Shown here: positions 1-64,000 of the stretch, one piece after another | Position numbering within the stretch: position 1 is the first letter of the stretch | How the letters are laid out: every line of letters starts with the position of its first letter | Assembly: GCA_965217295.1 (NCBI GenBank) | Contig: CBDCHR010000007.1 | Coordinates: forward strand, 8,258 to 72,257 | Length of the DNA: 64,000 nt | Direction of reading: 5' to 3' | Source of the DNA: Cyclobacteriaceae bacterium | Lineage (GTDB): Bacteria > Bacteroidota > Bacteroidia > Cytophagales > Cyclobacteriaceae | The notes under the pieces: model-generated | Seen by the model: only the letters and a program-made list of their open reading frames with translations | Database searches by the model: none | What the model was told of the DNA's origin: nothing | Position numbers and translations under genes: made by a program

Positions 1-9199: not shown

Positions 9200-10474
9200 C
9201 TAATTAGTTTTTTTTGGCCGCACTGTATTCTTACTGCCTATTTTGTACGAGGGTTTGAATCCGCTTTGCTTTCCCATGCTAGATGTGGGGACAAATGCGT
9301 CATAAGCTGGTAAGATAGCCGCACCCAAAGCAGCTGTATCGTCCCCAGCGCGACCCACTTCTAACTTGGCGTAGTGCGGTCGGCCCGGCATTTTAATCTG
9401 CTCGACGCAAGCTTCTACACGGTTAACGTAGTAGCTGAGCAACTCACTTGGAAGTCTACCTCCAAAAATGACTGCTTCAAAATCTAAGAGGTTGTCAGCA
9501 CTGGTGACAGCTTGGGCCATAACCTTGGCGGAGTTTTCCATCCAGGTCAGAAGCGGCTCGTCTCGCTCAACCAACTTCGCTAAAAGCTGATTAGGAGTTG
9601 TATAAGTCGAGCCTAAGCGTTGGCGAAGGGCCAAAAGTGAAGTATAAGATTCTAGCGTTCTAGAAGCACCATCACAGGAGATCAGCATGTGTCCAAATTC
9701 ACCCGCGTTTAAGCCGGTGCCGCGGCGGATTCTTCCATCTAAGAGAACACCTCCTCCCACGCCTAAACCGATATACACGTACAGAAAGTCCGCGTATTTC
9801 TGGCCCGTACCATACCAGTGTTCACCGATAGCCGCAGCCGTTGCATTGTTGTCAAGAAAGACCGGTAGGTCGATAGCATCGGCAAGCTGTGCGCGGAGCG
9901 GAATATCATCCCAACCCGGAAAGTTCGGAGGGGCGCTCACACAACCATTCAAAAGATCAAGTGGCCCGACCGTGACTAAACCAACGCCCAGTATTTTATT
10001 GATGGAAGTCTTCTCTCGCGCAACCAGCTTATGAAAGCAGTTCGTCAGGAGCGAAAGCGCTTCATCAGGAGTTGGCGATTCGATCTCATGATCCACTGCC
10101 GCAAGCGTCTCACCTTTAAGGTTAACTAAAACGCCTGTTAGGATATCGCGGTCCAGGTGAAGACCGACTGTGAGAGCCGAATTGGCATTGAGATCGAGTT
10201 CGATCGGCGGCTGACCCCTCTGATTGTTGCGCCGTCCGGTTTCGATGACCAGTCCCTCTTCGATAAGAGAGCTGACGATGTAGGTCACTGCTGAACCCGT
10301 AAGGCCTATCAGATCTGAGATCTCGACGCGTGTAATCGGTGCATGGATACGAATCAGCTCGAGCACCGATAAACGGTTGAAGTCTCTGACGTGTTTTGCA
10401 TTGCTTCCCCGACGCATAAAATCTCTACCATCCTCACCACACGATTTGAGAAGTTCATCGTTGTTGACACTCAA
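9200..10474 (-). CDS. ROK-family transcriptional repressor (true start may be the ATG at 10417)
   Basis: N-terminal wHTH (NRLSVLELIR...TRVEIS), DNNATAAAIGEHWYG, GVGGG, AGEFGH. Confidence 0.92.
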   Translation of the reverse strand: MSVNNDELLKSCGEDGRDFMRRGSNAKHVRDFNRLSVLELIRIHAPITRVEISDLIGLTGSAVTYIVSSLIEEGLVIETGRRNNQRGQPPIELDLNANSALTVGLHLDRDILTGVLVNLKGETLAAVDHEIESPTPDEALSLLTNCFHKLVAREKTSINKILGVGLVTVGPLDLLNGCVSAPPNFPGWDDIPLRAQLADAIDLPVFLDNNATAAAIGEHWYGTGQKYADFLYVYIGLGVGGGVLLDGRIRRGTGLNAGEFGHMLISCDGASRTLESYTSLLALRQRLGSTYTTPNQLLAKLVERDEPLLTWMENSAKVMAQAVTSADNLLDFEAVIFGGRLPSELLSYYVNRVEACVEQIKMPGRPHYAKLEVGRAGDDTAALGAAILPAYDAFVPTSSMGKQSGFKPSYKIGSKNTVRPKKTN

Positions 10475-10488
10475 TTCTAATCGTGCTA

Positions 10489-10502
10489 TTAATTTAAATT
10501 AA
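10489..10502. promoter_or_regulatory. Candidate ROK operator in the divergent promoter region
   Basis: Perfect palindrome TTAATTTAAATTAA in an AT-rich gap between the ROK gene and the catabolic operon. Confidence 0.55.
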
Positions 10503-10605
10503 CTTGTTTAATTTGTCAAATTTGCTATCTATGGAGTGAAGCAGAGGGGTTGGCGTCGATGGCACCAGAGTTTGGAACGAGCTTGAAACTTTGGAGGCGA
10601 GGAAG

Positions 10606-11445
10606 ATGGTCAAGGTGAGGCTCAGGCGCTTTTTGGCGGAGGACGGGAAATGCCTCGACGTCGCCATAGATCACGGGTTTTTTAACGACCCTAGCTTTTT
10701 GGTTGGGATCGAAGCAATGCATGAGGCTGTCCGAGCCGTAGTCGCAGCAGCCCCCGATGCGGTGCAACTCAGCGTGGGACAAGCTCCCTTGCTCCAGGTG
10801 CTTCCTGGTAAAATGAAGCCAGCCCTCGTGCTAAGGACCGACGTAGCAAACGTTTACGGCAGTAACCTGCCCGACTACCTTTTTAGCCATGTCATCGAGG
10901 ACGCTGTGGAACAGGCGCTCCGGCTCGACGCCGCGTGCCTTTGCGTCAACCTTCTTTTAATCCCTAACCAACCTAGATTGCACGCGCAGTGCGTCGAGAA
11001 TATTTGTCGGCTCAAGCCTGTGGCTGAACGCTACGGCATGCCGCTCATGGTCGAACCGCTGGTGATGCGAGACAACGTGCTGGCTGGGGGCTACATGGTG
11101 GACGGGGACCTCGGCAAGATCAAGGCCTTGGTGCGTCAGGCTGTCGAGCTGGGTGCCGACGTGATTAAAGCCGACCCTACGGATGATGTTCAGGCTTATC
11201 ACGAAGTAATTGAGGTCGCCGGGCATATTCCTGTTTTGGTACGCGGGGGTGGGAAAGCGTCAGAGAAAGAGATTCTCGAGCGCACGTTCGACCTGATGCG
11301 GCAAGGAGCTAAAGGCATCGTCTACGGGCGCAACGTCATCCAGCACGAGAACCCATCCGCCATGACGCGCGCCCTGATGGCTATCGTTCATAAAGACGCC
11401 TTACCGCAGGAGGCACATTGCCTCCTGCGGGGGGTGAATGCCTGA
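10606..11445 (+). CDS. Class I aldolase (FbaB/LsrF-like)
   Basis: DVAIDHG, PLMVEPL, ELGADVIKAD (Schiff-base Lys), VRGGG, VYGRN. Confidence 0.88.
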   Translation: MVKVRLRRFLAEDGKCLDVAIDHGFFNDPSFLVGIEAMHEAVRAVVAAAPDAVQLSVGQAPLLQVLPGKMKPALVLRTDVANVYGSNLPDYLFSHVIEDAVEQALRLDAACLCVNLLLIPNQPRLHAQCVENICRLKPVAERYGMPLMVEPLVMRDNVLAGGYMVDGDLGKIKALVRQAVELGADVIKADPTDDVQAYHEVIEVAGHIPVLVRGGGKASEKEILERTFDLMRQGAKGIVYGRNVIQHENPSAMTRALMAIVHKDALPQEAHCLLRGVNA

Positions 11446-12599
11446 TGCGAGAGATCCGCTTCGGCATCATCGGCTTAGGCCTGATGGGGCGTGAATTCGC
11501 CAGCGCCGCGGCACGCTGGCTGCACCTTTTGGACATGGATGTGCGCCCCGTCATCATCGCGGTCTGCGACACCAACCCTTCGGCTATCGCCTGGTTCAAA
11601 GACAATGTCCCTTCCGTCACCTTCACAACAGAGGACTACCGGGAGCTGCTCGAGCAGCCCAGTGTAGACGCCATTTACTGCGCGGTGCCCCACAACCTGC
11701 ACGAGCGCCTCTACACCGACATCGTTCGCGCGGGAAAGCATCTGCTGGGCGAAAAACCGTTCGGCATCGATAAGGTGGCCAACGAGCAGATCAACTGCGT
11801 GATCAAGAAGCATCCCGAGGTGCTGGTTCGCTGCTGCTCGGAAATGCCCTTCTTTCCGGGGGCGCTGGAAGTTACGAGGGCGATCCGGGAAAACAGGTTC
11901 GAACGGATCATCAGCGTGGAAGCGGGCTTTTTGCACAGCAGCGACCTCAACCCCGGCAAACCCATCAACTGGAAGCGGATGATCCAGTACAACGGCGCGT
12001 ACGGTTGCATGGGCGACTTGGGAATGCACGTGCTGCACATCCCGCTGCGCTTCGGCTGGCACCCGCAAGAGATCAGCGCCGTCCTGTCCAACATTATGAC
12101 TGAACGGCCTGATGGCAAGGGGGGGACGGCGCTTTGCGAGACGTGGGACAACGCCACGCTGCTGGGAGAAGTGGAAGCGGACAACGACAGGTTTCCCCTC
12201 CTCCTCCACACCAAGCGCATCGCGCCGGGTGAGATGAACACGTGGTACATCAAGGTCCACGGCACCAAGTATTCGGTAGAGTTCTCAACAAAATATCCCA
12301 AAACGCTCCGGGTTCTTGAATATAGTGGCGGCGTCCAAGCCTGGCAGGAGATCGAGCTCGGGTACGCGAGCGCCTATCCAGCTATCACGGGCTCTATATT
12401 TGAGTTTGGCTTCGCCGACGCGATACTGCAAATGTGGGCCGCCTTCTGCGACGAGGTGGCGCACGGCCAAGCTGGAATGAAACAGCCTTTTTACTGTGTA
12501 ACCCCTGAGGAAGCCGCCCAGAGCCACGACATCTTCACGGCGGCTTTGGCCTCTCACGCTGAGCGCAGTGCTGTGTCTTTAGGCGTTACGGTGAGGTGA
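11445..12599 (+). CDS. Gfo/Idh/MocA NAD(P)-dependent oxidoreductase
   Basis: GIIGLGLMG Rossmann motif, EKP, DLGMH; start overlaps the aldolase stop. Confidence 0.9.
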   Translation: MREIRFGIIGLGLMGREFASAAARWLHLLDMDVRPVIIAVCDTNPSAIAWFKDNVPSVTFTTEDYRELLEQPSVDAIYCAVPHNLHERLYTDIVRAGKHLLGEKPFGIDKVANEQINCVIKKHPEVLVRCCSEMPFFPGALEVTRAIRENRFERIISVEAGFLHSSDLNPGKPINWKRMIQYNGAYGCMGDLGMHVLHIPLRFGWHPQEISAVLSNIMTERPDGKGGTALCETWDNATLLGEVEADNDRFPLLLHTKRIAPGEMNTWYIKVHGTKYSVEFSTKYPKTLRVLEYSGGVQAWQEIELGYASAYPAITGSIFEFGFADAILQMWAAFCDEVAHGQAGMKQPFYCVTPEEAAQSHDIFTAALASHAERSAVSLGVTVR

Positions 12600-12667
12600 A
12601 TGAGATGTCCCTGGGTAAGGCACTAATCCGATGAACCATTTTTGTCTAAACGGGAGGGCAGGCTTCC

Positions 12668-14391
<1,724 letters not shown>

Positions 14392-14485
14392 GAGGAGGTT
14401 TACAGTATGTAACCGCATAAAAACATAAAGGAGCATTTCGGTAGACCTACCTAACAGCGTTTGAAACAAACTAAGGAGGCTTAAC

Positions 14486-15817
14486 ATGCGCAGCTTGATA
14501 CTTTTTCTACTGACCGCCACATTGGGTACAAGTGTGGCTCAAAGCGACGTCACACTCGTCATCTGGGGAGAGCCCAACACAGTTGGGTGTATAACGGGTA
14601 ATGATGACAGTGAACGCTGCAGCTATGCCCACTACATCAATGACACGTGGGCCGAGATGCATCCCAACATTAAACTTAAGTGGGAGGAGCATGGTTGGGA
14701 CGAAACGTTACGGCAAAATCTGGTAACAGCCCAGCTCGGTGGTGTGGCACCGGATATTACAGTGGGCGAATCCTTTATTCCCGCACTGGTATCCAACGGC
14801 TCACTTGCTCCACTCACCATTTCGCAGGAGGCGCTTGACAATATTGTCCCGGGTACCGTCGCTGCGGCGACGAAGGATGGTCAGGTGTACGGCGTTCCGG
14901 CGCTCACTGCTGTGTTTGCACTCGAGGTCAACGCAGACGTTGTTCGCGAGGCGGGTTTAGACCCTGATACGCTCGATCTCTCGACCTGGGACAAAGTCGA
15001 AGAGGTAGCAGCAGAGATCGCGCAGGCAGGAAATGAGTCATACTATGGATTCTCGATTTTGGGCCAAACGCCCTTCCCGGCAGCGGCCCTCTTTCGCGCG
15101 GCACCCTATATCTATCAAACCGGTGCGGACTTTTGTGCGGAAGGATGCACTGAGCCCACTTTCAACGATCCTCGATCGGTGAAAGCTTATCAGTGGTTCC
15201 GTGATATGTACCAGTACACGCCACCGGGACTGGCTTTCAACGGCGACGAGGGGTTTGTATTCGCCCAGCTTTTTGATGGCCTTACAGCCATGCAAACCGC
15301 TGGGGCTTGGCACCCCACCTGGGCTAAGAGCAGCGGATGCGATGACTGTCGCTATCTGCCTCTGCCGACCCCCGATGAAGGCGGACAGCCTGCGAATGTC
15401 GTCGTGGGCAACCCCATCTATGCTGTTCTCGAGAGCAGTGACCACAAAGACGAAGCGATGATGTTTTTGGAGTGGCTGATCGATCAACAGGTCCAGCTCA
15501 ACGTTTTCTGGGCTTGGGGCTCCATGCCTGCTACCAAGTCAGCCTTGCAAGCGATCACGGAAGTCGCCAATGGTGATCTAACGTCTGTACCAGATTACTA
15601 TAGCGGTGACGATGCACAGGCGCTGGCTAGCGTTTACAGCAACTACATCAACGAACTCCTAACGGGCGACGTGCGGATTTTGCCCCCTTGGGCCAACAAC
15701 GGTCCAGAGTTAAACACACTTTGGAACGACATGTTTGCAGAAGTTCTCACCTCAGACAAGCCGGTGCAGGACATCCTTGATAATTATCAAGCACAGGCCG
15801 AAGCTTTGGTTAGATAG
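14486..15817 (+). CDS. Sugar ABC transporter substrate-binding protein
   Basis: Signal peptide, family 1 SBP features, position before two permeases. Confidence 0.88.
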   Translation: MRSLILFLLTATLGTSVAQSDVTLVIWGEPNTVGCITGNDDSERCSYAHYINDTWAEMHPNIKLKWEEHGWDETLRQNLVTAQLGGVAPDITVGESFIPALVSNGSLAPLTISQEALDNIVPGTVAAATKDGQVYGVPALTAVFALEVNADVVREAGLDPDTLDLSTWDKVEEVAAEIAQAGNESYYGFSILGQTPFPAAALFRAAPYIYQTGADFCAEGCTEPTFNDPRSVKAYQWFRDMYQYTPPGLAFNGDEGFVFAQLFDGLTAMQTAGAWHPTWAKSSGCDDCRYLPLPTPDEGGQPANVVVGNPIYAVLESSDHKDEAMMFLEWLIDQQVQLNVFWAWGSMPATKSALQAITEVANGDLTSVPDYYSGDDAQALASVYSNYINELLTGDVRILPPWANNGPELNTLWNDMFAEVLTSDKPVQDILDNYQAQAEALVR

Positions 15818-15831
15818 TTTCTTGGTTCCGG

Positions 15832-15866
15832 CCTCTCAAGGTAGGGGTTGTTCCTACCTTGAGAGG
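15832..15866 (+). terminator. 14-bp stem-loop after the SBP gene (mRNA stabiliser or partial terminator)
   Basis: CCTCTCAAGGTAGG-ggttgtt-CCTACCTTGAGAGG, a perfect stem. Confidence 0.7.
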
Positions 15867-15909
15867 TTCCCGAAACAGGAAAAACCTACTTGCATACGAG
15901 GTCTGTATC

Positions 15910-16845
15910 ATGCAAAACCGTAAATTTGCCAAGCTTCAACAGCCACCGAACCCAACGCGCTTTGCTCAGTGGCGGCAGAAGCGGCGGCAGAGTTTTACGG
16001 CATGGCTCATCCTTACTCCTGTATTAATTTACTACTTTTTCTTCTATCTTTTACCTGTGGTCGCCAACCTCGCGGTGAGTTTTCTCAACTGGGACGGTTT
16101 CGGCCAGGCTAGATGGGTTGGCTTTGCTAACTTCACGAGGTTCTTCACGTCGCCTCGTTACCTTCAGGTTCTAGGAAACACGGCGCTATTTGCTATCGTC
16201 ATTTTGTTAGCGACTACGGCTTTGGGGTTGTTGGTCGCTTTAGCCCTTAACAGGCAAATCAAAGGCATAGGACTTTACCGGACCCTTTGGTACATTCCCA
16301 CCCTAACCTCCGCCGCGGTTATGGCTCAGATGGCTACGCTTTTCATTGCACCAGGTTCGGGCGTGCTGAGCGCCATCCGTAGCAGTCTGGGACAACCCGA
16401 CATTATCTGGCAAATTGATGTTGGGTTTTCGCGCTTGTTCATCATACTTTTCTCCGTTTGGCGCGGGGTGGGAATGCCGATGCTACTTTACTTGGCAGCT
16501 TTGCAGGGCATCCCTCAAAGTCTTATTGACGCTGCTAAAGTCGATGGCGCAACCTCGTGGCATGCCTTCCGGTATGTGACGCTTCCGCTGCTACGTCCCA
16601 TGACCGCATTCGTGCTGGTTACAGGGCTGATCGGTTCTTTTCAAATCTTTGAACCTATCTTGCTTATCACAACTGGAAAACCGCGCAACACGACAAATGT
16701 TTTGATGTTGCAAATATACAACGATGCCTTTCAAAATCAGAACTTTGGTATGGCTGCCGCGATGGCGACCATCATGTTGCTGATTCTGGTGTGGGCAAGT
16801 TATCTGAACTTGCGCATGCTAGGCCAAACATCTGTGGAGGAGTGA
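15910..16845 (+). CDS. Carbohydrate ABC permease (MalF/UgpA-like)
   Basis: Multiple TM helices; EAA loop variant LIDAAKVDGAT. Confidence 0.92.
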   Translation: MQNRKFAKLQQPPNPTRFAQWRQKRRQSFTAWLILTPVLIYYFFFYLLPVVANLAVSFLNWDGFGQARWVGFANFTRFFTSPRYLQVLGNTALFAIVILLATTALGLLVALALNRQIKGIGLYRTLWYIPTLTSAAVMAQMATLFIAPGSGVLSAIRSSLGQPDIIWQIDVGFSRLFIILFSVWRGVGMPMLLYLAALQGIPQSLIDAAKVDGATSWHAFRYVTLPLLRPMTAFVLVTGLIGSFQIFEPILLITTGKPRNTTNVLMLQIYNDAFQNQNFGMAAAMATIMLLILVWASYLNLRMLGQTSVEE

Positions 16846-16847
16846 GT

Positions 16848-17765
16848 ATGGATAACACCCAGAACTTAACCCAAGATAGCAAAAAAGAGTGGCATAAGCG
16901 CTTGGGTCATTTTGGTCTGCATCTCTTCTTAATCGTTACAAGCTTGATGATGGCTTATCCATTGGTATTTTCGTTCGTCGCTAGCTTTACAAGTCCAAAG
17001 GACTACAACCAGAGCACATGGTTTCCGTTGCCGACCAAGATTTATCTAGCAAACTGGATTGATTTCCTTCAAGAAGGGGACTTGTGGCTTTGGATTTTTA
17101 ATACGATGGTGCGTATTGTCTGGTACATTGTGGTTCCAGCGGCGGTTGCGGTTCTTTGCGGTTATGTTTTTTCGAAGCTTCGATTTAGAGGTCGCAACTT
17201 CATATTTTTCTTATTGCTTGCCTCCATGATGGTGCCTGCCATCGTTTATGTACTGCCGACGTTTATCGGTTTAGCTCACTTTCCACTCGTAGGTGGTAAC
17301 GACATTCTTGGGCGAGGGGGGAGCGGGTTTATCGATAAGTGGGGAGCTTTGCTGTTACCTGGATTGGTTAACGCCTTTTATATCTTTCTGATGCGCCAAA
17401 CATACCAAACGATCCCCAGAGATTATGAGGATGCCGCTAGAATTGATGGGGCCAATACCTTGCAAATTATCGCCAGAATTTACTTACCCCTATTGCGTCC
17501 TGCGCTTATCGTCTTGGTCATTTTTCAATTCGTAGCAGTCTGGAATGATTACCTAAACCCGCTCGTGTTCGCAGGAGGCAATCAGGATATTGCGCCTATT
17601 GCGCTAGGGGCTCAACGGTTTATGCTCTCACAGCGTCTGGGGCAGATAGACTATCCACGCATGTTTGCTGTGGCCACGATCGTCACTCTACCAATCATCG
17701 TGCTGTTTTTGGTTTTACAGCGTTACTTCGTTAGGGGGGTCGCAGGATTTGGTATTAAGGGTTAA
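16848..17765 (+). CDS. Carbohydrate ABC permease (MalG/UgpE-like)
   Basis: TM helices; YEDAARIDGAN; WNDYL. Confidence 0.92.
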   Translation: MDNTQNLTQDSKKEWHKRLGHFGLHLFLIVTSLMMAYPLVFSFVASFTSPKDYNQSTWFPLPTKIYLANWIDFLQEGDLWLWIFNTMVRIVWYIVVPAAVAVLCGYVFSKLRFRGRNFIFFLLLASMMVPAIVYVLPTFIGLAHFPLVGGNDILGRGGSGFIDKWGALLLPGLVNAFYIFLMRQTYQTIPRDYEDAARIDGANTLQIIARIYLPLLRPALIVLVIFQFVAVWNDYLNPLVFAGGNQDIAPIALGAQRFMLSQRLGQIDYPRMFAVATIVTLPIIVLFLVLQRYFVRGVAGFGIKG

Positions 17766-17814
17766 AGTTTATGAGGAGCGAGTGAAGCATATAAGGAGAA
17801 GGATAAAGCAACAC

Positions 17815-18310
17815 ATGCTGAACTATGTCCAAATAGAAAACAAGCCAAGGTTGCTCAAAAGTTTTGGTGGACTGAACGAGAAAGCGTTCGAACAACTGCT
17901 AAGTAGCTTTAAGCGGGTTTATAACGAGTGGCTGGATGAAAAGGATAGAAAGCGAGAAAGCCCCAGGCGACGGGTTCGGGGGGTGGTAGACAAGTGGTGT
18001 TAGGAGAGGATGGAGACAAGCTGTTGTTTATCTTGTTCTACTACCGGTTTTACCCCTTGCAAAAGGTACAGGGTCTGTTCTTTGGAATGGATAAGACGCA
18101 GGCGCATGACTGGCTACATCAGCTTACGCCCCTAGTGAGTAAAGCGCTGGACTACGAACTTCAGCCACCCGCACGTGACACGGCCAGTATCGAGGAGGTC
18201 TTAGCTGCATATCCCGAGCCAAGTTTTATCATCGACGGGACAGAACGCCCGGTAGAGCGACCCAAAGACAAACTAAAAAACCACTACAACGGCAAGAAGA
18301 AAAAGCATAC
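17815..18310 (+). mobile_element. IS5-family (ISL2-like, DDE_Tnp_4) transposase pseudogene
   Basis: Frameshifted near 17995; DKLLFILFYYRFYP, IIDGTERPVERPK, HYNGKKKKHT; truncated. Confidence 0.8.
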
Positions 18311-18498
18311 CGGAAACCCTGCGAGCGGGGGACGCCACAGGCTGGCGCTTTTACCCCGGGTGCCCTGAGCGCATGGACAGGTGTTTAGAGGCTCGACCGC
18401 CGCTTTTTCATGTGGGCGAACCCGACCACCAGGCGTCTTGTTATCTCTATGAAGACGCGCATAAAAACGAGGCCGTAGCGCGACCCGTCGTCAACTAG
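18311..18498 (+). pseudogene. C-terminal remnant of an oligopeptide ABC ATPase (oligo_HPY region)
   Basis: Manual frame: GWRFYPGCPERMDRCLEARPPLFHVGEPDHQASCYLY...stop. Confidence 0.75.
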
Positions 18499-18509
18499 GG
18501 CGCATAACG

Positions 18510-19415
18510 ATGCGCCACCATTTTACCGACCTCAACCGTGTGCCGCTTCTCTTACAGCTCGGCGGGTTTACAAGTGAGGTCTTGGGCTGGGGGTTTTACA
18601 GCGGGGAGGCGTGGTGGCGCAACTACCTGCACGTCCACTCGTTTTTCGAGGTCTGCTACGCCTTTTGCGGGCGCGGCCGCTTCCGCATCGGCGGGCGCGG
18701 CTATCCAGTCCAAGCGGGCGACTTGTTCATCGCCAAGCCCGACGAGGCCCACGAAATTGTCTCGGACGACGCAGCCCCCCTAGGCATCTATTTTTGGTCA
18801 TACACATTGGTTCCCCCTGCCGGTGCCAGCCACCGCGACGTTGACGCGATGCTGCACGCTTTTTTGGTAGACGGCGCGGCTGTGGCCTCAGGGGTGGGCG
18901 TGGTCGAGAAGACCATCGAGCTTCTCACCGACGAGGTCGCGCGCGGGTCCCCCGGCTACGTCCAGGTGATAGAGGGACTTGCCCTGAAACTGATTCTGGA
19001 AACGGCTCGAGCCGTTTCCCACGTCCAGCCGCCTACCGTCACGGACGGCAACCCTGGAAAGGACGCTTCAAAAGACATCTCGAAAGACGTAGCCGTTACG
19101 ACGATGTTGCGTTACATCCGCGACAACTATAACCGCCCCCTGTCTTTGAGGGAGGTCGCCGCGCAGGTGCATTTGAGCGAGCGGCACACGAGCCGCTTGT
19201 TCAAGCAGGTGACAGGCACGTCCATCAAACAGCACGTGCTGGACTTGCGCCTGGATGTGGCTAAACAGCTCCTTCTTAACGAAAAGGTCTCGGTCGCAGA
19301 GGTTGCCTACGCGACAGGCTACGGCGACGTGCGGCACTTCTCCACGCTGTTTCGCCAGCGTACGGGGGCAACGCCGACCGACTATCGGGAAGAGGGCGGC
19401 ACCCGATTTTTGTAA
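18510..19415 (+). CDS. AraC-family regulator with cupin sensor
   Basis: HVHSFFEVCY cupin; C-terminal double HTH. Confidence 0.92.
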   Translation: MRHHFTDLNRVPLLLQLGGFTSEVLGWGFYSGEAWWRNYLHVHSFFEVCYAFCGRGRFRIGGRGYPVQAGDLFIAKPDEAHEIVSDDAAPLGIYFWSYTLVPPAGASHRDVDAMLHAFLVDGAAVASGVGVVEKTIELLTDEVARGSPGYVQVIEGLALKLILETARAVSHVQPPTVTDGNPGKDASKDISKDVAVTTMLRYIRDNYNRPLSLREVAAQVHLSERHTSRLFKQVTGTSIKQHVLDLRLDVAKQLLLNEKVSVAEVAYATGYGDVRHFSTLFRQRTGATPTDYREEGGTRFL

Positions 19416-19553
19416 TGTCCGGTTTACCAACAAACTTGTCCTGTTCCCACCTTCCAAGAAAGGCACACCGCTGCTATGATTTCTCAATCCTAACTGAGAC
19501 GACGGCAGACGCTTAAAGCGAATGTATGTCCAGTTTGCCAAAGGAGGCGGTTT

Positions 19554-20324
19554 ATGTCCGACATTAAAGGGTTTTTTGAGGAAAACGGCTATTACCACGC
19601 CAAGGGGGTTTTTTCGGCGGACGAGGTCCAGGATTTAGAGCGCAACTTCGACCGCATCATTGCGCAGCTGATGGCCTCCGGCGAAGATATCAACGCGACC
19701 TGGATGGGGCCGGAAATGGAACGTATCCAAGCCAAAGACGACGTGATTCTGCACACGCACAACGTCCAGCAGTTCTCAGCACGGTGGTTGAGAGCGATGC
19801 AGAGCGACGCCTTTTTAGACGTGCCCACGCAAGTATTAGGCGAGGACATCATGCTGCACCACTCTAAACTCTTCCAGAAGCCCTCCGAAAAAGGCTCGCC
19901 CTTTCCCATGCACCAGGACTGGTCGTACTTCCCGACCGTCAAAGACACCATGATAGCCGGAATCATCCACATATCCGACGCAACCGACGAGATGGGCTGC
20001 TTACGCGTGTACGAGGGGAGCCACAAGCTCGGGCGGGTGTTGGGCAGCGGCGGGACGGAAGAATCCGAGGTTTTGGCGGCGCACCCTATTGAGGGGGCCA
20101 AGGTGATTGAAGCTGAGGCGGGTGACGTGTTATTTTTTCACTATTTCACGCTCCACGGCTCCATGCCCAACCGCTCAAATACAACCCGCAAAACCGTCCT
20201 CACCCAGATGTACGCCGGGCATGACCGCATCGAAGACGGCAACGCTCACCCGGACGAGCGGTTGGTGTTAAAAGGCTGGAACCACCAGAGTACCCGCGAC
20301 CGGGCGGGGGTCTTCAAGGGGTAA
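19554..20324 (+). CDS. PhyH-family Fe(II)/2-oxoglutarate dioxygenase
   Basis: HQD...LHGS...R triad. Confidence 0.88.
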   Translation: MSDIKGFFEENGYYHAKGVFSADEVQDLERNFDRIIAQLMASGEDINATWMGPEMERIQAKDDVILHTHNVQQFSARWLRAMQSDAFLDVPTQVLGEDIMLHHSKLFQKPSEKGSPFPMHQDWSYFPTVKDTMIAGIIHISDATDEMGCLRVYEGSHKLGRVLGSGGTEESEVLAAHPIEGAKVIEAEAGDVLFFHYFTLHGSMPNRSNTTRKTVLTQMYAGHDRIEDGNAHPDERLVLKGWNHQSTRDRAGVFKG

Positions 20325-20482
20325 AGCTCAGGATATTCGGCGCTCTTGTCGCCCGTTCCCCGCTCACTTTCTGGGCTAATTGTGTACGGCGTAGGGCTAC
20401 GGACTGATCAAAGTTAAGGTTTCTTGCTGCTGTTAGTCGTTAGCGTGCCATTACCTAACCCCCAAACTAAAGGAGGCTCAGC

Positions 20483-20567
20483 GTGCCCACGCTCGCCCTG
20501 ATTGGCGTAGCCCACATCTACACCCCTAACTTTATCGACCGACTGCAAAAGCGAAGCACGGCAAAGG
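20483..20567 (+). pseudogene. N-terminal stub of a Gfo/Idh/MocA oxidoreductase cut by IS3
   Basis: SD AAGGAGG, GTG, MPTLALIGVAHIYTPNFIDRL, ending at the IS3 terminal TG. Confidence 0.65.
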
Positions 20568-21210
20568 TGATCTTAGCCCGCTTTTTTGGAGTCGTAATTA
20601 AGCAGCTTTAGCGAAGTATACCCTTTCAAAGTCGTCAGGTGAGAGATGCCCTAACGACGAATGCCTGCGCCTGGAATCATAAAAGCTCTCGATGTAACTG
20701 AAGATGCTGGTTTTGGCCTGCTAGCGGGTCTTGTAGCTCGCGGCATCGGCCTCCTCAGTTTTGAGTGTGGCAAAAAAGGACTCAACGACCGCGTTGTCGC
20801 AGCAGTTGTCCTTGCCCGACATACTTTGCTGGCTACCGTTGGTGCTAAGCTCGGCTCTAAAAGCGCCGCTGGCGTATTGAACTCGCTGGTCGGAATGGTG
20901 AATCAGCTTTGCTGGGGTAGGCCGTTGTCGAGTTGCCATCTTTAATACAGCGAGATTCAGGTCATCGGTAAGTCTGTCGGAAAATGCCCAGCCGATGACC
21001 TTGCGGCTAAAGAGGTCTAAGGTCACCCAGAGCGGGCAAAGCCCAGCCCGTTGGGCCTAGTTCGCCGAACGGGCTTAGCTCCTGCTTTACGCGCTCGAGC
21101 TCTTTTCTTAGACGCTGATTCTCCTGCCGTGAGTGCCACCTTGTCATTACTATGGAAAGTTAACTCACCACTCTCTTGCCCGTTTACGCGATCTGGCGGG
21201 GAGCGTTTAT
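20568..21210 (-). mobile_element. IS3-family remnant (OrfB integrase core plus OrfA fragment, internally deleted)
   Basis: LDLFSRKVIGW, HHSDQ, DNAVVESFF, internal stop; end TGATCTTAGCCCGC; OrfA-like ENQRLRKELERVKQE near 21085-21125. Confidence 0.85.
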
Positions 21211-21241
21211 GTCAACGCTTGAGATGCTTTCTCAAGTACGT

Positions 21242-22267
21242 TCAACTCGAAGTTTTAGCCCTGAATGAAACACGTTTTTGCGTCTCGGCACTTTCAATAG
21301 CAGCTAAGACCATTGCTAAACTCTTGATATTGTCTGTACAAACAGTATCGGGTTCACGATAATTTTCGAGTGCAGACACGAAGGCTTGAATAGCTCCTAG
21401 ATGGCCTTCGCCAAGCTCTGTAGCTTTGAGGATGGGCACTTCTAAAGAATTGTAACTTGAAAAAAAGCCCGAATCATTCTCAACAACTTCAGCCTTGAAG
21501 CCACTCATTCCATCCCAACTTACACTGCCTCTCGTACCGATAATACGCCACTCGCTTTCCCAAGCGGTGCGCAAGCCTTCAGCGCACCAGCTACCACGGT
21601 AATTAAAAACGACCCCATGGCCCATTTCAAAAATAGCCACTGCCGAAGCATCCTGTTCATACCAGGACCCGCTGGGATTCCACTCATAGCAGTAAACGGC
21701 TCGAGGGTCTTCAGCAATCAGGTAACGAGCTGCGTCAAACGTGTGAATAGCCATGTCTTTGATGAGAACGTGCTGCATCGTGTCCCGAAAGCCACCGAAG
21801 TGCGCCCCGAGATAAAAGTCGGCATTGATCGTCGTGACGGTGCCCAAAACGCCTGACGCCAAAAAGTTCTTTAGCCGACGAAGGTTCCTATCGTACCGGC
21901 GGTTTTGCATAACGGCGAAAGTTTTGCCTGCAGCCTTAGCAGTTGCGACCATCTCATGGGCCTGTCCCAGAGACTCTGCCATAGGTTTTTCGCCAAAAAC
22001 ATGACAACCCGCATTTAGTGCTGTAAGCGTCACTTCGTAATGAGCTCGAGGGACGGTGCAGTCAAAAACAACTTCGGGCCTAGTGCCACTCAGCACATCG
22101 GAGAGATTCGAGCCGACTGGCACATCCAGCTCGAATTGTTGAACCCTTTTGTTGGCAAGCTCCACACTGAGGTCAACCAAACCTACAATTTCGATGGCGG
22201 AAATCTCTTGGCTGGCCTTGAGCCAGGTTTCGCTGATACTGCCGCAACCGACTACAAGTACCTTCAT
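21242..22267 (-). CDS. Gfo/Idh/MocA oxidoreductase
   Basis: VVGCGSI, GEKPMA, QNRRY, DMAIHTFD. Confidence 0.9.
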   Translation of the reverse strand: MKVLVVGCGSISETWLKASQEISAIEIVGLVDLSVELANKRVQQFELDVPVGSNLSDVLSGTRPEVVFDCTVPRAHYEVTLTALNAGCHVFGEKPMAESLGQAHEMVATAKAAGKTFAVMQNRRYDRNLRRLKNFLASGVLGTVTTINADFYLGAHFGGFRDTMQHVLIKDMAIHTFDAARYLIAEDPRAVYCYEWNPSGSWYEQDASAVAIFEMGHGVVFNYRGSWCAEGLRTAWESEWRIIGTRGSVSWDGMSGFKAEVVENDSGFFSSYNSLEVPILKATELGEGHLGAIQAFVSALENYREPDTVCTDNIKSLAMVLAAIESAETQKRVSFRAKTSS

Positions 22268-22334
22268 CTATTCAGATCCTTTCAACCGATAAAATGGCCT
22301 CCCACCGGGAGGCCATTTTATCGAGCGTTCAACT

Positions 22335-23291
22335 CTACGCCTCGTCCTCACGCTCACTTGACCCCCACTTTTCACAACCACCCTCGCCAGAAGGGCGCAC
22401 GAGGGGTTTGGCTATATCTTCGGTGCCTTTCCAGTAGTAAGGATCATTACCTACAACTATTTCGACATCCCGGTAATCCGCAATCGCCATATGCTCTCCC
22501 TCTTGAGGCAGTCGCCAGGGTAGTAGAGACGAAGCGTTCATATAGTGGTTCACCAACACTCGCCTGTAACCCGTTGTGGCTCTATTTGGGAAAGAGCGAT
22601 GCAAGGTATAACCGTTAAAGAAAACGATACTTCCTGCCTTGACTTCCACAGGTATGGCGTCAGCATCGGTAAAAGGAAAACCTTGAGATTCATCGGTGCA
22701 GTCGAAACGTTTATCTTTCTGTACTTCGAGAGGCCATAAAACGCCATGTTTATGAGAACCTGGGATGATCCAGAGGCAACCATTTTCAATGGTGGCGTCA
22801 TCCATCGCTATCCAGCCACCGATCAAGGAACGATCCCGCGTTGGAATAAAATCTTCGTCCTGATGCCAGGCTTGCCCAGGTTTGCCTGAAGGTTTTATAA
22901 ACAACATCGACTGCATACACTTGACGTTGGGTCCGACGACTTCTGCGAGGACTTGAACTATTGTGGGTGTAGCCAAATATTTTCTCATGACGCCCGAGAT
23001 CTTATGTGGAAAATGGATGCATAAGTAGTGCCTCAAAATGTCATCGTCGCTACCTTCTAACAGGTTTAAATCTACACCTTCTACCTCACCACGCTCACCT
23101 TTACAAATAAGCAAAGCTTCTTCACGCAGTTCTACGAGTTCTTCTTCTGTTAGGGCGGCAGGGATAACCAGATAGCCATTTTCTTCATAAAAGCTGTTAA
23201 AGGTTCCATCATCGGCAACAGTTGCCTCTGCAACGAAGTTAGGATTCCCTTTTTTGAGAGCTTCGAGCTGCGGATCCAAGGTTACAGTCAT
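22335..23291 (-). CDS. PhyH-family Fe(II)/2-oxoglutarate dioxygenase
   Basis: ATG at 23291 after SD AAGGAG; WHQDEDF, WIAMDDATIENGCL, TLHRS...R. Confidence 0.88.
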   Translation of the reverse strand: MTVTLDPQLEALKKGNPNFVAEATVADDGTFNSFYEENGYLVIPAALTEEELVELREEALLICKGERGEVEGVDLNLLEGSDDDILRHYLCIHFPHKISGVMRKYLATPTIVQVLAEVVGPNVKCMQSMLFIKPSGKPGQAWHQDEDFIPTRDRSLIGGWIAMDDATIENGCLWIIPGSHKHGVLWPLEVQKDKRFDCTDESQGFPFTDADAIPVEVKAGSIVFFNGYTLHRSFPNRATTGYRRVLVNHYMNASSLLPWRLPQEGEHMAIADYRDVEIVVGNDPYYWKGTEDIAKPLVRPSGEGGCEKWGSSEREDEA

Positions 23292-23412
23292 AATGACTCC
23301 TTTACACGGAGGCTCGAGCCAGGGCTGCAAACGTCTTTTGTGCTTTTGCAAGCCTACCGGAGCGAACGTTATGTTCGAGTATAATCTTTCGAAACGGAAA
23401 AGTCGTTCGAAA

Positions 23413-24321
23413 ATGAAAAAGAATGATTTGAACACTGAAATTACTGAGTCCTACTATCCAGTTACACTTATGCCTGAAGTTCTCGGCCTCGGTTGGAGCA
23501 CATTTCGTCAGGGAACGCTCGGTGGACCAAGACCCAGCAGCAGCAAAAGTTGGGAAATATGTTTTGTGGATGAAGGCAGTGTCGAGTGGTGGATCCATGA
23601 CGAGTTATTTGAAACAGGTCCAAAAAGTTTATTTATCAACAAGCCGGGCGAGTGGCACGGTGGCGCTAGCGGCATGGTGCAACCTTGTGAAATGTACTGG
23701 ATCCAGTTTTTCTTTCCCCCTGAAGGTGAACTGCCTGGTTTACACGAACAGACTGTCGCTGAAATCAAGAAGATATTTTCAGGTATGCAGAAGCGTCACT
23801 TTCCCGCTTCTGCACAAATGCAGAGCTTTTTTGAGCAACTCTTAGATGAACAGCGTCGGCAGACAATGTATGCAGAAAGCGCTGCCAGAGCAGCTTTCCA
23901 CCAAATTCTGATCGGGACTGCACGAGACTACCTAGCTCAAGAAAAGATAGAGTTTTCTCCCAGCATTAAGAAAGCCCTTGACTGGATGGATGCTCATGCG
24001 ACCGAAGATTTTCATAGCGAGCACTTAGCGCGACAGGTCGGTCTAAGCGTGGGGCATTTTTACAAGCTGTTTCGCCAAGAGGTCGGACTCAGCCCCGCCA
24101 ACTATTATGTGCGTCAGCGTCTCTCACGAGCGAAGCAGTTGCTTCGCAATTCTACATTAACGATTACAGACATCGCGGTTGCTCTAGGTTTTTCCAGCAG
24201 CCAATACTTCTCTACCGTTTTTAAACGGTACGTTGGTTTGTCTCCGAGCGAATATCGGCGGCTCAGACAAGAAAAGCGGAGCCATCTGCCGAGTGAGAGG
24301 GGTTGGCAATTTTTATGGTAG
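23413..24321 (+). CDS. AraC-family regulator
   Basis: Cupin N-domain, C-terminal HTH (FSSSQYFSTVFKR); divergent from the PhyH gene. Confidence 0.9.
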   Translation: MKKNDLNTEITESYYPVTLMPEVLGLGWSTFRQGTLGGPRPSSSKSWEICFVDEGSVEWWIHDELFETGPKSLFINKPGEWHGGASGMVQPCEMYWIQFFFPPEGELPGLHEQTVAEIKKIFSGMQKRHFPASAQMQSFFEQLLDEQRRQTMYAESAARAAFHQILIGTARDYLAQEKIEFSPSIKKALDWMDAHATEDFHSEHLARQVGLSVGHFYKLFRQEVGLSPANYYVRQRLSRAKQLLRNSTLTITDIAVALGFSSSQYFSTVFKRYVGLSPSEYRRLRQEKRSHLPSERGWQFLW

Positions 24322-24382
24322 AGGCAAAAGAACTTGCGCAGAAAGAGGTTTTGGTGCGAGACATCGGCAGGAGCGTGTAGGC

Positions 24383-25492
24383 ATGAAAGCGTTCTCGCTG
24401 CGCTCCGAATGTGTCCGCCTCGAGGTCACCAAGCTTGGCGGCCATCTGGGGAACGTGACGTTTACATTCGGCGAGCGAGAGCTAACTCCAATGCATACAG
24501 CACATTGGGCCGAGGAGGAACTGGAGGGGGAGACCCCACCTGTGCTGCGGGTCCTCCGAGGTGACTTCTTCGCGGCACCTTTCGGGGACAGTGACGTGCT
24601 CGCTGATGGGCAGCACACACACGGCCTTACGGCCAACGGGCACTGGGTTGAGAGCGCGCGTGTCGGTTCCCGGCTCGAGCTTACGCTGGATGGGACCGTG
24701 ATGGGTGCCACTGTACGCAAAGTTGTCGAGCTCCGTCCGAGTGAGTCTGTCATCTACCAGCGCCATGTATTTGACGGGGGCAGCGGTCGCCTGCCACTCG
24801 GCCACCATGCCATGCTTAGGGCCAACGGTGTGCTGCGTTTGTCCTTCGCCCCGTGGCAATGGGCGGGCACGCCGCCAGAGCCGGTGGAGCAGTTGCCGCG
24901 GGGGTACTCTGCCCTTCGTTATCCGCAACAGATTAGCGACCTGAGGCGGACTACCCTTGCAGGAGGTGGTGAAACTGACCTGACCCGCTTTCCCACACTG
25001 AAGAACCATGAAGACCTGTGGATGCTGGTGACAGACCGCTCGCAGGAAGTCGCCTGGACAGCCGCGACGTGCGAGCAGGAGCGTTGGGTGTGGTTTTCTC
25101 TCAAGAACCCTAAGGTTTTACCGGAGACAGTGGTGTGGCTCAGTCATGGAGGCCGCGCTTATCCGCCTTTCTCGAGCCGCCATCGTGGAGTTGTAGGTTT
25201 GGAGGAGGTATGCGCTTACTTCCACCTGGGTCACGCGGCCTCTCTGGCCGAAAATGACCTCACCCGCCTCGGTGTTCCTACAGCCATTGACCTCACCGTC
25301 GAGCGGCCGACCGAGATCCCGTACATATTTGGTTTGACTGAGATTCCAGAAGGTTTTGGAGCCGTGGAAGAACTACGTGTCGGGAGCGACGAAATCCTTC
25401 TTGTCGGCAGTAGAGGATCGTCGGTAGCAGTGCATTGTGACGCCTCTTTTCTTAATATGGGTCGCGCGAGGCTGAAGATTAGCTCTGCGTGA
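24383..25492 (+). CDS. Hypothetical protein, probably galactose-mutarotase-like fold
   Basis: RGDFFAAPFG, HGLTANGHW, LPLGHHAML resemble aldose-epimerase superfamily motifs. Confidence 0.5.
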   Translation: MKAFSLRSECVRLEVTKLGGHLGNVTFTFGERELTPMHTAHWAEEELEGETPPVLRVLRGDFFAAPFGDSDVLADGQHTHGLTANGHWVESARVGSRLELTLDGTVMGATVRKVVELRPSESVIYQRHVFDGGSGRLPLGHHAMLRANGVLRLSFAPWQWAGTPPEPVEQLPRGYSALRYPQQISDLRRTTLAGGGETDLTRFPTLKNHEDLWMLVTDRSQEVAWTAATCEQERWVWFSLKNPKVLPETVVWLSHGGRAYPPFSSRHRGVVGLEEVCAYFHLGHAASLAENDLTRLGVPTAIDLTVERPTEIPYIFGLTEIPEGFGAVEELRVGSDEILLVGSRGSSVAVHCDASFLNMGRARLKISSA

Positions 25493-25553
25493 ATCTGGAT
25501 ATACTCGATTGCTGTCGAAGTTTCCTTTTCTTACTCACGACTGCGCCTCGCTG

Positions 25554-25585
25554 TTGTGCGACAGACGCGCGCAACTGTCGCACAA
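25554..25585. terminator. 11-bp stem-loop at the end of the sugar cargo
   Basis: TTGTGCGACAG-N10-CTGTCGCACAA. Confidence 0.45.
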
Positions 25586-25777
25586 ACCCTTCAGTGGACA
25601 ACGAACGACCCACCCCCCCTCTCGCGACACCGGGCGCGGCTTGACCTTGACTTGCTGGCAGGGGAAAGGCAATAAAAAAGGCGCTCTCTCAAGCGCTTAC
25701 TCCTTGAAGTCCCACTGGACAAACTACGCCACCCATCCTAAGCTAATCTTGAACTTGCAGCAATTTTCTGGGAGGTC

Positions 25778-26293
25778 ATGATGAGCGTTGTAGTCGGCGA
25801 CGTTATTCTAGCGGTCAGTGAAGCTACCGAGCTTGCCTTTAGAGATTTCAATTCCTATCTGGATCTTCAAAAAATCACCGTCGAACTCCTCACCGAGGTT
25901 ACCCAAGGCGCAGAAAGTAACTTTGAGTACAAGCTTTTGAAAGCTATTAATCTAAGTGGTAAGGCCGGAATCAGCAAAAAGGACGTTAGCACGCTTACGC
26001 TCGAGTTGACCCGCAGGGCCGAAGCGAAAACTGAGGCTATCCCCAAGTTGACGATAGGGGTCGAAAAAGCGGTCGAAGGTATCAGAAGTGCCCTCAAAGC
26101 GCTTGTCACCGACCGTCAGTTCCGCTTCAAACTCGATAAAGCCACAATCGACCTGAAGTTTACGGTCAAGAAAGAGGGCGCTGCCGACTTCTTGGTGGTG
26201 GGAGTTTCCGGGTCAGAGGAGATGACACACCACCTGATCCTGGAGGTCTATGAAGCCTCCGAAGAGCCACAGGAAGAGAGTCAACTCTTTTAA
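25778..26293 (+). CDS. Hypothetical protein resembling two tandem trypsin-co-occurring (Trypco2-like) domains
   Basis: Both halves follow helix + beta hairpin; second half IRSALKA...FKLDKATIDLKFTVKKEG...THHLILEV. Confidence 0.5.
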   Translation: MMSVVVGDVILAVSEATELAFRDFNSYLDLQKITVELLTEVTQGAESNFEYKLLKAINLSGKAGISKKDVSTLTLELTRRAEAKTEAIPKLTIGVEKAVEGIRSALKALVTDRQFRFKLDKATIDLKFTVKKEGAADFLVVGVSGSEEMTHHLILEVYEASEEPQEESQLF

Positions 26294-26340
26294 TCCGAGT
26301 TGGTCGAGCTTATTGGTGCTTTTTACCGGCGGAGGCAGTG

Positions 26341-27612
26341 TTACCGGCACGCCTGCACCCCACCCCCGCTATAACTGAAGCTGTCCATCAGCGCACCCGC
26401 CGCGTCGTACAAAAAAGCCGTATCGCCATTGTTGTTCCAAATGGCGCTACCGGTATTTCTCACCTCGTAACGCTGCCCCGCCTCGAGGCTGCCCGACAGA
26501 ACAAAGTGGTGGTTCGCCTCGTCTTCCAACCGCCAACCCGTCACGTCGGTGGTGGCATGGGCAAAAAGGGTTACACTCTCGTTGCCATTGTCCTCTCCAG
26601 CCGGGTTGTAGAGCACGCACTGAATGGTGACCGTTCCTTGCCCGTCTGGTGCGGGTGGCGGGGTGGGGTTTGGACCCGGTGCCGGCGTCGGACCAGGCGC
26701 AGGACTGGGCTCCGGTTGGGGCGCAGGGGCGGCTCGTTCTGTGCTGACCGTATAGCTGCCGTCCGAGCGCGCGGCTACCGTAATCGTACCTTGCAGGTCG
26801 GTGCGGTAGACCGCTGCGTCGACGGCCGCGTAGAGCCGCAGCGCCTCGTCGCTGGGATGGCCGTAGCTGTTGCCCGCTCCCACACTGATGACAACGGTTT
26901 CGGGCTCGAGTCGGCTCATCGTCAGCGGGATGTCGCCGTTGGCGCTGCCGTGGTGACTGGCTTTGTGAACCTGGACGGGCTCGAGCACCCCCAAATCGTC
27001 CCAATAGTTCCACTCGGCCCCCTCGCTGTCGCCGGTCAGGCTCGCCCTGAAGGAGCCGTAGCTGACCATCACCCCGACGCTGTTGTCGTTCTGTCCCAAG
27101 CTCGTATCCCCCGGCGGCGGCAGGATGCGTAGAGTCACGTCGCCCAAGGTAATCGTGCGGGCGGTGGGCTCGAGCAGTTGACTCCCGGCTGCCTGCACCG
27201 CCTGAAGCAGTTCGGCGTAGGTCTGGGTGGTGTGGGGCAGGGCATTGTCCATGAAAAACCTCGGCTTGTAATAGCGCACCACTTCAACCAGACCGTTGAT
27301 GTGGTCGAAGTCGGCGTGGGAGGCAATCACCAGGTCGAGTTTGGTCACGCCGCGCGCTTGCAGCTGCTCGAGGGCCCTGTCTGCATAGCGGCCGCCGTCG
27401 TAGAGGACGTTCTGGCCCGTCGGGGCCTGAATCAGCACAGCGTCGCCCTGGCCCACGTCGAGAAGGGTTACAACGAGGCTGTCGGGACTGGGTGTAGGTG
27501 TGGGTTCGGGGGCAGGCGCGGGTTGGGGGGACGGGGTGGGCTGCGGTGCCGGCTGGGCGTTGCAGCTCAGCAAGCCGGACCACAGGAGGACGACGAGCAA
27601 CAGGCGGGTCAC
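26341..27612 (-). CDS. ComEC/Rec2-like MBL-fold nuclease lipoprotein with C-terminal lamin-tail domain
   Basis: Lipobox LLSC; DVGQGDA, SHADFDHING, NDNS, LTGD, HHGS, GHP; Pro-rich linkers; LTD-like tail (WNNNGDTA). Confidence 0.88.
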   Translation of the reverse strand: MTRLLLVVLLWSGLLSCNAQPAPQPTPSPQPAPAPEPTPTPSPDSLVVTLLDVGQGDAVLIQAPTGQNVLYDGGRYADRALEQLQARGVTKLDLVIASHADFDHINGLVEVVRYYKPRFFMDNALPHTTQTYAELLQAVQAAGSQLLEPTARTITLGDVTLRILPPPGDTSLGQNDNSVGVMVSYGSFRASLTGDSEGAEWNYWDDLGVLEPVQVHKASHHGSANGDIPLTMSRLEPETVVISVGAGNSYGHPSDEALRLYAAVDAAVYRTDLQGTITVAARSDGSYTVSTERAAPAPQPEPSPAPGPTPAPGPNPTPPPAPDGQGTVTIQCVLYNPAGEDNGNESVTLFAHATTDVTGWRLEDEANHHFVLSGSLEAGQRYEVRNTGSAIWNNNGDTAFLYDAAGALMDSFSYSGGGVQACR

Positions 27613-27890
27613 AGGTCCAGGTTCCCTTCGGGCGCTTTGGGCAGCGTCGAGCGCAGGTCTTCGACTTCCTCACGCCGTTTGGCGGTCTTGGCGGCATCGA
27701 CCCGGAACGAAACATACGAACTGGTGCCCGACGCGCTCTCGGTTACTCTCAGCCTCAGCACGTCGCCTTCTTTGGTCTTTGGAGGAAGCCAGTTGCGAGG
27801 CACGTTCAAGGTCACGCCGGCGCTGAGTTCCAAGACCGCCTGGTCGTTGTCTTCGAAGCGGTCGAGGGTGGCGTAAAAGCTTGGGGTCAC
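27609..27890 (-). CDS. DUF3006-like small protein
   Basis: ATLDRFEDNDQAVLE...LPPKTKEGDVL; usual partner of ComEC-like genes; start uncertain. Confidence 0.75.
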   Translation of the reverse strand: MTPSFYATLDRFEDNDQAVLELSAGVTLNVPRNWLPPKTKEGDVLRLRVTESASGTSSYVSFRVDAAKTAKRREEVEDLRSTLPKAPEGNLDL

Positions 27891-27943
27891 GCTTCTATTA
27901 GAGCACGGCCACCTTGACACCTCCAAAAGCGGTAGCCTCGGCT

Positions 27944-28147
27944 ATGGACGACCTGAAAGTCTTGAGCGAAACGGTGCTCGAGCGCGCCGCGGCGCTGGCC
28001 GAGGTGCGCCTGAAGCATGTGCCCTGGGACGCCGTCGCGGCGGGGGAGCTGGACCTGCATGAGTTTGTCAAAGCCATTTACCTGGACGGGGTGCGGGACG
28101 GTATGGGGTATCTCGAGCACCTGCTCGAGGAGGGTGGCGAAGGCTGA
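27944..28147 (+). CDS. Small hypothetical protein
   Basis: Host-like codons; TAGCCT just upstream of the ATG. Confidence 0.55.
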   Translation: MDDLKVLSETVLERAAALAEVRLKHVPWDAVAAGELDLHEFVKAIYLDGVRDGMGYLEHLLEEGGEG

Positions 28148-28169
28148 GGAGTGGGGGAGAGGCGCGCTG

Positions 28170-28203
28170 AAAAAGAAAAAAGCCGGACCAATGTGTCCGG
28201 CTT
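28170..28203 (-). terminator. Rho-independent terminator for the R-M operon
   Basis: Minus strand AAGCCGGAC-acattg-GTCCGGCTT followed by a T-run. Confidence 0.75.
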
Positions 28204-28454
28204 AGAGGGTGAGCAGGGAAGACGTGGGGGATGGTTGCTCAGTAAGAGAAGTCTAGCAAAACACCTCTCACAAAAATCTGACGACGCCGGACACACAAGG
28301 TGTAAGTCTGTTAGCCTGTTTCTGTACTGGACATCACCATCGGAAGCCCCGCGGCTATTGCCGGGAAGTTGCAGCGGGAGTGCTCGAGTTTGTGTTTAGC
28401 GTCCCAACCGGTTAGCTCCAAAGTGGTTCGGTCAAAAGTGCCACGAGCGAGAGG

Positions 28455-29081
28455 TTACTCGTCGAACGTGTCCAGGTTTGTTTCCATGCTCTCGAGCATT
28501 TGCTCGCGAATTTTTTCAAGGTCGTAGGTTGCCAGGGATTCCATCTTCTCGGCCCATGAGCGCCCCGAATGTATCTGGTCCCAGACAGAGCGCTTTTGGT
28601 TATAGCGCCCTTTGCCAGGATCATGGATCCCGAACCCACTTAAGTGCGAGTTCCAGGGAGGGCGTAAGCGGCGTATCATCGTGTGCTCCGCCCATTGTAC
28701 CAACTCGGCTTTCATGGGGATAACCCGGAAATCGAAATCCTGCACCTGAAGGGTTGTGCTGGCCGCTTTGATGGTACGAGAGTGCTCGCCGAGACGTTTA
28801 AAAAGGCTGTTCTCGGCGAGGCTTTTTCCTGTTCGACCACCGGCACTTACCGCTTTGCCAACGTAGATGGGCTTAAAAGGCCCGGCCATGTTCTTGGCCG
28901 CGATGTCCTGGTAAAGCTCAAATTCGCCGCGATAGTACAGGCAATAGACGCCAAAGTGCTGCCTTAACTCGGTCTTGTACCGCGCCAATGTGTCGAGAGA
29001 GAAGTGGGGTGCATCCCTGTAGTAGTCAATCAACTCACGCTCGATGTTTGCCGGGATTTCGAAAACCTTGAATTGACCCAT
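28455..29081 (-). CDS. Eco29kI-family GIY-YIG type II restriction endonuclease
   Basis: GVYCLYY, PIYVGKA, LFKRLGEH, AEHTMIR, PPWN, GFGIHDPGKGRY, WDQIHSGRSWA. Confidence 0.9.
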   Translation of the reverse strand: MGQFKVFEIPANIERELIDYYRDAPHFSLDTLARYKTELRQHFGVYCLYYRGEFELYQDIAAKNMAGPFKPIYVGKAVSAGGRTGKSLAENSLFKRLGEHSRTIKAASTTLQVQDFDFRVIPMKAELVQWAEHTMIRRLRPPWNSHLSGFGIHDPGKGRYNQKRSVWDQIHSGRSWAEKMESLATYDLEKIREQMLESMETNLDTFDE

Positions 29082-29128
29082 TAAGGGGTCAGTATCACAT
29101 ACTCACCATGCTCGAGAAGTTAGATTTT

Positions 29129-30316
29129 TCAAGCCGCGACCTGCAAGGTCCTTTCCAGTGCCCCGGCAACGCTTGAAGCAACGATGCGGGCAAGCTGCAC
29201 CGGCACCGCGTTTCCCAACTGCCGCATGATTTCGCCCCACGCGCCCGAGAAGTAGTAGGCATCATCGAAAGTTTGAATCCGCGCGGCTTCTCTCACCGTG
29301 TAGTAGCGGACTGACCCATCCGGGAAGCGAATCATGTTTTCACCTCCCGGCACGCCATGACCGCCAGCCTTGAGCGCTTTGCTAGGCTCGTCCAAGGGAC
29401 TGCCGGTGTGACCCGGGTAGGTGCGCGCACCGGGAATAAAAACGTGGTTTAAAAAGTCATTCGTCGGGTATCTTTCCGGGTCGGGAAGGTCGCAAATCGC
29501 ATCTCTCACGGTACGCCAGGGAAACGCTCTTTGCTCGAAAAGCGTGTCCTGCTGTTCCAGTTGTTTAACCCTGACCGGTAGCCGGGGCGTGTCGTCAGGT
29601 TTCGGAATATCGCGTTCTTCCCAGTAGCCGCCCGTCACGTACTGTTCGTAAAGCAACCTATCTCTCGAATGGGTAGGTAAGGGAAAGTGCCAATTCACGG
29701 CCAAATCATTGCGAAAACCCACGAAGAAAACACGCTCGCGCCTTTGTGGCACCCCGTAGTCCGCCGCTTGTAAAACCTCCGTGACGACGGAGTAAGCAGG
29801 ACCATCATCAAACCGGGAGCCGTGGAGGTGATGCTGCTCCAGGCGTGCCAGATGGTTGTTCCACGCTTCATCACCGTTTCGTGAAATCCACGGGTACTGT
29901 AGCTGCAGGCGAATATATTCGAAGTAGTTGCGGAAAGTCTGGCGGGTAATGCCCTTGACATTCTCGAAGATAAACGCCTTGGGCCGCGCTTCACGTACAG
30001 CGCGAACGACCTGCGGGAACATGTCCCGGTGGTCGTCGTGGCCTTTATGCTTGCCACCGATGCTAAAAGGCTGGCAAGGGGGACCGCCGGAAATCAAGTC
30101 CACACCACTGAAATCTTTGAAATTGAGCGTGGTCACGTCACCTTCTACTACATTCCAGTCTCTTACTACGGCGTGCGTCCGCGCTTGATTCTCGCGTAAG
30201 GTGCGGCAAGCGTCCCGGTTCCACTCCGCCACGAGTTCAGGATGAAAACCTGATAGGGCTAAACCTTGCGCGAGACCACCCGCGCCCGCGAACAGCTCGA
30301 GAGATGAAAATGCCAT
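29129..30316 (-). CDS. DNA cytosine-C5 methyltransferase (cognate of the Eco29kI-like REase)
   Basis: ELFAGAGG, GGPPCQPFS, ENVKG, PQRRERVF, REAARIQTF, GNAVP. Confidence 0.95.
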   Translation of the reverse strand: MAFSSLELFAGAGGLAQGLALSGFHPELVAEWNRDACRTLRENQARTHAVVRDWNVVEGDVTTLNFKDFSGVDLISGGPPCQPFSIGGKHKGHDDHRDMFPQVVRAVREARPKAFIFENVKGITRQTFRNYFEYIRLQLQYPWISRNGDEAWNNHLARLEQHHLHGSRFDDGPAYSVVTEVLQAADYGVPQRRERVFFVGFRNDLAVNWHFPLPTHSRDRLLYEQYVTGGYWEERDIPKPDDTPRLPVRVKQLEQQDTLFEQRAFPWRTVRDAICDLPDPERYPTNDFLNHVFIPGARTYPGHTGSPLDEPSKALKAGGHGVPGGENMIRFPDGSVRYYTVREAARIQTFDDAYYFSGAWGEIMRQLGNAVPVQLARIVASSVAGALERTLQVAA

Positions 30317-30320
30317 GCTG

Positions 30321-30515
30321 CTACCCGGACCCTTCCACCGACTGTTTTTGTAAAACCTTCCGGACGAAATCACTGTCGCGGTCATAAAGGATGCGATAAA
30401 ACGTTAGTGCCTGTTCGATGATCGCGGCCTGGGTGCTACCGGTCAAGCTTTGTACCGCGCCCAGATGCTCAAGCGCCTCGGTGCTCAACCGGAAGGATGT
30501 TGCCCGTTTCTTCAT
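30321..30515 (-). CDS. Small ribbon-helix-helix regulator at the head of the R-M operon
   Basis: ATSFRLSTEALEHL...TQAAIIEQAL; TTGACA-N18-TACGAT lies 7 nt before the ATG (leaderless). Confidence 0.65.
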   Translation of the reverse strand: MKKRATSFRLSTEALEHLGAVQSLTGSTQAAIIEQALTFYRILYDRDSDFVRKVLQKQSVEGSG

Positions 30516-30606
30516 TGCATGTATCGTATTGCAAAAAGCGGTACAATGTCAACCATGTTCGATCAATGGTGGTACGGCCAAAAAACTTTTTCCAGGTTGG
30601 ACACCC

Positions 30607-31314
30607 GTGGAAAGTCGTTCTAAGCGCGGAACCCCATTGCCCTGTAGTACGACGTTTCGTGAGGTCGCGGGGGCCTTGGCGGAACATTCGCCCAGGGAGT
30701 TTCCCTGGCGTGAGACGAGTAACCCTTACCAAATTCTCGTCGCGGAGCTGCTTTTACAGCGCACACGTCCGAATCTCGTCGGCCCGATATATCAGGAAAT
30801 CGTGGCCCGTTACCCAACCGTGGACGACCTGGCACGGGCGTCCAGATCGGACTTGGTTAACTTGACGGCGCGGCTGGGCTTTGCCAAGCGAGCCGATATT
30901 ATTACGCGCGTGACTCGCTGTGTCAGTGAGGAGCTAGGCGGTCGCATCCCGGACAGTTATGAAGCTCTAATAAGAATCCCCTTCGTCGGCATCTATACCG
31001 CGGCCGCGGTGCTGTGTCTCGGACACGGTAAGCCCATTGCGATGGTTGACGTGAACACGGTGCGGATTCTTGGCCGGGTGCTTTCCTTAATGCCGCGTGA
31101 TGACTCGCCTCGAGGCGACCCGGCTATGATAGCGGCAGCGGATACCGTGGTGCTGTGCCTGCCCGAGAAGGCGAAGAGCATCAACCTTGGCTTTATTGAT
31201 GTGGGAGCGCTCTACTGCAAGAAAAATCCGGTTTGTGAGCCGTGTCCCCTGAGTCCTTACTGCAATTATTACCAAAACCGAAAAGCGCTGGAATACCGTG
31301 GTCAGTCTGTGTAA
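30607..31314 (+). CDS. HhH-GPD DNA glycosylase, Mig-type T:G mismatch glycosylase
   Basis: FPWR, ELLLQRT, VGIYTAAAV, AMVDVN, NLGFID, CKKNPVCEPCPLSPYC (4Fe-4S); N-terminus uncertain. Confidence 0.8.
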   Translation: MESRSKRGTPLPCSTTFREVAGALAEHSPREFPWRETSNPYQILVAELLLQRTRPNLVGPIYQEIVARYPTVDDLARASRSDLVNLTARLGFAKRADIITRVTRCVSEELGGRIPDSYEALIRIPFVGIYTAAAVLCLGHGKPIAMVDVNTVRILGRVLSLMPRDDSPRGDPAMIAAADTVVLCLPEKAKSINLGFIDVGALYCKKNPVCEPCPLSPYCNYYQNRKALEYRGQSV

Positions 31315-31603
31315 AATTCGCGTTGTGTACCAGCCTGGTCCGGTACCCGAGGCTCCCGAGGTCGAAGCACTTATGCTGGTAAAAACCGAGGAAGAAATCA
31401 TGCAGGGAGAGCTAAGAGCTTGGACAGATAGAAAGCAGCCAACCTTTGAAATGACGGTGACAATGTAGTAGAGACCTAACAGCAATCTATATGCATAAGC
31501 TTCGGTAAATAAGTGGAAAATGTGGCACTTTCGCAACCGTTCGTGTTACTTTTGACTTTGAGCGTAAGTTAGGTCGATAAGGTAATGCAACAGGAGATAT
31601 GTT

Positions 31604-34600
31604 TTGATTGAGATTGAGAACACGTCTACTCATAGTCTGACATTTCCGCCGCTTCCCACCCGTCTTGTTGAGCGTGAAAACCTCACCAGCCAGATAATGA
31701 CTGTACTTGACAGGTCAAGCATGGCTTTTGTTTATGGAGAACAAGGAATTGGCAAAACAGTCTTGCTAGCGCAATTCACACAAGAGAACCCAAAATCGGG
31801 AATCTCAGTTTTCTTAAAACCAAATTCGATTGGCATAACTAACCTATCAACAATACGACGCGAGATTTACACGCAATCGCGTTATATCCTGAATAACCGC
31901 ATCCTGGATGTACATGGTGACCCTAGTGAAGAGGTCTACCATAGCACTTTGGCTCATTTAGCTCGCCGTGCCAAACAAAGTTTAGGGCGAATCTACTTCA
32001 TTATTGATGGTTTTGGAGAGCAGACTGTAGATTATCAAGCAGTGATTCTTCGTTCAGTACTTCCACTTGGCATGGCCCCGGGGGAGTTTAAGTATGTATT
32101 GTCAGGACTGTCAATTCCACATTCTTTAAATCAGATAAAGGCTGATTATGAGGCCATTAATGTGTATGGTTTTTCGGACTTTGAGTGCCATCATCTTCTT
32201 GAAGACCTAAAAATTGAAGATTCTGTTCGCACTGACCTTATTCGGGCCGTCAGGGGTGGGCATCCCGGAAGGTTAGCGATAATTCGAAGAGAACTCAAGC
32301 AGGGTGCCGATCCCACGGAAATGGTTTCACGGGCACGCGCTGAGTATCAGGAGATGATTGGACTAGAGTGGTCTCGCGCAATTGTCGCTCACCCAAATTC
32401 AAAACGCTTGTTGGCTGCGTTAGCTTATGCCCGTGCAGACTATACGCCTGAAGAATTGGCAATAGTTACGGAATTTTGTGTAAGTGATGTCAATCAAATG
32501 CTTTCTGCAATTCCGTTTATCGTTGAGGCCAAACAGGGATGGCGGCTAGCTACTCCACTACATCAGGAGTATGCGCAAAACCAGATACAAGATTTGCAGT
32601 ATCAGGTTCTAGATGGTTTGGCAAAACTTACTTTGAACCCCAAAGCCGGGGCTCCAAACTATGCTGTTGCAGTAGAGTACATGGCTGAATCGGCCCGACA
32701 CGACGATATTCTTAGCCTAGTCACTCCGGAGGTACTTGCTGCTGTTGTTGACCGCAATCAAGACTTCACTATAGCGGAACAACTCTCCCAAAGGGCAGTT
32801 GAAGCGGCTCGCGCTCTCGGGCATTTAGGTTCAGAGTTTCGAATGAATCTCTTATCTTCTACAGCACATACTTTGCGCGATACACAGGCACGTGCAACAT
32901 CTATCAAAACAATGGCGAATTTGGGAAAGTTTGATGAAGCATATGAGTTGGCTGCGTCATGCCCTATTTTGACAGAACGCTTCATGCTTCTAGCACATGT
33001 GGGTAGGCGACAAAAAGAGGAAATTGGTGCTACCCGTGCCGACATAGTTTCTGGCATTGATTTGCTGATCGAGGTTGTGGTGAGCTCTCTATCTGAATCG
33101 GCGAGAGTCAGCGCGGGTATTGATCTTTTCGTCTTCCACCCGAGGGCAGCAGTACTGCTAGCTAAACTTTCGGCGCAACTCGCCAAAAATGGCGAGAGCC
33201 CAGATAGGTTTTTGGCAACAATCGCAATTGCAGCTAGCTTAGTACGTGGCAAACAGCGTGATGTAGAAGCGTTTGATACTCTCCTGGCTGAAGTCGAGTC
33301 CGAAAGCAGCAAGTCTTTTTTATCAGCAATAGCACAGGCTTCGGCTGCAAAATCGTTGCTGACCGTTCTGGACGAGACCGGCATGTGGGAAGATGAAAGC
33401 GCTCTACCCTTTTTGGAGAAAATTGGTCCTGCAATAGCTCGCCGGGGTGCTGACGAGGCTGTACAAGTTCTTGACCGCATTTCGAGTTCTGTTATCTCCG
33501 CATCTTCTTTAAGGCTTCCGAGGATTCGTGCTCTTTCTACGGTTCTCTCCGCTGCTCGGCGCTCAGCATCTGCTGCGGAGTTAATGCCGGCTCTCGGCCG
33601 AATAGACACGATAGCTGAGGCGGAAACCACTAGGCCTACACTAGATGCAATTACAATCCGGCTTGAGCTGATTGCTGTTCGAGCCCTTTCTTTACCCGGT
33701 TCCGAACTAGTAGCGGAGTTAGAAAAGGTTGCTGATGTTTGTGCATCGATAGAGGACATCGCGCTGCGTCTTGAAGGTTATGCGACGCTTTATTCAATAG
33801 TTTGTGAGTTCGAGTCCAAAGTTAAAATAGCTGACGCAAGTTTAGAAGGAAGAATTCAGCAACAGGTTTTGGCTTTGGCAGAAATTGTTGTCAAAACTAC
33901 TGCGATACACGAATTGAGTTTGGAGCGCCCGCTTCGTATTATTGCCCGCAGTAATCTTCCATTGGCGCTGAAGCTTTCTGATACTGCCAATACGGTTCGT
34001 CGAAAAGGCTTGCTCAGGAAAATTAGCATTGTAGAACACCTTGAGTCGATTCATTCACTTCGTAATAATATTGACGTAGCACTTGAGCAAATAGAGAATA
34101 CACCATTAGATAGTCACCGCGAGCGCCTCGTTCAAGCCGTGTTGAGTTTTATTGGAGAGATGCCGTCTACAAAACGTTGCCATGCTGTTGGGGCGTTGGA
34201 CTGGATATATAAGCAAATCAAATCTTTATCTTCACCACAAACGAGAACTTCTTTGCTTGTTGAGCTCCTGCACCTTATTCCGGTAGGAAACAATGTAACT
34301 TCCGAGCTGATGCCAGCACCGCCTAGTGCCAACGCCCTCCACAAAAATATCACTGTAACTATATTCGAGAACTTGAGATTCATTGACGCCCCTTGGAAAA
34401 TTTTATCGCTGATAGGAGAAATTGGACGGTTCATAGATATATATTCCGAACAACTTAACGTTTTAGATAGCGTCATGGCCGAAACTATTGATCATGCAAA
34501 CATATCCTCATCTGATATAAATCAAGAATACAAAATGGCTCTCCAACTAGCTATTATTGCAGTAGCAGGTGCTACAAGCATGGGTCTTGCTTCACCGTAC

Positions 34601-36562
34601 GACTTACAGCGGCTTGAAGCTGCAGTCAAACGACTGCCACAGGCAATTGACCAGATAGCCGCGTTGGAACAGCTCATAGTTCGTCTCTGGAAATTTGGTA
34701 GTCACAAGGAACTGCGTGACGTGGCTGAGCGACTGTTAATACCTACACTTGAAGAATTACCCAGTGATACTGCCTTAGGTCTCAAGAGTGAAGCTTTAAT
34801 CGTCGCGGCTCCATCCTTGTTCATTTACGATTACAGTGTTTTTCAAGCAGAGTTGGAGATGCTTTCTCCTGCTGACAAACAGGCGGCTTGGCTCCGTACC
34901 TCCGAAACATTGATGCGTAAGCAGTCAGTTGCTGATCCGTTCTCCGACCAATCTTTTGCTGTTAGTTTCAATTACAAAGATGCACTACAGCTGCTCGATG
35001 CCCTCGAGCAATGCAATTTGGATGGTCAGATTGTGCGTGGCGTCGGCGTGTTGCATCGCTCTATAGAGCGCTTTAACACATCAATGTCACGTATTCAAAA
35101 AGCTGGAGTGCTAAAGCGAGCCAGAGAAGTTATAGAGAAAAAACTACCAAGTCCCGATGGAATTCTTCATGAGGGTTACAAAATATGGGCCGAGGCACTT
35201 ATCTTAAAATCAGAAAAAAATGGTCTCAAGGGTTCAGACTTAGACGGTCTGGCAAAGCGAGCTAGGAATATCCCAAATGTTTCTGACAAATGCTTCGTTC
35301 TTACAGTTCTAGGCGAACTTGCGTCACGTATAGACGATAAGAGAAAGCAATTAGCAGAAGCAGAGAAGTTGGCTGCTCATATAGAAGCAGGTCATGAGCG
35401 GCTCGAGCGCCTCTGTCACATTGCCGAAACCTATGCTGCATTTGACCCACCCAGTGCTAAACGTGTTTTGCTGCAGACTTGGCCTGCAATGAACACCACA
35501 ACAAATCCTTGGAGAGATGTGCTGAGTACACAGCAACGAGCTATCGACCTTGCCTACTCTATCTCACCGGAATTCGCCCAAGAGTTATCTATTGTTCTTG
35601 ATGACGACAGTGCCCGGCAGGCGCGTCGCCTTGTGGATAGGCGAGCAGAGTTTCTAGCCAACCGCAATCAAATACTTGGTTCTGGAAAAAACCTGTCTTT
35701 AAGCCAGCCTTCAATAGGTAAAACTGATGGAGAGGCAGTATGGGAAGCACTTGGTGCCATCAACGCTGGCCGCGCTCTACCGCTCCAACCTCAAGATGTT
35801 CTTGACAAAACCCAAGGATTACTTGAAAAAGGACTCAGAGCGGGTTTTCCCGCTAGTGCTCTTTTTGTTGAATGCGCAACCTCGGCTAGAGGGAAAAAAG
35901 AATATCGAGAAACGTTAATGAGAGATGTTGTAGATGCCACTTTAGACGGCGTTGAGTTCTTGTTCACATCCTTCAGAAAAATACGAGGGGTTGGAGAGAT
36001 CAAAACAGACAGACATTTTGAGGGGGGAGACGTTGGAGCGGTTTTCGGAAATGGAGACCGTTCAGCAGCAATGAAATATCTGCGCGATTGGCTTGAGGCA
36101 AATGCAACTGAGCGTATCGTGTTTGCAGATGGTTATTTTGGAGTTAATGAAGTAGATTTTCTTTCACTGTGCCTCGAAGCATGTCCTCGGGTGCCCGTAT
36201 ACATTATTACTGGATTGATCGGAGCAGAAAAAGGGCTTGATGGTATGACCGTTGACGAGGCTCTTGAACTAGCCTGGAAGCGGATTTCAGACCAGCCAGC
36301 TCCACAGTGTACTGTACATGTGGTTGGACTCAGACCTTCAAAAAAATCACCTTTACATGACAGGTTTTTATTTGGAGATACTGCTGCGATCGCGCTAGGC
36401 ACCTCCTTCAGCGGCTTTGGTTCACGCGTAGCCGCAATCACCCCAGTTGATTCAAAGTCACAAGTAGACCTTCTCAGTAGATACATAGAGCCAATTTTGC
36501 GCGGCGAAGTAAAAATTGATGGGCATAGAGTAACTTCATCTAAGTTCGAGCTTGGATCGTGA
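31604..36562 (+). CDS. 1652-aa STAND-class NTPase with helical repeats and C-terminal PLD-like (HDR) domain
   Basis: Walker A GEQGIGKT, Walker B IYFIIDG, winged helix, ~1100 aa helical region, C-terminal IVFADGYF...LHDRFLF...GTSFSGFG; TTG start with AGGAG SD; low GC. Confidence 0.75.
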   Translation: MIEIENTSTHSLTFPPLPTRLVERENLTSQIMTVLDRSSMAFVYGEQGIGKTVLLAQFTQENPKSGISVFLKPNSIGITNLSTIRREIYTQSRYILNNRILDVHGDPSEEVYHSTLAHLARRAKQSLGRIYFIIDGFGEQTVDYQAVILRSVLPLGMAPGEFKYVLSGLSIPHSLNQIKADYEAINVYGFSDFECHHLLEDLKIEDSVRTDLIRAVRGGHPGRLAIIRRELKQGADPTEMVSRARAEYQEMIGLEWSRAIVAHPNSKRLLAALAYARADYTPEELAIVTEFCVSDVNQMLSAIPFIVEAKQGWRLATPLHQEYAQNQIQDLQYQVLDGLAKLTLNPKAGAPNYAVAVEYMAESARHDDILSLVTPEVLAAVVDRNQDFTIAEQLSQRAVEAARALGHLGSEFRMNLLSSTAHTLRDTQARATSIKTMANLGKFDEAYELAASCPILTERFMLLAHVGRRQKEEIGATRADIVSGIDLLIEVVVSSLSESARVSAGIDLFVFHPRAAVLLAKLSAQLAKNGESPDRFLATIAIAASLVRGKQRDVEAFDTLLAEVESESSKSFLSAIAQASAAKSLLTVLDETGMWEDESALPFLEKIGPAIARRGADEAVQVLDRISSSVISASSLRLPRIRALSTVLSAARRSASAAELMPALGRIDTIAEAETTRPTLDAITIRLELIAVRALSLPGSELVAELEKVADVCASIEDIALRLEGYATLYSIVCEFESKVKIADASLEGRIQQQVLALAEIVVKTTAIHELSLERPLRIIARSNLPLALKLSDTANTVRRKGLLRKISIVEHLESIHSLRNNIDVALEQIENTPLDSHRERLVQAVLSFIGEMPSTKRCHAVGALDWIYKQIKSLSSPQTRTSLLVELLHLIPVGNNVTSELMPAPPSANALHKNITVTIFENLRFIDAPWKILSLIGEIGRFIDIYSEQLNVLDSVMAETIDHANISSSDINQEYKMALQLAIIAVAGATSMGLASPYDLQRLEAAVKRLPQAIDQIAALEQLIVRLWKFGSHKELRDVAERLLIPTLEELPSDTALGLKSEALIVAAPSLFIYDYSVFQAELEMLSPADKQAAWLRTSETLMRKQSVADPFSDQSFAVSFNYKDALQLLDALEQCNLDGQIVRGVGVLHRSIERFNTSMSRIQKAGVLKRAREVIEKKLPSPDGILHEGYKIWAEALILKSEKNGLKGSDLDGLAKRARNIPNVSDKCFVLTVLGELASRIDDKRKQLAEAEKLAAHIEAGHERLERLCHIAETYAAFDPPSAKRVLLQTWPAMNTTTNPWRDVLSTQQRAIDLAYSISPEFAQELSIVLDDDSARQARRLVDRRAEFLANRNQILGSGKNLSLSQPSIGKTDGEAVWEALGAINAGRALPLQPQDVLDKTQGLLEKGLRAGFPASALFVECATSARGKKEYRETLMRDVVDATLDGVEFLFTSFRKIRGVGEIKTDRHFEGGDVGAVFGNGDRSAAMKYLRDWLEANATERIVFADGYFGVNEVDFLSLCLEACPRVPVYIITGLIGAEKGLDGMTVDEALELAWKRISDQPAPQCTVHVVGLRPSKKSPLHDRFLFGDTAAIALGTSFSGFGSRVAAITPVDSKSQVDLLSRYIEPILRGEVKIDGHRVTSSKFELGS

Positions 36563-36672
36563 TTTTCTCTTTCGGTTCAAGAGGATGTTTACACACAGCG
36601 GATATTTTATCAACACACCCACAGTAGGTAACATAATGTCCTTTATGATACGCACTCGTGGTAGGGTAGAGG

Positions 36673-38082
36673 TTGATGAAAACCATCTTTTTGGACACCA
36701 ATATTTTCATGCACTGCGACCCGCCGGACCAAATCCCCTGGCTCGAGGTATTCGAGACGGACCGAGTTGAAATTATCGTGCCCATGATCGTGGTGGATGA
36801 ACTCGACAGGCATAAAGACAATCACCAACACTTCAAGTTGAAGAGACGAGCCCTCGAGCGCCTCAAGCAGCTCGAGGCGTGGTCTTTGAATGAGCCAGAA
36901 GAAATTCGCAAAGGGGTAAAGCTGGCTCTCGAGATTCAGGTGCCGACCGTCGACTTCGAAGCTCTTGGCCTCGAGAAGTCCAAACCCGACCACCTTCTTA
37001 TTGCCAGCATGGTCCAGTTCCGGGATGGACACGATAAGGCAGATATTGTGCTTGTGGCTCACGACACCGGACCCCGACTCACTGCCCGGAGGTTAGGCTT
37101 CAAGGCAGTTGAACTCCCCGAAGATTACCGTCTTACAGGCGAACCCGACCCACTCGAGAAGGAAAACCGCGAACTGAAACAGAAAATGCAGCGGTTTGAG
37201 AACGCACTACCCAAATTGAGCCTCGCTATTTTTGACGGGCTTAAGACAGACAGTCGAACAACACTGACTATCAGCCAGGTCTTGCCCTTCTCCAGAGGTG
37301 ATTTGGAGAGTTTTTTGGAAAAAACGAGGGCTAAACATCCCTTTATGCGAACATTGTCAAAGCATGAAGAATTAGCTAGGCTCCTTGAAGATTCGAAATT
37401 TTCTCAGTCCTCTGACACATTGCGTCAGATTGAGCAGGCTCTGAATACCCTTGCGGACTCGAATCTGCATTCGAGGAGTTTGACCAATGAGAACGAGATA
37501 AAAAGTTACAACGAGTCACTAAGTAAATTTTACGCCCTAAATGAAGAGTTCTACAGGCAAGCTCACCGGCACCGTGTTGCTCGGGGGCTTACAGCGCCTC
37601 TTTATTTGGCTCTGGTCAACGAAGGAACTAAACCAGGCGAAGACGTTGACATTTATATGCACTTTCCAGATGGCTTCTCTATGTACCTTGAGGGTGAATT
37701 ACCTAAGCCACCTAAAACTCCAGTCGTGCCGACAAAGCCTTGGGTACATCCTGAGCAGCCTTCACTATCCGACCTCTTAAGAGATTACACCGATTCTCCT
37801 CTTTCCAGGCTGTCGCACAATTTTGAGGGACTCAATCTTTCTCCATCCAACGTAAGCGTCCCAGAAATCAAGAAAACCAATAGCTACGATGTCAACTTTC
37901 ATGTTGAGCGGATAAAACATAACGTGCCTGAGAAACTACCAACGCTTTATTTAACGTTTGATAGTTTCGAATCGGCTTCTAACTTCACGATTGACTATGA
38001 ACTTAAGGCGGCGAATCTACCCGACCCGGTCACTGGGAAACTACATGTCGTTTTGCAAAAAGAGATGGGTGGTTCATCATGA
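36673..38082 (+). CDS. PIN-domain protein with coiled coil and unknown C-terminal domain
   Basis: FLDTNIF, VVDELD, PDHLLI, AHDTG acidic tetrad. Confidence 0.85.
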   Translation: MMKTIFLDTNIFMHCDPPDQIPWLEVFETDRVEIIVPMIVVDELDRHKDNHQHFKLKRRALERLKQLEAWSLNEPEEIRKGVKLALEIQVPTVDFEALGLEKSKPDHLLIASMVQFRDGHDKADIVLVAHDTGPRLTARRLGFKAVELPEDYRLTGEPDPLEKENRELKQKMQRFENALPKLSLAIFDGLKTDSRTTLTISQVLPFSRGDLESFLEKTRAKHPFMRTLSKHEELARLLEDSKFSQSSDTLRQIEQALNTLADSNLHSRSLTNENEIKSYNESLSKFYALNEEFYRQAHRHRVARGLTAPLYLALVNEGTKPGEDVDIYMHFPDGFSMYLEGELPKPPKTPVVPTKPWVHPEQPSLSDLLRDYTDSPLSRLSHNFEGLNLSPSNVSVPEIKKTNSYDVNFHVERIKHNVPEKLPTLYLTFDSFESASNFTIDYELKAANLPDPVTGKLHVVLQKEMGGSS

Positions 38083-39062
38083 GCGACATTGTCCACCCCG
38101 AAGGCTCGAGCACCCTCGTCCAGATGAGCGAGGGTTCGCTTCCCGTTCTGGTAAGCCAGCAAGGTGCCAAAGCCAGCTACAGCTTTGTCGAATTCTTCAC
38201 CAACAACCTCGCCAACGACAACACCAGAGAAGCCTATGCCCGCGCCTGCTACCGCTTTCTCGAGTGGTGCGACACGTCGGGCTTCACCCTGGAAACGGTC
38301 CACCCCGTCGCCGTAGCCGCCTACTTCAAGCAACACCCGCTGTCTGCCCCGTCGGTCAAGCAACACTTAGCTGCGGTCAAAGGTTTATTCGATTGGTTTG
38401 TGGTGCAAGGAGTCGTGAGCTACAACCCCGCCGCCTCGGTCAAAGGCCCCAAGTACAGCGTCCGCAAGGGCAAAACCCCCGTCCTCACCCCTGAAGAGAC
38501 GAAGCAGTTGCTCGAGTCGGTGCAGGGAGACAATGCTAAAGACCTGCGGGACAAGGCGATGTTAGGGGTGCTCTTTTACGCTTGGGTGCGGGTGAGTGCC
38601 CTGGTCAACCTGGACCTCAAGGACTACCGCCACATCGGCAGGCGCTCGTACTTGCGGTTGAAAGAAAAAGGCGGCAAGACCCCGGAGCTGCCGGTCCATC
38701 ACATGGCGCAGGAGTATCTGGACCGTTATCTTGAGGAAGTGGGCATCGACCCGGACGACCCCCGGCAGCGAACCCTGCCCATGTTCCGCAGTCTGGACCG
38801 GAAGCGCCAGCTCACCGAGAAGCGGCTGAGCCGGGTCGACGTGTTTCGGATGATTCGCAAGCGGGCGGCAAGAGCGGGCATCTCATCGGAGATTTGTGTC
38901 CACAGCGCCAGGGCGACGGGCATCACGACCTACCTGAGCAGTGGGGGCAGCATCGAAGGCGCGCAGGACATCGCCGACCACGCGGACCCGCGCACCACGC
39001 GGCTTTACGACCGCTCGAGGGACAAGGTGACGTTGTCGGAGATAGAGCGGGTGCAGTACTGA
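38079..39062 (+). CDS. Tyrosine recombinase/integrase
   Basis: R (WVRVSAL), K (KGGK), HSAR, H (ADHAD), Y (RLYDR); FFTNNLANDNTREAY N-domain. Confidence 0.93.
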   Translation: MSDIVHPEGSSTLVQMSEGSLPVLVSQQGAKASYSFVEFFTNNLANDNTREAYARACYRFLEWCDTSGFTLETVHPVAVAAYFKQHPLSAPSVKQHLAAVKGLFDWFVVQGVVSYNPAASVKGPKYSVRKGKTPVLTPEETKQLLESVQGDNAKDLRDKAMLGVLFYAWVRVSALVNLDLKDYRHIGRRSYLRLKEKGGKTPELPVHHMAQEYLDRYLEEVGIDPDDPRQRTLPMFRSLDRKRQLTEKRLSRVDVFRMIRKRAARAGISSEICVHSARATGITTYLSSGGSIEGAQDIADHADPRTTRLYDRSRDKVTLSEIERVQY

Positions 39063-39127
39063 ATGTGTTGACCATATTAGGTTGAGGCATCTACACAGAA
39101 ATGTTGTAACAACACGGCCTATCAGGT

Positions 39128-40759
39128 TTATAGAAGGTTTAAAGCATCATGAAGACCAGGATGCAAATAAAATGGTCCGTCAATCTCGCATCGCGCATTG
39201 CTATTAAGATACTTGAACTGTGGTCCATGTTTGGGAACCAAATTGCCCATAACCGAGAATTCAAACAGTTGCTTGATTAAATAGGAGGGGTCTCTCCGAG
39301 TGATTCTGATTTCGTTGATTTTGGCTGTATAAGCTTTTTGAAATTCTTCGCCGGAGAATATCTTTTTGTTGATAAGCATAAAGACATCCCACAATTCGTA
39401 AATCTCCGGAATCAAACCTTGTATTTCATCTTCAAGTTCTGTTTTCAGATAAAGAGAGTACCGGCTTTGAATGCGCCGAAGGGCTCGCTCATCAACTTTT
39501 TCAACGTTTATACTAACTGTATCATCTGCACAGTAGCTTAAAAAGCGCACAAAATCCCTTGGTCGCATCAAAGACCTGCTGCTAATTGCATCAAAAATGC
39601 TTACGTCTCCCTCAGAGCGGGATAATTGGACTTTGAAATCATTGAAAACCTGTACCCAGGCTTCTTCAAAGTTGAAAATCTCATTATTCACTGCTATGGC
39701 TCTGGAAATACGAAACGCAAGAAGATTCTTTATCTTATCGGGGTTCCAATCTAATGCAATTGTAAGATCAATCCACTTTGCCCTATCCGGATCACGGAGT
39801 TGAGAGAAAATATCGTCGCGTAGGAAAATAACTGGAAGGACAGATAGTGAATCCCTTTGAAAGATGGATTTAATGTCCTGAACCGCTTTGAATAAGCTTG
39901 TCAACAATGCCTGAAAATCCCCGGTAGAACCCTTGTCAGAACTGCTTTTATAATCCTCATCAAGTTCGTCTAGCGAAATGACATAGGTCGAGCTGTCAAG
40001 GTTTTGAAATATCATTTTCTCCAGAGCTTCAACTCTATCCGTCCAAGATACCTCTCTTTTAATGTTGGACTTCTCAAAATCTATTCCCATGTTGAAAAGC
40101 TTTGCTCCAAAACCTTTGCTAGTCCATTTGCTTATGCTCTGGGACAATGATGTATCGGTGTCCACCTTAAATAATGGTTCGAGTTTCTGTCTGAGTGACA
40201 ACTCGATGTTTTCGTTTTCACACATCATCTGAGCAATGCTTGAATAAATCACGTACTTCCAGAGGGTTATATATTGGTTAGGAGCTGTATAGGAAGTATT
40301 GCTCAAAGCGTATAAATCTCTTAGCGGAAAATTTTTAAATGTTAGCTTCTTACTAAACCAAGAATCCGAGACTTTCTTGGTCAAGTATTCACTAATGGCT
40401 GTTTTCCCGGTACCTTTTCGGCCAATGACATAGCACCGCTTCCCTGACTCTATAAGCTCGACCTCTCGCGTGTGATAAAAATACCGGTCGCTGTCCTCAA
40501 GTTTGGCTTCGACTTTCCACTCCGAAATTTCACTCAGGAGGTGAGGCGTCGCCTTAAACTTTTGTGGGTTGACCACAGAAACATCTACCGCTGTGGGACC
40601 CTTGTTGTTTTTGCTCGGTTCGAATGATACTAACCTACCTTTAGTTAGAACCGGTGCTCCTACAACATCATTTCTGTGAAAAAAACGCTCCTGTCCGTCT
40701 TCTCCTGTCAAAATGCCGTATCGACCTGTTGTGTTGAAAAACTTGATGGTTCCGAGCAT
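39128..40759 (-). CDS. Cold-shock-domain / P-loop ATPase fusion (Sll1717/FunZ-like ATPase)
   Basis: GTIKFFN..GRYGIL..RFFH CSD; GRKGTGKT, SLDELDE, FLRDDIF, RPRD; low GC. Confidence 0.78.
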   Translation of the reverse strand: MLGTIKFFNTTGRYGILTGEDGQERFFHRNDVVGAPVLTKGRLVSFEPSKNNKGPTAVDVSVVNPQKFKATPHLLSEISEWKVEAKLEDSDRYFYHTREVELIESGKRCYVIGRKGTGKTAISEYLTKKVSDSWFSKKLTFKNFPLRDLYALSNTSYTAPNQYITLWKYVIYSSIAQMMCENENIELSLRQKLEPLFKVDTDTSLSQSISKWTSKGFGAKLFNMGIDFEKSNIKREVSWTDRVEALEKMIFQNLDSSTYVISLDELDEDYKSSSDKGSTGDFQALLTSLFKAVQDIKSIFQRDSLSVLPVIFLRDDIFSQLRDPDRAKWIDLTIALDWNPDKIKNLLAFRISRAIAVNNEIFNFEEAWVQVFNDFKVQLSRSEGDVSIFDAISSRSLMRPRDFVRFLSYCADDTVSINVEKVDERALRRIQSRYSLYLKTELEDEIQGLIPEIYELWDVFMLINKKIFSGEEFQKAYTAKINEIRITRRDPSYLIKQLFEFSVMGNLVPKHGPQFKYLNSNARCEIDGPFYLHPGLHDALNLL

Positions 40760-41029
40760 TTATCACCTAGAGCACATTCTATAACGACTGCTCAGATTGG
40801 TCGAGGAGGCACACAAAAAAGATCATCTGGCAGTTCCACCACGCTTCAGACTTTTAGGTGCCGATTCTCAGACAGCATGAATGTTGCATCCATTCGTTCA
40901 GCACTCGAGCCCACGGTCCCGGTCGCGCCCAGCACCGGCTGTCCGGAACGGAACAGTCTTTCCACTTCGAGGAAGCTTGCCGAGGTCGGCTTCGTTGCCG
41001 ATGAAGATGCTCACGCCATCGTGCATTAT

Positions 41030-41281
41030 GGGGTGGTACACCGATCGGAGGCGAAAGTAACGCTACTTAAGCGTCACGCACCGTCGTAGCGTCAAAGAGA
41101 TACTTGCTAGAAAGTTGATATGGCCGTGCCTAACGGGCCACACACGCTCCAAATCCTTGTCTCTAACCTCATGGCATTTTGCTTTATGTCCCTCCACTAT
41201 TCTGGCGATATGAACGGTGTTGAACACGATGACGGCGTTTGTCACAAGGTTCAAACAAGGGGTTATTGGGCGTTGGCCCAA
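41030..41281 (-). mobile_element. Tn3-family remnant: terminal IR plus transposase C-terminal fragment
   Basis: GGGGTGGTACACCGATCGGAGGCGAAAGTAACGCTA resembles a Tn3 IR; LNLVTNAVIVFNT...RHGHINFL. Confidence 0.75.
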
Positions 41282-41324
41282 TAATCCGATTACCGAGTTC
41301 TATGTCTCCCCTATTTTATGCGAG

Positions 41325-41352
41325 CATGTTAAACGGCTAGCATGTCGGCATG
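41325..41352. repeat. Distal CATG-box site of the partition locus
   Basis: CATG at 41325, 41341, 41349, in the same 8-bp phase as the upstream array. Confidence 0.6.
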
Positions 41353-41583
41353 CTAGCCGTGTTTCTCTTTGTAGAACGCCCACACCTGTTCGAACAGCTC
41401 GCTGGCGGTCGTGTGGCGCTCGAGCGCGTACACCTTGAAGTCGGTGCGCAGGTCGGCGCTCAGCTTGAGCTGTAGGGGTACTTTTTCACTGCTGGCGGGT
41501 TTGTTGAGGTTGGCCGTGGTCTCGGCGGGCGTCGGCGGCGCGCCCTTGGTGCCGGTGGGCTTAGCTATCGTCGGCTTTGCCAT
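41353..41583 (-). CDS. ParG-like RHH centromere-binding protein
   Basis: Flexible N-tail plus VPLQLKLSADLRTDFKVYA; directly after parA. Confidence 0.75.
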   Translation of the reverse strand: MAKPTIAKPTGTKGAPPTPAETTANLNKPASSEKVPLQLKLSADLRTDFKVYALERHTTASELFEQVWAFYKEKHG

Positions 41584-41591
41584 ACTCTCCC

Positions 41592-42230
41592 CTATCCTGT
41601 GAGTCCGGCGAGCTTGTCCATGATGGCCTGGGCCACCTGGTCGGCTTTTTGGTTGAGAGTAGCGAAGCGGGTCTCGGTGACGGTGCGGCCCTCGTCAAGG
41701 GCGCGGCGGTAGCCGACCTGGTCGGGAAGTTCGCCGCCCAACACCTTGTAGCCCGAGCGCTCCAGGTAAGCGCGGCTTTCTTGCACCTCGGCGCTGCTGT
41801 TGCCGACGCGCGAAAGCGTGAAGACGATGCGCTCCGGTTCGATAAGCTTGGCGAGTTCGTGGGCCAGGAGGACGGTGGGTTCTAGGTCGTCGACCGACAA
41901 GCCGGTCGGGATGATGACGAGGTCGCTGGCCTTGGCGGCTTCTTTGGTGGCCTCGGTCGCGTGCGGCGCGCCGTCGATGATGAGCAGGTCGTAGTGGCCG
42001 CCGTCCTCCAGGGCCTTTTTGACGCTGCCGAACATCTCCACCGGCACGTCCGGCTCGAGCCCGCCCTGCAACCTGCGACTCCGCCACTTGAAGCTCGTAC
42101 TCTGGGAGATGTCGAGGTCGGCGACTTTCACCGCCCAGCCGTTCGCCGCGAACTCGCGAGCGACCATGCGGGCGACGGTGCTTTTGCCCACCCCCCCCTT
42201 TTGAGAAATGACGCTGATGATGATAGCCAT
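41592..42230 (-). CDS. parA: Short ParA-family partition ATPase (type Ib)
   Basis: SQKGGVGKS, DLDISQ, IIDG, IIPT; no N-terminal HTH. Confidence 0.92.
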   Translation of the reverse strand: MAIIISVISQKGGVGKSTVARMVAREFAANGWAVKVADLDISQSTSFKWRSRRLQGGLEPDVPVEMFGSVKKALEDGGHYDLLIIDGAPHATEATKEAAKASDLVIIPTGLSVDDLEPTVLLAHELAKLIEPERIVFTLSRVGNSSAEVQESRAYLERSGYKVLGGELPDQVGYRRALDEGRTVTETRFATLNQKADQVAQAIMDKLAGLTG

Positions 42231-42320
42231 GCCGCGAGGCTACCATGCTGACATGGTAGCCGTAAAGCATGTTGACAGTCCAGCATGTAAACATGCTATC
42301 ATGCTAACATGGCAACATGC
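42228..42320. repeat. Centromere/operator array of CATG boxes in 8-bp phase
   Basis: CATG at 42228, 42244, 42252, 42268, 42284, 42292, 42300, 42308, 42316. Confidence 0.8.
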
Positions 42321-42731
42321 TCTTCTCCGACCGCGTACGGGGTTCTGCCCGAAACAGCCCCAGGAAAGGCGGGTTTTGGGGTGTCAAACGGCAAAGCGCA
42401 GGACGCCAAAGCTTGGACCGCCACGTTAGGCGTGAGTCAGTTCGAAGTGCTCCAAACCCGCTGGGACGAAGCCGCGGCGCGGCGCTACTTGCAACTCGTG
42501 TGCAGCTCGGCCTGGACGTTGCCCTGCGGCGTGGGGCTGCTCGAGTACGCCCTGACCGCCCTGGAGCGGACCGTGTATCCCGAGGACCTCATGGTCGTGG
42601 TGCGGGGCGTGCAGGCCGACCCGCAACTTCTCAGGGGAATGGCCTCGGAGAGTGGCGAGAGTCTGGAGCGCTTACGGCTCCAGGTCACGCCGGCGTGGAT
42701 AGCGTCATACTGGGCAGGGGAGAGCGCGTGA
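42309..42731 (+). CDS. Hypothetical protein
   Basis: TGcTATCAT 6 nt before the ATG; stop overlaps the next gene. Confidence 0.55.
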   Translation: MATCSSPTAYGVLPETAPGKAGFGVSNGKAQDAKAWTATLGVSQFEVLQTRWDEAAARRYLQLVCSSAWTLPCGVGLLEYALTALERTVYPEDLMVVVRGVQADPQLLRGMASESGESLERLRLQVTPAWIASYWAGESA

Positions 42732-43030
42732 GCGCGCGGCGCAAGGGCAAGACCAACCCCTACCCGCGCAAACGCTACCGGGGCCACCTGTCCTACCGGC
42801 ACCGCGACGTGGCCGCGTTGCTGCTGGGACGACCCTTGAAGCCGGAGGAGGTCGTCCACCACAAAAACGGCGACCGCGACGACTACCACCCGGACAACTT
42901 AGGTGTGTTCTCGAGCACCTCGGCCCACGCGCGCTACCACCACTACGTCGCCCGGGAAGCGAGCGGCGTGCAGCACCTGTTCAGTCTCGAAGCGTGGCTG
43001 GCGGCGCACGGCGAAAAGGTCGTGCGCTGA
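42728..43030 (+). CDS. Small HNH endonuclease
   Basis: GTG start; VVHHKNGDRDDYHPDNL...HARYH. Confidence 0.8.
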   Translation: MSARRKGKTNPYPRKRYRGHLSYRHRDVAALLLGRPLKPEEVVHHKNGDRDDYHPDNLGVFSSTSAHARYHHYVAREASGVQHLFSLEAWLAAHGEKVVR

Positions 43031-43082
43031 GTGAAGCTGCTCCGTTGACCCCCAAGTTGCCGCGCCCTATGCTGGAGGCCCC

Positions 43083-43778
43083 ATGCTGACGCTCAAACAA
43101 CCCGACGAGTTTAGGGGTGGTGACCCGGAAGGCAGAGCCGTGGCCCACGCCAGCTTCGACGTGCAAAACGCGCTCAGAGGGGCCGAAAACAAGAAGGGGC
43201 TCGTGTTTCTGCATGACCTGAGGCTCGAGCACGAGGGTGAAACAGCCTGGATTGACCACCTCATCTTGCACCGCCACGGGTTGGTGCTGATTGAAAGCCG
43301 CACCTGTAGCAAAGACTTCCAGTGCGACGGCCAGCTGTGGTTCCGCCGCGACGGCGAGGCCTGGCGGGAAGTACCCTCCCCCGTCGTGCGCCTGCAACGC
43401 TACCGCGACCTCGTACTCACCCTGTTGCACGAGGCCGAGGCGTTTCTGCTCGAGCGACCCCGCAACTTAGCCGCCCGGCTAACCGTCGACCTGTACGTGT
43501 CGGTGGCGACCGGCGTGCCCTGTGACGTCGACCTGTCCAACTTAGGAGCGGTCGTCAGGGCCAGCGAGTTGCACGACCTGTTGCGCTCGCAACTGCTCAC
43601 CTACGCGGTGGCCGAGGGTGTCAACCCGTTGGGGCTCGAGGTCAAACTCTGCCCTACCGAACTCGAGCGTGTGGGGATATACCTGCTCAAGCAGCACCGG
43701 GCTCTGCCACTGGGGACGAAGTTCTCGCAAGCAGGCTTGCAAGGGTACTTTCGGCCCAGCAAGAGCATCCGTTCTTGA
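43083..43778 (+). CDS. NERD nuclease-related domain protein
   Basis: FLHDLRL, WIDHLILHRHGLVLIES, SPVVRL. Confidence 0.75.
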   Translation: MLTLKQPDEFRGGDPEGRAVAHASFDVQNALRGAENKKGLVFLHDLRLEHEGETAWIDHLILHRHGLVLIESRTCSKDFQCDGQLWFRRDGEAWREVPSPVVRLQRYRDLVLTLLHEAEAFLLERPRNLAARLTVDLYVSVATGVPCDVDLSNLGAVVRASELHDLLRSQLLTYAVAEGVNPLGLEVKLCPTELERVGIYLLKQHRALPLGTKFSQAGLQGYFRPSKSIRS

Positions 43779-44038
43779 GACGTTCCGATTGCTTGAGAAA
43801 AATGCAGGCCGTACAAGCCCTGGTAGCAGCACCTTTGCGGTGGCTTGTTCCCGCCACGGTTCGCTTCGACCACGCATCCTGGATTGTGACCATCACCGCA
43901 GTCAAGGGGCGGACCCCTTTGATGCACCTGCCCTCACACAACTTGGCCGTGTTTGATGTGCTGCCGTGAACCGTTTGGTGGTATAATCGGATGTTAGCGG
44001 CGGAACCAAGCCGTCTGTTCGCGTGAAAGGACCAGCCT

Positions 44039-44257
44039 ATGCGCACCACCGTATCCATCGAAGACGAGGCCTTTGAAGACCTGCTGCGCTTGAGCGGCGA
44101 AGCCAACCGTACCCGGGCGGTGCAGGTCGCCGTCGAGTTTTACAACCGGCGCAAGAAGCTGGAGCAGCTGCTAGCCCTGCGCGGTACGCTGGACATCGTC
44201 GGTACGGAAGCGCTCGACCAAGCGGACTTAGCAGAGCAGCAGCGGCTTGAGCGCTAA
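44039..44257 (+). CDS. vapB: VapB-family antitoxin
   Basis: MRTTVSIEDEAF...AVQVAV; directly upstream of a PIN toxin. Confidence 0.85.
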   Translation: MRTTVSIEDEAFEDLLRLSGEANRTRAVQVAVEFYNRRKKLEQLLALRGTLDIVGTEALDQADLAEQQRLER

Positions 44258-44660
44258 AGTCTTGGCCGACACGGACGCGTGGATTGCCTTTTTCAGGTCC
44301 AACCGGGGGGAGCCGCCACAGCGTGAGCTGGCGGACGCCCTCGCGCAGCTCATCTCAGAAGACCGAGTGGTGCTTTGCGGCGTGGTGGAGTTGGAACTGT
44401 TGCAGGGTCTACGTGAGGGGGAGCGGAAAGCTCTGGAGACGGCGTTGTCGGCCCTGGAGTTTGCGCCGACGAGCCGGGAAGACTTTCAAACGGCCGGTGA
44501 GCTGTTGGGCGGCTTACGGCGGCGCGGCGTGACCCTTCCCGTGACGGACGGAATCATCGCCGCGCAGTGTCTGCGGCGCGGCTTGGTCCTGTTGGAGAAC
44601 GACAAGCACTTTGCACACATCGAAGGGTTGCAGCGCCATGCGTGGCGCGCAGAGGGGTGA
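44247..44660 (+). CDS. vapC: VapC PIN-domain toxin
   Basis: LADTDAWI, ELELLQG, DGIIAAQ, ENDKHF; TTG start. Confidence 0.9.
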   Translation: MSAKVLADTDAWIAFFRSNRGEPPQRELADALAQLISEDRVVLCGVVELELLQGLREGERKALETALSALEFAPTSREDFQTAGELLGGLRRRGVTLPVTDGIIAAQCLRRGLVLLENDKHFAHIEGLQRHAWRAEG

Positions 44661-44823
44661 GCCCTTTCGCATCGAGCCGGAAACTTACCAGGTTCGAACG
44701 GCGCTCTTTCATCCCGCTGACAGTGTGGCGGGGAGCCTGCCGCCGTATCGAAAAGAGCCGCTTGCTTTGCCAAGCCAAGGAGCTTGTAAGGCCGCTTTTA
44801 GCCGTCCCAGACACGCTTTTTGC

Positions 44824-44852
44824 TTGACTTACCTTAAAATTTAAGGTACACT
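44824..44852 (+). promoter_or_regulatory. Sigma70-type promoter with palindromic operator in the spacer
   Basis: TTGACT-N17-TACACT; overlapping ACCTTAAAATTTAAGGT near-palindrome. Confidence 0.7.
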
Positions 44853-44956
44853 GAGGCATCTATTTAAGGAGGTAGGCACGAGCCGACAACAGGCAAGGGT
44901 CGCGCGACATTCCACTGCGCACGCGACCCTCAAAGACCCCAGCGAAGGAGTTACCT

Positions 44957-45289
44957 GTGGAGTTAAGTTTAGCTTTAGCGTATAGGTTTTTCAAGCGCCC
45001 GCCCAAAGTGAACCCGCTACCCCTCAATCCTCTGAGCGGTTTGTTTTGCGCCTACCTCGAGGCGGTGAAACGTTCTTGCCCCGTTGAAGCCGAAAGGTTG
45101 GCCGACGCCATCGCGCTCGCCCTGGTCGATGCGCGGGCGTTACGCCTACGCCGTGTCTGTGTGGCATACCTGCGCCGTGGCGCTGAGGTGCATGAAGACA
45201 CCCTCAAGGCGCTCGAGCAGCGCGGCGTCACCCTTACACAACGCGAAGTTCGTCACGGCGTGTTCGTCTACGCCGGTTTGGAGGCGTGA
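44957..45289 (+). CDS. Hypothetical protein
   Basis: SD AAGGAG before the GTG. Confidence 0.55.
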   Translation: MELSLALAYRFFKRPPKVNPLPLNPLSGLFCAYLEAVKRSCPVEAERLADAIALALVDARALRLRRVCVAYLRRGAEVHEDTLKALEQRGVTLTQREVRHGVFVYAGLEA

Positions 45290-45293
45290 AGCG

Positions 45294-47120
45294 ATGCCAG
45301 CGACTACGAGCAACCGTAAAAGTAAAGCAGTCAAGTCGAGAGGCAAGGCAAAAGGGGAGAGCGAGCCGAAAGCAGAGGCGCAAGACCCCCAAGCCACCGA
45401 AACTCTCAATCGCCCCTTCAAGGACTTTTATCCTTCCAAGTTGAACCCGCGCAAGAAGTACGACCCTGTTGCCCTAGCTGAGTTGGCCGCGTCGATTTAC
45501 AGCCAGGGTGTGTTGCAATCGGTCGTGGCTAGGGAAACCCCGGAAGGCTTGGAGATTGCCGCTGGGTCGCGCCGCTACCTGGCGGTGCAAAAGCTTGTCG
45601 AACAGGGGAGAGTCACCGAAAACTTCCCCATTCCCGTACAAATACGGCAACTGAGCGCCCTCGAGCTGCTGGACATCGCCACCGCCGAGAACGTCGCCCG
45701 CCAGGACATGCACCCCTTGGAAGAGGCCGACGCCTTCGCCGGGCTGGTCGCTTTGGGCGCTGACGCGGCCTCAGTCGCCGCGCAATACGGTTACACGCTG
45801 CAAACGGTGCAGCAACGGCTGAGGTTGGCGCAAGGGCTCTCAGAGGCCGTCAGGGCGGCTTATTGGGAGGGCGAGCTGACCTTGGGCCAGGTGCAGCAGC
45901 TCTCGGCGGCGAGTCCCGCCCTGCAAGACCACTTGTTAGAGCGAATCCAGGAAAGCAAGCACGACCGCTGGGGTAACCAGTGGACGCCGGGGGACATCAA
46001 AGAGTTTCTGGCAGACCAACTCATCCCGGTTAGAAGCGCGCTGTTCGACCTGAACGAGTACAAGGGCGAAATCACCAACGACCTGTTCGGAGACAGCGAG
46101 CCTTGCTTTTGCGACACCGACCAGGCGCGTGCGTTGCAGCTAGCAGCTTACGAAGCGCTTAAAGCCAAGCTCGAGCAAACTTGGGCCTGGGTCGAGACGG
46201 TCAAGCCCTATCAGTACCCGTCCTACCGCTTTGAGACGCCCGAGGAAGGAGAGACGCCCGACCCGACGACGATGGGCGCACTCATTACCGTGGACGACCA
46301 CACCTGGGAAGTCCAAAGTTTTGAAGGTATCAAGCGAGTAGGGGAGAGGAGGGGGGTAGGGGAAAGCGCCCCCTCGGAAAGCGTGACGCCGAGCGTCAAA
46401 CAAGAGCGCGTCAAGCAACCCAAAGACCACTTCACGGGAAAACACTTGGAAGAAGCGCACCGCCTCAAAACGCTCGCCTTGCAGGACAAGCTGGTAGAAA
46501 GTTACCGCACTTGCCTCATCCTCAACATCATGGGGATGCTGGGCATCAAAAGCGTCGCCGTGAGTGCCGAACGCGACTCTGTCACTCAGCAAGTCGCAGG
46601 GGAGAGCGCGGGACTCGCCGCCGTATTTGCCGAGCACGGTGAACTGGCAGCGTTCTCGAGCTACCCACGGGACAGCTACCCCTTGCGGGTCAGCACTTAC
46701 GACCCAGAGCGCGAGCTTGAGGTTTACAACCACCTCAAAGCGCTGGACGATACCTCGCTGAGCAGCCTGTTTTCAGCCCTCACCGCTTACAGCTACGGCA
46801 CCTGGCCGGTTCGAGAGACGGGGGACAGTCCGTTAGCCGTGCAAATTGCAAAAGATGTGGGCGTGGACATGCTCGACGCTTTTGCGCTCGACGCTGAATT
46901 TTTGAGCATGTACCGCAAGGCGCAACTCCCTACCCTCGCTCGTGAGGTGGGCATCCCCTACAACGTCGAGGGCATGAAAACGGACGCCATGCACGCGGTC
47001 ATCCTCGACCACGCTTCACGTCGTAAGTACGTGCCGGGTCTGGCGCAGTTCTTCGCTCGAGGCGAGACGCCGCCAGAGGGCGTGGCCGAGTTGTTCGAGT
47101 CAGTCGCGCAAGCGGCGTAA
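45294..47120 (+). CDS. ParB/Spo0J-like protein with long C-terminal region (leading-region type)
   Basis: NPRK, LAASI..QGVLQSV, AGSRR, ENVARQDMHPLEEA, HTH. Confidence 0.88.
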   Translation: MPATTSNRKSKAVKSRGKAKGESEPKAEAQDPQATETLNRPFKDFYPSKLNPRKKYDPVALAELAASIYSQGVLQSVVARETPEGLEIAAGSRRYLAVQKLVEQGRVTENFPIPVQIRQLSALELLDIATAENVARQDMHPLEEADAFAGLVALGADAASVAAQYGYTLQTVQQRLRLAQGLSEAVRAAYWEGELTLGQVQQLSAASPALQDHLLERIQESKHDRWGNQWTPGDIKEFLADQLIPVRSALFDLNEYKGEITNDLFGDSEPCFCDTDQARALQLAAYEALKAKLEQTWAWVETVKPYQYPSYRFETPEEGETPDPTTMGALITVDDHTWEVQSFEGIKRVGERRGVGESAPSESVTPSVKQERVKQPKDHFTGKHLEEAHRLKTLALQDKLVESYRTCLILNIMGMLGIKSVAVSAERDSVTQQVAGESAGLAAVFAEHGELAAFSSYPRDSYPLRVSTYDPERELEVYNHLKALDDTSLSSLFSALTAYSYGTWPVRETGDSPLAVQIAKDVGVDMLDAFALDAEFLSMYRKAQLPTLAREVGIPYNVEGMKTDAMHAVILDHASRRKYVPGLAQFFARGETPPEGVAELFESVAQAA

Positions 47121-47452
47121 ATCTCTCACGGGAGTACCCCACCAAGGGTGCTCCCAAAGCGGTTCGTCCCTGAAAGTGGGCCTACGGTCGGGTCACTGTG
47201 TCCTCGTTCAGCGCTACCACACCCGCCCTCCGGCCCACCGGCCCGGCCCTACGGGCAACAGAGTCCTCTTTTGGCGGCTGCGCCACTACGGGCCGGGCCT
47301 CGGCCCCACAGCTTGCAGTGGAGGGCTGCCACGGCGGGGCCGGAAAGCCTTTAATGCAGACGGACTCGAGTTTAAAATAGGGACGCTTATAGCTCACTAG
47401 GGCATAACCACAGCCAAGGTCAAAGACAAAAGCCCAGGCAAGGTGAAAACGC

Positions 47453-47663
47453 CGCTGCGCGCCTCCGGGCGAGGCCGGTCGCGCCTGCATTTTGAGCTGC
47501 TTAATGCCACGAGAACCTTAGCACAGAACCTGGAGAACCGCTTACGCTCTGTCAAGCCGAAAAGCGTGGCTTGACAGTTCTCCAGAACCGTGTGCTAAGA
47601 ACCTCTTAGGCATACGCGGCTCTAAAAATGCAGGCACTCTAACCCCGGCCTCGCCCTGCAGCG
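47453..47663. promoter_or_regulatory. Long imperfect inverted repeat; candidate ssDNA (Frpo/ssi-like) promoter
   Basis: Nested arms GGGCGAGGCCGG/CCGGCCTCGCCC, CCTGCATTTT/AAAATGCAGG, CTTAGCACA/TGTGCTAAG, CTGGAGAAC/GTTCTCCAG, CTGTCAAGCC/GGCTTGACAG. Confidence 0.6.
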
Positions 47664-47814
47664 CTCCACTCCCTGATGACGCTCCTCAGTGCAAACGTCC
47701 CTACTTTTGCTGGCCCAAAAGTAGGCAAAAGGGCCAGGCTCCACGGATAAAAATGCAAGTCTAGTAGACTCAAGATAGATTAAGATTTTGTTCGTACTAC
47801 ACGGCATAAACTAC

Positions 47815-47844
47815 TTGACAATACTATGATAATAAGAGTAAAAT
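47815..47844 (+). promoter_or_regulatory. Sigma70-type promoter
   Basis: TTGACA-N18-TAAAAT. Confidence 0.65.
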
Positions 47845-48079
47845 AAAGACAGTTAAGGGAAACCTTGCGAGTACATTGACAATCAGCCGAGTGACCCAAT
47901 CGGGCCAAACCCTAAACGGGCGTCGAACAGAAAGGAGGTGTAGGGATTCGGCGTTGTTTAAGTGCGGGGGGCAACCTGAGCGACAAGCTTGGTGACGAGG
48001 AAGAAAAAACAAGGCTGTGCAAACTTTGGACGGCAAGCACAGCCCCAGCCATTCCAACCCAGTGAGGAAAGGAACGCTT

Positions 48080-48340
48080 ATGAACAACTTAGCAGGAATT
48101 TTAGAGGCTGACAAGGCCGTGCAACTTGTGCGCGACGGTCAGGATGTCGTCGTCATGAGCGGCGGTAAACACTTGGGCTACGCCCGCCACTGGCGCGACA
48201 CCCGCAGAGGCAAGAGCGGCTTTGTAGCGACCGCCTACCAAGCACCCCCGGACGAGGGCGGCGCGGCGGGCATCGACTTTGAAGTCAAGAAGCTCAGAGA
48301 CGGCCTAGCCTTTATTCGGCGTGAGGGGGTGGCGCTTTGA
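48080..48340 (+). CDS. Hypothetical protein
   Basis: SD AAAGGA; coupled to the next ORF. Confidence 0.6.
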   Translation: MNNLAGILEADKAVQLVRDGQDVVVMSGGKHLGYARHWRDTRRGKSGFVATAYQAPPDEGGAAGIDFEVKKLRDGLAFIRREGVAL

Positions 48341-48684
48341 GCGCCGCTCCGACCGCTCAACAGTTCACGCAAGCCTCGCGCACCCTGCAAGGGGCGCGCA
48401 CGGTGTACCGGGACGATGCCAACGCGCTGGCAAAAGCGAAGTACGACCTCGAGACCAAGAAGGTGCCGCTGCTCGTCGCCGGGGTGCAGGGAGCCAACCA
48501 AGAGAAGCGCGAAGCGACGCTCAGGCAAAAGCTCGAGGCCGAGTACAAAAAGGTTCACGAGGCTGAAAAAACCCTCACCGACGCGAGAACCGAACTCGAG
48601 AACGCCGTAACGGTTTGGGACTGCCTGCGCTACCAGTTGCGTCTGGCCGAGGTCGAAACCGCCGAACTGTTGAGGGCCGCATGA
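48337..48684 (+). CDS. Helical coiled-coil hypothetical protein
   Basis: Overlapping start/stop on both sides; QGANQEKREATLR segment. Confidence 0.65.
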   Translation: MSAAPTAQQFTQASRTLQGARTVYRDDANALAKAKYDLETKKVPLLVAGVQGANQEKREATLRQKLEAEYKKVHEAEKTLTDARTELENAVTVWDCLRYQLRLAEVETAELLRAA

Positions 48685-48917
48685 TACGGGGGGCGCTGGC
48701 CCCCCTCACCCTTGCCGAGTGCGGCGCGTGCGAGGGCGAGGGCTACCGGCTCGTCTGCGCCGGGACACCAGTCGAAACGCACCTCATCTGCGTCACCTGC
48801 GGCGGCGAAGGACGCCTAGAGGTCTGCGAAGGTTGCGGCGAAGTGCCGAGGGTGGTGCGCGGGCTCGAGCTGTGCAACTGCGTGGCGGAGGGCGTAGCGC
48901 TGGCGGTGGCGGCATGA
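48681..48917 (+). CDS. Small Cys-rich (DnaJ-like zinc-finger) protein
   Basis: CGACEGEG, CVTCGGEG, CEGCG repeats. Confidence 0.6.
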   Translation: MIRGALAPLTLAECGACEGEGYRLVCAGTPVETHLICVTCGGEGRLEVCEGCGEVPRVVRGLELCNCVAEGVALAVAA

Positions 48918-49741
48918 ACGGCACCCGCCCCGGCGCGCCCGAGCTGCTGGCGGAGAACGTCGCAAAGTTGCTGGACTCTGAAACCTACAAAGCGGCGCTT
49001 AGAATGCGTAAACGCTTTCACCGCTACAGCTTCCGTAACGTGTGGCTCATCTACTGCCAGAACCCCCACGCCTCGCACGTCGCGGGCTATCAAGTTTGGA
49101 AAGCCTGCGGCCGTCAGGTCAAAAAAGGCGAGCAGGGCTTGAGAATCTTAGCGCCCCTTACCAAACGAAACGACGCCGGAGACGCGGAACTATTCGGCTT
49201 CAAAACGGCGAGCGTGTTCGACGTGGCGCAGACCGAGGGCGAGGCGTTACCGGAAACGCCCAAGCCTGAACCGCTCACCGAGGACGACCCGCGTATACCG
49301 GGCTTGTTGAGCCGCCTCGAGCGTTTTGCCCAGAGCAACGGCAACCGGCTTGAGTACAAAACGCTCACCGGCTCGTGTCACGGCTTTTTCAGACCCTCAA
49401 GCGGTGACATCATGATTAGCGACGACCTACCGCCGCTCGAGACGCTTGCAACCCTCATCCACGAAATCGCTCATAGCCTCGCGCACGGCGACACCAAGAC
49501 CTCGCGCAGTGTGGCGGAACTCGAGGCCGAGTCTTGCGCTTTCTTAGTCTGTGACGCGCTCGGACTCGACACCTCGCGGAGTTCATTTGCTTACCTTGCC
49601 GACTGGACGGACAACCCCGAGCAGGTTCTGCCCGCTGCCCAGCACGCCGCGAAGCTGTCCGACCGCATCCTGGAGGCTCTAACCGAGCCTCCCCCCATTC
49701 CCCCGGAGGCTCATGATGTGCGTGTACTTGTTGCACATTGA
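48914..49741 (+). CDS. ArdC-like ssDNA-binding / antirestriction protein with HExxH metallopeptidase-like domain
   Basis: FHRYSFRNVWLI, VAGYQVWK, VKKGEQG, VFDVAQT, TLIHEIAH, ELEAES. Confidence 0.85.
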   Translation: MNGTRPGAPELLAENVAKLLDSETYKAALRMRKRFHRYSFRNVWLIYCQNPHASHVAGYQVWKACGRQVKKGEQGLRILAPLTKRNDAGDAELFGFKTASVFDVAQTEGEALPETPKPEPLTEDDPRIPGLLSRLERFAQSNGNRLEYKTLTGSCHGFFRPSSGDIMISDDLPPLETLATLIHEIAHSLAHGDTKTSRSVAELEAESCAFLVCDALGLDTSRSSFAYLADWTDNPEQVLPAAQHAAKLSDRILEALTEPPPIPPEAHDVRVLVAH

Positions 49742-50012
49742 GCCGCCATACCGCCACGCTTCTCATTACACCGGCTACGCCCAGGACGGCGACCCGGAAA
49801 GAAGGCTGAGGGAGCACAAACGGGGCCGGGGTAGCCCGCTCGTATACGCCGCGGTCGAAGCGGGCTGTGAGGTGAGCGTCGTGCGGACGTGGCAGGGTGG
49901 CAGGGTGCTCGAGCGCAAGCTGAAAAGGCGCAAGAACGCACCCTGTCTGTGCCCCCGTTGTAACCCGGTGAGCGCGTTTCACAACGCCGTTTTCGAGGCG
50001 GGTGGCGCATAG
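49713..50012 (+). CDS. Small GIY-YIG-like endonuclease
   Basis: VYLLH...HYTG...RRLREH...ERKLK, CPRC. Confidence 0.7.
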   Translation: MMCVYLLHIEPPYRHASHYTGYAQDGDPERRLREHKRGRGSPLVYAAVEAGCEVSVVRTWQGGRVLERKLKRRKNAPCLCPRCNPVSAFHNAVFEAGGA

Positions 50013-50024
50013 AGCACGTAAAAC

Positions 50025-50054
50025 GTGTGGAGAGGTCTCGAGACCTCTCCACAC
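50025..50054. repeat. Perfect 30-bp palindrome
   Basis: GTGTGGAGAGGTCTC|GAGACCTCTCCACAC. Confidence 0.9.
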
Positions 50055-50147
50055 CTTTCCCCTTTTTTAGCAAGGCTCAGGAAAGGCAGGTGCGCGGTGC
50101 AAGGCTTACCCAAGACATGTCAGGGCCGCGCTTCTTTGGCCCTGCGT

Positions 50148-50399
50148 ATGATGTCCCAGGCTCAATACGACAGCAGCTTGCTGGACACGAAGGTGTTCGC
50201 GTTGCTGTTCGACGGCGTGGCCGGGGCCAAGGTGCTTAGGCGCGTCAACGAGCGGCTTTGTCGAGACGTGGCGTTGGCAAGAGTGGTGCTCTCTCCCGAG
50301 GTGAGCGTCCACCTCGACGCCAGCACACTTACAGCAGCCAAACAAGCGCAGGCCGAGGATACCCAGCCAAGTCTGTTTCCGTGGTTGGCGGCGGCTTGA
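50148..50399 (+). CDS. Hypothetical protein
   Basis: Plausible ORF in the co-directional run; start uncertain. Confidence 0.4.
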   Translation: MMSQAQYDSSLLDTKVFALLFDGVAGAKVLRRVNERLCRDVALARVVLSPEVSVHLDASTLTAAKQAQAEDTQPSLFPWLAAA

Positions 50400-50446
50400 A
50401 CCACCAAACTCACGGGGGCCGCGCATCCTGACAAAGACGGAGGAAC

Positions 50447-50887
50447 ATGGCAACGTATCAAGGTAAAAGGCTCGAGCCGCTGAACGTCGAAGTCACGGTG
50501 GACGGCCAACCGCTACCCCCGCGCAACGACTTGAAAAACCACAGCCCGGACGGGTTCGAGTGGGGCTACGGGGGCAGCGGTCCGGCGCAGCTTGCGCTCG
50601 CCCTCCTAGCCCACCACTTCGGCCAGGACGGTAGCGGGCGGGTGGCGGACAAGAAAGCGCTGGCGCTTTATCAAGCGTTCAAAGCCAAGCTCGTGGCCGG
50701 GCTGCCCAAGGAAGGCTGGACATTGGAGGCGCACGTGATAGACGACACGGTGGCGATGGTCGTCGCCGAACACGCCAGTAGCTCTTTCGAGCGCATGATT
50801 CAACTCGAAGTGTTCTATGAGGCTTTGGAGGAGGAGTACAGCGCAGCACTCGACAGGTTGGAGGTGCTGGAAGACCCTGCCGAGTAA
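50447..50887 (+). CDS. DUF6166-like protein
   Basis: NHSPDGFEWGYGGSGPAQLALALL; SD GGAGG. Confidence 0.75.
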   Translation: MATYQGKRLEPLNVEVTVDGQPLPPRNDLKNHSPDGFEWGYGGSGPAQLALALLAHHFGQDGSGRVADKKALALYQAFKAKLVAGLPKEGWTLEAHVIDDTVAMVVAEHASSSFERMIQLEVFYEALEEEYSAALDRLEVLEDPAE

Positions 50888-50933
50888 AGGGTGTGGGTGT
50901 TCAGCTTTCGACACCTGAAAGGAGAGAACGGCC

Positions 50934-51134
50934 GTGAACGAAACCGAGGTGAAAGACAGCAAACCCAAAAACCTGACCCGTTGTGAGGTCTGCGGCTCGG
51001 AACGCATCCACGTTTATCCGTCCGACGCGCCAGCGCAGCGTCGGGCGCTCTGTCTCCGGTGCGGCGCACACTATGACGAACGGAGCGGCTGGCTGGACCC
51101 GGAGGCTTACTACGTCGTCCCTCGACTTGGCTAA
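50934..51134 (+). CDS. Small zinc-ribbon protein
   Basis: CEVC...CLRC; SD AGGAG. Confidence 0.55.
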   Translation: MNETEVKDSKPKNLTRCEVCGSERIHVYPSDAPAQRRALCLRCGAHYDERSGWLDPEAYYVVPRLG

Positions 51135-51135
51135 A

Positions 51136-51594
51136 ATGCGGGGCGTGACCCATGCAACCAAGCTGCTTTACTTGTACCTGCTCTCCAGGGGCCGCTCGGA
51201 ACTGTCCGCGCCGGCGTTGTCGGCGCGTCTTGGCCTAAGCACGCCTACCGTCCACAAGGCGAAGCAAGACCTGAGAGACGAACACCTGCTGGCCGAGCAC
51301 ACCCCCTACGTCGGCGCGACGAGCGTCTTAGAGGCCGTGGCCGACGAGACGTTCAAAGACTGGCCGCGCCTTAAGCGGCGCAAGCGCGAGTTGCCCAAGG
51401 CAGTCCTTGAAACGCCTATCGCCTCGCGGCTCGTCTGGCTGTACCTGTCGGGCGTGGACGACGCCCAAACCCTCGCCGACCTTGCCGAGGCCCTGGACGT
51501 GCCCTACATGACGGTGTACCGGGGCGTCGGACCTTTGAAGCCGTACCTGGACATTGTCGGCGAGAAACCCATGTACCTGAAACTGGCAGCATAA
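51136..51594 (+). CDS. Tandem winged-HTH DNA-binding protein
   Basis: KLLYLYL..LSAPALSARLGLSTPTV and RLVWLYL..LADLAEALDVPYMTVYR. Confidence 0.7.
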   Translation: MRGVTHATKLLYLYLLSRGRSELSAPALSARLGLSTPTVHKAKQDLRDEHLLAEHTPYVGATSVLEAVADETFKDWPRLKRRKRELPKAVLETPIASRLVWLYLSGVDDAQTLADLAEALDVPYMTVYRGVGPLKPYLDIVGEKPMYLKLAA

Positions 51595-51630
51595 ACGCGG
51601 GTTTCCTCGTCCCAAAGGGGAATTCTCGAG

Positions 51631-51660
51631 TTGACAAGACAGCTACATAGAGGATAAAAT
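51631..51660 (+). promoter_or_regulatory. Sigma70-type promoter
   Basis: TTGACA-N18-TAAAAT, same layout as 47815. Confidence 0.65.
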
Positions 51661-51688
51661 AATGTATCGAGAAGAGAAAGGTGAGGGT

Positions 51689-52198
51689 ATGGACAGCCTC
51701 TTTCGACACCGGGACACGCGGCTCGACTTGGAAGTCTGTCGCCTCAAGGACGACGCGGTGCTGGCGGTGAGTTACTACAAGGTCTCGGGCGGGCTGAAGT
51801 ACCTCGTCTGGCGCTACGAAAGCGTGGACCTGGTGAAGATAACGGCCAACGCCGCACGCTGGGGAATTTTTTCCAAGCGCCCTTACCAGCCGGGGCAAGG
51901 CTGCGATGGTTCCGTGAATGACTGCGCGCTGGCCCTGTTCGTTTACGCCTGCCGGGGTTTCGGCCTGGACCCCGAGGCGGTGTACCAGGCGGCTTATGAG
52001 GGTGAAACGTTGGCAAGCGCCTACGACGGCGACCTGCTCGCTTTTGCCCGGTGGCAAGGCTTGAACGTGCCGAGGGTATGGGGCGAGGCTGCTTTCGATC
52101 AAGTCTGCGCGTCCCTCCACGCGGTCAACTATCATTATCTGGCACAGGTGTTCGAAGAGCATAAGGAGGGGGTATGGACCTCGACTTGGGCAGCTTGA
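51689..52198 (+). CDS. Hypothetical protein
   Basis: SD-like GGTGAGG; host-like codons. Confidence 0.65.
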   Translation: MDSLFRHRDTRLDLEVCRLKDDAVLAVSYYKVSGGLKYLVWRYESVDLVKITANAARWGIFSKRPYQPGQGCDGSVNDCALALFVYACRGFGLDPEAVYQAAYEGETLASAYDGDLLAFARWQGLNVPRVWGEAAFDQVCASLHAVNYHYLAQVFEEHKEGVWTSTWAA

Positions 52199-52467
52199 AC
52201 CTTGAACAGAAACAGCGCTTGCGAAACGCCATCGACGCGGCGCGCGCGCGGGGAGCCTGGTCCTCCCAGCGTGACCGGCACGTGCAGGCGTTCGAGCTGT
52301 GCTACCTCGACGGTTTGACCTTTGAAGAAGCGGCTGAACACATCAGCGCCCTCGACCACGGCGGGCCGGTCACCCGCCAGCGTGTCGGTCAACTGCGGGA
52401 CAGTGGCGAGAAGCTCCTGCGGGCGGTGCTCGCCAAGGAAGACGGCCGAGATGCAGATGAAGCCTAA
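52174..52467 (+). CDS. Sigma-region-4-like HTH protein
   Basis: FELCYLDGLTFEEAAEHI...VTRQRVGQL. Confidence 0.7.
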   Translation: MDLDLGSLNLEQKQRLRNAIDAARARGAWSSQRDRHVQAFELCYLDGLTFEEAAEHISALDHGGPVTRQRVGQLRDSGEKLLRAVLAKEDGRDADEA

Positions 52468-53755
52468 CGCCAGCCACGACCGAGCGCTCCTCGAGCAAGC
52501 TGCTAAGACGAGCCGCTGGTTTGCGGACAAGCGGAGTGAGTGGCTCGAGTACATCGACACCAAGGGCGCACTCAGCGAGCGGATGCGCGAGAGCGCGCAA
52601 CGCGAGGTCCACTTTCGCAAGGCCCTCGAGGTCGCCGACGTCCGCATGCTGGTCGACGCCCATTACCCCGTGGCCAAGGTCGATTTGAGCCGTTCCAAAC
52701 AGCGCATCAAAGCGGTGTGGCGCGGTGGCGACGGCCTGAACGTCGTCCTCGACCCCAAAGGGTTATACGACTTCGTGACAGGCGAGTCCTACGGTGCCTT
52801 GACCTTTCTGACGCGGGTCGTTGGTTTGAGTGTGGAAGCGGCCAAGGAGGAACTGCTTTACTGCGCGGGCTACAGCAGCACCAAACCCCAACATACGACG
52901 ACGGCGACTCAGTTCAGCGCCGCACCCAAAGCGCCTTTTGCGGCCGACCTGCGCCGAGAAGTCTGGCTCGAGCAGCAGTTCGAAGACGCCGTCGCCCTTC
53001 ACCGCCAGGGGAAGCTGTCGGGCGTCAGCGGCTACTTGAAACGAAAGGGCGTGAGCGACGCCCTGTTTCGTCACCACGTTCGGGGACAAGCGGTTTACGC
53101 TGTGGACGACTTTGGCGGGTTCGTGCAGGTGCCCATCCAGACCTTCTCAGGTGAAACCATCGGCTACCAGCGCCTCTACAACCACGCCTGCTTGCAACGG
53201 AAGTACGACCCCGAACCCAGGGACAAGGACTTTATCGGCCGCACCCAGGGCGGTTTCGTCGCGCTCGTGCCCAAGGCGCTCGGGACGCTGCCCGAGGACG
53301 GCGCGGCCTTGGGTCGCTGCTTACGGCAAGGCTACACGCTGAGCTTGTGCGAAGGTATAGCCACCGGCCTGAGCGTCTGCCTGGCGCGGCCCGAGAGTGT
53401 CATGCTCTGCGCGCTCACCGCGAACAACCTAGTGCCGGTGGTTGAGGGTCTTCGGGCGCACTACGGTTACCTTGGCGGACGGCCCCATTGGTTTGCACGG
53501 CGAACCCGCTTGAACATCACCATCTGGGCCGACGATGACCAGTGGAGCAAGGACGCAACAGGCAAAAAAGTCCCCGTTCCCAAACAGGGCGAACCCAACG
53601 CCGGGCGGGAGAAAGCGCTTCAAGCGGCGGACAGGGGAGAGGCCGGTGTGTACTTCCCGGTGTTCGACCAGCGCCACTGGCCGCACCTCCCCACCGACTT
53701 CAACGATTTGCACCGGCTCGAGGGCGTGGAGGCGGTGCAGCGTGCGAGACGGTGA
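52451..53755 (+). CDS. Toprim-domain DNA primase (TraC-like)
   Basis: LCEGIATG, ALTANNL, IWADDD, TDFNDL. Confidence 0.85.
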   Translation: MQMKPNASHDRALLEQAAKTSRWFADKRSEWLEYIDTKGALSERMRESAQREVHFRKALEVADVRMLVDAHYPVAKVDLSRSKQRIKAVWRGGDGLNVVLDPKGLYDFVTGESYGALTFLTRVVGLSVEAAKEELLYCAGYSSTKPQHTTTATQFSAAPKAPFAADLRREVWLEQQFEDAVALHRQGKLSGVSGYLKRKGVSDALFRHHVRGQAVYAVDDFGGFVQVPIQTFSGETIGYQRLYNHACLQRKYDPEPRDKDFIGRTQGGFVALVPKALGTLPEDGAALGRCLRQGYTLSLCEGIATGLSVCLARPESVMLCALTANNLVPVVEGLRAHYGYLGGRPHWFARRTRLNITIWADDDQWSKDATGKKVPVPKQGEPNAGREKALQAADRGEAGVYFPVFDQRHWPHLPTDFNDLHRLEGVEAVQRARR

Positions 53756-53851
53756 GGTGAGGAACCGAAAGCCCCTGGGCCGGTCCGCTGTGACCTCTGC
53801 GCTTGCAAACGCGACCACGTCTAAATCAAACGACCGACGAAGGAGCACTTC

Positions 53852-54409
53852 ATGAATGTCAGGAGCGAAAGCCCCCCAGCCGACACGCCCACCGATTCGA
53901 CCCCGGAGCTACCCCGCACCGTCCAGGAAGTCCTCACCGTGGTGAAAAGCATCCTGCCCGACGACCTCGTGCCCACGCTCCTCTTGGAAACCGAAGAAGG
54001 CTTGGCTATGGGTGGCGTGGCGGAGTTTTTCACGTCTTCCCACACCAAAGCGCGCCTGGCGGCTTACGTCAAAGGCCTTATCGACGCGGCACCCAGCCCG
54101 GTGCGGGCGGCCACGCTCGTCGTCGAAGCCTGGCTGAGCGCCTATCAGCCCACGAACGGCGCGCCGAGTACAGCCTATGTCGCCCCCAGCCAAGACCCCG
54201 AGCGCCGCGAGGTTGTGCTGGTGTACCACGAAACGCCTCACGGCTTCGAGACCTTCACCTTCTTGCTCGAGAACCGCCAGCTCGGCCTACGCCTGAAACC
54301 CGAGGGTGCCCACGACATGCGTTGGAACTTTTTCAGGGGCACCGACCGCATCCTCGAGCCGGACGGCCTGACCCCGGTGGACCTCACGCCCGGCTCCTTG
54401 GACGCGTGA
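53852..54409 (+). CDS. Hypothetical protein
   Basis: SD AAGGAG. Confidence 0.65.
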   Translation: MNVRSESPPADTPTDSTPELPRTVQEVLTVVKSILPDDLVPTLLLETEEGLAMGGVAEFFTSSHTKARLAAYVKGLIDAAPSPVRAATLVVEAWLSAYQPTNGAPSTAYVAPSQDPERREVVLVYHETPHGFETFTFLLENRQLGLRLKPEGAHDMRWNFFRGTDRILEPDGLTPVDLTPGSLDA

Positions 54410-54754
54410 CCTGCACGGCGACTGCGGCGCGCGCTAGGTTGAGTGTGGGCTAGCTGTGGAGGACGTTTGACCGTGCCGCCGACAAACAGCGCTATTCATC
54501 TGGCTTAGAGCGGGTCGCTGGGACAAGGAGAAGCGCGCGCTTACCTCGGGACATCGAGCCTGCTCTCTCGTCCCCAAGGGTTAAGTTTGGCGCACGACGC
54601 CTCCGGTGCGGCCGGGGTCTTCGTTCCGTCTTCGCTCCACTCGACCCCTGTTTACGCGGCTTGCGTTTTGTCAAATAGACTTCTTGTAACAGCAGTCTCG
54701 GTAGCCCACGTTACTCCGTTTCCGTGCTAAAATAATTCCAGAAATGGAGCTTTC

Positions 54755-55198
54755 ATGGAAGCTTTTATCCCCACAGGAACGCCAAATCCCCTCCCTGGCA
54801 CTCGGCTGTTAGCGCTGGAGGCCGACAGCAGTCTCGAAATCATTGAGCAGCTCGAGCAGGGACTCAGCCCGACCAGTGTCGAACGCTTGGCCCGGCACCT
54901 GGACTTACCCCTCACCCAAGTACTCGAGCTGGCCGACCTCAGGAGCAGCACCTTCTTCGAAACCAAAAAGCGCCGCCGTCGCTTGAACCCGGAAGCTTCA
55001 GGTCGCGTTTACCGACTCGCCAAGGTGGTCGAAGCAGCGGAGAGCTACTTTGAAGACCAAGCAGCCGCCCGGCGCTGGCTCGCCCATCCCAAGGTGGCGC
55101 TCGGCGGCAAAGTCCCGCTCAGCTTCGCGCGCAGTGCCGAAGGCGCGGACTACGTGGTCAAGCTCCTGGGGCGCATGGCGCACGGCGTGGTGTCCTGA
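54755..55198 (+). CDS. Xre/MbcA/ParS-family antitoxin
   Basis: HTH plus WLAHPKVALGGKVPL...GVVS C-terminus. Confidence 0.9.
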   Translation: MEAFIPTGTPNPLPGTRLLALEADSSLEIIEQLEQGLSPTSVERLARHLDLPLTQVLELADLRSSTFFETKKRRRRLNPEASGRVYRLAKVVEAAESYFEDQAAARRWLAHPKVALGGKVPLSFARSAEGADYVVKLLGRMAHGVVS

Positions 55199-55677
55199 AG
55201 GCATACCGGATTTCAGAAGCACGGTTTCCAGACACCATGAGCGGCCAGGGGGCTTACCTCTACGGTGGCCGCTGGAACAGCCCCGAACACCGGGTGGTCT
55301 ATGCCAGCGGCAACCTCACCCTGGCGATGCTCGAGGTGCTCATTCACATCGACGACGCCGAGGCGTTTCTTAATAAAGCATATGTCTACCACGCGGTCGA
55401 GTTCGACGAGGCGGACGTGGCTGTACTGGCGGCTGCGTCCCTCCCCACAGGCTGGAACGCCCGGCCCGAGACGCGCGCCTCACAAAGTGTCGGCGACGAG
55501 TTCTTGGAGCGGGCGGCGGGCGTGGTGCTCGCGGTGCCGAGCGTGGTGGTGCCGAGCAGTTTGCTCTACGACCCGCTCTACATGACCTACCTCATCAACC
55601 CGGTGCAGCCCGAGTACGCGCGGGTGGTTGCGGTTGGGGAGGTTCAGGCGTTGGACTGGGACCCGCGGTTGACCTAG
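55195..55677 (+). CDS. RES-domain toxin (probable CTG start at 55195)
   Basis: AYRI...SGQGAYLYGGRWNS, VYAS, AMLEVL, VPS, YLINP. Confidence 0.88.
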   Translation: MKAYRISEARFPDTMSGQGAYLYGGRWNSPEHRVVYASGNLTLAMLEVLIHIDDAEAFLNKAYVYHAVEFDEADVAVLAAASLPTGWNARPETRASQSVGDEFLERAAGVVLAVPSVVVPSSLLYDPLYMTYLINPVQPEYARVVAVGEVQALDWDPRLT

Positions 55678-55781
55678 GCGAGGTAAAGAGCAGGCAGCTG
55701 CCGACCGGCGAGACGTTGCTCGATCTTGACCGGTGCCGACAACCCGCTTACGATGGTTTCATCCTGAGAAGAGGTGTCAGC

Positions 55782-56357
55782 GTGAGCAACCTTGCCAAAC
55801 CCCTGCAAAGCCTCCGCGAGCTGACCGAAGGATTCAAAGGGGAATTTGAAAAACACGTGCGACGTGTTTACGCTCGTCACGGTGGCCTGCTGATTCTGGC
55901 GGATGTCTCGGCGAGCATGGCCGAGCGCGCCGGGGAGAGCAGCAAACACGAGGTACTGAAAGAGGTGCTGTCAGCCGTGCTCAGGCCGGGGGACGGCCTT
56001 ATCGCCTTTGCAGGCCGACCGCTACGCCTCGCCAGGGCGGCGGACCTGCCCGCCCCTTTGGGCGGCACCGCGCTCGAGCTGGCCTTGAGCGAGGCCGTCA
56101 AGACTCAGCCCGAGGTGACCCTGGTGATTTCGGACGGGCAGCCGCGTCACGCCGAGGCTGCTTTGAGCGAGGCGGGCAAACTCAAGGGCGTCGTCAACGT
56201 CGTCTACTGCGGACCCGACGACGACCTCGCGGCGATTGCTTTTATGCGTCAGTTGGCAGCGCAAGGAGGCGGGCGCTGCTGGGTTTACGACCTGCGGCGC
56301 GAAGCGGCCCGCACGCAGCTCGAAGCGGGCGTCCGGGGGGCGCTTCTTCCGGGTTGA
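55782..56357 (+). CDS. vWA-domain protein
   Basis: MIDAS motif DVSASM, GGT, ISDG. Confidence 0.82.
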   Translation: MSNLAKPLQSLRELTEGFKGEFEKHVRRVYARHGGLLILADVSASMAERAGESSKHEVLKEVLSAVLRPGDGLIAFAGRPLRLARAADLPAPLGGTALELALSEAVKTQPEVTLVISDGQPRHAEAALSEAGKLKGVVNVVYCGPDDDLAAIAFMRQLAAQGGGRCWVYDLRREAARTQLEAGVRGALLPG

Positions 56358-56732
56358 GGGGGTGCGGCGTGACGGCTCGAGTCCGGCAAAACCATTAGTG
56401 ACAGTCACCCGCCGGGTGAACCTTGGCGGCCCCCCAGGGGGTCACTCATGCGGCTCGAGGTGTTCGCGGCCCCACTCGAGCCGCCAACGCCCCGCGCACG
56501 TGTGGTCTGACGAGGACACTTCGAACCTCGCCGAGGCAGCCACTACTGGTCTCCTCATGGTCGTTGGCTTGCAAACTGCCGTCCCCTGATGCTGTCAAGC
56601 CATCCCCTCGGCCCCACGCCAGCACCCATCCTAGATAGCTCATTCCTTACCAACTCGCCTGTTACTTCTTCGCTGCCGCGGGGCCGTACCCTCAGCGCTG
56701 CGCTCGAGCCGGTGGAGGCTGCGGGTGTGGTC

Positions 56733-56794
56733 GTGTCCGGGCCGTCCCCGCGACGGCGGAAAAGCACGCCGTCGGGGAGCCCCGGCCCGGACAC
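56733..56794. other. GC-rich nested hairpin
   Basis: GTGTCCGGGCC/GGCCCGGACAC with inner GACGGCG-gaaaagca-CGCCGTC. Confidence 0.7.
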
Positions 56795-56827
56795 TCGCTC
56801 GGTGGGTGGGCGGCGTGGGTGCAGCTT

Positions 56828-57175
56828 TCAGCTCGACCCATCAGGGGGCGCGTCGTCGAGCGGAGCGGACTCGCCGGCTGCCTCGTCCGAAGACTCGGGG
56901 TTAGGGAACCCTGAGCGCTGCCGGTAAGCCTCTACCTCCGGGAACAGCTCGAGCTGGCGTTTGGTCGTGACGTAGCTGTCGAGCAGCGGCATGAGGCGTG
57001 CAGCGTCGAGCGCTCCTTTCTCTTTATCAAGTTCGCTCAAGACGGCCGCGCCGACGGTGCGACAGCGTTCGTCGTGGCGTTGGGCCACAAGAAGGTCGCG
57101 CTTTTTCCTAGCCTCTTGTAAGCGCTGCTCGAGCACTTCGACTTCTTCGATGACCGTGTCCAACTTTGGGGGCAT
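56828..57175 (-). CDS. MobC/TraD-like small mobilisation protein
   Basis: Coiled coil, RTVGAAVL, LLDSYVTTKRQLELF; next to oriT. Confidence 0.55.
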   Translation of the reverse strand: MPPKLDTVIEEVEVLEQRLQEARKKRDLLVAQRHDERCRTVGAAVLSELDKEKGALDAARLMPLLDSYVTTKRQLELFPEVEAYRQRSGFPNPESSDEAAGESAPLDDAPPDGSS

Positions 57176-57539
57176 AGGATCTCCCTGCAAGGTGATTTAG
57201 GACAACCTTACACCTGTCAAAAGGAGCTTGTAAAGTTTTTAATCGTCAATCTTAGAGCGGTTGTATAGTAGCGCCAATATGTTTAGCAAGAGGCTCAAAC
57301 GTTGAGGTTTGGCGATGGACGTTTGTATATCCTCGACACCACGCTCGAGCTTTATTGAACAGAGGTTGGCAGGAGCCGAGGTTGTGTGGGTGTGAGCGCT
57401 CATGTAGCTGCAAAGGTCGAGGGTAGAACAGCCAAAAATTCAGCTCGAGCAACGTTTTCCGCTAGGACTCGAAGGCAGGGGTGGGGGTGCAACGCTTAAA
57501 CCTACTTTCAACTCTGTGTTGTTACGAGGCCGCCCCGGT

Positions 57540-57611
57540 CGCAGGACGAAGCCTCGGGAAAACACGGACTCTGGGAGGCCGCCATTCCAGCGGCTCCGGC
57601 TTCGTCCTGCG
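57540..57611. other. 14-bp inverted repeat just inside the leading side of oriT
   Basis: CGCAGGACGAAGCC ... GGCTTCGTCCTGCG. Confidence 0.65.
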
Positions 57612-57749
57612 CGCCGCTTTTGGCCCCTTTGTGAGGGTCAACGCCATGCGTAAAAAGCAGTTCCAAGGGGTGGTGGGGACGCGCCCGGCGTGGGTGAGGA
57701 CCAGGCCGATTGCAGGCCGAAGCTCAGCGGCCAGGGCGGGGGGCGAATC

Positions 57750-57790
57750 CTAGGCAGGATAAGGGCTGGCATAGGGCTTCTATGCCAAGA
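57750..57790 (-). other. oriT: MOB-P-type origin of transfer; predicted nic between 57754 and 57755
   Basis: Minus strand: TGGCATAG-aagcc-CTATGCCA inverted repeat, then gcccTTATCCTG^CC, matching the YATCCTG^Y consensus; upstream of the RHH and relaxase genes. Confidence 0.8.
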
Positions 57791-57960
57791 GACTATTTAT
57801 ATCGTGCTACACGCAAACCTGACACGTCGTTCTACACATTGTCACGTCGATTTTCTAGCGTAGAGTTCGTAGATTTACCGTTCCTCACGCACAGAGGACA
57901 CTTTTTCACCCGTCCCATACTTTTACAGGTCATTGACAGAATCAAAGTTAGACACGTAGT

Positions 57961-58461
57961 ATGGTAGCGTTTGGAGGTGGTATGCGGCGCAGCCTGTCGA
58001 TTTATCTGAACAAGGATTTGGAGGACAAACTCAAACGCTTGGCAACCCTCGAGAACAGGTCGCTGAGCAACTTTATTGTGGAGCTTTTGAACAAGGCGCT
58101 TGCTTATGAAACAGAGCGCGTTGTGCTCGACCAACTGGTCCCGGAATTTACCAAGGTGTTGCGGATGCGCGAGGACCGCTGGGCCAACCTGTTGGCGCGG
58201 TCTGCCCTCGACGCCGCGGCCACGAGGAACTTTGTGCTCAACGCGCTGAGCGAACTGCCGGGCGGCCCCAGTCGGGAGCGTGCCTATGCGCTCAACGAGG
58301 CCGCTTACAGCCTGGCCGTGAGTTCGCTCAAGACGGGGAACGAGGACCTCTTCGAAATCATCGCGGCCATCGCCGACATCGACGACGCACGCGAGGCGGC
58401 CAAGGTCATCCAGCGTCTTCAGGAAGAGGTGTGGCGGCAAGGAAGGAGCGAAGATGAATAA
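57961..58461 (+). CDS. RHH relaxosome accessory protein
   Basis: RSLSIYLNKDL..KLKRLA..ENRSLSNFI. Confidence 0.75.
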   Translation: MVAFGGGMRRSLSIYLNKDLEDKLKRLATLENRSLSNFIVELLNKALAYETERVVLDQLVPEFTKVLRMREDRWANLLARSALDAAATRNFVLNALSELPGGPSRERAYALNEAAYSLAVSSLKTGNEDLFEIIAAIADIDDAREAAKVIQRLQEEVWRQGRSEDE

Positions 58462-58473
58462 AGGTGGCGGGTC

Positions 58474-59112
58474 GTGAGCGCGTCACGGTTCAACCCGGAC
58501 ACCGTGCGCACGACCGGGACGTCTCAGCCCGGCCAGCGCGGCGGCCGGGCGGTCGTCAAAGCCAACTATGTCAAAGCCGGGGACGGCACCCGGCAGGTCA
58601 AAGAGAGCGCCTACTACTACATGACCCGCCCCAACGACCAGGGTGAGGCCCAGGAGCGCAGCGGCTTCTCGAACTACGACGACCGCATCGGCCGAGAAGA
58701 GGTCTACGCGCGGCTCGACGAGGCGGGGCGAACGGGTGGCTACCACTACCGCTTGGTCGTGTCGCCGGGCACCGACAGAAACGCCGAGAACGTGGACATG
58801 AAAAGCTTCGCCCGCGACACGATGAACCGGCTCGAGGTCCGTATGCAAAAGACGCTTTCCTGGGTGGCTTTCGAGCACTCAGGCGGCGGCGCGCACACCG
58901 AGCACGGCCACGTCCACTTGATAGTCACCACCTCCCGGCGGCTGGACCGCGAGGACTTCGAGCAACTGCGCGACGACGTCAGGCAAAGCTTCGGCCAGGC
59001 GCTCGAGAACCGCCCCGAGCACTTCGCCGAACTCGGCGGCGGCCTTGGTAAAACGCCAGCCCAGGAACAACATTTGGGACTCGAAGGGTACGAAGGGGGG
59101 TTGGAGCTGTGA
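58474..59112 (+). CDS. Minimal HUH relaxase (MOB-P-like)
   Basis: YYMTR (motif I Tyr), YRLVVSP, EH...HTEHGHVHLIV. Confidence 0.8.
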   Translation: MSASRFNPDTVRTTGTSQPGQRGGRAVVKANYVKAGDGTRQVKESAYYYMTRPNDQGEAQERSGFSNYDDRIGREEVYARLDEAGRTGGYHYRLVVSPGTDRNAENVDMKSFARDTMNRLEVRMQKTLSWVAFEHSGGGAHTEHGHVHLIVTTSRRLDREDFEQLRDDVRQSFGQALENRPEHFAELGGGLGKTPAQEQHLGLEGYEGGLEL

Positions 59113-59114
59113 AG

Positions 59115-61001
59115 ATGTTCGTGCAACGTTACCGGCGGCTCTTTTGGCTGGCGGGCGCGGCGCTGTTCGGGCTCGGGCTGTGGCTTATGGCCGGGGGGAA
59201 AACGAGCTTCGGAGACGTCCACGTTCGACTGTTGGAGCGCGTCCACGCGCGCGGTTGGCAGGGGGACGACCTCAACCTGTATGCGAAGTGCCTGGTGGTC
59301 GAGCGGGCGTGCTCGCGCTGGTACTGGGACCAAAAAGGCGCACCCGGCCTCAACCACCTGTTTTTGGTTATGGGCGGGCTCGTCGTTGGGGTGCTGCCTT
59401 TCGGCTTTCGCGGCAAGCAAAAACCCTACTCGGGCATGTTTGCCGGGTTGAAAGAACTTTTGGATATTTGCCACAAAAGTTGGGCTAGCAAGCGCTTGCA
59501 CTACGCGCTGCTGGTCGGCTTTCACCTGCCTTTGCCCGACTTAGAACCCGCACGGGGCGAGGTCATTCGCGGCCACCAGTTGCGGGGCGCGAGTAAGCAT
59601 ATCCTGGCCGTGTCCCAGGGCTACGGGGGCCGCCAGGAAATAGGTCACCTGGCCGCGTTCGGTGCGACGCGCTCGGGCAAGTCGGTTCACTTGATGTCGC
59701 AGGCGGTTATCTGGCGCGGCTCGTTTATCTGTTTGGACATCAAAGGCGAGCTGTACTCGGAAACCGCCGGACTCCGGGCCGAAACAGGCACGGTCTACTG
59801 CATCTCGGCCGAAGGCGGGGGGCACCGCTTCGACGCACTTAGTCAACTGCTCAAGACCAAAGATGGCGACCACACGGCGGGACTCATCATCACCGAGCCG
59901 CACAAGCAGGACAACCCGGTATTCGCCGAGCGCGCGGCGCTGGGCTTGGCGGCGGTGTTCCGGGCCGCGCAACTGCAAGGTTTGCCGCCGCTCGCGTACG
60001 CCCGCGAGATTATCGTCGACGGCGGCCTCAGCACCTTTTTCACCCGCATCGCAGAGTTCGACGACCCGGAGGTGCGGCGGCGTGCCAACGGTTTTGTCGG
60101 CATGGGTGGCGACGCCGCGGCCAAGCTCGAGGACAAACTCAGCGCCGCCTTTCAAAACAAGTTTTTGACGAGTGCCTGGGACGTTATGAGCTTAAAACTC
60201 AACGCCTTTTTATCCGAGTCCATCGCCTGGATTTTCAGCGGCAACGACTTCCAACCCGCCGACCTCATGCGGCAACCCACCAGCGTGTACCTGCAGTTTC
60301 CCGAAGCCACGCTGGAAGCGACCACGCCCGTTTACAACATGCTCATTACCGGACTCATGGTCGGCATGACCCGCTACGTCGACGAGTCGCGCAAACTCTA
60401 CGGCAACCGCTGGAACCCGCCGGTGCCGGTGTTGGCCGGTCTCGACGAGGTCAAGCGCGCCCCTATCAGCAACTTGGACGGCCTGCTGTCCACCGCCGCG
60501 GGCCGCGGCATCACGGTGATGCTTTATTTGCAAAGCCCGTCACAGTTCGACGACCTCTACGGCAAGGCGGCGACCGAGTCTATTCTGAACAACTGCGGGG
60601 TGCAACTCTACTACAAAACCGAGTCGGTCGCCACCGCCGAATACATCCAAAAACGCTGCCACAACATCTCAGTCGAAAGTAGCTCGACCAGCCGCACCAT
60701 CAACCGCTGGTTGATGCCGGTGTCGCGTTCAGAAGGCACCACGCCGCGGGAGGTTTTCACCGTTGAGGAGGCGTTGGCGCTGGGCGGCGAGAATCGCCAA
60801 GTCATCTTGGCCTTCGTCTCGGGCAAGCGGCCCTTTCTCGCCAAACGCATGAACTATTACGAGCACGGCCTGGGCAAGCTCATGGGGCTCTACCCGGCCC
60901 CGCCCATCCCCAAAATGGCCCTGCCTGATGCAGCGGGTGCGACCACGCCTGACGCGCCGCCCCGGTCCGCCAAGCCCCCACCCCCGCCCATGCAGGCTTA
61001 A
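59115..61001 (+). CDS. Type IV coupling protein (VirD4/TraG family)
   Basis: N-terminal TM helices, FGATRSGKS, LDIKGE, GLDE, LQSPSQ. Confidence 0.9.
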   Translation: MFVQRYRRLFWLAGAALFGLGLWLMAGGKTSFGDVHVRLLERVHARGWQGDDLNLYAKCLVVERACSRWYWDQKGAPGLNHLFLVMGGLVVGVLPFGFRGKQKPYSGMFAGLKELLDICHKSWASKRLHYALLVGFHLPLPDLEPARGEVIRGHQLRGASKHILAVSQGYGGRQEIGHLAAFGATRSGKSVHLMSQAVIWRGSFICLDIKGELYSETAGLRAETGTVYCISAEGGGHRFDALSQLLKTKDGDHTAGLIITEPHKQDNPVFAERAALGLAAVFRAAQLQGLPPLAYAREIIVDGGLSTFFTRIAEFDDPEVRRRANGFVGMGGDAAAKLEDKLSAAFQNKFLTSAWDVMSLKLNAFLSESIAWIFSGNDFQPADLMRQPTSVYLQFPEATLEATTPVYNMLITGLMVGMTRYVDESRKLYGNRWNPPVPVLAGLDEVKRAPISNLDGLLSTAAGRGITVMLYLQSPSQFDDLYGKAATESILNNCGVQLYYKTESVATAEYIQKRCHNISVESSSTSRTINRWLMPVSRSEGTTPREVFTVEEALALGGENRQVILAFVSGKRPFLAKRMNYYEHGLGKLMGLYPAPPIPKMALPDAAGATTPDAPPRSAKPPPPPMQA

Positions 61002-61011
61002 GGAGAACCCT

Positions 61012-61926
61012 ATGCGCCCAGTCCGTCCGCTCATCCTCTTGCTGCTGACAAGCGGCTTCGCCCTGGCCCAATCCAACGTCACCCGCTACTACGGCGACGA
61101 GTGCGCGGTCATCAGCAAAGACGTGTATGTCTCGCCCAACGGCTTGACCTTTCTCGAGTTTTACGACAGCATCGACGCGGGCGGGGTCATCAGCCCCGGC
61201 CTGATGATCCAAGGTACGTCGCAGTCCGACGCCGCCAACCAGGGCTTGCAAGAAGCACCTATGACACCCTTCGTGGCGGCCAAGGCCGAGGGCAGCAACC
61301 GCCTCGACCTCTCCACCGAACTCTCCGCCGCCGAGACGCCATTGACCGTTTGGGTCAAAGGCCAACCGTGTTTGCTGCGGCTCACCGTCAAGCCCGACCT
61401 GGTCGGCCCGCAGCGCTACATCATCGAGCGCAGTCGGCCACTGCCCGCCCTAAGTGCGCCGCCGAGCACCCCGTTACCCCAAACAAGTGCGCCGCCACCT
61501 GTGAGTGCAACTACGCCCGCAGTGGGTGTGACCACGCCCCCCGTGGGTGCCTCGAGCGTGCCCTCACCTGACGCCTCCGTCTCGGACACCGAGCTAGCTC
61601 AGCAACTCGACTTCAAACTCGTTTCGGTCACGGCCGTCTCCAGCGGCGCGGCCAACGCCTTTTTCACCTTTACCAACCACAGCGAGCGCATCATCGTGCT
61701 CGACGGCACCCGGGCGACGTTCGTGCAAAACGGCGTGCGCTTGCCGACCAAAGTCCGCAAGGAGCCGCTGCGCGGCCTGGTGCAGCCCGGCGAGACCCAA
61801 GTCGGCTACATCGTGTTGGACGACGCCGCGCCGGGCAGCGGCGAACTCACCTGGACGCTGCAAGAAATGGGCGGCGAGACGAGAAAGGTCGTGGTCCGTG
61901 AGACGGTTTCTGTGCCTGTTGATTAG
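61012..61926 (+). CDS. Exported protein, possible TraK/VirB9-like outer-core component
   Basis: Signal peptide; beta-rich N- and C-domains joined by a Pro/Thr linker; tra context. Confidence 0.45.
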   Translation: MRPVRPLILLLLTSGFALAQSNVTRYYGDECAVISKDVYVSPNGLTFLEFYDSIDAGGVISPGLMIQGTSQSDAANQGLQEAPMTPFVAAKAEGSNRLDLSTELSAAETPLTVWVKGQPCLLRLTVKPDLVGPQRYIIERSRPLPALSAPPSTPLPQTSAPPPVSATTPAVGVTTPPVGASSVPSPDASVSDTELAQQLDFKLVSVTAVSSGAANAFFTFTNHSERIIVLDGTRATFVQNGVRLPTKVRKEPLRGLVQPGETQVGYIVLDDAAPGSGELTWTLQEMGGETRKVVVRETVSVPVD

Positions 61927-63391
61927 CCTCGCGGCGTGCGCGTTTGCGCAGGTGCCGTCCCTGCCCACGCCCCCCGACCTGCCCATTCCCGACCTGCCCG
62001 TTCCTGATTTGCCTGACTTGCCCGAGCTGCCCGACTTTCCCGAGTGGCCCAACATTCCCGGGCTGCCCAGCCGCCCCGACCCCGACACGACCGCGGGTTA
62101 CCTGTCCTTTGTCGAGGACACGGGCGCGCCCGGCGAGGGCGTTTACCGCTCGACGCCTTTTGTCGAGGTGGTCTACAAGCAGGGCTTCGAGCACTGCGCG
62201 CAGGTCGGTTTTGATGACGAAAGCTGTCAGCCCTTCGAGTGGTCGCAGCCCTTTTTGCCCACGCAAGCCGCGACCGAGGCTGAAAAGAAGGTGGCGGACG
62301 CCTGGTTTCGCTTCGAGACGCGCGCGTACCAGCGCAGCCTGCTGGACGTCGGCGCGTCCTGGTGGCCCGTCGCTTGCACCCTGGGCGGACTCGACCTGTT
62401 CTGGCTGGTGTACGCGGGTTCGCTGTTCGTGCCGCCGTCGGAATTTTGCGACGACGTGTCCATGCAGGTGTTTCCCGCCTGTTTTTGGGAGTGCGACGTC
62501 AACTTGTTCGCCTCGCACTGCCCCGACCCGCAAGGGAGTTGCGTCCCCTGCATCCGCCGCCAGCTCGCCACCGCCTGGGAGCACGCACTGAGCGTTTACT
62601 ACCCCGAGTACACCGAACAGGTGCTGACCGAGGTGGTCACGCCGCTGCTGGGGCTGGGCGCGCTTGTCTGGTCGAGTTCGCCTTTGTTGGTCGACGGCGC
62701 GCTGGTCGCGCCCATCGCCGACCCTGTAAACGCGCCCTTGCTCTTGGAAGACGTCGCCACGCGCCTCATTCCCGAAGGCGTCAAGCTCGACCCACGCGCG
62801 GCCAGCTACTACACCCAAACCGCCGCGCTAGACTTAGGTTGCCGGGCGGCACTGGGCATCGGCACGAACCTCGGGCTGTTGCGGCTACCCACCGAGACGC
62901 CCTACCCCGACCCCTTGCCGGGCTTGTACAAGCTCGAGGAACTCAAACGCCTGTTGAGTTCGCGCGAGTCGGCGGGCGACACCTGGAAACGCACCCTCAC
63001 CATGCTGGTGACCTGGGACCGCAACCAGCTCTATCCGCGCTACGCCGCCCCCAGCAGTCCGCTCGAGAACATCTGGCTTGGGCAGCCGAGCCACTTCGGC
63101 ACGGGCCTGCCGAGTCAAGCCGCCTGTCTGGGCTACGCGCCCTTTTTCGAGGTGTACCAAAAGCCCGACGTCGTGCCCATCGCCCACCGACCCATCATGC
63201 GCCACGCGACCTGCTGGGTGTCTTACTTCCCGCCCGTGCCGGGCCTCACCTTTACGCCGCTACCGCCGCACGTGATGGTCTACGCGGGGCCGCGCTTTCA
63301 CACCGACTGGGCGAGCGTCCCCGAGGGCTTTGCCATCCCGCGCACCAAAGCGCCGCTTCAAGCCCGCCCCGAACCCAAGGAGGAACCCTGA
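61898..63391 (+). CDS. Cys-rich exported transfer protein (possibly TraU-like)
   Basis: Signal peptide, PDLP repeats, about a dozen Cys; tra context. Confidence 0.4.
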   Translation: MRRFLCLLISLAACAFAQVPSLPTPPDLPIPDLPVPDLPDLPELPDFPEWPNIPGLPSRPDPDTTAGYLSFVEDTGAPGEGVYRSTPFVEVVYKQGFEHCAQVGFDDESCQPFEWSQPFLPTQAATEAEKKVADAWFRFETRAYQRSLLDVGASWWPVACTLGGLDLFWLVYAGSLFVPPSEFCDDVSMQVFPACFWECDVNLFASHCPDPQGSCVPCIRRQLATAWEHALSVYYPEYTEQVLTEVVTPLLGLGALVWSSSPLLVDGALVAPIADPVNAPLLLEDVATRLIPEGVKLDPRAASYYTQTAALDLGCRAALGIGTNLGLLRLPTETPYPDPLPGLYKLEELKRLLSSRESAGDTWKRTLTMLVTWDRNQLYPRYAAPSSPLENIWLGQPSHFGTGLPSQAACLGYAPFFEVYQKPDVVPIAHRPIMRHATCWVSYFPPVPGLTFTPLPPHVMVYAGPRFHTDWASVPEGFAIPRTKAPLQARPEPKEEP

Positions 63392-63855
63392 TGCGCAAAG
63401 TTTGGTTGAGTCTTTGTCTATGTCTGGGTGTCGGTGTAGCGCAGACCCCCTTTGACGCGCCCCTTCAACAAGCTGTAACTGACGTAGGCGCGGTTGAAGC
63501 GGCCGTCGACGCCGCCCAGGAGCACGTGTTCGCGCTGACGCCCGCGCCCGCGCCCGCCTTGGCCGCCGCGCTCGAGCAGGCACGCGCCCGGGGCGTGCGC
63601 GTGTACCTGATTGTCCAAAAACAAGACGCGTATGGACCCGAGGTCACCCAACTCACCCGGCAGGGGGTCGAGATTCGCACCCTGCCCAGTTTGACCGAAG
63701 GGGTCTTGGTCACCGACTACCGTTACTTGTTCGAAGGCGGCTTCGTTTCGGGTGCGGACAAAGCCACCCAGTACCTCGACATCGACACCTTCGGCGGCAG
63801 CTTTATCGCCCAACTCAGGGCGCTCTGGCAAGTCGCCGAGCCGTGGGGAGGCTGA
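63391..63855 (+). CDS. Exported degenerate PLD-like protein
   Basis: Signal peptide; LEQARARGVRVYLIV; HKD replaced by EGVLVTD. Confidence 0.55.
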   Translation: MRKVWLSLCLCLGVGVAQTPFDAPLQQAVTDVGAVEAAVDAAQEHVFALTPAPAPALAAALEQARARGVRVYLIVQKQDAYGPEVTQLTRQGVEIRTLPSLTEGVLVTDYRYLFEGGFVSGADKATQYLDIDTFGGSFIAQLRALWQVAEPWGG

Positions 63856-63857
63856 CA

Positions 63858-64000
63858 GTGAAGCGCTTGTTGGTGTTACTCGTCCTGGTCCTTCTGAGCG
63901 TTAGCCAGGCACAGTTTCAAGACGTTCCGCCCGGTCACTGGGCCGAGAACGCGGTCGAGGACCTGGTCGACCTGGGCATCATCACGGGCTTTCCCGACGG
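63858..64000 (+). CDS. S-layer homology (SLH) domain protein, 5' part
   Basis: MKRLLV...AQFQDVPPGHWAENAVEDLVDLGIITGFPDG. Confidence 0.85.
   Translation, partial: MKRLLVLLVLVLLSVSQAQFQDVPPGHWAENAVEDLVDLGIITGFPD

Follow-up and report, generated by a model that had tools for sequence, protein, structure and literature searches.

The window, the whole stretch of 64,000 nucleotides that was analysed, contains an intact open reading frame on the forward strand (31604..36562, stop codon included), which has no internal stop codons and encodes a 1652-residue protein with a predicted STAND NTPase, a helical region, and an HDR-type phospholipase D (PLD)-like domain. A GGAG ribosome-binding site (31593..31596, forward strand) is located 7 nt 5' of a TTG start codon at 31604. 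This start is supported by residues E3, I4, and P15, which all precede the next methionine and are invariant in close homologues (alignment A1), P15 being nearly invariant family-wide. The GC content of the gene is 46.5%, compared with 61-65% in the flanking plasmid backbone. Both the TTG start and the low GC content had been pointed out in an earlier note on this DNA, and both are borne out. Scanning the locus for promoters and terminators returned nothing exceeding shuffled expectation.

The gene sits between an Eco29kI restriction-modification system and PIN/integrase genes. Its neighbours encode the Eco29kI endonuclease, a C5 methylase, an HhH-GPD glycosylase, a PIN-domain protein (36673-38082, forward strand), and a tyrosine recombinase, in agreement with the earlier identification of restriction-modification, PIN, and integrase functions at this site. 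The element that carries these genes also encodes ParA, ParB, an ArdC-like protein, and a T4CP, and the gene is cargo of a conjugative plasmid. When 23 loci were compared, no neighbour family was found in more than 3 of them; the gene is a single-gene unit without a conserved partner. Type I restriction-modification, PDC-S02, PDC-S68, McrB-like, and recombinase genes are scattered among the homologue loci. Many of these loci have ordinary housekeeping neighbours. The earlier suggestion that the neighbours fit a defence role is thus partly upheld: the gene does lie in a low-GC block of defence type, but the PIN and integrase genes are not conserved partners.

The N-terminus of the protein is, according to structure prediction, a STAND module consisting of a nucleotide-binding domain, a helical domain, and a winged-helix domain (NBD-HD-WHD), in which the Walker A, Walker B, and GxP motifs are all intact. 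The nucleotide-binding domain (residues ~20-190; 31661..32173, forward strand) was assigned from an AlphaFold2 model, from sub-threshold matches to AAA_16, NACHT, and nSTAND6, and from Foldseek, and is predicted to have a five-stranded P-loop core. Alignments placed the Walker A motif GEQGIGKT at G45-T52 (31736..31759, forward strand) and the Walker B strand YFIIDG, with its invariant D135, at 31994..32011 (forward strand). Because the Walker A motif is preceded by only ~40 residues, there is no N-terminal effector, and the NTPase comes first, as had been claimed. The model and the alignments further delimit the helical domain (residues 192-262; 32177..32389, forward strand), which contains the STAND GxP motif GGHPG within the stretch GGHPGRLAI (32255-32281, forward strand), where P221 is invariant or nearly so. 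The winged-helix domain (residues 266-316; 32399..32551, forward strand) is modelled as three helices (266-302) and a beta-hairpin (306-315), in line with the winged helix that had been read from the sequence and with the NOD matches obtained with Foldseek.

Conservation of the nucleotide-binding site is high. Every alignment has G50 without exception and K51 with few or no exceptions, and T52 does not vary in A1 and A6, the smaller alignments; in a set of 34 relatives, neither G50 nor D135 varies, and K51 is almost constant. A search for related loci with a tighter main-clade alignment recovers motif-bearing members only, which makes its count of 34 loci a lower bound. The AlphaFold2 model of residues 1-470 (pLDDT, 87), searched with Foldseek, matched Avs3 (8dgc) with the best E-value (4.5e-10), MalT (8bob) with the highest target-normalised TM-score for the NOD (TMq, 0.61; TMt, 0.69), and Apaf-1 (1z6t; TMq, 0.64), followed further down by a STAND-TPR protein, CED-4, Avs4, and NLRPs. 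The Foldseek probability was 1.00 for each of Avs3, MalT, Apaf-1, 6mfv, CED-4, Avs4, NLRP9, and NOD2. These matches, with Avs3, MalT, and Apaf-1 at the top, agree with the initial classification of the NTPase as STAND/NLR-like. Curated cutoffs were missed by all three sequence models (AAA_16, 30.5 versus 32.6; NACHT, 20.4 versus 26.7; nSTAND6, 17.7 versus 27.7); the protein belongs to a divergent clade. The query protein had no Pfam or NCBIfam match above threshold.

Between the two ends of the protein lies a long middle region (residues 318-1459; 32555..35980, forward strand), presumably an alpha-helical repeat sensor or scaffold. AlphaFold2 models covering the two ends are helical at residues 318-470 and 1441-1459, and block profile-profile comparison detected weak internal repeats (best probability, 80-81%). 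The earlier description of more than 1000 residues of helical repeats is borne out in part, through these helical ends and weak repeats. The region had no matches in Pfam, and residues 1131-1445 had none in the PDB by sequence. The region is co-linear, its length is tightly fixed across the family, and its conservation is similar to that of the NTPase, with invariant or near-invariant polar residues at N796, R800, R801, Q1165, H1189, G1191, Y1192, N1225, D1228, D1333, D1335, and R1338.

The C-terminus is modelled as a phospholipase-D-superfamily fold with conserved D-x-Y-F, H-D-R, and G-T-S motifs. This HDR-type domain (residues ~1479-1652; 36038..36559, forward strand) was assigned from an AlphaFold2 model (pLDDT, 89), Foldseek, a profile match to PssA, NF040700, and hhalign. 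The motif D1509-G-Y-F (36128..36139, forward strand) lies at the end of the first PLD strand, with D1509 invariant and F1512 nearly so. H1585-D1586-R1587 (36356..36364, forward strand) is the counterpart of HxK, its arginine being invariant and its histidine and aspartate conserved at 90% or more, and G1599-T-S-F-S-G-F-G1606 (36398..36421, forward strand) is the counterpart of GSxN, with S1601 and G1606 invariant and a serine at the asparagine position. The D-x-Y and HDR...GTS motifs noticed earlier therefore correspond to D1509-G-Y-F, H1585-D-R, and G1599-T-S, which are kept across the 34 diverse relatives. The canonical PLD lysine is replaced by arginine throughout the family, and one member has lysine in place of the histidine. 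The GSxN asparagine position is occupied by N, K, Q, H, or G in relatives, while G-T-S1601 is conserved. In the query protein, D1592 at +7 from H1585 completes an HxR(x)4D pattern; the +7 aspartate is missing in most members.

Structural searches with the model of the C-terminal domain pointed to the same superfamily: all 27 Foldseek PDB matches at an E-value of 0.001 or below were PLD-superfamily or PLD-like folds, among them PssA, NucT (TMt, 0.64), SauUSI, Zucchini, PLD, and PPK1. The best target-normalised TM-scores were those of NucT, Zucchini, and the SauUSI N-domain, and a NucT-like nuclease was the best match in a viral structure library. The top matches also included the non-catalytic PLD-like domains of BJ-TSA-9/FAM83, TrmBL2, and MITD1. 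The sole sequence-level match came from a profile search of the PDB and was to PssA, at a marginal E-value of 0.021, with ICDPYF and iHDRww...GTSlN aligned opposite PssA LHFKGF...GASLN. Plain sequence searches of the PDB with the whole protein and with the C-terminal domain gave no matches; nor did the C-terminal domain match anything in Pfam, including the PLDc models.

Single-HKD PLD enzymes (Nuc, NucT, Zucchini, BfiI) require a dimer to form one active site. The C-terminal domain resembles the single-HKD nucleases Nuc/NucT (6ehi), Zucchini (4gem), and the SauUSI N-domain (7clg) in its fold, in having one half-site per chain, and in placing histidine and Ser/Thr motifs at equivalent positions. 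It differs from them in having arginine for lysine, an unconserved GSxN asparagine, additional aspartates at D1509 (invariant) and D1586 (at least 90%), and no Pfam PLDc match. Thus, of the C-terminal PLD-like nuclease originally proposed, the fold is recovered by AlphaFold2 and Foldseek, while the label of nuclease is weakened by the lysine-to-arginine replacement, the unconserved asparagine, and the non-catalytic neighbours FAM83, TrmBL2, and MITD1.

The same module was recognised in Juno (VPA1262), a single-gene anti-phage system reported in a 2026 preprint to defend E. coli unaided against T4 and lambda-vir as well as two phages of the BASEL set (bioRxiv 10.64898/2026.08.01.741415). Positions ~308-478 of NF040700 were matched by the C-terminal domain of the query and by those of all 8 other family members scanned; 8 of these 9 matches had E-values between 1e-8 and 1e-11, that of L006 being weaker (E, 0.002). 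The scores (31-41 bits) lie below the NF040700 cutoff of 80 bits, and the NF040699 cutoff of 325 bits was likewise not reached. An hhalign comparison with the VPA1262_N_dom protein of locus L038, itself a genuine member at 138 bits on NF040700, gave 98.2% probability and 32% identity. Judged by these comparisons, the HDR-type PLD module of the query and the PLD-like module of the Juno N-domain are homologues. The two share the motifs ICDPYFG, (L/I)HDR(F/W), and LGTSFN, and both proteins are single-gene, helical-rich giants of mobile islands. In Juno, however, the module belongs to the N-terminal domain, with no report of a STAND NTPase match, whereas in the query it is C-terminal and behind a STAND NTPase; furthermore, Juno is described by NF040699/NF040700, and the query falls below both cutoffs, with similarity limited to the PLD module. 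A wider homology to Juno was considered and rejected: the region before the PLD domain is unrelated to the rest of the Juno N-domain.

An exhaustive search of representatives placed the protein in a family that forms ~975 clusters when grouped at 50% identity and has a patchy distribution across at least 8 phyla. Nearly all members are 1600-1670 residues long, their overall identity is 20-25%, and public records call them nothing more specific than 'hypothetical' or 'ATP-binding protein.' Among the loci examined, most members are on long chromosomal contigs; the family also occurs on 5 PLSDB plasmids, amid IS elements, recombinases, a Fic gene, and a TIR gene pair. The gene was not found in the 40 relatives examined, a phage protein search with the query gave no matches, and plasmid DNA searches with the gene and the backbone as queries gave none either. 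No described Avs type was matched over its full length in NCBIfam or PADLOC v2: the NCBIfam Avs4 model, which has a cutoff of 1500 bits, scored 12.5 bits, and PADLOC v2 returned no significant full-length match for the 30 members scanned, one of which matched PADLOC Avs4 at an E-value of 0.0017. The earlier note had named two sequence findings that would speak against its proposal of a new system, namely a full-length match to a described Avs type and a C-terminal domain lacking the PLD fold; both were looked for, and neither turned up. With ~975 clusters, however, the family is no rare oddity, and its effector module is shared with Juno.

The closest points of comparison are the Avs receptors and the MalT/LAL regulators. 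To our knowledge, the effector precedes the NTPase in every bacterial STAND immune receptor that has been studied by experiment (Avs1-5, Avs7-21, and bNACHT). Like Avs1-5 and Avs7-21 (Avs3, 8dgc; Avs4, 8dgf), the query has a STAND NBD-HD-WHD core and a very large helical region, is a single-gene unit with a nuclease-type effector fold, and is found in a mobile context of the defence-island type. Unlike Avs, in which an N-terminal effector is followed by a central NTPase and a C-terminal sensor, it has Walker A at residue 45 and the effector-like domain at residues 1479-1652; its effector is an HDR-type PLD rather than Mrr, Cap4, SIR2, or the like, and its sensor region is evenly conserved. In MalT/LAL regulators, the NTPase comes first and the output domain last. 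The query follows this order (MalT, 8bob), with the NTPase at the start, then a helical arm or sensor, then a C-terminal output domain, and its affinity to MalT is also seen in the highest NOD TMt (0.69) and the AAA_16-type Pfam affinity. In contrast, the output of MalT/LAL proteins is a LuxR-type HTH and that of the query a PLD-fold module, no HTH being among the Pfam matches of the query; the query is ~750 residues longer, and its context is mobile and defence-like instead of a regulon. An inverted architecture had been proposed for this protein. The NTPase does come first and the output last, but the order is not new among STANDs, because MalT/LAL regulators, with MalT among the best structural matches, have it as well.

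The gene probably encodes a one-gene immune receptor whose domain order is reversed relative to the bacterial receptors studied so far. We consider it somewhat probable that it is a single-gene anti-phage or anti-plasmid STAND receptor in which oligomerisation activates a PLD-like phosphodiesterase, its architecture being the MalT/LAL domain order with the LuxR DNA-binding domain swapped for a PLD-like module. At rest, the protein would be closed, monomeric, and ADP-bound. Once its helical region had bound a ligand from a phage or plasmid, the nucleotide would be exchanged and the protein would oligomerise in the manner of Avs, MalT, and Apaf-1, and oligomerisation may bring the single-HKD-like C-terminal domains into pairs. 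Such pairing would switch on the phosphodiesterase, because single-HKD PLD enzymes need a dimer to build the active site. The enzyme would most likely be a nuclease acting on invader nucleic acid, host nucleic acid, or both, and protection may be direct or abortive. With more than 1100 residues between the oligomerising NOD and the C-terminal domain, dimerisation through proximity is not as simple here as it is for the N-terminal effectors of Avs.

The STAND core, the PLD fold, the link to Juno, the accessory and mobile character of the gene, and its single-gene organisation count for activation of a phosphodiesterase by oligomerisation. Counting against it are the non-canonical PLD motif (arginine for lysine, asparagine unconserved, +7 aspartate mostly absent), the housekeeping neighbours at many homologue loci, the non-catalytic nature of several top-ranking structural neighbours (FAM83/BJ-TSA-9, TrmBL2, MITD1), and a presumed sensor about as conserved as the NTPase, where pattern-recognition receptors are often expected to have diversifying sensors.

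The C-terminal domain may be non-enzymatic and bind DNA, membrane, a ligand, or a protein, as for TrmBL2, MITD1, and FAM83, in which case the protein would be an ATP-dependent switch or scaffold, either a MalT-like regulator with a binding output or a receptor that brings in an effector encoded by another gene. The presence of BJ-TSA-9/FAM83, TrmBL2, and MITD1 among the top Foldseek matches, the arginine in place of lysine, the unconserved catalytic asparagine, and the resemblance to MalT in architecture and best TM-score are all consistent with such a role. However, the H, D, R, S, and G residues at exactly the HKD/GSxN positions vary little or not at all despite 20-25% overall identity, no conserved partner gene is there to supply an effector, and the same module heads Juno, which protects alone; a purely binding function thus appears unlikely to us. 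The domain may otherwise belong to an immune STAND protein and act on a substrate other than nucleic acid, either phospholipids, leading to membrane-disrupting abortive infection, or nucleotides or polyphosphate (compare PssA, cardiolipin synthase, and PPK1). Phosphatidylserine synthase PssA is the one sequence-level PDB match, marginal as it is (E, 0.021), and the structural matches include PssA, phospholipase D, and PPK1. Against this, nuclease activity is typical of single-HKD domains in this size range (NucT, Zucchini, SauUSI N-domain), and these gave the best target-normalised TM-scores; the top match in the viral structure library is NucT-like, and no sign of membrane association was noticed in passing. 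We therefore regard a non-nucleic-acid substrate as distinctly unlikely.

Two further explanations concern the setting of the gene rather than its product. It may serve the mobile element and not the host, through plasmid-plasmid or plasmid-phage exclusion, as an addiction or stabilisation module, or as a selfish gene travelling with site-specific recombinases. Members are found on conjugative or large plasmids, and tyrosine or serine recombinases or IS elements adjoin the gene in the window, in L003, L007, L018, and L020, on pWNCR47, and on Aromatoleum plasmid 2. Nevertheless, most members are on long chromosomal contigs, and defence genes commonly ride the same elements, so that this explanation, which we hold to be quite improbable, overlaps with a defensive role more than it excludes one. 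It is also very improbable that the downstream PIN-domain protein is the second effector of a two-gene system. The PIN gene lies on the same strand after a gap of 110 bp in which no terminator-like site was found; however, no PIN homologue was found beside the gene at 22 other loci (blastp E, 1e-5), PIN is not among the recurrent Pfam families of the homologue loci, and the PIN gene is translationally coupled to the integrase instead. With no neighbouring gene conserved, the PIN protein was rejected as a partner.

If the phosphodiesterase-activating receptor proposed above is correct, a widespread family with its effector after more than 1100 sensor residues would represent NLR-like immunity in the MalT orientation, and it would raise the structural question of how oligomerisation of the NOD controls a distal domain. 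The effector would be a lysine-to-arginine variant of the PLD site that is invisible to Pfam and common to Juno. Since Pfam misses the module, proteins of this kind may have been counted as 'no effector' in effector-based censuses. Lee et al. 2026 (Nature, PMC13581612) present a census of 589 defence-associated STAND clades, with Avs7-21, and the main text of that paper makes no mention of PLD or of a C-terminal effector. More tentatively, and with considerable reservation, the HDR-type PLD-like domain could be a class of defence effector in its own right that has not been defined before, a portable cassette used in at least two architectures (Juno and this family of ~1650-residue STAND proteins); the STAND family would then be the first immune STAND receptor of MalT-like polarity, with ligand-driven oligomerisation building a PLD active site from two C-terminal half-sites. 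Because the PLD module is common to the query family and Juno, one biochemical study could explain two defence families, and, should the domain prove to be such a cassette, work on the STAND family would also reveal the mechanism of Juno.

The gene for the STAND NTPase (window:31604-36562, + strand) is one uninterrupted open reading frame of 1652 codons. Its TTG start, which an earlier note had proposed, lies 7 nt downstream of a GGAG and is the earliest start possible past the upstream stop; it is credible because E3, I4 and P15, invariant in an alignment of close homologues, are located ahead of the next Met. The low G+C content was likewise borne out, at 46.5% for the gene compared with 61-65% for the window backbone, and the surrounding 28-41 kb block is uniformly low in G+C. 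The 5' neighbours encode an Eco29kI-type endonuclease, a C5 cytosine methylase and an HhH-GPD glycosylase, and the 3' neighbours a PIN-domain protein, a tyrosine recombinase (window:38079-39062, +, two genes 3' of the STAND gene), a cold-shock-domain fusion protein and ParA. Farther along are genes for ParB, an ArdC-like protein, a Toprim protein and a type IV coupling protein, while the left third of the window, whose contig is one of 8 in a 6.7-Mb genome, is cargo for sugar catabolism. The neighbouring genes, the low-G+C block and the ParB, ArdC-like and coupling-protein genes therefore place the STAND gene within a foreign, defence-type block of a conjugative element. Within these surroundings, the glycosylase gene (window:30418-31314, +) directly adjoins the C5-methylase/Eco29kI pair, where one would more often find a Vsr-type repair gene. 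The cold-shock-domain protein (543 aa; window:39128-40759, −) is encoded in the same low-G+C block and matches Pfam CSD at its N terminus (E 4e-8), with no Pfam match in the remaining ~480 residues; it may be an independent defence candidate consisting of one gene.

At the N terminus, Pfam matches to AAA_16, AAA_22, NACHT and nSTAND6 (residues 20-147) were all sub-threshold. The fold of residues 1-470 was predicted from an alignment with 20 relatives drawn from homologue loci (pLDDT 87.1). The model comprises a P-loop core of five strands, a helical domain in which GGHPG corresponds to the STAND GxP motif (P221 is invariant or nearly so), a winged helix made of helices 266-302 and a hairpin at 306-315, and then helices up to residue 470. 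Foldseek searches of the PDB matched the model to Avs3 (E 4.5e-10), MalT (TMq 0.61/TMt 0.69) and Apaf-1 (TMq 0.64), as well as to a STAND-TPR protein, CED-4, Avs4, and NLRP and NOD2 proteins; a profile search of PDB sequences with this module gave weak matches to ORC5, an NB-ARC protein and Avs4. The Walker A (G50, K51) and Walker B (D135) residues are invariant or nearly so among 34 diverse relatives. Because the modelled fold, the Foldseek matches and the conserved Walker motifs agree, the assignment as a STAND protein that opens directly with its NTPase, with no N-terminal effector, is solid, and the winged helix follows the NTPase as had been claimed.

The C-terminal domain (residues ~1479-1652) gave no match in a Pfam scan. 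Among NCBIfam models it matched the final third of VPA1262_N_dom (NF040700), sub-threshold yet consistently (E 1e-7 to 5e-9), and seven of eight other family C-domains did so at E 1e-8 to 1e-11, the eighth, from locus L006, reaching E 0.002. A structure predicted from 30 aligned C-domains (pLDDT 89.2) has a PLD fold: all 27 Foldseek matches in the PDB at E <= 0.001 were PLD superfamily or PLD-like folds, including FAM83/BJ-TSA-9, TrmBL2, PssA, NucT (TMt 0.64) and SauUSI, with MITD1, phospholipase D, Zucchini and PPK1 slightly short of that threshold. The best match in a viral structure library was a NucT-like nuclease, and a profile search of PDB sequences gave PssA of E. coli with borderline significance (E 0.021). 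This last alignment sets the family's iHDRww...GTSlN and its ICDPYF strand opposite LHFKGF...GASLN of PssA, and thereby maps H1585 to the His of HKD with R1587 in place of Lys, and G-T-S1601 to the G-S of GSxN; D1509-x-Y-F ends the first strand. The D-x-Y and HDR...GTS motifs pointed out earlier thus fall on PLD motif positions. D1509, W1558, P1567, R1587, S1601 and G1606 are invariant across the family, and H1585 and D1586 are kept in at least 90% of it. Non-canonical features are the Arg for Lys throughout the family and the Asn of GSxN, which is not conserved (Ser in the window protein); the +7 Asp, D1592 in the window protein, is absent from the main clade. The earlier description as a PLD-like nuclease therefore holds for the fold and was overstated for the activity, although the domain would probably be catalytic. 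Of two family representatives, P0045 and P0006, one has K-D-R for H-D-R and another H-P-R; these may be inactive variants, decoy-like variants or assembly errors.

The VPA1262 family, named Juno in a 2026 preprint, is a single-gene system that in E. coli lowered plaquing by a factor of more than 100 for T4, lambda-vir and two BASEL phages; the preprint offers no mechanism (bioRxiv 10.64898/2026.08.01.741415). A 508-aa Prevotella protein, a genuine VPA1262_N_dom protein (138 bits on NF040700), aligned with our C-domain profile at 98.2% probability and 32% identity (hhalign), with IICDPYFG, LHDRFLIVDD and LGTSFNNFG as common motifs. The 315 residues ahead of the PLD domain showed no similarity to this protein. 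The HDR-type PLD module alone is thus common to the STAND family and Juno and behaves as a portable cassette; the earlier note was unaware that the effector module is that of Juno. The Prevotella lacticifex protein (L038:8891-10414) is a VPA1262 N-terminal domain alone, lacking the extended C-terminal portion that full Juno proteins have, and may be a short or split form.

Between these modules lies the supposed sensor (residues 318-1459; window:32555-35980, +), which had no match in Pfam or PDB sequences. Of the more than 1000 aa of helical repeats claimed for it, the modelled ends (residues 318-470 and 1441-1459) are predicted to be helical, and repeats appeared as weak internal matches in profile-profile comparison of 120-residue blocks (951-1032 versus 1210-1281 at 80%; another match, of 36 residues, at 81%). 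Pairwise identity averages 0.28 in the N-terminal STAND core (NOD), 0.22-0.29 in the middle region and 0.35 in the PLD domain. The middle region is therefore conserved as strongly as the NTPase, which is unusual for a diversifying sensor; its clearly variable part is limited to about residues 841-920, and conservation is otherwise surprisingly even. N796, R800/801, Q1165, H1189-x-G-Y, N1225/D1228 and D1333/D1335/R1338 are invariant among relatives at ~20% identity. This even conservation and these polar residues hint that the region may recognise a fixed ligand, house a second active site or touch the PLD domain in an autoinhibitory way.

A word-indexed search found four proteins and gave the look of an orphan, a status rejected by an exhaustive search with residues 453-1652, which at E <= 1e-3 returned 975 cluster representatives (clustering at 50% identity), 438 of them at E <= 1e-30; almost all have 1600-1670 aa and align over their whole length. 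A motif-limited scan of species-representative genomes placed 34 loci in Ignavibacteriota, Chloroflexota, Armatimonadota, Acidobacteriota, Planctomycetota, Bacillota (Neobacillus, Peribacillus, Paenibacillus), Geomonas and Gammaproteobacteria (Modicisalibacter, Franzmannia, Shewanella). Five PLSDB plasmids carry members; none was found in phage records or in 40 genomes related to that of the host (15 from the same genus). Public annotation reads 'hypothetical protein' or 'ATP-binding protein', and a PADLOC v2 scan of 30 members gave no significant match, the best (mad8, PDC-S01, PDC-S05; E 1e-5 to 3e-4) being at the level of the P-loop or C-domain. Several copies are broken. In Peribacillus deserti (L014), Candidatus Acidiferrum (L026), an Acidobacteriota MAG (L009) and Franzmannia pantelleriensis (L032), the gene is apparently disrupted, with reading frames shortened to 434-1521 aa and nearly full-length tblastn matches, spread across 6.5 kb in L032, as though by an insertion; such disruption would mean that copies have decayed repeatedly.

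The restriction-modification, PIN and integrase neighbours named in the earlier note are present in the window, but when the 169 proteins encoded beside the gene in 23 loci were compared all against all, the PIN protein, considered as a partner, recurred nowhere else, and no protein family occurred in more than three loci. The STAND-PLD gene is therefore a stand-alone unit. Serine recombinases lie near it in three loci, and on pWNCR47 and Aromatoleum plasmid 2 it lies among IS elements and integrases. In an Armatimonadota MAG it is bracketed by tyrosine recombinases (L007:639-1598, −, and L007:7339-8397, +) homologous to that of the window, which hints at a recombinase-borne cassette. Type I R-M, PDC-S02, PDC-S68, YhcG-type nuclease and McrB-like genes are scattered nearby, as are housekeeping genes; mobility and conflict recur loosely. 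On a B. cereus plasmid (NZ_CP137769.1), a gene pair directly upstream (L041:3690-7093), annotated as encoding an ATP-binding protein and a TIR-domain protein, resembles a further defence module.

The simplest account is that of the STAND paradigm, from which we infer each step: a ligand would bind the helical region, nucleotide exchange and oligomerisation would follow, and the C-domains so paired would switch on a phosphodiesterase, most likely a nuclease. Pairing would be a natural on-switch, since single-HKD PLD enzymes such as Nuc, NucT, Zucchini and BfiI build their active site across a dimer. The inverted architecture stands as an order of domains, NTPase first and PLD last, but its uniqueness was overstated: MalT, among the best structural matches of the N-terminal module, and LAL regulators also open with the NTPase and close with an output domain. 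Immune STANDs are described as N-effector, NTPase and C-sensor (PMC12931631), whereas the effector-like domain here is C-terminal, and the main text of a 2026 census covering 589 STAND clades of prokaryotes mentions neither PLD nor C-terminal effectors (PMC13581612), although its tables may list the present clade. The original observation is thus confirmed, and its interpretation largely supported for architecture and fold. The STAND-PLD family is sizeable, uncharacterised and horizontally mobile, and is a good experimental target.

Follow-up and report, generated by a model that had tools for sequence, protein, structure and literature searches.

A cold-shock domain fused to a Fun(Z)/Sll1717-family ATPase: a candidate stand-alone phage-exclusion gene on a Cyclobacteriaceae plasmid

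Why does a protein that begins with a cold-shock domain (CSD) continue as an ATPase, and what would such a fusion do for the bacterium that carries it on a plasmid? The question is raised by one open reading frame (protein P0001) in the window analysed here, a stretch of 64,000 nucleotides, which an earlier note had read as a CSD joined to a P-loop ATPase and had proposed as a candidate single-gene defence system. The frame is intact: it runs from an ATG at 40759 to a stop codon at 39128-39130 and encodes 543 amino acids plus the stop (Table 1). It lies on the minus strand, a detail absent from the earlier note. Both parts of the fusion are recovered by profile searches, the N-terminus by Pfam PF00313 (33.4 bits vs GA 27, E 4e-8, profile positions 1-65 of 66) and the remainder by the NCBIfam model NF047389, 'P-loop ATPase, Sll1717 family' (264.8 bits where the cut-off is 75, covering positions 11-454 of the 454 in the model). 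The same architecture extends over 100% of the length in more than 30 homologues; judged by these sequences, the fusion is real and no artefact of assembly.

The gene differs clearly from its surroundings in composition: its GC content is 41.2%, versus 56.4% for the window and 64.6% for the neighbouring parA. Since parA, parB and the recombinase gene range from 61 to 65%, the reading frame is to be regarded as cargo and not as part of the plasmid backbone. It is a plasmid-borne and horizontally acquired gene, AT-rich and foreign as in the earlier description; the plasmid itself found no match in PLSDB by megablast. A promoter-like site upstream of the start codon is possibly the gene's own promoter. 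The consensus scan returned three such sites against 3.6 expected, i.e. no better than chance, and the call is therefore weak on its own.

Table 1. Features of the CSD-ATPase gene, in positions of the window; residue numbers refer to the 543-residue protein.
Feature	Position	Strand	Basis
Whole gene, CSD fused to Fun(Z)/Sll1717-family ATPase (P0001)	39128..40759	-	ORF list and translation; full-length homologues, 36-46% identity
Promoter-like site TCGACC-17-TAGAAT, then AGGTGA 3 nt before ATG	40776..40804	-	Consensus scan and sequence read
Cold-shock domain, residues 1-62; RNP1-like GRYGIL, RNP2-like RFFH	40574..40759	-	Pfam PF00313; PDB Csp matches; Foldseek; alignment to host Csps and 34 other fused CSDs
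Linker, residues 63-73, length variable among homologues (10-70 residues)	40541..40573	-	pLDDT dip to 74
Conserved N-terminal core segment EIxxWKLEAKLEDxxRYFYH, residues 74-105	40445..40540	-	54-sequence alignment; N-termini of core-only homologues
Sll1717/Fun(Z)-family ATPase match, residues 88-540	39140..40498	-	NF047389; phrog_13260; hhalign to P2 Fun(Z)
Walker A GRKGTGKT, residues 113-120	40400..40423	-	G113, R114, K115, G116, G118, K119 and T120 invariant in 54 sequences
Family-specific helical insertion (FKNFP..LY..PNQYIxLWKY), residues 141-255, between Walker A and Walker B	39995..40339	-	Alignment; model
Walker B VISLDELDE, residues 260-268	39956..39982	-	D264, E265, L266 and D267 invariant in 54 sequences
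RPRD motif, residues 399-402	39554..39565	-	R399, P400, R401 and D402 invariant in 54 sequences
C-terminal helical and winged-helix-like domain, residues 453-543	39131..39403	-	Model; structural match to Orc1/Cdc6

The ATPase core displays a consistent set of conserved positions in an alignment of 54 sequences. In its first segment W81 and F94 are invariant and A85, K86, R92 and Y93 nearly so, and it is at the equivalent of this segment that the head-less members of the family start. The insertion holds ten invariant residues (F141, K142, P145, L149, Y150, P160, N161, Q162, W167 and K168), with helices at 161-253 in the AlphaFold2 model, and in the C-terminal domain L498 and G505 are invariant, F499, F501 and S502 nearly so. 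Judged by these residues, the motifs for ATP binding and hydrolysis are intact, and the RPRD motif may represent the sensor-2-like arginine motif of the lid. Searches of the 543 residues with Pfam, NCBIfam and PADLOC revealed no effector domain, nuclease or other enzyme, just as the earlier note had held. The protein also falls short of the receptors of the STAND/Avs type (nSTAND3 15.6 bits vs 27.2; AAA_16 16.8 vs 32.6): the approximately 140 residues that follow the ATPase are modelled as lid and winged helix, in contrast to the long C-terminal repeat sensor of such receptors.

No relative of the ATPase was found in the PDB by sequence or profile search, which returned Csp matches only. The AlphaFold2 model of the whole protein (pLDDT 87.4, pTM 0.85) matches archaeal Orc1/Cdc6 best outside the CSD (PDB 2qby and 2v1u; 2qby_A with a TM score of 0.52 on the target), with an AAA+ base, a lid and a C-terminal winged helix; further structural neighbours are ORC subunits, RdrA and BrxC. 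The core is thus predicted to be an ORC/Cdc6-like AAA+ ATPase, and the winged helix that the earlier note considered probable gains support from the fold, since the Orc1/Cdc6 match ends in one; helices at 453-500 are followed in the model by strands at 504-508, 512-514 and 530-532. The likeness is structural only: TIGR02928 (orc1/cdc6) scores 12.5 bits against 181.3, and in contrast to Orc1/Cdc6 the family has a large helical insertion, a patchy accessory distribution and no origin context.

The closest functional reference is Fun(Z) of phage P2 (AAD03288.1, 528 aa), a lysogenic-conversion and phage-exclusion gene. Fun(Z) scores 209.3 bits with NF047389, of which both proteins cover the full model, and 706 bits with phrog_13260, compared to 187.7 bits for the CSD-ATPase; hhalign of the 54-homologue profile against Fun(Z) yields a probability of 98.8% and an E value of 7.5e-17 over 438 columns, at an identity of about 20%. 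Walker A, the WK motif of the insertion, the PRD residues (yrPRDilr in Fun(Z) according to the profile alignment) and a C-terminal SVIG-like motif are common to both. An alternative derivation of the label 'FunZ' from a Glaesserella capsule locus, where it stands for 'function unknown gene Z', was dropped, the homology to P2 Fun(Z) being confirmed by NF047389, phrog_13260 and hhalign. Two further searches did not lead to Fun(Z): tblastn against phages returned only three distant Klebsiella phage matches without P2, because Fun(Z) is too divergent for BLAST, and in the BFVD viral fold search all matches were generic ones to AAA+ and clamp-loader proteins, with Fun(Z) absent. PADLOC-DB v2.0.0 yielded only the match of its model CSD_V for our query, but a control search showed that it contains no model detecting even P2 Fun(Z), so that the absence of an ATPase match is uninformative.

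The P2 record annotates fun(Z) as a cloned gene that prevents T5 from growing, and as a case of lysogenic conversion. [quoted passage not shown] Fun(Z) and the CSD-ATPase are alike in being single, stand-alone, non-essential cargo genes on mobile elements, but the element is a prophage in one case and a plasmid in the other, and the CSD and linker have no counterpart in Fun(Z). The tested exclusion phenotype is that of Fun(Z), whereas the CSD-ATPase is known from its sequence, and at about 20% identity the phenotype may not transfer.

Taken together, we consider it probable that the gene encodes a stand-alone, horizontally acquired phage-exclusion ATPase of the abortive-infection type, a member of the P2 Fun(Z)/Sll1717 family with an additional N-terminal CSD. 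The defence role that we infer for this copy thus leans on a tested relative, yet the family is not new. The proposal of a candidate single-gene defence system gains support in this way through the ATPase core, whereas the novelty shrinks from a whole system to the head, since only the CSD is new and the family is a known one. Our literature search found no papers under the name Sll1717, and no paper retrieved describes the CSD-Fun(Z) fusion. The core would act as an ATP-driven switch, presumably oligomeric, which assembles on a nucleic-acid cue arising from infection by large lytic phages; once assembled, it would block replication or expression of the phage or arrest the cell. The CSD would be an auxiliary head for recognising the target, raising the affinity for single-stranded DNA or RNA.

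How well is the CSD equipped for such a role? In the AlphaFold2 model it forms a five-stranded OB-fold barrel (strands 2-9, 14-19, 24-28, 43-51 and 54-62; pLDDT >90), which superposes on the Bacillus caldolyticus Csp (1c9o) with a TM score of 0.81 and an rmsd of 2.2 A in Foldseek, and in alignment it resembles both canonical Csps of its host. The earlier note's statement that both RNP-like motifs are present has to be qualified. RNP2 (RFFH) is canonical and intact, but RNP1 reads GRYGIL against the family consensus KGYGFI: the first aromatic is retained as Tyr, the second is replaced by Ile and the Lys lies out of place. This Ile at one of the aromatic positions could weaken nucleic-acid binding of this particular CSD. 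Other fused CSDs retain KGYGFI, and the aromatic/His platform is conserved in 86-94% of fused CSDs. This CSD is a putative binder of single-stranded nucleic acid.

Cold-shock-type domains are known from other defence contexts. CnuB of the type I CoCoNuTs, a predicted anti-phage system, is an McrB-like GTPase with an N-terminal CSD-like OB fold, and this head has been read as a target (RNA) recognition module (PMC11090510). CnuB shares with the CSD-ATPase the fusion of a cold-shock-type OB fold to the N-terminus of an AAA+-class NTPase, but the NTPase belongs to the McrB GTPase clade there and is Fun(Z)/ORC-like here, and CoCoNuTs need an McrC-like nuclease partner and coiled coils whereas the CSD-ATPase has neither partner nor nuclease. 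The locus did not qualify as CnuB: AAA_5 scores 12 bits against 22, there is no conserved partner, and the neighbours in the window are a recombinase and parG/parA. Retrons of type V (Retron-Sen1/Se72) likewise have a cold-shock domain in a defence context, but theirs is a free protein of 67-86 aa and not a fusion. The retron models do match residues 3-62 (PADLOC CSD_V 2.7e-9; NF038236 5.5e-8). An assignment as the Se72 CSD effector was rejected: NF038236 reaches 32.6 bits against an equivalog cut-off of 82, the 99%-complete genome contains no RVT_1, and no Rfam family was found in the window. DS-41 of the DefensePredictor study (NF053860), a validated single-gene P-loop anti-phage protein, receives faint matches from distant Sll1717-family members; the CSD-ATPase does not match NF053860 at E<=1 and is not of the same family at the equivalog level.

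The CSD is only one of several N-terminal heads in the family, which numbers about 650 representatives at E<=1e-10. A survey of such swaps, which the earlier note had suggested, finds that most members have no head, while the heads of others are a CSD, singly or in tandem, a treble-clef zinc ribbon, a small GTPase, or peptides of basic or acidic character. The alternatives within the same clade are the zinc ribbon (PF13451, above the gathering score) and K/R-rich tails. On the tree of the core the presence of the CSD requires at least nine changes (gain, loss or swap), and the AU test rejects a tree that unites all CSD rows in one clade (p 3e-50). It is possible, although we hold it only tentatively, that these single or tandem CSDs, zinc ribbons and basic tails reveal what the core does, namely to load as an ORC/Cdc6-like ATP switch onto single-stranded nucleic acid from the replication or recombination of large lytic phages. 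On the other hand, most members including P2 Fun(Z) are head-less, so that the core activity does not require the CSD, whose role is a guess.

Alternatively, the CSD might be the effector instead of the sensor: the oligomerised AAA+ core would cluster many CSDs, which would coat or sequester single-stranded RNA or single-stranded DNA at the replication fork and stall the cell or the phage. Such sequestration, restricted to RNA, and the sensing of single-stranded nucleic acid were the two mechanisms envisaged by the earlier note, and both are plausible. E. coli CspD binds single-stranded DNA and inhibits replication when overproduced; the small CSD protein is the only accessory protein of type V retrons, whose CSD_V model matches this CSD; and avidity would rise with tandem heads. 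An effector-type domain indeed occupies the N-terminus in a large, distant branch of NF047389, where proteins of about 765 aa (e.g. WP_223730821.1 of Ensifer adhaerens, 268.6 bits) are equally solitary and combine a variable head with the conserved core. Their head, however, is an enzyme-like domain of the nucleoside 2-deoxyribosyltransferase (NDT)/TIR type and not a nucleic-acid binder, and the cores are only 21% identical. A single CSD per subunit would make a weak toxin, and the other heads of the close clade are tiny and adaptor-like, as for binding. Moreover, the head-less Fun(Z) of P2 suffices for exclusion, so that the core needs no added effector. We regard a CSD effector as unlikely, and an accessory head on a phage-exclusion ATPase as the preferred reading.

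The genomic neighbourhood bears on whether the gene belongs to defence at all. The 80 loci examined yield 654 neighbour proteins, whose families recur in five loci at most and never at a fixed position. The gene is a stand-alone unit without obligate partner, as the single-gene description implied. Six of the 80 loci contain split pseudogenes, and of the 60 related genomes just one encodes a protein of the family that scores above the cut-off. In the window, the low-GC block comprises the CSD-ATPase gene, an Eco29kI restriction-modification (R-M) pair, a 1652-aa STAND NTPase, a PIN protein and a tyrosine recombinase, the recombinase gene being convergent with the CSD-ATPase gene. The same genome carries a second, head-less paralogue on the chromosome, flanked by a YhcG/DUF1016 nuclease on one side and a type III R-M system on the other, and a CSD-fused homologue of Vibrio harveyi lies beside JetD, BrxR-WYL and PLD-like genes. 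These three loci agree with the association with defence genes that the earlier note proposed to check, but at other CSD-fused loci the neighbours are mostly housekeeping or toxin-antitoxin genes. In a qualitative sample of 46 neighbours from eight CSD-fused loci most are housekeeping, and the few PADLOC matches are to type III methyltransferase/MADS, SIR2-pAgo-like, WYL and LmuA/AriA-like proteins, besides toxin-antitoxin pairs. The evidence is thus mixed: a defence-island context is clear at this locus and at some homologues, and weak at others.

A very improbable alternative is that the protein has nothing to do with defence and is a housekeeping or regulatory ATPase of the plasmid, with an ORC/Cdc6-like part in replication or maintenance, or else a genuine cold-shock RNA chaperone. 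The Orc1/Cdc6-like fold with its winged helix would suit the former, as would the gene's place on the same strand as the partition operon (parA-parG), about 300 bp farther downstream, and several database records name the homologues 'cold-shock protein'. However, a terminator-like hairpin and a solo Tn3-like end between parG and the CSD-ATPase gene set the latter apart, its GC content is not that of the backbone genes, and its score with the orc1/cdc6 model is far below the threshold. The homologues are mostly chromosomal, solitary and patchily distributed across many phyla, the family includes a non-essential exclusion gene of a prophage, and the host already possesses two ordinary Csps. Least credible of all is an integrated decoy, in which the CSD would mimic cold-shock/S1-like OB-fold proteins of the host and a phage factor binding or modifying it would activate the ATPase: the idea draws on nothing more than an analogy with the integrated decoys of plant NLRs, and while the likeness to the host Csps and the repeated gain and loss of heads would suit a fast-changing bait, a pure protein bait has no need of the conserved nucleic-acid-binding aromatic platform, the alternative heads are nucleic-acid binders and not copies of host proteins, and this analysis identified no Csp-targeting phage factor.

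Fun(Z) is a classical, long-known phage-exclusion gene, and its family is predicted here to consist of ORC/Cdc6-like AAA+ proteins with a winged helix. The public label 'cold-shock protein' on the fused members hides probable defence genes, and the family is missed by defence annotation with PADLOC, since PADLOC-DB v2.0.0 has no model that detects P2 Fun(Z). The repeated addition of small putative binders of single-stranded nucleic acid (CSDs, zinc ribbon, basic tails) to the N-terminus leads to a testable hypothesis for the cue or target, and the added CSD hints that the Fun(Z) family acts on single-stranded nucleic acid. If this is true, the CSD-fused members would offer a tractable entry to the exclusion mechanism of P2 Fun(Z), and would represent a class of AAA+ immunity in which a single protein senses nucleic acid and manages without an enzymatic effector.

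The gene encodes a protein (P0001) in which a cold-shock domain (CSD) precedes a P-loop ATPase of the Sll1717, or Fun(Z), family, an architecture proposed in the earlier note and borne out by profile searches. The CSD occupies residues 1-62 (Pfam; E 4e-8; 33.4 bits against a gathering score of 27), and residues 88-540 match positions 11-454 of 454 of NF047389 'P-loop ATPase, Sll1717 family' with 264.8 bits (cut-off 75). No further domain passes threshold in Pfam or NCBIfam, in agreement with the claim that a catalytic effector is not evident; weak Pfam matches to AAA, AAA_16 and nSTAND3 merely mark the P-loop. Of the two RNP-like motifs noted previously, RNP2 (RFFH) is canonical, but RNP1 reads GRYGIL versus KG(F/Y)GFI in other fused CSDs and in the two cold-shock proteins (Csps) of the host, so that one platform aromatic is Ile in this CSD. 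The aromatic/His nucleic-acid-binding platform is retained in 86-94% of the aligned fused CSDs. An HMM built from fused CSDs gave a secondary match on the conserved N-terminal motif of the ATPase core, KLEDxxRYFYH(T), which resembles the CSD beta2-beta3 segment DE-xGxxRFFH; this likeness may be due to chance or may be a relic.

Features of the query, its upstream region and selected homologues (positions without a locus handle or the word residues refer to the window)
Feature	Position	Strand	Remark
Query ORF	ATG 40759 to stop 39128-39130	minus	543 aa, intact, single ORF
Secondary CSD-HMM match	40448-40504		query residues 86-104
Five-stranded barrel	residues 2-62		AlphaFold2 model
Linker			after barrel; short, lower confidence (AlphaFold2 model)
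Alpha/beta P-loop domain	residues ~141-255 (insertion)		long helical insertion between Walker A and Walker B (AlphaFold2 model)
Helical lid, then C-terminal helix-and-hairpin unit			AlphaFold2 model
Palindrome	41333-41360		perfect 12-bp stem (ACGGCTAGCATG...CATGCTAGCCGT), directly after parG-like ORF
Terminator-like hairpin	41284-41263	minus	after parG and palindrome, upstream of query
Solo Tn3-family-like end	41030-41071		42 nt (GGGG...CTTAAG), ~270 bp upstream of query
Weak promoter-like site, then AGGTGA			between Tn3-like end and query ATG
Head-less paralogue P0121	G000:C8:5421194-5422645 (locus L012:9171-10754)	minus	host chromosome; NF047389, 269 bits
Zinc-ribbon homologues	L042:9974-11536; L045:688-2298; L050:381-2021; L052:9815-11401		
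CSD-fused homologue P0041	L100:8001-9638		

Confidence is high throughout most of the AlphaFold2 model (pLDDT 87.4, pTM 0.85), for which 54 homologues served as input. In Foldseek searches of the PDB, archaeal Orc1/Cdc6 proteins rank highest by target-normalised TM-score (2qby_A 0.52, 2v1u 0.45), which supports at the fold level the probable winged helix of the earlier note; ORC subunits follow, and then proteasomal Rpt ATPases, in which an OB fold likewise precedes an AAA+ domain, the RADAR ATPase RdrA and the BREX protein BrxC. The CSD alone aligns with Bc-Csp at a TM-score of 0.81 (Foldseek). Sequence and profile searches of the PDB matched only Csps, and thus detected no solved structure of an Sll1717-family ATPase. 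Walker A (G113-T120), Walker B (D264-D267), R314/D316, R399-D402 and a block in the insertion (F141, K142, P145, P160-Q162, W167, K168) are invariant among the 54 homologues, and on the strength of these motifs the protein should be an active ATPase.

Neither the family nor its role against phages is new. The phage P2 record places fun(Z) at 15675-17261 (528 aa) and describes it thus: 'cloned gene blocks growth of T5; nonessential; lysogenic conversion; confers sensitivity to FUdR'. P2 Fun(Z) matches the full NF047389 model (209.3 bits) and is the core of phrog_13260 (706 bits), which the query matches over residues 91-541 (7.4e-55); a profile of the 54 homologues aligns with P2 Fun(Z) at 98.8% probability (E 7.5e-17, 438 columns). 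The 'function unknown' label under which 'funZ' appears in Glaesserella has no bearing on function; 'FunZ' refers to the P2 protein. PADLOC matched the query only in the CSD, through CSD_V, the model of the retron type V effector; PADLOC-DB v2.0.0 also fails to detect P2 Fun(Z) itself, used as a control, which explains the missing match to the ATPase. DS-41 of the DefensePredictor study (NF053860), which the query does not match in NCBIfam, is a distant cousin at best.

The survey of N-terminal domain swaps suggested in the earlier note revealed that the heads vary. The family numbers 651 representatives (E<=1e-10, after 50% clustering). Most close relatives are head-less, starting at EIxxWKLEAKLEDxxRYFYH and measuring 475-480 aa. 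One CSD is present in at least 22 of the best 150 representatives; other heads are two CSDs in tandem (in some of P0264, P0293, P0314, P0258, P0308 and P0245), a treble-clef zinc ribbon, K/R-rich tails, the short acidic peptides DELxxFIDxxYG and EEIEELDT, a small GTPase (MMR_HSR1-type in P0245, 690 aa) and, in a large, distant branch of roughly 765 aa, an NDT/TIR-like domain. The zinc ribbon replaces the CSD in a monophyletic set from Denitrovibrio and Firmicutes MAGs, and PF13451 (zf_Tbcl) exceeds its gathering score in all three members scanned (L042, L045, L052). Most proteins of the DELxxFIDxxYG subclade (P0058, P0077, P0084, P0096, P0113-P0115, P0119) have the Walker A variant GRKGCGKT. 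In a tree of the ATPase core only (147 rows), the query falls within an all-CSD clade of 14 (support 99), and CSD presence changed at least nine times, at least six of these changes being forced by well-supported branches. A single CSD clade is rejected by the AU test (delta lnL 617, p 3e-50; 68-row subset, part of the comparison set having been picked after the first tree was seen).

In a scan limited to one genome per species, 349 relatives were recovered; the 80 loci kept come from Acidobacteriota, Rokubacteria, Proteobacteria, Bacteroidota, Firmicutes, Actinobacteria and others. Clustering of 654 neighbouring proteins (five genes each side) found no family in more than five of the 80 loci and none at a fixed position; there is therefore no obligate partner, as expected of the single-gene system envisaged earlier. 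Six of the 80 copies (L057, L060, L066, L067, L073, L078) are pseudogenes broken into two or three ORFs, as would fit an accessory gene that often decays.

The query closes a low-GC block containing an Eco29kI endonuclease with a C5 methyltransferase, an HhH-GPD glycosylase, a 1652-aa STAND NTPase, a 469-aa PIN protein and a tyrosine recombinase; on its opposite side lie parG-parA, HNH, NERD and ParB genes. The foreign, AT-rich character ascribed to the gene is confirmed by its GC content of 41.2%; the window as a whole has 56.4%, and the adjoining recombinase, parA and parB genes have 61-65%. The palindrome and the terminator-like hairpin together separate the partition operon from the query gene. 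At up to 3 mismatches the Tn3-like end has no partner anywhere in the window; this end may be the trace of an old insertion boundary, with the partition operon on one side and the low-GC cargo block on the other. A plasmid or cold-shock function outside defence is disfavoured by this composition and by the distribution, only one of 60 host relatives (15 of the same genus) having a family member over cut-off; the presence of two ordinary Csps in the host further argues against a cold-shock role. The host has a second family member, P0121 (36% GC, its flanks 50%), between a YhcG/DUF1016 PD-(D/E)xK nuclease gene and a type III restriction-modification pair (Res, Mod).

Association with defence islands, judged qualitatively at sampled loci, is clear at some loci and absent at others. 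Among the other CSD-fused homologues, the Vibrio harveyi gene lies beside JetD, BrxR-WYL and PLD-like genes, another is flanked by VapBC-like pairs with an XRE gene upstream, and a third is near Phd/YoeB; one adjoins recQ, and further ones stand among plain housekeeping genes. P0041 is situated within a capsule/polysaccharide biosynthesis locus, with an MqsR/MqsA pair ~3 kb upstream, and capsule loci seem to be a further landing site for the family. PADLOC matches among 46 neighbours of eight CSD-fused loci are few (type III methyltransferase/MADS, SIR2-pAgo-like, WYL, LmuA/AriA-like). Such mixed contexts fit a cargo gene that stands alone and lands in many variable spots.

The exclusion mechanism of Fun(Z) is stated to be unknown (PMC8594841). 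Since P2 Fun(Z) achieves exclusion without a head, both sensing and action must reside in the core. The core would be an ATP-driven switch of the ORC/Cdc6 type, whose winged helix and family-specific insertion would engage nucleic acid; the most likely role of the CSD, shared with the zinc ribbon and the basic tails, is to make the binding of single-stranded DNA or RNA tighter or more specific. CnuB of type I CoCoNuT systems offers the closest precedent: there, a CSD-like fold N-terminal to an AAA+-class NTPase is read as a target-recognition head (PMC11090510). Alternatively, the CSD might be the effector of the protein, given that enzymatic NDT heads occupy the same position and that retron type V has a CSD protein, or it might be an integrated decoy. 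A retron is excluded, there being no reverse transcriptase in the host genome and no retron RNA in the window.

The CSD-headed form recurs in databases under a misleading name: NCBI and JGI list P0023, P0099, P0008, P0009 and P0063 as 'cold-shock protein' or 'cold shock CspA family protein', which conceals a 450-residue Fun(Z)-type ATPase. We found no description of this form in the literature. Its main value is the hint that a cold-shock head on a Fun(Z)-type core offers on the old, unsolved mechanism of Fun(Z) exclusion.

Follow-up and report, generated by a model that had tools for sequence, protein, structure and literature searches.

Known leading regions of conjugative plasmids use the transferred strand (T-strand) as template and carry anti-defence and toxin-antitoxin (TA) genes, the latter being enriched there (PMC11541004). 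The F leading region (NC_002483, ~53.8-66.2 kb) and the anti-defence islands described by Samuel et al. 2024 (PMC11541004) are one-way gene runs that face oriT and have the T-strand as template, an arrangement that recurs in the locus described here. HerB has been reported to be zygotically induced (PMC13370423). Single-stranded DNA (ssDNA) promoters of the Frpo/ssi type, classes 1-3, are known in F, ColIb-P9 and pESBL (Masai and Arai 1997, cited in PMC11541004; PMC12672017), and hairpins found by mining pESBL and F for such promoters are similar in size and energy to the 205-nt hairpin reported below (PMC12672017).

We analyzed a 64,000-nt stretch of DNA (the window) and conclude that 42.3-57.75 kb is probably the leading (first-transferred) region of a ~94-kb conjugative plasmid, on the grounds of predicted transfer polarity, the T-strand as template of every gene in the block, the leading-type genes and a hairpin ahead of the ArdC operon. 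The block is a clear example of a leading-region layout that has already been described.

Candidate oriT and direction of transfer

The features that bear on polarity are as follows:

57754..57788, minus strand: candidate oriT core, with an 8-bp inverted repeat, a 6-nt spacer and a TATCCTG|C nic motif
57961..61001, plus strand: RHH protein, 212-aa relaxase-like protein and VirD4/TraG coupling protein (T4CP), predicted to be transferred last (Pfam)

Minus-strand positions 57788-57754 read TGGCATAG-aagcc-CTATGCCA-gccctt-ATCCTG|C. The YATCCTGY motif alone occurs seven times in the window vs. 5.0 expected, which is not above chance, so the candidate nic draws its weight from context: the adjacent inverted repeat, a location 200 bp 5' of the RHH-relaxase-T4CP genes and conservation in the sister replicon C3. 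The C3 core keeps the stem and differs only in its hairpin loop and a single spacer base; across the 520 nt of the wider oriT region, identity is 97%. The related element L010 carries GCAAGATAAGGG, with one mismatch, at the equivalent place; no recognisable copy of the nic motif was found in the Deinococcota chromosome G209. Pfam matches of the transfer proteins were RHH_5, Relaxase (19.1 bits, below the 24.6 cut-off) and T4SS-DNA_transf (7.8e-33). The relaxase-like protein matched the RlxS N-terminus (1.3e-9) and has an invariant Tyr and an invariant His cluster (HTEHGHVH); a search of the PDB found no relatives of it.

In MOB-P systems, the inverted repeat is situated 5' of nic and is the last part to be transferred; the gene for the relaxase is on the same side of nic as the repeat. 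To our knowledge, the relaxase gene enters last in the characterised MOB-P, MOB-Q and MOB-F systems. Applied to the inverted repeat and the side of the relaxase gene, this established logic suggests that nic is on the minus strand, that DNA to its left enters first and that the minus strand is the template, as an earlier sequence-only reading of this DNA had proposed.

Gene content and orientation

Gene support was assessed from GC3 profiles, dN/dS (omega) vs. C3 and three-frame tests against C3, L009 and L010; gene content, orientation and conservation, like the hairpin and the oriT motif, were read directly from the sequence. Between 42.7 and 56.4 kb, we validated ~22 plus-strand genes and no minus-strand genes, and every gene with codon bias and purifying selection lies on the plus strand. 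The earlier claim that all credible genes at 42309-56357 are on this strand, facing oriT, thus agrees with all three kinds of evidence from ~42740 to 56357, where only plus-strand genes were supported. Two minus-strand ORFs that passed the GC3 filter (42485-42889 and 52135-52647) were rejected because the plus frames that they overlap have omega 0.07-0.2 or because their own omega is ~1. The plus-strand run extends past the block, through the transfer genes, to ~67.6 kb in the window, so a shared orientation does not by itself mark the leading side. The left part of the block contains the following:

42309..42731, plus strand: orf42309 (140 aa), doubtful gene (GC3 0.77)
42740..43030, plus strand: small HNH endonuclease, start approximate (PHROG HNH families, 1e-9)
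43083..43778, plus strand: NERD (nuclease-related domain) protein (Pfam NERD, 1.3e-10)
44039..44660, plus strand: VapB-like antitoxin and PIN toxin, variable cargo (Pfam PIN, 1e-13; weak VapB match)
44957..45289, plus strand: orf44957 (110 aa), conserved partner of the ParB-like gene (constraint in frame 0 only)
45285..47120, plus strand: large ParB-like protein (~611 aa), YfjB/HerB-like (Pfam ParB_N and HTH_ParB)

We regard orf42309 as unsupported because no homologue was found in C3, L009, L010 or PLSDB; family searches also gave no match. The HNH gene (Pfam HNH_3, 30.6 bits, cut-off 24.8) has an omega of 0.22 vs. C3. The NERD gene (omega 0.15) is found in C3 and L010, as is orf44957, for which the three-frame test gave omega 0.22-0.38 in frame 0 and omega >1 with stops in the remaining frames. 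The VapB/PIN pair was not found at this position in C3, L009 or L010. The large ParB-like protein scores 8e-34 against TIGR03734 (PRTRC_parB), its residues 4-303 are 28% identical to YfjB of the F plasmid (E 1e-18), and 1133 of its 1887 matching PLSDB records are conjugative plasmids. A separate ParA/RHH partition locus is present at 41353-42230.

To the right of a non-coding region, the ArdC operon begins:

48080..48340, plus strand: orf48080 (86 aa), first gene of the ArdC operon (omega 0.10)
48337..48684, plus strand: orf48337 (115 aa), helical by sequence inspection (omega 0.18)
48681..48917, plus strand: 78-aa Cys-rich CxxCxGxG zinc-finger-like protein (omega 0.16-0.22, frame 0 only)
48914..49741, plus strand: ArdC-like protein, ssDNA-binding N domain and HExxH peptidase (Pfam ArdcN, DUF6782)
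49713..50012, plus strand: 99-aa GIY-YIG-like protein (Pfam GIY-YIG, 19 bits, below the 22.6 cut-off)
50148..50399, plus strand: orf50148 (83 aa or longer; omega 0.19)
50447..50887, plus strand: DUF6166 protein (146 aa, acidic; Pfam DUF6166, 1.3e-26)
50934..51134, plus strand: orf50934 (66 aa), equivocal (omega ~0.5, ~18 changes)
51136..51594, plus strand: winged-HTH protein (152 aa), candidate regulator (Pfam HTH_IclR, HTH_11)
51631-51660: consensus promoter ahead of orf51689 (sigma-70 promoter scan)
51689..52198, plus strand: orf51689 (169 aa; omega 0.14)
52174..52467, plus strand: orf52174 (97 aa), sigma-70 region-4-like HTH (weak Sigma70_r4_2 match)
52451..53755, plus strand: Toprim-domain protein (434 aa), primase-like (Toprim_3, 24.4 bits, below the 27.2 cut-off)
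53852..54409, plus strand: orf53852 (185 aa, pI 4.7; omega 0.18)
54755..55677, plus strand: Xre-family antitoxin and RES toxin, variable cargo (Pfam Xre_MbcA_ParS_C, 2.7e-15; RES, 4.6e-22)
55773..56357, plus strand: VWA-like protein, start uncertain (weak VWA_3 and VWA_2 matches, below cut-off)
56828..57175, minus strand: 115-aa gene beside oriT, helical by inspection, the sole minus-strand gene (omega 0.16)

The ArdC-like protein matched ArdcN at 31.7 bits (cut-off 22.6) and DUF6782 at 29.1 bits (cut-off 27) and carries the peptidase motif HEIAH; homologues (E <= 1e-5, 31-55% identical) occur in 46 of 301 Deinococcota genomes, and phmmer found none among PDB sequences. Several of its neighbors have relatives beside ArdC genes elsewhere: homologues of orf48337 (42-47%) adjoin ArdC-like genes in the Deinococcota genomes G292 and G260, a 49% homologue of the zinc-finger-like protein is encoded directly 5' of ArdC in G209, and a 70% homologue of orf50148 adjoins ArdC in G250. 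The L009 homologue of the zinc-finger-like protein gave a faint DnaJ_CXXCXGXG match. orf48080 is 86-96% identical (aa) in C3, L009 and L010, and we found no family or Atlas lead for it. The GIY-YIG-like gene (omega 0.11) is kept in all four elements, and an N-terminal extension of orf50148 from 50025 may be coding (omega ~0.2). DUF6166 has 7339 homologues, and genes of this family elsewhere neighbor PRTRC cassettes and an ArdC gene; its AF2 model (pLDDT 89.7) had no match in the PDB or BFVD.

Farther right, the winged-HTH protein is 96-98% identical in C3 and L009 and 36% in L010. Only three homologous clusters were found for orf51689, which has an invariant QGCDGS...C motif. An Atlas lead from this protein to C39-like peptidases is weak, and its candidate His is not conserved. 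For orf52174, omega is 0.07-0.08 (26 synonymous changes). In the Toprim protein, the CEGIATGLS and WADDD motifs are invariant, which supports the sub-cut-off Pfam match; no relatives outside this plasmid group were found in the genome contig collection or JGI metagenomes. orf53852 is 90-94% identical in C3, L009 and L010, an exhaustive HMMER search returned weak relatives only, and its AF2 model was poor (pLDDT 44). The Xre/RES pair has another position in L009 and is missing from L010, and C3 alone shares the VWA-like gene.

Pfam and motif evidence bears out the gene types named in the sequence-only reading (ArdC-like, ParB-like, TA pairs and primase), these being the ArdC-like, ParB-like, VapBC, Xre/RES and Toprim genes. 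Its list of ten small ORFs fared unevenly: those starting at 44957, 48080, 48337, 48681, 50148, 50447, 51689 and 53852 are real (omega 0.06-0.4), but 42309 lacks support, and 50934 is equivocal because its omega rests on few changes, although it has stops in the other frames and is called as a gene in L009. The HNH gene, the GIY-YIG-like gene and orf52174 were absent from that list. The minus-strand gene, which matches the position of a 100-aa minus-strand gene in L010, had also gone unmentioned; it lies just outside the range then considered.

A conserved non-coding region with a T-strand hairpin

Upstream of the ArdC operon lie three nested features:

47121..48079, no strand: conserved 960-nt non-coding region, near-invariant in C7, C3, L009 and L010
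47459..47664, minus (transferred) strand: 205-nt imperfect hairpin, candidate ssDNA promoter or priming signal (dG -68.2 kcal/mol)
47815..47844, plus strand: near-consensus duplex promoter upstream of orf48080 (TTGACA-N18-TAAAAT, matching at 11 of 12 positions)

The region is near-invariant in the four elements, whereas flanking genes differ by 15-20%, and no frame was constrained in the stretch that was frame-tested (47148-47400). The hairpin (z -8.2; none of 200 shuffles folded equally well) is the sole strong outlier among six intergenic gaps and occurs once per replicon, directly 3' of the ParB-like gene and upstream of early-type genes. The arm that would be the non-template strand holds TTGACA and TAnnnT hexamers. 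The hairpin matched no Rfam family and did not resemble the F leading region in sequence, and its four copies are too alike to reveal covariation. The duplex promoter, 150 nt farther downstream, is kept in all four elements, with TATAAT in L010. Near-consensus sigma-70 duplex promoters were found 12 times vs. 1.8 expected and head most transcription units. The strong hairpin is at one of ~6 units and the remainder have ordinary duplex promoters; ssDNA-based expression is plausible for no more than a single unit.

Relatives and host

Genes of the block without an assigned function form a strongly conserved module (80-97% aa) common to plasmids whose transfer genes have diverged to ~42%. In L010, which has the same upstream, co-oriented arrangement, the block proteins are 80-97% identical and the relaxase and T4CP only 41-42% identical. 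Variation between relatives is limited to the TA pairs, the VWA-like gene and the DUF6166-to-orf52174 segment. Leading regions are also common to unrelated enterobacterial plasmids. Co-oriented genes for zinc finger, ArdC, ParB, HTH, RHH, relaxase and T4CP occur in G209, and the plasmid-like contig G292 has, co-oriented, only those for ArdC-like, ParB-like, orf48337-homologous and T4CP proteins.

The sequence-only reading had named Thermus/Deinococcus as test hosts for expressing the ORFs. This fits the relatives of the plasmid backbone, which is Deinococcota-like, but the chromosome of the assembly is Bacteroidota (42 SusD genes, ~3% Shine-Dalgarno use), and the plasmid's TTGACA/TATAAT promoters and Shine-Dalgarno sites do not match it.

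Anti-defence potential

The ArdC-like gene is the only one in the block whose predicted product resembles a known anti-defence protein. It is the part of the proposed "pool of candidate anti-defence genes" that finds support; the small ORFs matched no anti-defence-linked Pfam, PHROG, PADLOC or NCBIfam families and show the conservation and purifying selection of a backbone module rather than the turnover of a fast-changing pool. Structure and Atlas searches of the small ORFs returned nothing usable. PADLOC gave no match for ten block proteins, and family scans found no plasmid SSB and, within the block, no PsiB, methyltransferase or known Acr, ArdA or KlcA.

Alternative readings and a proposed module

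The block could instead comprise ordinary backbone operons for maintenance, regulation and replication priming, sharing the direction of the transfer operon for reasons of transcription or replication and with no early-entry or anti-defence role, the hairpin acting as terminator, operator or ParB loading site. The ~25 kb of co-orientation including the transfer genes, the consensus duplex promoters heading most units, the high conservation and strong purifying selection on the genes (omega 0.06-0.4) and the hairpin directly 3' of the ParB-like gene would all fit. We nonetheless consider this rather unlikely, as ArdC-like and YfjB/HerB-like genes are hallmarks of leading regions, a 205-nt bulged hairpin with -35 and -10-like hexamers is atypical for a terminator or parS site, and a ParA/RHH partition locus is already at hand. 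It is highly improbable that polarity is opposite, or oriT elsewhere, making the block the lagging end: the inverted-repeat/spacer/nic geometry upstream of the RHH-relaxase genes, the C3 stem kept with its loop changed, the established last entry of the relaxase gene in characterised MOB-P, MOB-Q and MOB-F systems and the F layout that we examined outweigh a nic motif at chance frequency, a weak relaxase family assignment and the lack of a recognisable motif copy in G209. Three nuclease-type domains (HNH, NERD, GIY-YIG-like) and two TA pairs might also suggest offensive or defensive cargo, aimed at competing mobile elements or serving as addiction modules and not countering host immunity. That, too, is quite improbable, given the lack of PADLOC matches among the ten proteins tested, the variability of the TA pairs in contrast to a conserved core that is not nucleases and the reported enrichment of TA genes themselves in leading regions (PMC11541004).

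Within the leading-region reading, we propose that the core of the block is a conserved establishment module. It would consist of orf44957 and the YfjB/HerB-like large ParB; the 960-nt non-coding region with its T-strand hairpin and consensus promoter; and an operon of orf48080, orf48337, the zinc-finger protein, the ArdC-like and GIY-YIG-like proteins and orf50148, followed by (DUF6166, wHTH, orf51689, small HTH), the Toprim primase-like protein and orf53852. The HNH, NERD, VapBC, Xre/RES and VWA-like genes would be interspersed, exchangeable addiction or accessory genes. Polarity, expression timing and every protein function are what we infer in this scheme. The relaxase would nick the minus strand at TATCCTG|C (~57755/57754), and the nicked strand would enter the recipient 5'-first, so that lower coordinates would arrive first and the entering strand would be the template for every block gene. 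On the incoming single strand, the hairpin may serve RNA polymerase as a duplex-like promoter and/or as a source of a primer; the ArdC-like protein may bind the T-strand and counter restriction, and the Toprim protein may prime the complementary strand. After duplex formation, the near-consensus sigma-70 promoters would be active until HTH and ParB-like regulators of the plasmid build up.

Comparison with known systems

As in PRTRC arrays, the ParB-like protein scores 8e-34 against PRTRC_parB (TIGR03734), and close DUF6166 homologues lie upstream of PRTRC_E/Prok_Ub/E2/ThiF cassettes, one with ArdC nearby; unlike these arrays, the block proteins gave no ThiF, E2 or ubiquitin-like matches in Pfam scans, which covered the block and not the rest of C7. 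ArdC of the IncW plasmid R388, an ssDNA-binding metalloprotease anti-restriction protein, shares with the ArdC-like protein an above-cut-off ArdcN domain, a C-terminal HExxH peptidase and a gene in the (here predicted) leading region. The predicted protein is, however, too distant for a phmmer match to PDB chains, its peptidase part scores as DUF6782 or M78-like, and its gene is part of a conserved operon that also includes a zinc-finger gene and small ORFs. As in RP4/IncP, the YATCCTG|Y nic motif has an inverted repeat on its 5' side, the order RHH, relaxase, coupling protein recalls traJ-traI-traG, with a divergent gene on the leading side, and a primase-like protein is encoded (TraC in RP4). 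Unlike in RP4, the relaxase is a catalytic domain only (212 aa, His cluster HTEHGHVH), and the Toprim protein has no relatives outside this plasmid group in the collections searched.

Read from sequence alone, the long bulged T-strand hairpin (~-68 kcal/mol), with TTGACA and TAnnnT and upstream of early-type genes, resembles Frpo/ssi elements, but no sequence homology to them was found, and a consensus duplex promoter follows 150 nt downstream. The block differs from F in having no ssb, psiB, ardA/klcA or methylase, in showing no sequence similarity to the F leading region beyond ParB, in having only one strong hairpin and in its Deinococcota-like plasmid backbone with a 212-aa relaxase. Like F, it has a single opposite-strand gene beside oriT (a minus-strand SLT gene in F) and a large ParB-like gene homologous to yfjB/herB (28% over 300 aa), and it shares with F and the islands of Samuel et al. 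2024 the TA genes, an anti-restriction gene (putative here) and a long T-strand hairpin before an operon.

Replicon and host background

The window covers positions 8258-72257 of C7, a plasmid-like contig of 93.6 kb (GC 0.576) in an assembly of eight contigs whose chromosome (C8) spans 6.26 Mb at a GC of 0.536. We found 42 SusD matches on the chromosome and a Shine-Dalgarno motif on only ~3% of its long ORFs; given these SusD genes and the near absence of Shine-Dalgarno usage, the chromosome is that of a member of the Bacteroidota. A comparison of RecA with PDB sequences did not refine this placement of the host. In contrast, the backbone of C7 and its sister replicon C3 is Deinococcota-like (GC 0.58, with Shine-Dalgarno sites and TTGACA/TATAAT promoters), and the nearest relatives of the relaxase, T4CP and ArdC-like proteins are from Deinococcus plasmids and Deinococcota genomes. 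This discrepancy points either to a plasmid that crosses phyla or to a culture of more than one organism. Thermus and Deinococcus, which the sequence-only reading proposed as test hosts, match the plasmid backbone but not the Bacteroidota chromosome of the assembly.

Relatives of the region were few. A megablast search of PLSDB with 42-60 kb matched nothing, and the relaxase was not found in the 60 relatives of the host that were searched. In alignment searches, the relaxase returned Deinococcus rufus as its sole match, and the Toprim protein returned no relatives in genome_contigs and JGI metagenomes. Relatives of the one-way gene run at window 42309-56357 (hereafter, the block) came from one ENA sample, as the metagenomic loci L009 and L010, and otherwise from short contigs only. 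A counterpart of window 42755-64000, syntenic and 82-98% identical in nucleotide sequence, is present on the 61 kb C3 and made selection tests possible.

Gene content of the block

Genes were called from GC3 periodicity, from dN/dS (omega) between C7 and C3, and from three-frame dN/dS against C3, L009 and L010; ORFs are named by their window start coordinate. Every credible gene in the block had been said to lie on the plus strand. This holds for the supported genes, all of which are on that strand from ~42740 to 56357; orf42309 itself is without support and has no homologue in C3, L009, L010 or PLSDB. The predicted T-strand (minus) is the template for every gene validated from 42.7 to 56.4 kb, and the plus-strand run extends past the block, across the transfer genes, as far as about 67.6 kb. 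Ten small ORFs had been put forward as candidate anti-defence genes; purifying selection is evident for eight (omega 0.06-0.4), leaving out orf42309 and orf50934, the latter being equivocal at an omega of about 0.5. The internal starts at 48080, 48681, 50148 and 51689 are the same as those in independent gene calls on L009. The known gene types named earlier were recovered by Pfam (VapB/PIN, ParB_N plus HTH_ParB, and ArdcN plus a metallopeptidase), which also gave NERD, an Xre antitoxin plus RES, a weak VWA match and a Toprim match just under the cut-off. Overlooked in the first reading were a small HNH gene, supported by Pfam and PHROG, a GIY-YIG-like gene, and the following two:

orf52174: 97 aa, omega 0.07, sigma-region-4-like HTH
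56828-57175, minus strand: sole real minus-strand gene, between the block and oriT

A candidate oriT and the predicted direction of transfer

The candidate oriT core reads, on the minus strand from 57788 to 57754, TGGCATAG-aagcc-CTATGCCA-gccctt-ATCCTG|C, with a canonical inverted repeat on the 5' side of the candidate nic motif. Taken alone, YATCCTGY is about as frequent in the window as expected by chance (7 vs 5 expected); the copy at the oriT candidate precedes the RHH, relaxase-like and VirD4 (T4CP) genes by 200 bp. Compared with the C7 core, that of C3 has changed only in the loop of the hairpin and at a single spacer base, the stem and nic motif being intact, and L010, with a relaxase of only 42% identity, carries GCAAGATAAGGG at the same position.

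The relaxase-like protein scored below the thresholds of both Pfam Relaxase (19.1 bits, cut-off 24.6) and NCBIfam RlxS (37 bits, threshold 850), and no relative was found among PDB sequences. A tyrosine at position 49, within an AYYYM stretch, is invariant in three homologues that are 35-43% identical, as are H135, H141, H144, H146 and H148, so that the protein appears to possess the catalytic tyrosine and three-histidine metal cluster by which MOB-P and MOB-Q relaxases are recognised. In MOB-P systems, DNA 3' of nic enters the recipient first, and the inverted repeat and relaxase gene enter last. Since the relaxase gene is on the inverted-repeat side, this logic predicts that the leading side is left of 57754. 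We infer that DNA left of 57754 would lead, with the minus strand as the template of the plus-strand genes.

Repeated GACACGTCG and GTCACGTCG boxes are found within window 57770-57960, between the nic hairpin and the RHH gene promoter (TTGACA-N18-TAGTAT), and are candidate binding sites of the RHH accessory protein. A perfect 14-bp inverted repeat (CGCAGGACGAAGCC ... GGCTTCGTCCTGCG) is present at window 57540-57611, 150-200 nt inside the predicted leading end. The stretch around it is moderately structured (z -3.5), with one uncompensated change in C3, and the repeat could be a second single-strand signal.

ParB-like and ArdC-like proteins

The 611-aa ParB-like protein contains ParB_N plus HTH_ParB in its N-terminal third, at about residues 46-225 (113-292 in the 678-aa ORF as scanned). 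Residues 4-303 align with YfjB of plasmid F (E 1e-18), with a GSRR box opposite the GGRR of F, and nothing significant aligned with F YfjB past residue 303. The predicted architecture, a ParB CTPase fold and HTH in the N-terminal third followed by a long C-terminal extension, is that of the YfjB/HerB type. YfjB/HerB has been described in a 2026 preprint as zygotically induced and as reprogramming the host (PMC13370423).

The ArdC-like protein matched ArdcN (Pfam PF08401, 31.7 bits, cut-off 22.6) and DUF6782 (29.1 bits, cut-off 27) and contains a HEIAH motif. Both ArdC domains are present, an N-terminal ArdcN and a C-terminal HExxH metalloprotease domain, with predicted ssDNA-binding and protease functions. 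A second, diverged ArdC-like gene was seen in related elements (L009 647-1531 and 5030-5905; C3 about 9886-10007); in L009 its neighbours are a further PIN gene and a group of Xre and RES genes.

A conserved module beside diverged transfer genes

The core comprises orf44957, the ParB gene, a hairpin, orf48080, orf48337, a zinc-finger gene, the ArdC gene, the GIY-YIG-like gene, orf50148 and, further along, the Toprim gene and orf53852. Core proteins are 62-96% identical in L010; identities are below 80% for orf44957 (69%), the zinc-finger protein (78%), the GIY-YIG-like protein (79%) and orf50148 (62%), and at least 80% for the others. The relaxase, T4CP and downstream transfer genes of L010 are merely 41-55% identical to those of the window. 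VapBC, Xre/RES, the VWA-like gene and the segment from DUF6166 to orf52174 are variable. Partial versions of the arrangement, lying upstream of relaxase and T4CP genes and in the same orientation as these, were found in two more distant Deinococcota elements: G209 has the zinc finger, ArdC, ParB, HTH, RHH, relaxase and T4CP, and G292 has ArdC, ParB, a homologue of orf48337 and T4CP. An unpublished genome, G312, also came up in the Deinococcota search and underlies none of our claims. Because the core is conserved beside diverged transfer genes and parts of its arrangement recur in these two elements, the uncharacterised genes have the look of an establishment module that is conserved and can be exchanged, and not of a rapidly changing pool. 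That strongly diverged transfer genes have the same module next to them suggests an exchange of establishment functions as a unit.

Apart from the HNH gene, the small ORFs had no match in PHROGs, PADLOC or NCBIfam. For DUF6166, 7339 homologues were found, which often precede PRTRC cassettes; Foldseek searches of PDB and BFVD with its confident AF2 model returned no match at E <1. On two ENA metagenome contigs, close DUF6166 homologues lead one-way arrays of small uncharacterised genes, with PRTRC cassettes (PRTRC_E, Prok_Ub, E2, ThiF) at the far end, and the edge of one of these loci is occupied by an ArdC gene (ArdcN plus MPTase-PolyVal). The families of orf53852 and orf51689 are tiny. For orf53852, the AF2 model is of too low a quality for a structure search (pLDDT 44), an exhaustive HMMER search found weak, unannotated relatives only, and an Atlas search led to phage hypothetical proteins at low recognition; the same search gave no lead for orf48080. 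The product of orf51689 (window 51689-52198) carries an invariant RP(Y/F)Q-x-GQGCDGS...C motif. A weak Atlas lead to a C39-like cysteine peptidase was rejected for orf51689, as the candidate catalytic histidine is not conserved.

A T-strand hairpin and the promoters of the block

A 960-nt gap separates the ParB-like gene from orf48080 and, in each of the four elements (C7, C3, L009 and L010), varies less than the genes on either side; 47148-47400, the only stretch of it that was frame-tested, is without coding constraint. The gap contains the following element:

47459-47664, T-strand (minus): 205-nt imperfect hairpin, dG -68.2 kcal/mol, z -8.2

This hairpin was the sole strong outlier among the six intergenic gaps folded, and it is a stable, long T-strand hairpin, as expected of Frpo/ssi elements, that is conserved in C7, C3, L009 and L010. 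These four copies differ too little for covariation to be scored. Along the minus strand, the 3' arm of the hairpin shows TTGACA, then a bulge of 11 nt, N18 and TAAGGT (TAGGGT in L009); these candidate -35 and -10 hexamers were read from the fold and alignment, and the TTGACA-TAAGGT spacing of 18 requires the bulge to be looped out. The F leading region holds Frpo1 and Frpo2 (PMC13370423), and blastn of the hairpin against that region gave only chance matches of 13-17 nt, with no homology. The only Rfam match, a plant miRNA-precursor family, was judged spurious. In size and energy scale, the hairpin resembles those that were mined from pESBL and F and confirmed to be ssDNA promoters (PMC12672017).

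Sigma-70-type duplex promoters are also strongly enriched in the block (12 found vs 1.8 expected), with near-consensus examples ahead of orf48080, orf51689 and the RHH gene, and the block uses Shine-Dalgarno sites and TTGACA/TATAAT promoters. This enrichment suggests that most units need duplex DNA, and early expression of the block could be simple derepression. A search for RNA-seq runs containing the locus returned none. A more speculative reading, which we consider rather improbable, is that the hairpin is a working ssDNA promoter/primer signal, of a class unrelated to Frpo, driving an early operon with at least one conserved, new-type anti-restriction or establishment factor that acts with ArdC; plasmids whose transfer machineries differ would then trade the module, since it would decide whether they become established in a new host, perhaps even one of another phylum. 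Candidates for such a factor are orf48080, orf48337, the CxxCxGxG protein, orf50148, DUF6166 and orf53852. If this reading is true, the hairpin would be the first ssDNA promoter/primer element for Deinococcota-type plasmids.

Site avoidance and mosaicism

GGCGCC, GTGCAC, CCATGG, GGGCCC and GAGCTC are nearly missing from all plasmids of the assembly (C1, C2, C3, C5 and C7); on C7, GGCGCC occurs 0 times vs 56 expected and GTGCAC 0 times vs 16 expected. The pattern recurs in L009 and L010, and GTGCAC is not avoided by the Deinococcota elements G209 and G292. The depletion looks like passive restriction-site avoidance, and its sharing argues that C7 and C3 circulate in the same hosts as C1 and C2. 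CTCGAG is found at about 1.7/kb on C7 and C3 (157 and 106 sites), whereas C1 and C2 have 1 and 0 sites vs 14 and 25 expected, indicating different histories with an XhoI-type system. GATC is scarce in the block (2 vs 17 expected, O/E 0.12, vs O/E 0.53 in the rest of C7) and in L010 (4 vs 36 expected), which may reflect backbone versus cargo and not leading versus lagging side.

Comparison of C3 14126-20000 with L010 and with window 44773-50066 showed a mosaic formed by recombination. Near the ParB gene, the non-coding sequence of C3 is almost the same as that of L010 and differs from that of C7; from 54.7 kb rightwards, C3 and C7 share 95-98% identity.

Comparison with known leading regions

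Leading regions are the present search ground for anti-defence and establishment genes, and to our knowledge almost all data on them come from enterobacterial plasmids. As a probable leading region, the block provides a cleanly delimited example from a little-studied plasmid group and yields a short list of conserved, selection-supported uncharacterised genes, including the very widespread DUF6166 family. Its single hairpin is a directly testable ssDNA-promoter candidate, and its ParB-like protein places a YfjB/HerB-like ParB well outside the Proteobacteria.

SSB was not found on C7 or C3, and Pfam, PHROG and PADLOC searches of the block gave no match to PsiB, ArdA, KlcA, methyltransferase or Acr families. 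An ArdC-like gene and TA pairs are present. An anti-defence role of the small ORFs is only weakly suggested. As an inference, the identification of the block as a conjugative leading region is well supported, and we regard it as likely. Enriched leading-region families use the T-strand as template, often behind Frpo-type hairpins (Samuel et al. 2024, PMC11541004). Plasmid F and the block are alike in that the leading genes face oriT and a single opposite-strand gene lies at oriT, and the 652-aa ParB-like gene of F (YfjB) has its homologue in the ParB-like gene of the block.

Follow-up and report, generated by a model that had tools for sequence, protein, structure and literature searches.

A long covarying DNA hairpin upstream of an ArdC operon: a putative single-strand promoter on environmental plasmids

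Promoters that act on single-stranded DNA are established for the plasmids F and ColIb-P9/pESBL (Masai and Arai 1997; PMC9849209), and three sequence classes of them have been described with mapped transcription starts (PMC12672017). Candidates resembling the F promoter Frpo are widespread in the anti-defence islands of plasmid leading regions (PMC11541004), and in F itself the hairpin ssp2 stalls synthesis of the complementary strand without any need for transcription, and transcripts of the Frpo type serve as second-strand primers (preprint 10.64898/2026.01.09.698686). Single-strand promoters explain how plasmids express anti-defence genes before the recipient can cut. To our knowledge, all such promoters tested to date come from IncF and IncI plasmids of enterobacteria.

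Here we analyzed a window of 64,000 nucleotides (C7:8258-72257) from an eight-contig genome in which contig C7 (93.6 kb) and a further contig, C3 (61 kb), share a 40-kb backbone. The window contains a long imperfect hairpin (47453-47664, with the minus strand as the proposed functional strand), recognized by its inverted repeat, its DNA fold and its conservation, which we consider somewhat likely to be a single-strand DNA promoter of Frpo-like design and a new sequence class (classes 2 and 3 being compared by description only). Frpo-like logic had been proposed for this locus in an original prediction, and every part of it that can be tested in sequence held up.

Fold, gene neighborhood and transfer polarity

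The arms of the inverted repeat meet at a base formed by 47459-47478 and 47645-47664 and at a perfect 10-bp tip formed by 47549-47558 and 47568-47577. When 47440-47730 was folded as single-stranded DNA, the plus strand reached -77.2 kcal/mol (z -9.6) and the minus strand -80.7 kcal/mol (z -8.2), with 0/200 shuffles as good in either case, so that inverted repeat and fold together (z about -8 to -10) confirm the predicted hairpin of ~210 nt. A 240-nt sliding fold also returned this hairpin as the top GC-corrected outlier, with z -5.1 on C7 and -5.3 on C3. The minus-strand fold is more stable than the plus-strand fold by 1.1-7 kcal/mol in 9/9 copies, although these nine copies represent two clades rather than nine independent cases. 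The hairpin additionally carries five direct copies of AGAACC within 90 nt, the sole such cluster on C7 or C3, and its mismatch loops arise because, on the plus strand, the two arms carry this motif facing the same way.

Upstream of the hairpin, on the plus strand, are a PIN toxin gene (44247) and a large ParB-like gene (45084-47120), the latter just upstream of the hairpin in C7, C3 and one metagenomic locus (L009). The stretch that follows the ParB-like gene (47127-47400) is 93-94% identical between C7 and C3 and present in metagenome runs; it is probably a small gene of ~70 codons, called as such in L010 and L011, and lies outside the hairpin module. Downstream, a leading operon opens with an 86-aa ORF, a 115-aa coiled-coil ORF and an ArdC-like protein (48080-49741, plus strand). 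The ArdC-like gene itself (48719/48914-49741) encodes an ArdcN domain and a metallopeptidase, which places the hairpin upstream of an ArdC-containing operon just as had been proposed. Genes for a DUF6166 protein and an HTH protein separate it from that of a Toprim-domain protein (52322-53755) in the same operon, after which comes a Xre/RES toxin-antitoxin pair, all on the plus strand. Farther along on the same strand, genes for an RHH protein, a 212-aa relaxase-domain protein with a weak match to the RlxS N-terminus, and a type IV coupling protein (starts 57961, 58474 and 59109) occupy 57961-61001.

A putative oriT on the minus strand (57754-57787) precedes these transfer genes. It consists of an inverted repeat (57767-57787) followed by TATCCTG|C (57761-57754), with the nick placed between 57755 and 57754, a layout that we assign putatively to the RP4 type of nic. 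The nic 8-mer by itself is not significant in the window (7 matches vs. 5 expected), and the putative assignment takes its weight from the adjoining inverted repeat and from the position of the site ~200 nt upstream of the RHH gene. As a rule, the relaxase operon of a conjugative plasmid enters the recipient last. From the nic motif with its inverted repeat and, independently, from where the RHH-relaxase-coupling protein operon lies and which way it points, we infer that the minus strand is the transferred one, as the original prediction held, with its 5' end at ~57754 and lower coordinates entering first. If so, the folded strand would also template transcription throughout 48.0-57 kb, where every gene lies on the plus strand. 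The hairpin, at 10.1 kb from nic, forms the far edge of this operon module.

Promoter-like anatomy of the arms and the neighboring duplex promoter

The right arm reads, on the plus strand, TTGACA (47571-47576), 19 nt, and TAAGAA (47596-47601), and this template-arm counterpart (47571-47609) is what duplex DNA would offer: TTGACA-19-TAAGAA falls below the promoter-scan threshold and is, by a consensus argument only, a poor promoter. The reverse complement of the left arm instead reads TTGACA (47555-47550), 29 nt including an 11-nt bulge, and TAAGGT (47520-47515), with a spacer of 18 nt once the bulge (47538-47548) is looped out. Both readings had been proposed, including the mismatched end of the -10, and both were borne out at the level of single bases.

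Seen on the folded minus strand, the 5' arm (47571-47664) would be the template and the 3' arm (47555-47453) the surrogate non-template strand, the promoter being read from the loop toward the base. On this 3' arm the -35-like TTGACA (47550-47555) sits beside the apical loop and is followed by one paired base, by the 11-nt bulge, which can fold into a mini-hairpin within the spacer, by a 17-nt helix with a 4x5 loop, and by the extended -10-like element TGcTAAGGT (47515-47523). The TAA of this element is paired, and from the fourth -10 base on the arms mismatch, its GGT and the next two bases entering a 5x5 internal loop that reads GGTTC on both arms. The folded -10 is thus duplex to about position -10 and open from -9 to -5. 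Fork-junction substrates of this kind are bound well by sigma-70 holoenzyme, and the unpaired downstream half of the -10 makes the folded arm resemble a fork-junction promoter. The 11-nt bulge lies two bases past the -35 and may distort the helix there, and the GGTTC loops, conserved on both arms, could serve recognition by a protein other than RNA polymerase.

Taken together, this anatomy suggests a working model. During conjugation the minus strand would be nicked at ~57754 and would enter the recipient 5' end first, so that 47664-47453 would arrive ~10 kb in and fold back on itself. Its 3' arm would then act as a surrogate non-template strand, presenting TTGACA by the loop, then 18 bp of spacer helix from which the 11-nt bulge would project, and the extended -10 TGcTAAGGT, whose downstream half would already be opened by the 5x5 GGTTC/GGTTC loop. 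A sigma-70-type RNA polymerase of the host would initiate on the 5' arm near 47607-47609, a start predicted from sigma-70 geometry, and would transcribe through the stem and then on over the single strand, entering the ArdC operon and heading toward oriT, before a complementary strand exists. Second-strand synthesis would finally swap the surrogate arm for the true complement, with its 19-nt spacer, its A at -7 and a closed bubble; the single-strand start would be off in the resulting duplex, and the promoter at 47815 would take over.

That promoter, a conventional sigma-70-type TTGACA-18-TAAAAT with 11/12 consensus matches (47815-47844, plus strand), lies ~150 nt downstream of the long hairpin and serves the same operon. 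The original prediction was right to call it a normal double-strand promoter, for it leaves a phylogenetic footprint in ten loci: CTTGACA, 17-18 nt and TA(A/T)AAT are kept, the spacer sequence is free, and a conserved start region follows. So classical a footprint implies that these plasmids are read by a polymerase of standard -35/-10 consensus. A conserved block, TTGACAAYCAGC, was also observed at 47877-47889, ~35 nt past the duplex -10, in 10/10 aligned loci, and could serve as an operator or as another -35 element of the leader. The interval that separates the long hairpin from the duplex promoter furthermore holds a small 10-bp hairpin (47700-47725), with CAAAAGGGC following it, which is invariant in the close clade of homologs described below and compensatory in the distant clade, where the stem changes from CTAC/GTAG to GTTC/GAAC (L012:3151-3174). 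The small hairpin is also kept in L116, a locus without the long one.

Conservation, covariation and rival explanations

Further loci were recovered from metagenome assemblies via the neighboring proteins, bringing the hairpin loci to nine. Six of them (C7, C3, L009, L115, L118 and L119) form a close clade with modules 77-83% identical, and three (L012, L121 and L122) form a distant clade whose ArdC is 53% identical. The distant-clade hairpins score 33-44 bits with a covariance model of the close clade, and each has the same orientation to the operon. Between C7 and C3, identity reaches 98-100% over 47472-47621, compared with 75-88% in the surrounding 5 kb and 75-85% for the flanking genes. 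In L115, L118 and L119 the upstream genes are unrelated to those of C7 (SNF2 helicase, unknown ORFs, Xre/RES), and homology to C7 begins at 47451-47452, the very base of the hairpin, so the element belongs to the downstream operon rather than to the ParB-like gene.

Three related operons (L116, L117 and the chromosomal L120, on a 4.58-Mb contig) keep the duplex promoter and the leader but have no long hairpin, which is therefore dispensable. We made several side observations on these and other related modules. L120 holds an operon of the L012 type (orf111, orf70, ArdC, Rad52-like, ParB, SSB) ~5 kb from a tyrosine integrase gene, with the duplex promoter and without either hairpin, and may be an integrated or decaying element. 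In L117 (5776-7722), genes for a UvrD-type helicase and an SSB stand beside the conserved first ORFs, the helicase being of note because host UvrD resolves a hairpin roadblock in F (preprint 10.64898/2026.01.09.698686). C3 carries a second ArdC module, also of the L012 type (gene C3:9852-10880, 55% identical). The region before this second gene (L033, on C3, 8760-9020) was considered as a candidate and set aside: it is branched, with GGCTTGAC on both arms, but its fold is weaker (z -2.9) and not homologous to the hairpin.

Within the close clade, 96.4% of alignment cells are paired, and six pairs carry changes in both of their bases, where shuffles give 1.6 +/- 1.0 (0/500 as many) and slid controls none. 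Between the clades, where the MAFFT alignment misregisters the right arm, we used a covariance-model alignment, whose counts are fitted to the model and so lean toward it: 27 of 56 pairs are identical, 2 changed on one side, 12 on both, 8 are broken and 7 gapped. The original prediction would have been undone by arms that do not co-vary in homologs; they do co-vary, both within the close clade and between clades.

The promoter-like motif is conserved in a strand-specific manner. TGnTAnnnT, with T at -7, occurs on the minus-strand arm only, across the nine copies (tabulated for eight on the minus arm and seven on the plus arm). C7, C3, L009 and L119 have TGcTAAGGT on the minus-strand arm and TAAGAA on the plus-strand arm; L118 pairs the same TGcTAAGGT with TAGGAA, L115 has TGcTAGGGT and TAGGAA, and L012 has TGcTAGGTT (as does L121) and TAGAAC. 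On the minus-strand arm, the TG and the bases T, A and T at -12, -11 and -7 are thus always kept, whereas position -7 of the plus-strand arm is A or C, and its spacer in the close clade is 19 nt. The sole stem substitution in the hexamer, at position -10 in L115, is compensated on the opposite arm and falls at the least constrained position of the hexamer. TTGACA is invariant in the six close homologs, with compensatory changes in the pairs flanking it on both sides; the 11-nt bulge keeps its length in the same six, with 2-3 bases varying. The L012 clade follows the same design with three loops, has no bulge and has a GC-rich stem in place of TTGACA. The -35 is therefore not universal, and we assume that in this clade the extended -10 alone would carry recognition.

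A strand that folds in the recipient need not be a promoter, and the hairpin might instead be a site at which second-strand synthesis is primed, by the host primosome or by the Toprim-domain protein, or a roadblock that prolongs the single-strandedness of the 10-kb leading region. Structure, covariation, strand and position fit this explanation as well as they fit a promoter, the Toprim-domain gene (52322-53755) lies in the same operon, the operon of one relative includes a UvrD-type helicase, and the GGTTC loops kept on both arms resemble recognition elements. F also supplies precedents in hairpin stalling and in priming by Frpo transcripts (preprint 10.64898/2026.01.09.698686). We nevertheless rate a purely non-promoter role as unlikely: it leaves unexplained why TGnTAnnnT, joined in the close clade by TTGACA at the right distance, is found on exactly the non-template arm, and a roadblock alone has no need of the loops. 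The two roles are also compatible, as both coexist in F, and by analogy the same fold may prime or stall second-strand synthesis in addition to acting as a promoter.

The remaining explanations appear less probable still. The five AGAACC copies within 90 bp, a unique cluster on both plasmids, would suit a protein-binding array in duplex DNA, an operator or centromere-like site bound by the ParB-like or HTH protein and controlling the 47815 promoter, and both a ParB-like gene directly upstream (in C7, C3 and L009) and a repressible duplex promoter downstream are at hand. Compensatory changes, however, keep pairing between positions 100-200 bp apart, which a duplex site does not require; the element travels with the downstream operon whether the upstream genes are ParB, SNF2 helicase, Xre/RES or divergent PIN genes; and AGAACC is irregularly spaced and found at no other promoter, all of which makes such an array improbable. 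Covariation would fit RNA pairing equally well, and a structured non-coding RNA, leader or insulator/terminator made from a neighboring promoter is a shade more doubtful again. No Rfam family scored above its gathering threshold, the best being a plant microRNA precursor model (40.6 bits vs. a cut-off of 137), a weak match that is only a sign of a long hairpin. The hairpin moreover lies upstream of the operon's conserved promoter, the genes upstream of it in the L012 clade are divergent, so that there is no read-through to terminate, the sole promoter-like site on the minus strand is not conserved in C3, a T-run is absent, and single-side changes to G-T and A-C are balanced (5 vs. 6), giving no RNA strand signal. 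Finally, two observations bring to mind a folded recombination site or mobile-element remnant (attC-like, HUH-transposon end or MITE) at a module junction: loci that differ in their upstream genes become homologous exactly where the hairpin begins on the left, and several of these plasmids carry tyrosine recombinase genes. We regard this reading as very improbable: recombinase genes are absent from the immediate neighborhood, the conserved block runs on past the right end through the small hairpin, promoter and leader, so that this end is no junction, and the interior is far more conserved than a recombination hairpin needs. A MITE-like palindrome, for which many dispersed copies with terminal inverted repeats would be expected, was rejected because C7 and C3 have a single copy each and the 6.26-Mb chromosome has none.

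Host, relatives and comparison with known systems

For the promoter reading, the identity of the polymerase matters. The chromosome of the assembly (C8, 6.26 Mb) has 53.6% G+C, compared with 58% for C7 and C3. All 42 SusD-family matches are on C8, and among 14 controls this family was found only in Bacteroides; the RpoB is closest to two 1269-residue solved chains, with a score far above that for E. coli. C8 is thus a Bacteroidota chromosome. A protein search of 400 genomes of the host order recovered no ArdC relatives, and the cargo GH38 glycosidase had none in 40 host relatives, 15 of them of the same genus, so the plasmid backbone looks foreign to this lineage. The named relatives of the ParB-like protein are from Deinococcus (~32% identity), one product of the transfer region has an SLH domain and a weak SlpA-like barrel, and module relatives came from soil, rock, sand and outdoor metagenome runs and from a second organism; among the runs listed, no RNA run is shown to contain the plasmid. 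A protein-atlas look-up of the coupling protein was uninformative about the host. The presence of C7 and C3 in a Bacteroidota assembly could mean that the plasmids are carried across phyla or that the sample contained a second organism. In Bacteroidota the main sigma factor prefers TTTG / TAnnTTTG, and the putative hairpin promoter may therefore not work in this host; given the foreign look of the backbone, it is uncertain which RNA polymerase reads the hairpin.

DNA searches for near and distant matches in a plasmid collection, and a DNA search of 60 relatives, returned no match. An exact pattern built on a conserved 18-mer gave 16 matches in species-representative genomes, in unrelated organisms and against ~35 expected by chance, and was discarded as noise. 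In JGI metagenomes a pattern scan gave zero matches, and 80 ArdC loci there showed no module homolog and no AGAACC cluster. As a separate observation, some unrelated metagenomic ArdC loci are preceded by structured 240-nt windows (L058:1269-1508, L100:1141-1380, L112:3478-3717 and L068:2522-2761; GC-corrected z -3.4 to -4.4), which may be further, unrelated hairpin elements.

We compared the locus directly with F. Folded here, Frpo1 and Frpo2 are ~310-nt hairpins on the template strand with z -6 to -7, upstream of plus-strand leading genes that point at oriT and include a ParB-like protein and an anti-restriction gene, a layout like that of our locus. When all of the F leading region was compared by blastn with the window and with five homologous loci, no match reached E <= 0.01, and the hairpin covariance model found nothing in this F region, so the hairpin is an analog of Frpo rather than a homolog.

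As a folded signal on a single strand, the hairpin also resembles primosome assembly sites, G4-type ssi signals and ssoA-type origins. These elements start complementary-strand synthesis, and ssoA is also read by RNA polymerase. They differ from the hairpin in that they are usually 40-150 nt long, have conserved motifs of their own and are not tied to a downstream operon.

Should the promoter reading be true, the device would be a general, convergent solution, present in environmental bacteria whose transfer system (RP4-type nic, minimal relaxase) is unrelated. It would also be a simple test bed, with one hairpin, one operon and one base, the -7 T of the left arm, predicted to decide single-strand-specific activity, and with natural controls in the nine loci that have the hairpin and the three that do not. 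Its putative design features are the extended -10, the symmetric pre-melted loops, the spacer bulge, the single copy and the tandem conventional promoter. A bolder proposal, which we advance tentatively and consider doubtful as a whole, is an independently evolved class of single-strand promoters on non-enterobacterial conjugative plasmids of soil and desert bacteria, their backbone distantly related to Deinococcus plasmids and met here in a Bacteroidota assembly, with an extended -10 fork junction pre-melted by GGTTC loops, a tandem conventional promoter, ArdC expression in two phases (single-stranded template, then duplex) and a fold that would double as a barrier to keep the 10-kb leading region single-stranded.

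Among described promoters, classes 2 and 3 (IncI1/IncF; upstream of klcA, ardA and M.EcoGIX) are likewise non-homologous hairpins before anti-restriction operons; they were found by homology-independent hairpin mining and indicate that the principle evolved more than once, but they are enterobacterial, have starts mapped in transconjugants and are compared here by description (PMC12672017). The 2024 survey of leading regions also made its predictions from fold and -35/-10, for anti-defence islands on the T-strand; it searched by similarity to known Frpo/ssi and to candidates from four islands, with no sign that this hairpin family was included (PMC11541004).

The closest counterparts are Frpo1/2 of F and ssi1-3 of ColIb-P9/pESBL, that is, class 1. 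As in these, a long imperfect hairpin would lie on the transferred strand, in the leading region and upstream of genes transcribed toward oriT, with a -35/-10 rebuilt in the stem and mismatched at the -10, and the downstream set comprises anti-restriction, ParB-like, toxin-antitoxin and SSB functions (the SSB in relatives). Unlike these, the present candidate, known from sequence, is ~210 nt rather than ~310 nt long, occurs once on each plasmid, at a distance of 10 kb from nic, and belongs to a plasmid family so far seen solely in metagenomes of soil, rock and sand and in this assembly, with an RP4-type (MOB-P-like) nic and a minimal relaxase in place of MOB-F. It is set apart as well by its 11-nt spacer bulge, its symmetric GGTTC loops and the conventional promoter that stands 150 nt downstream for the same operon.
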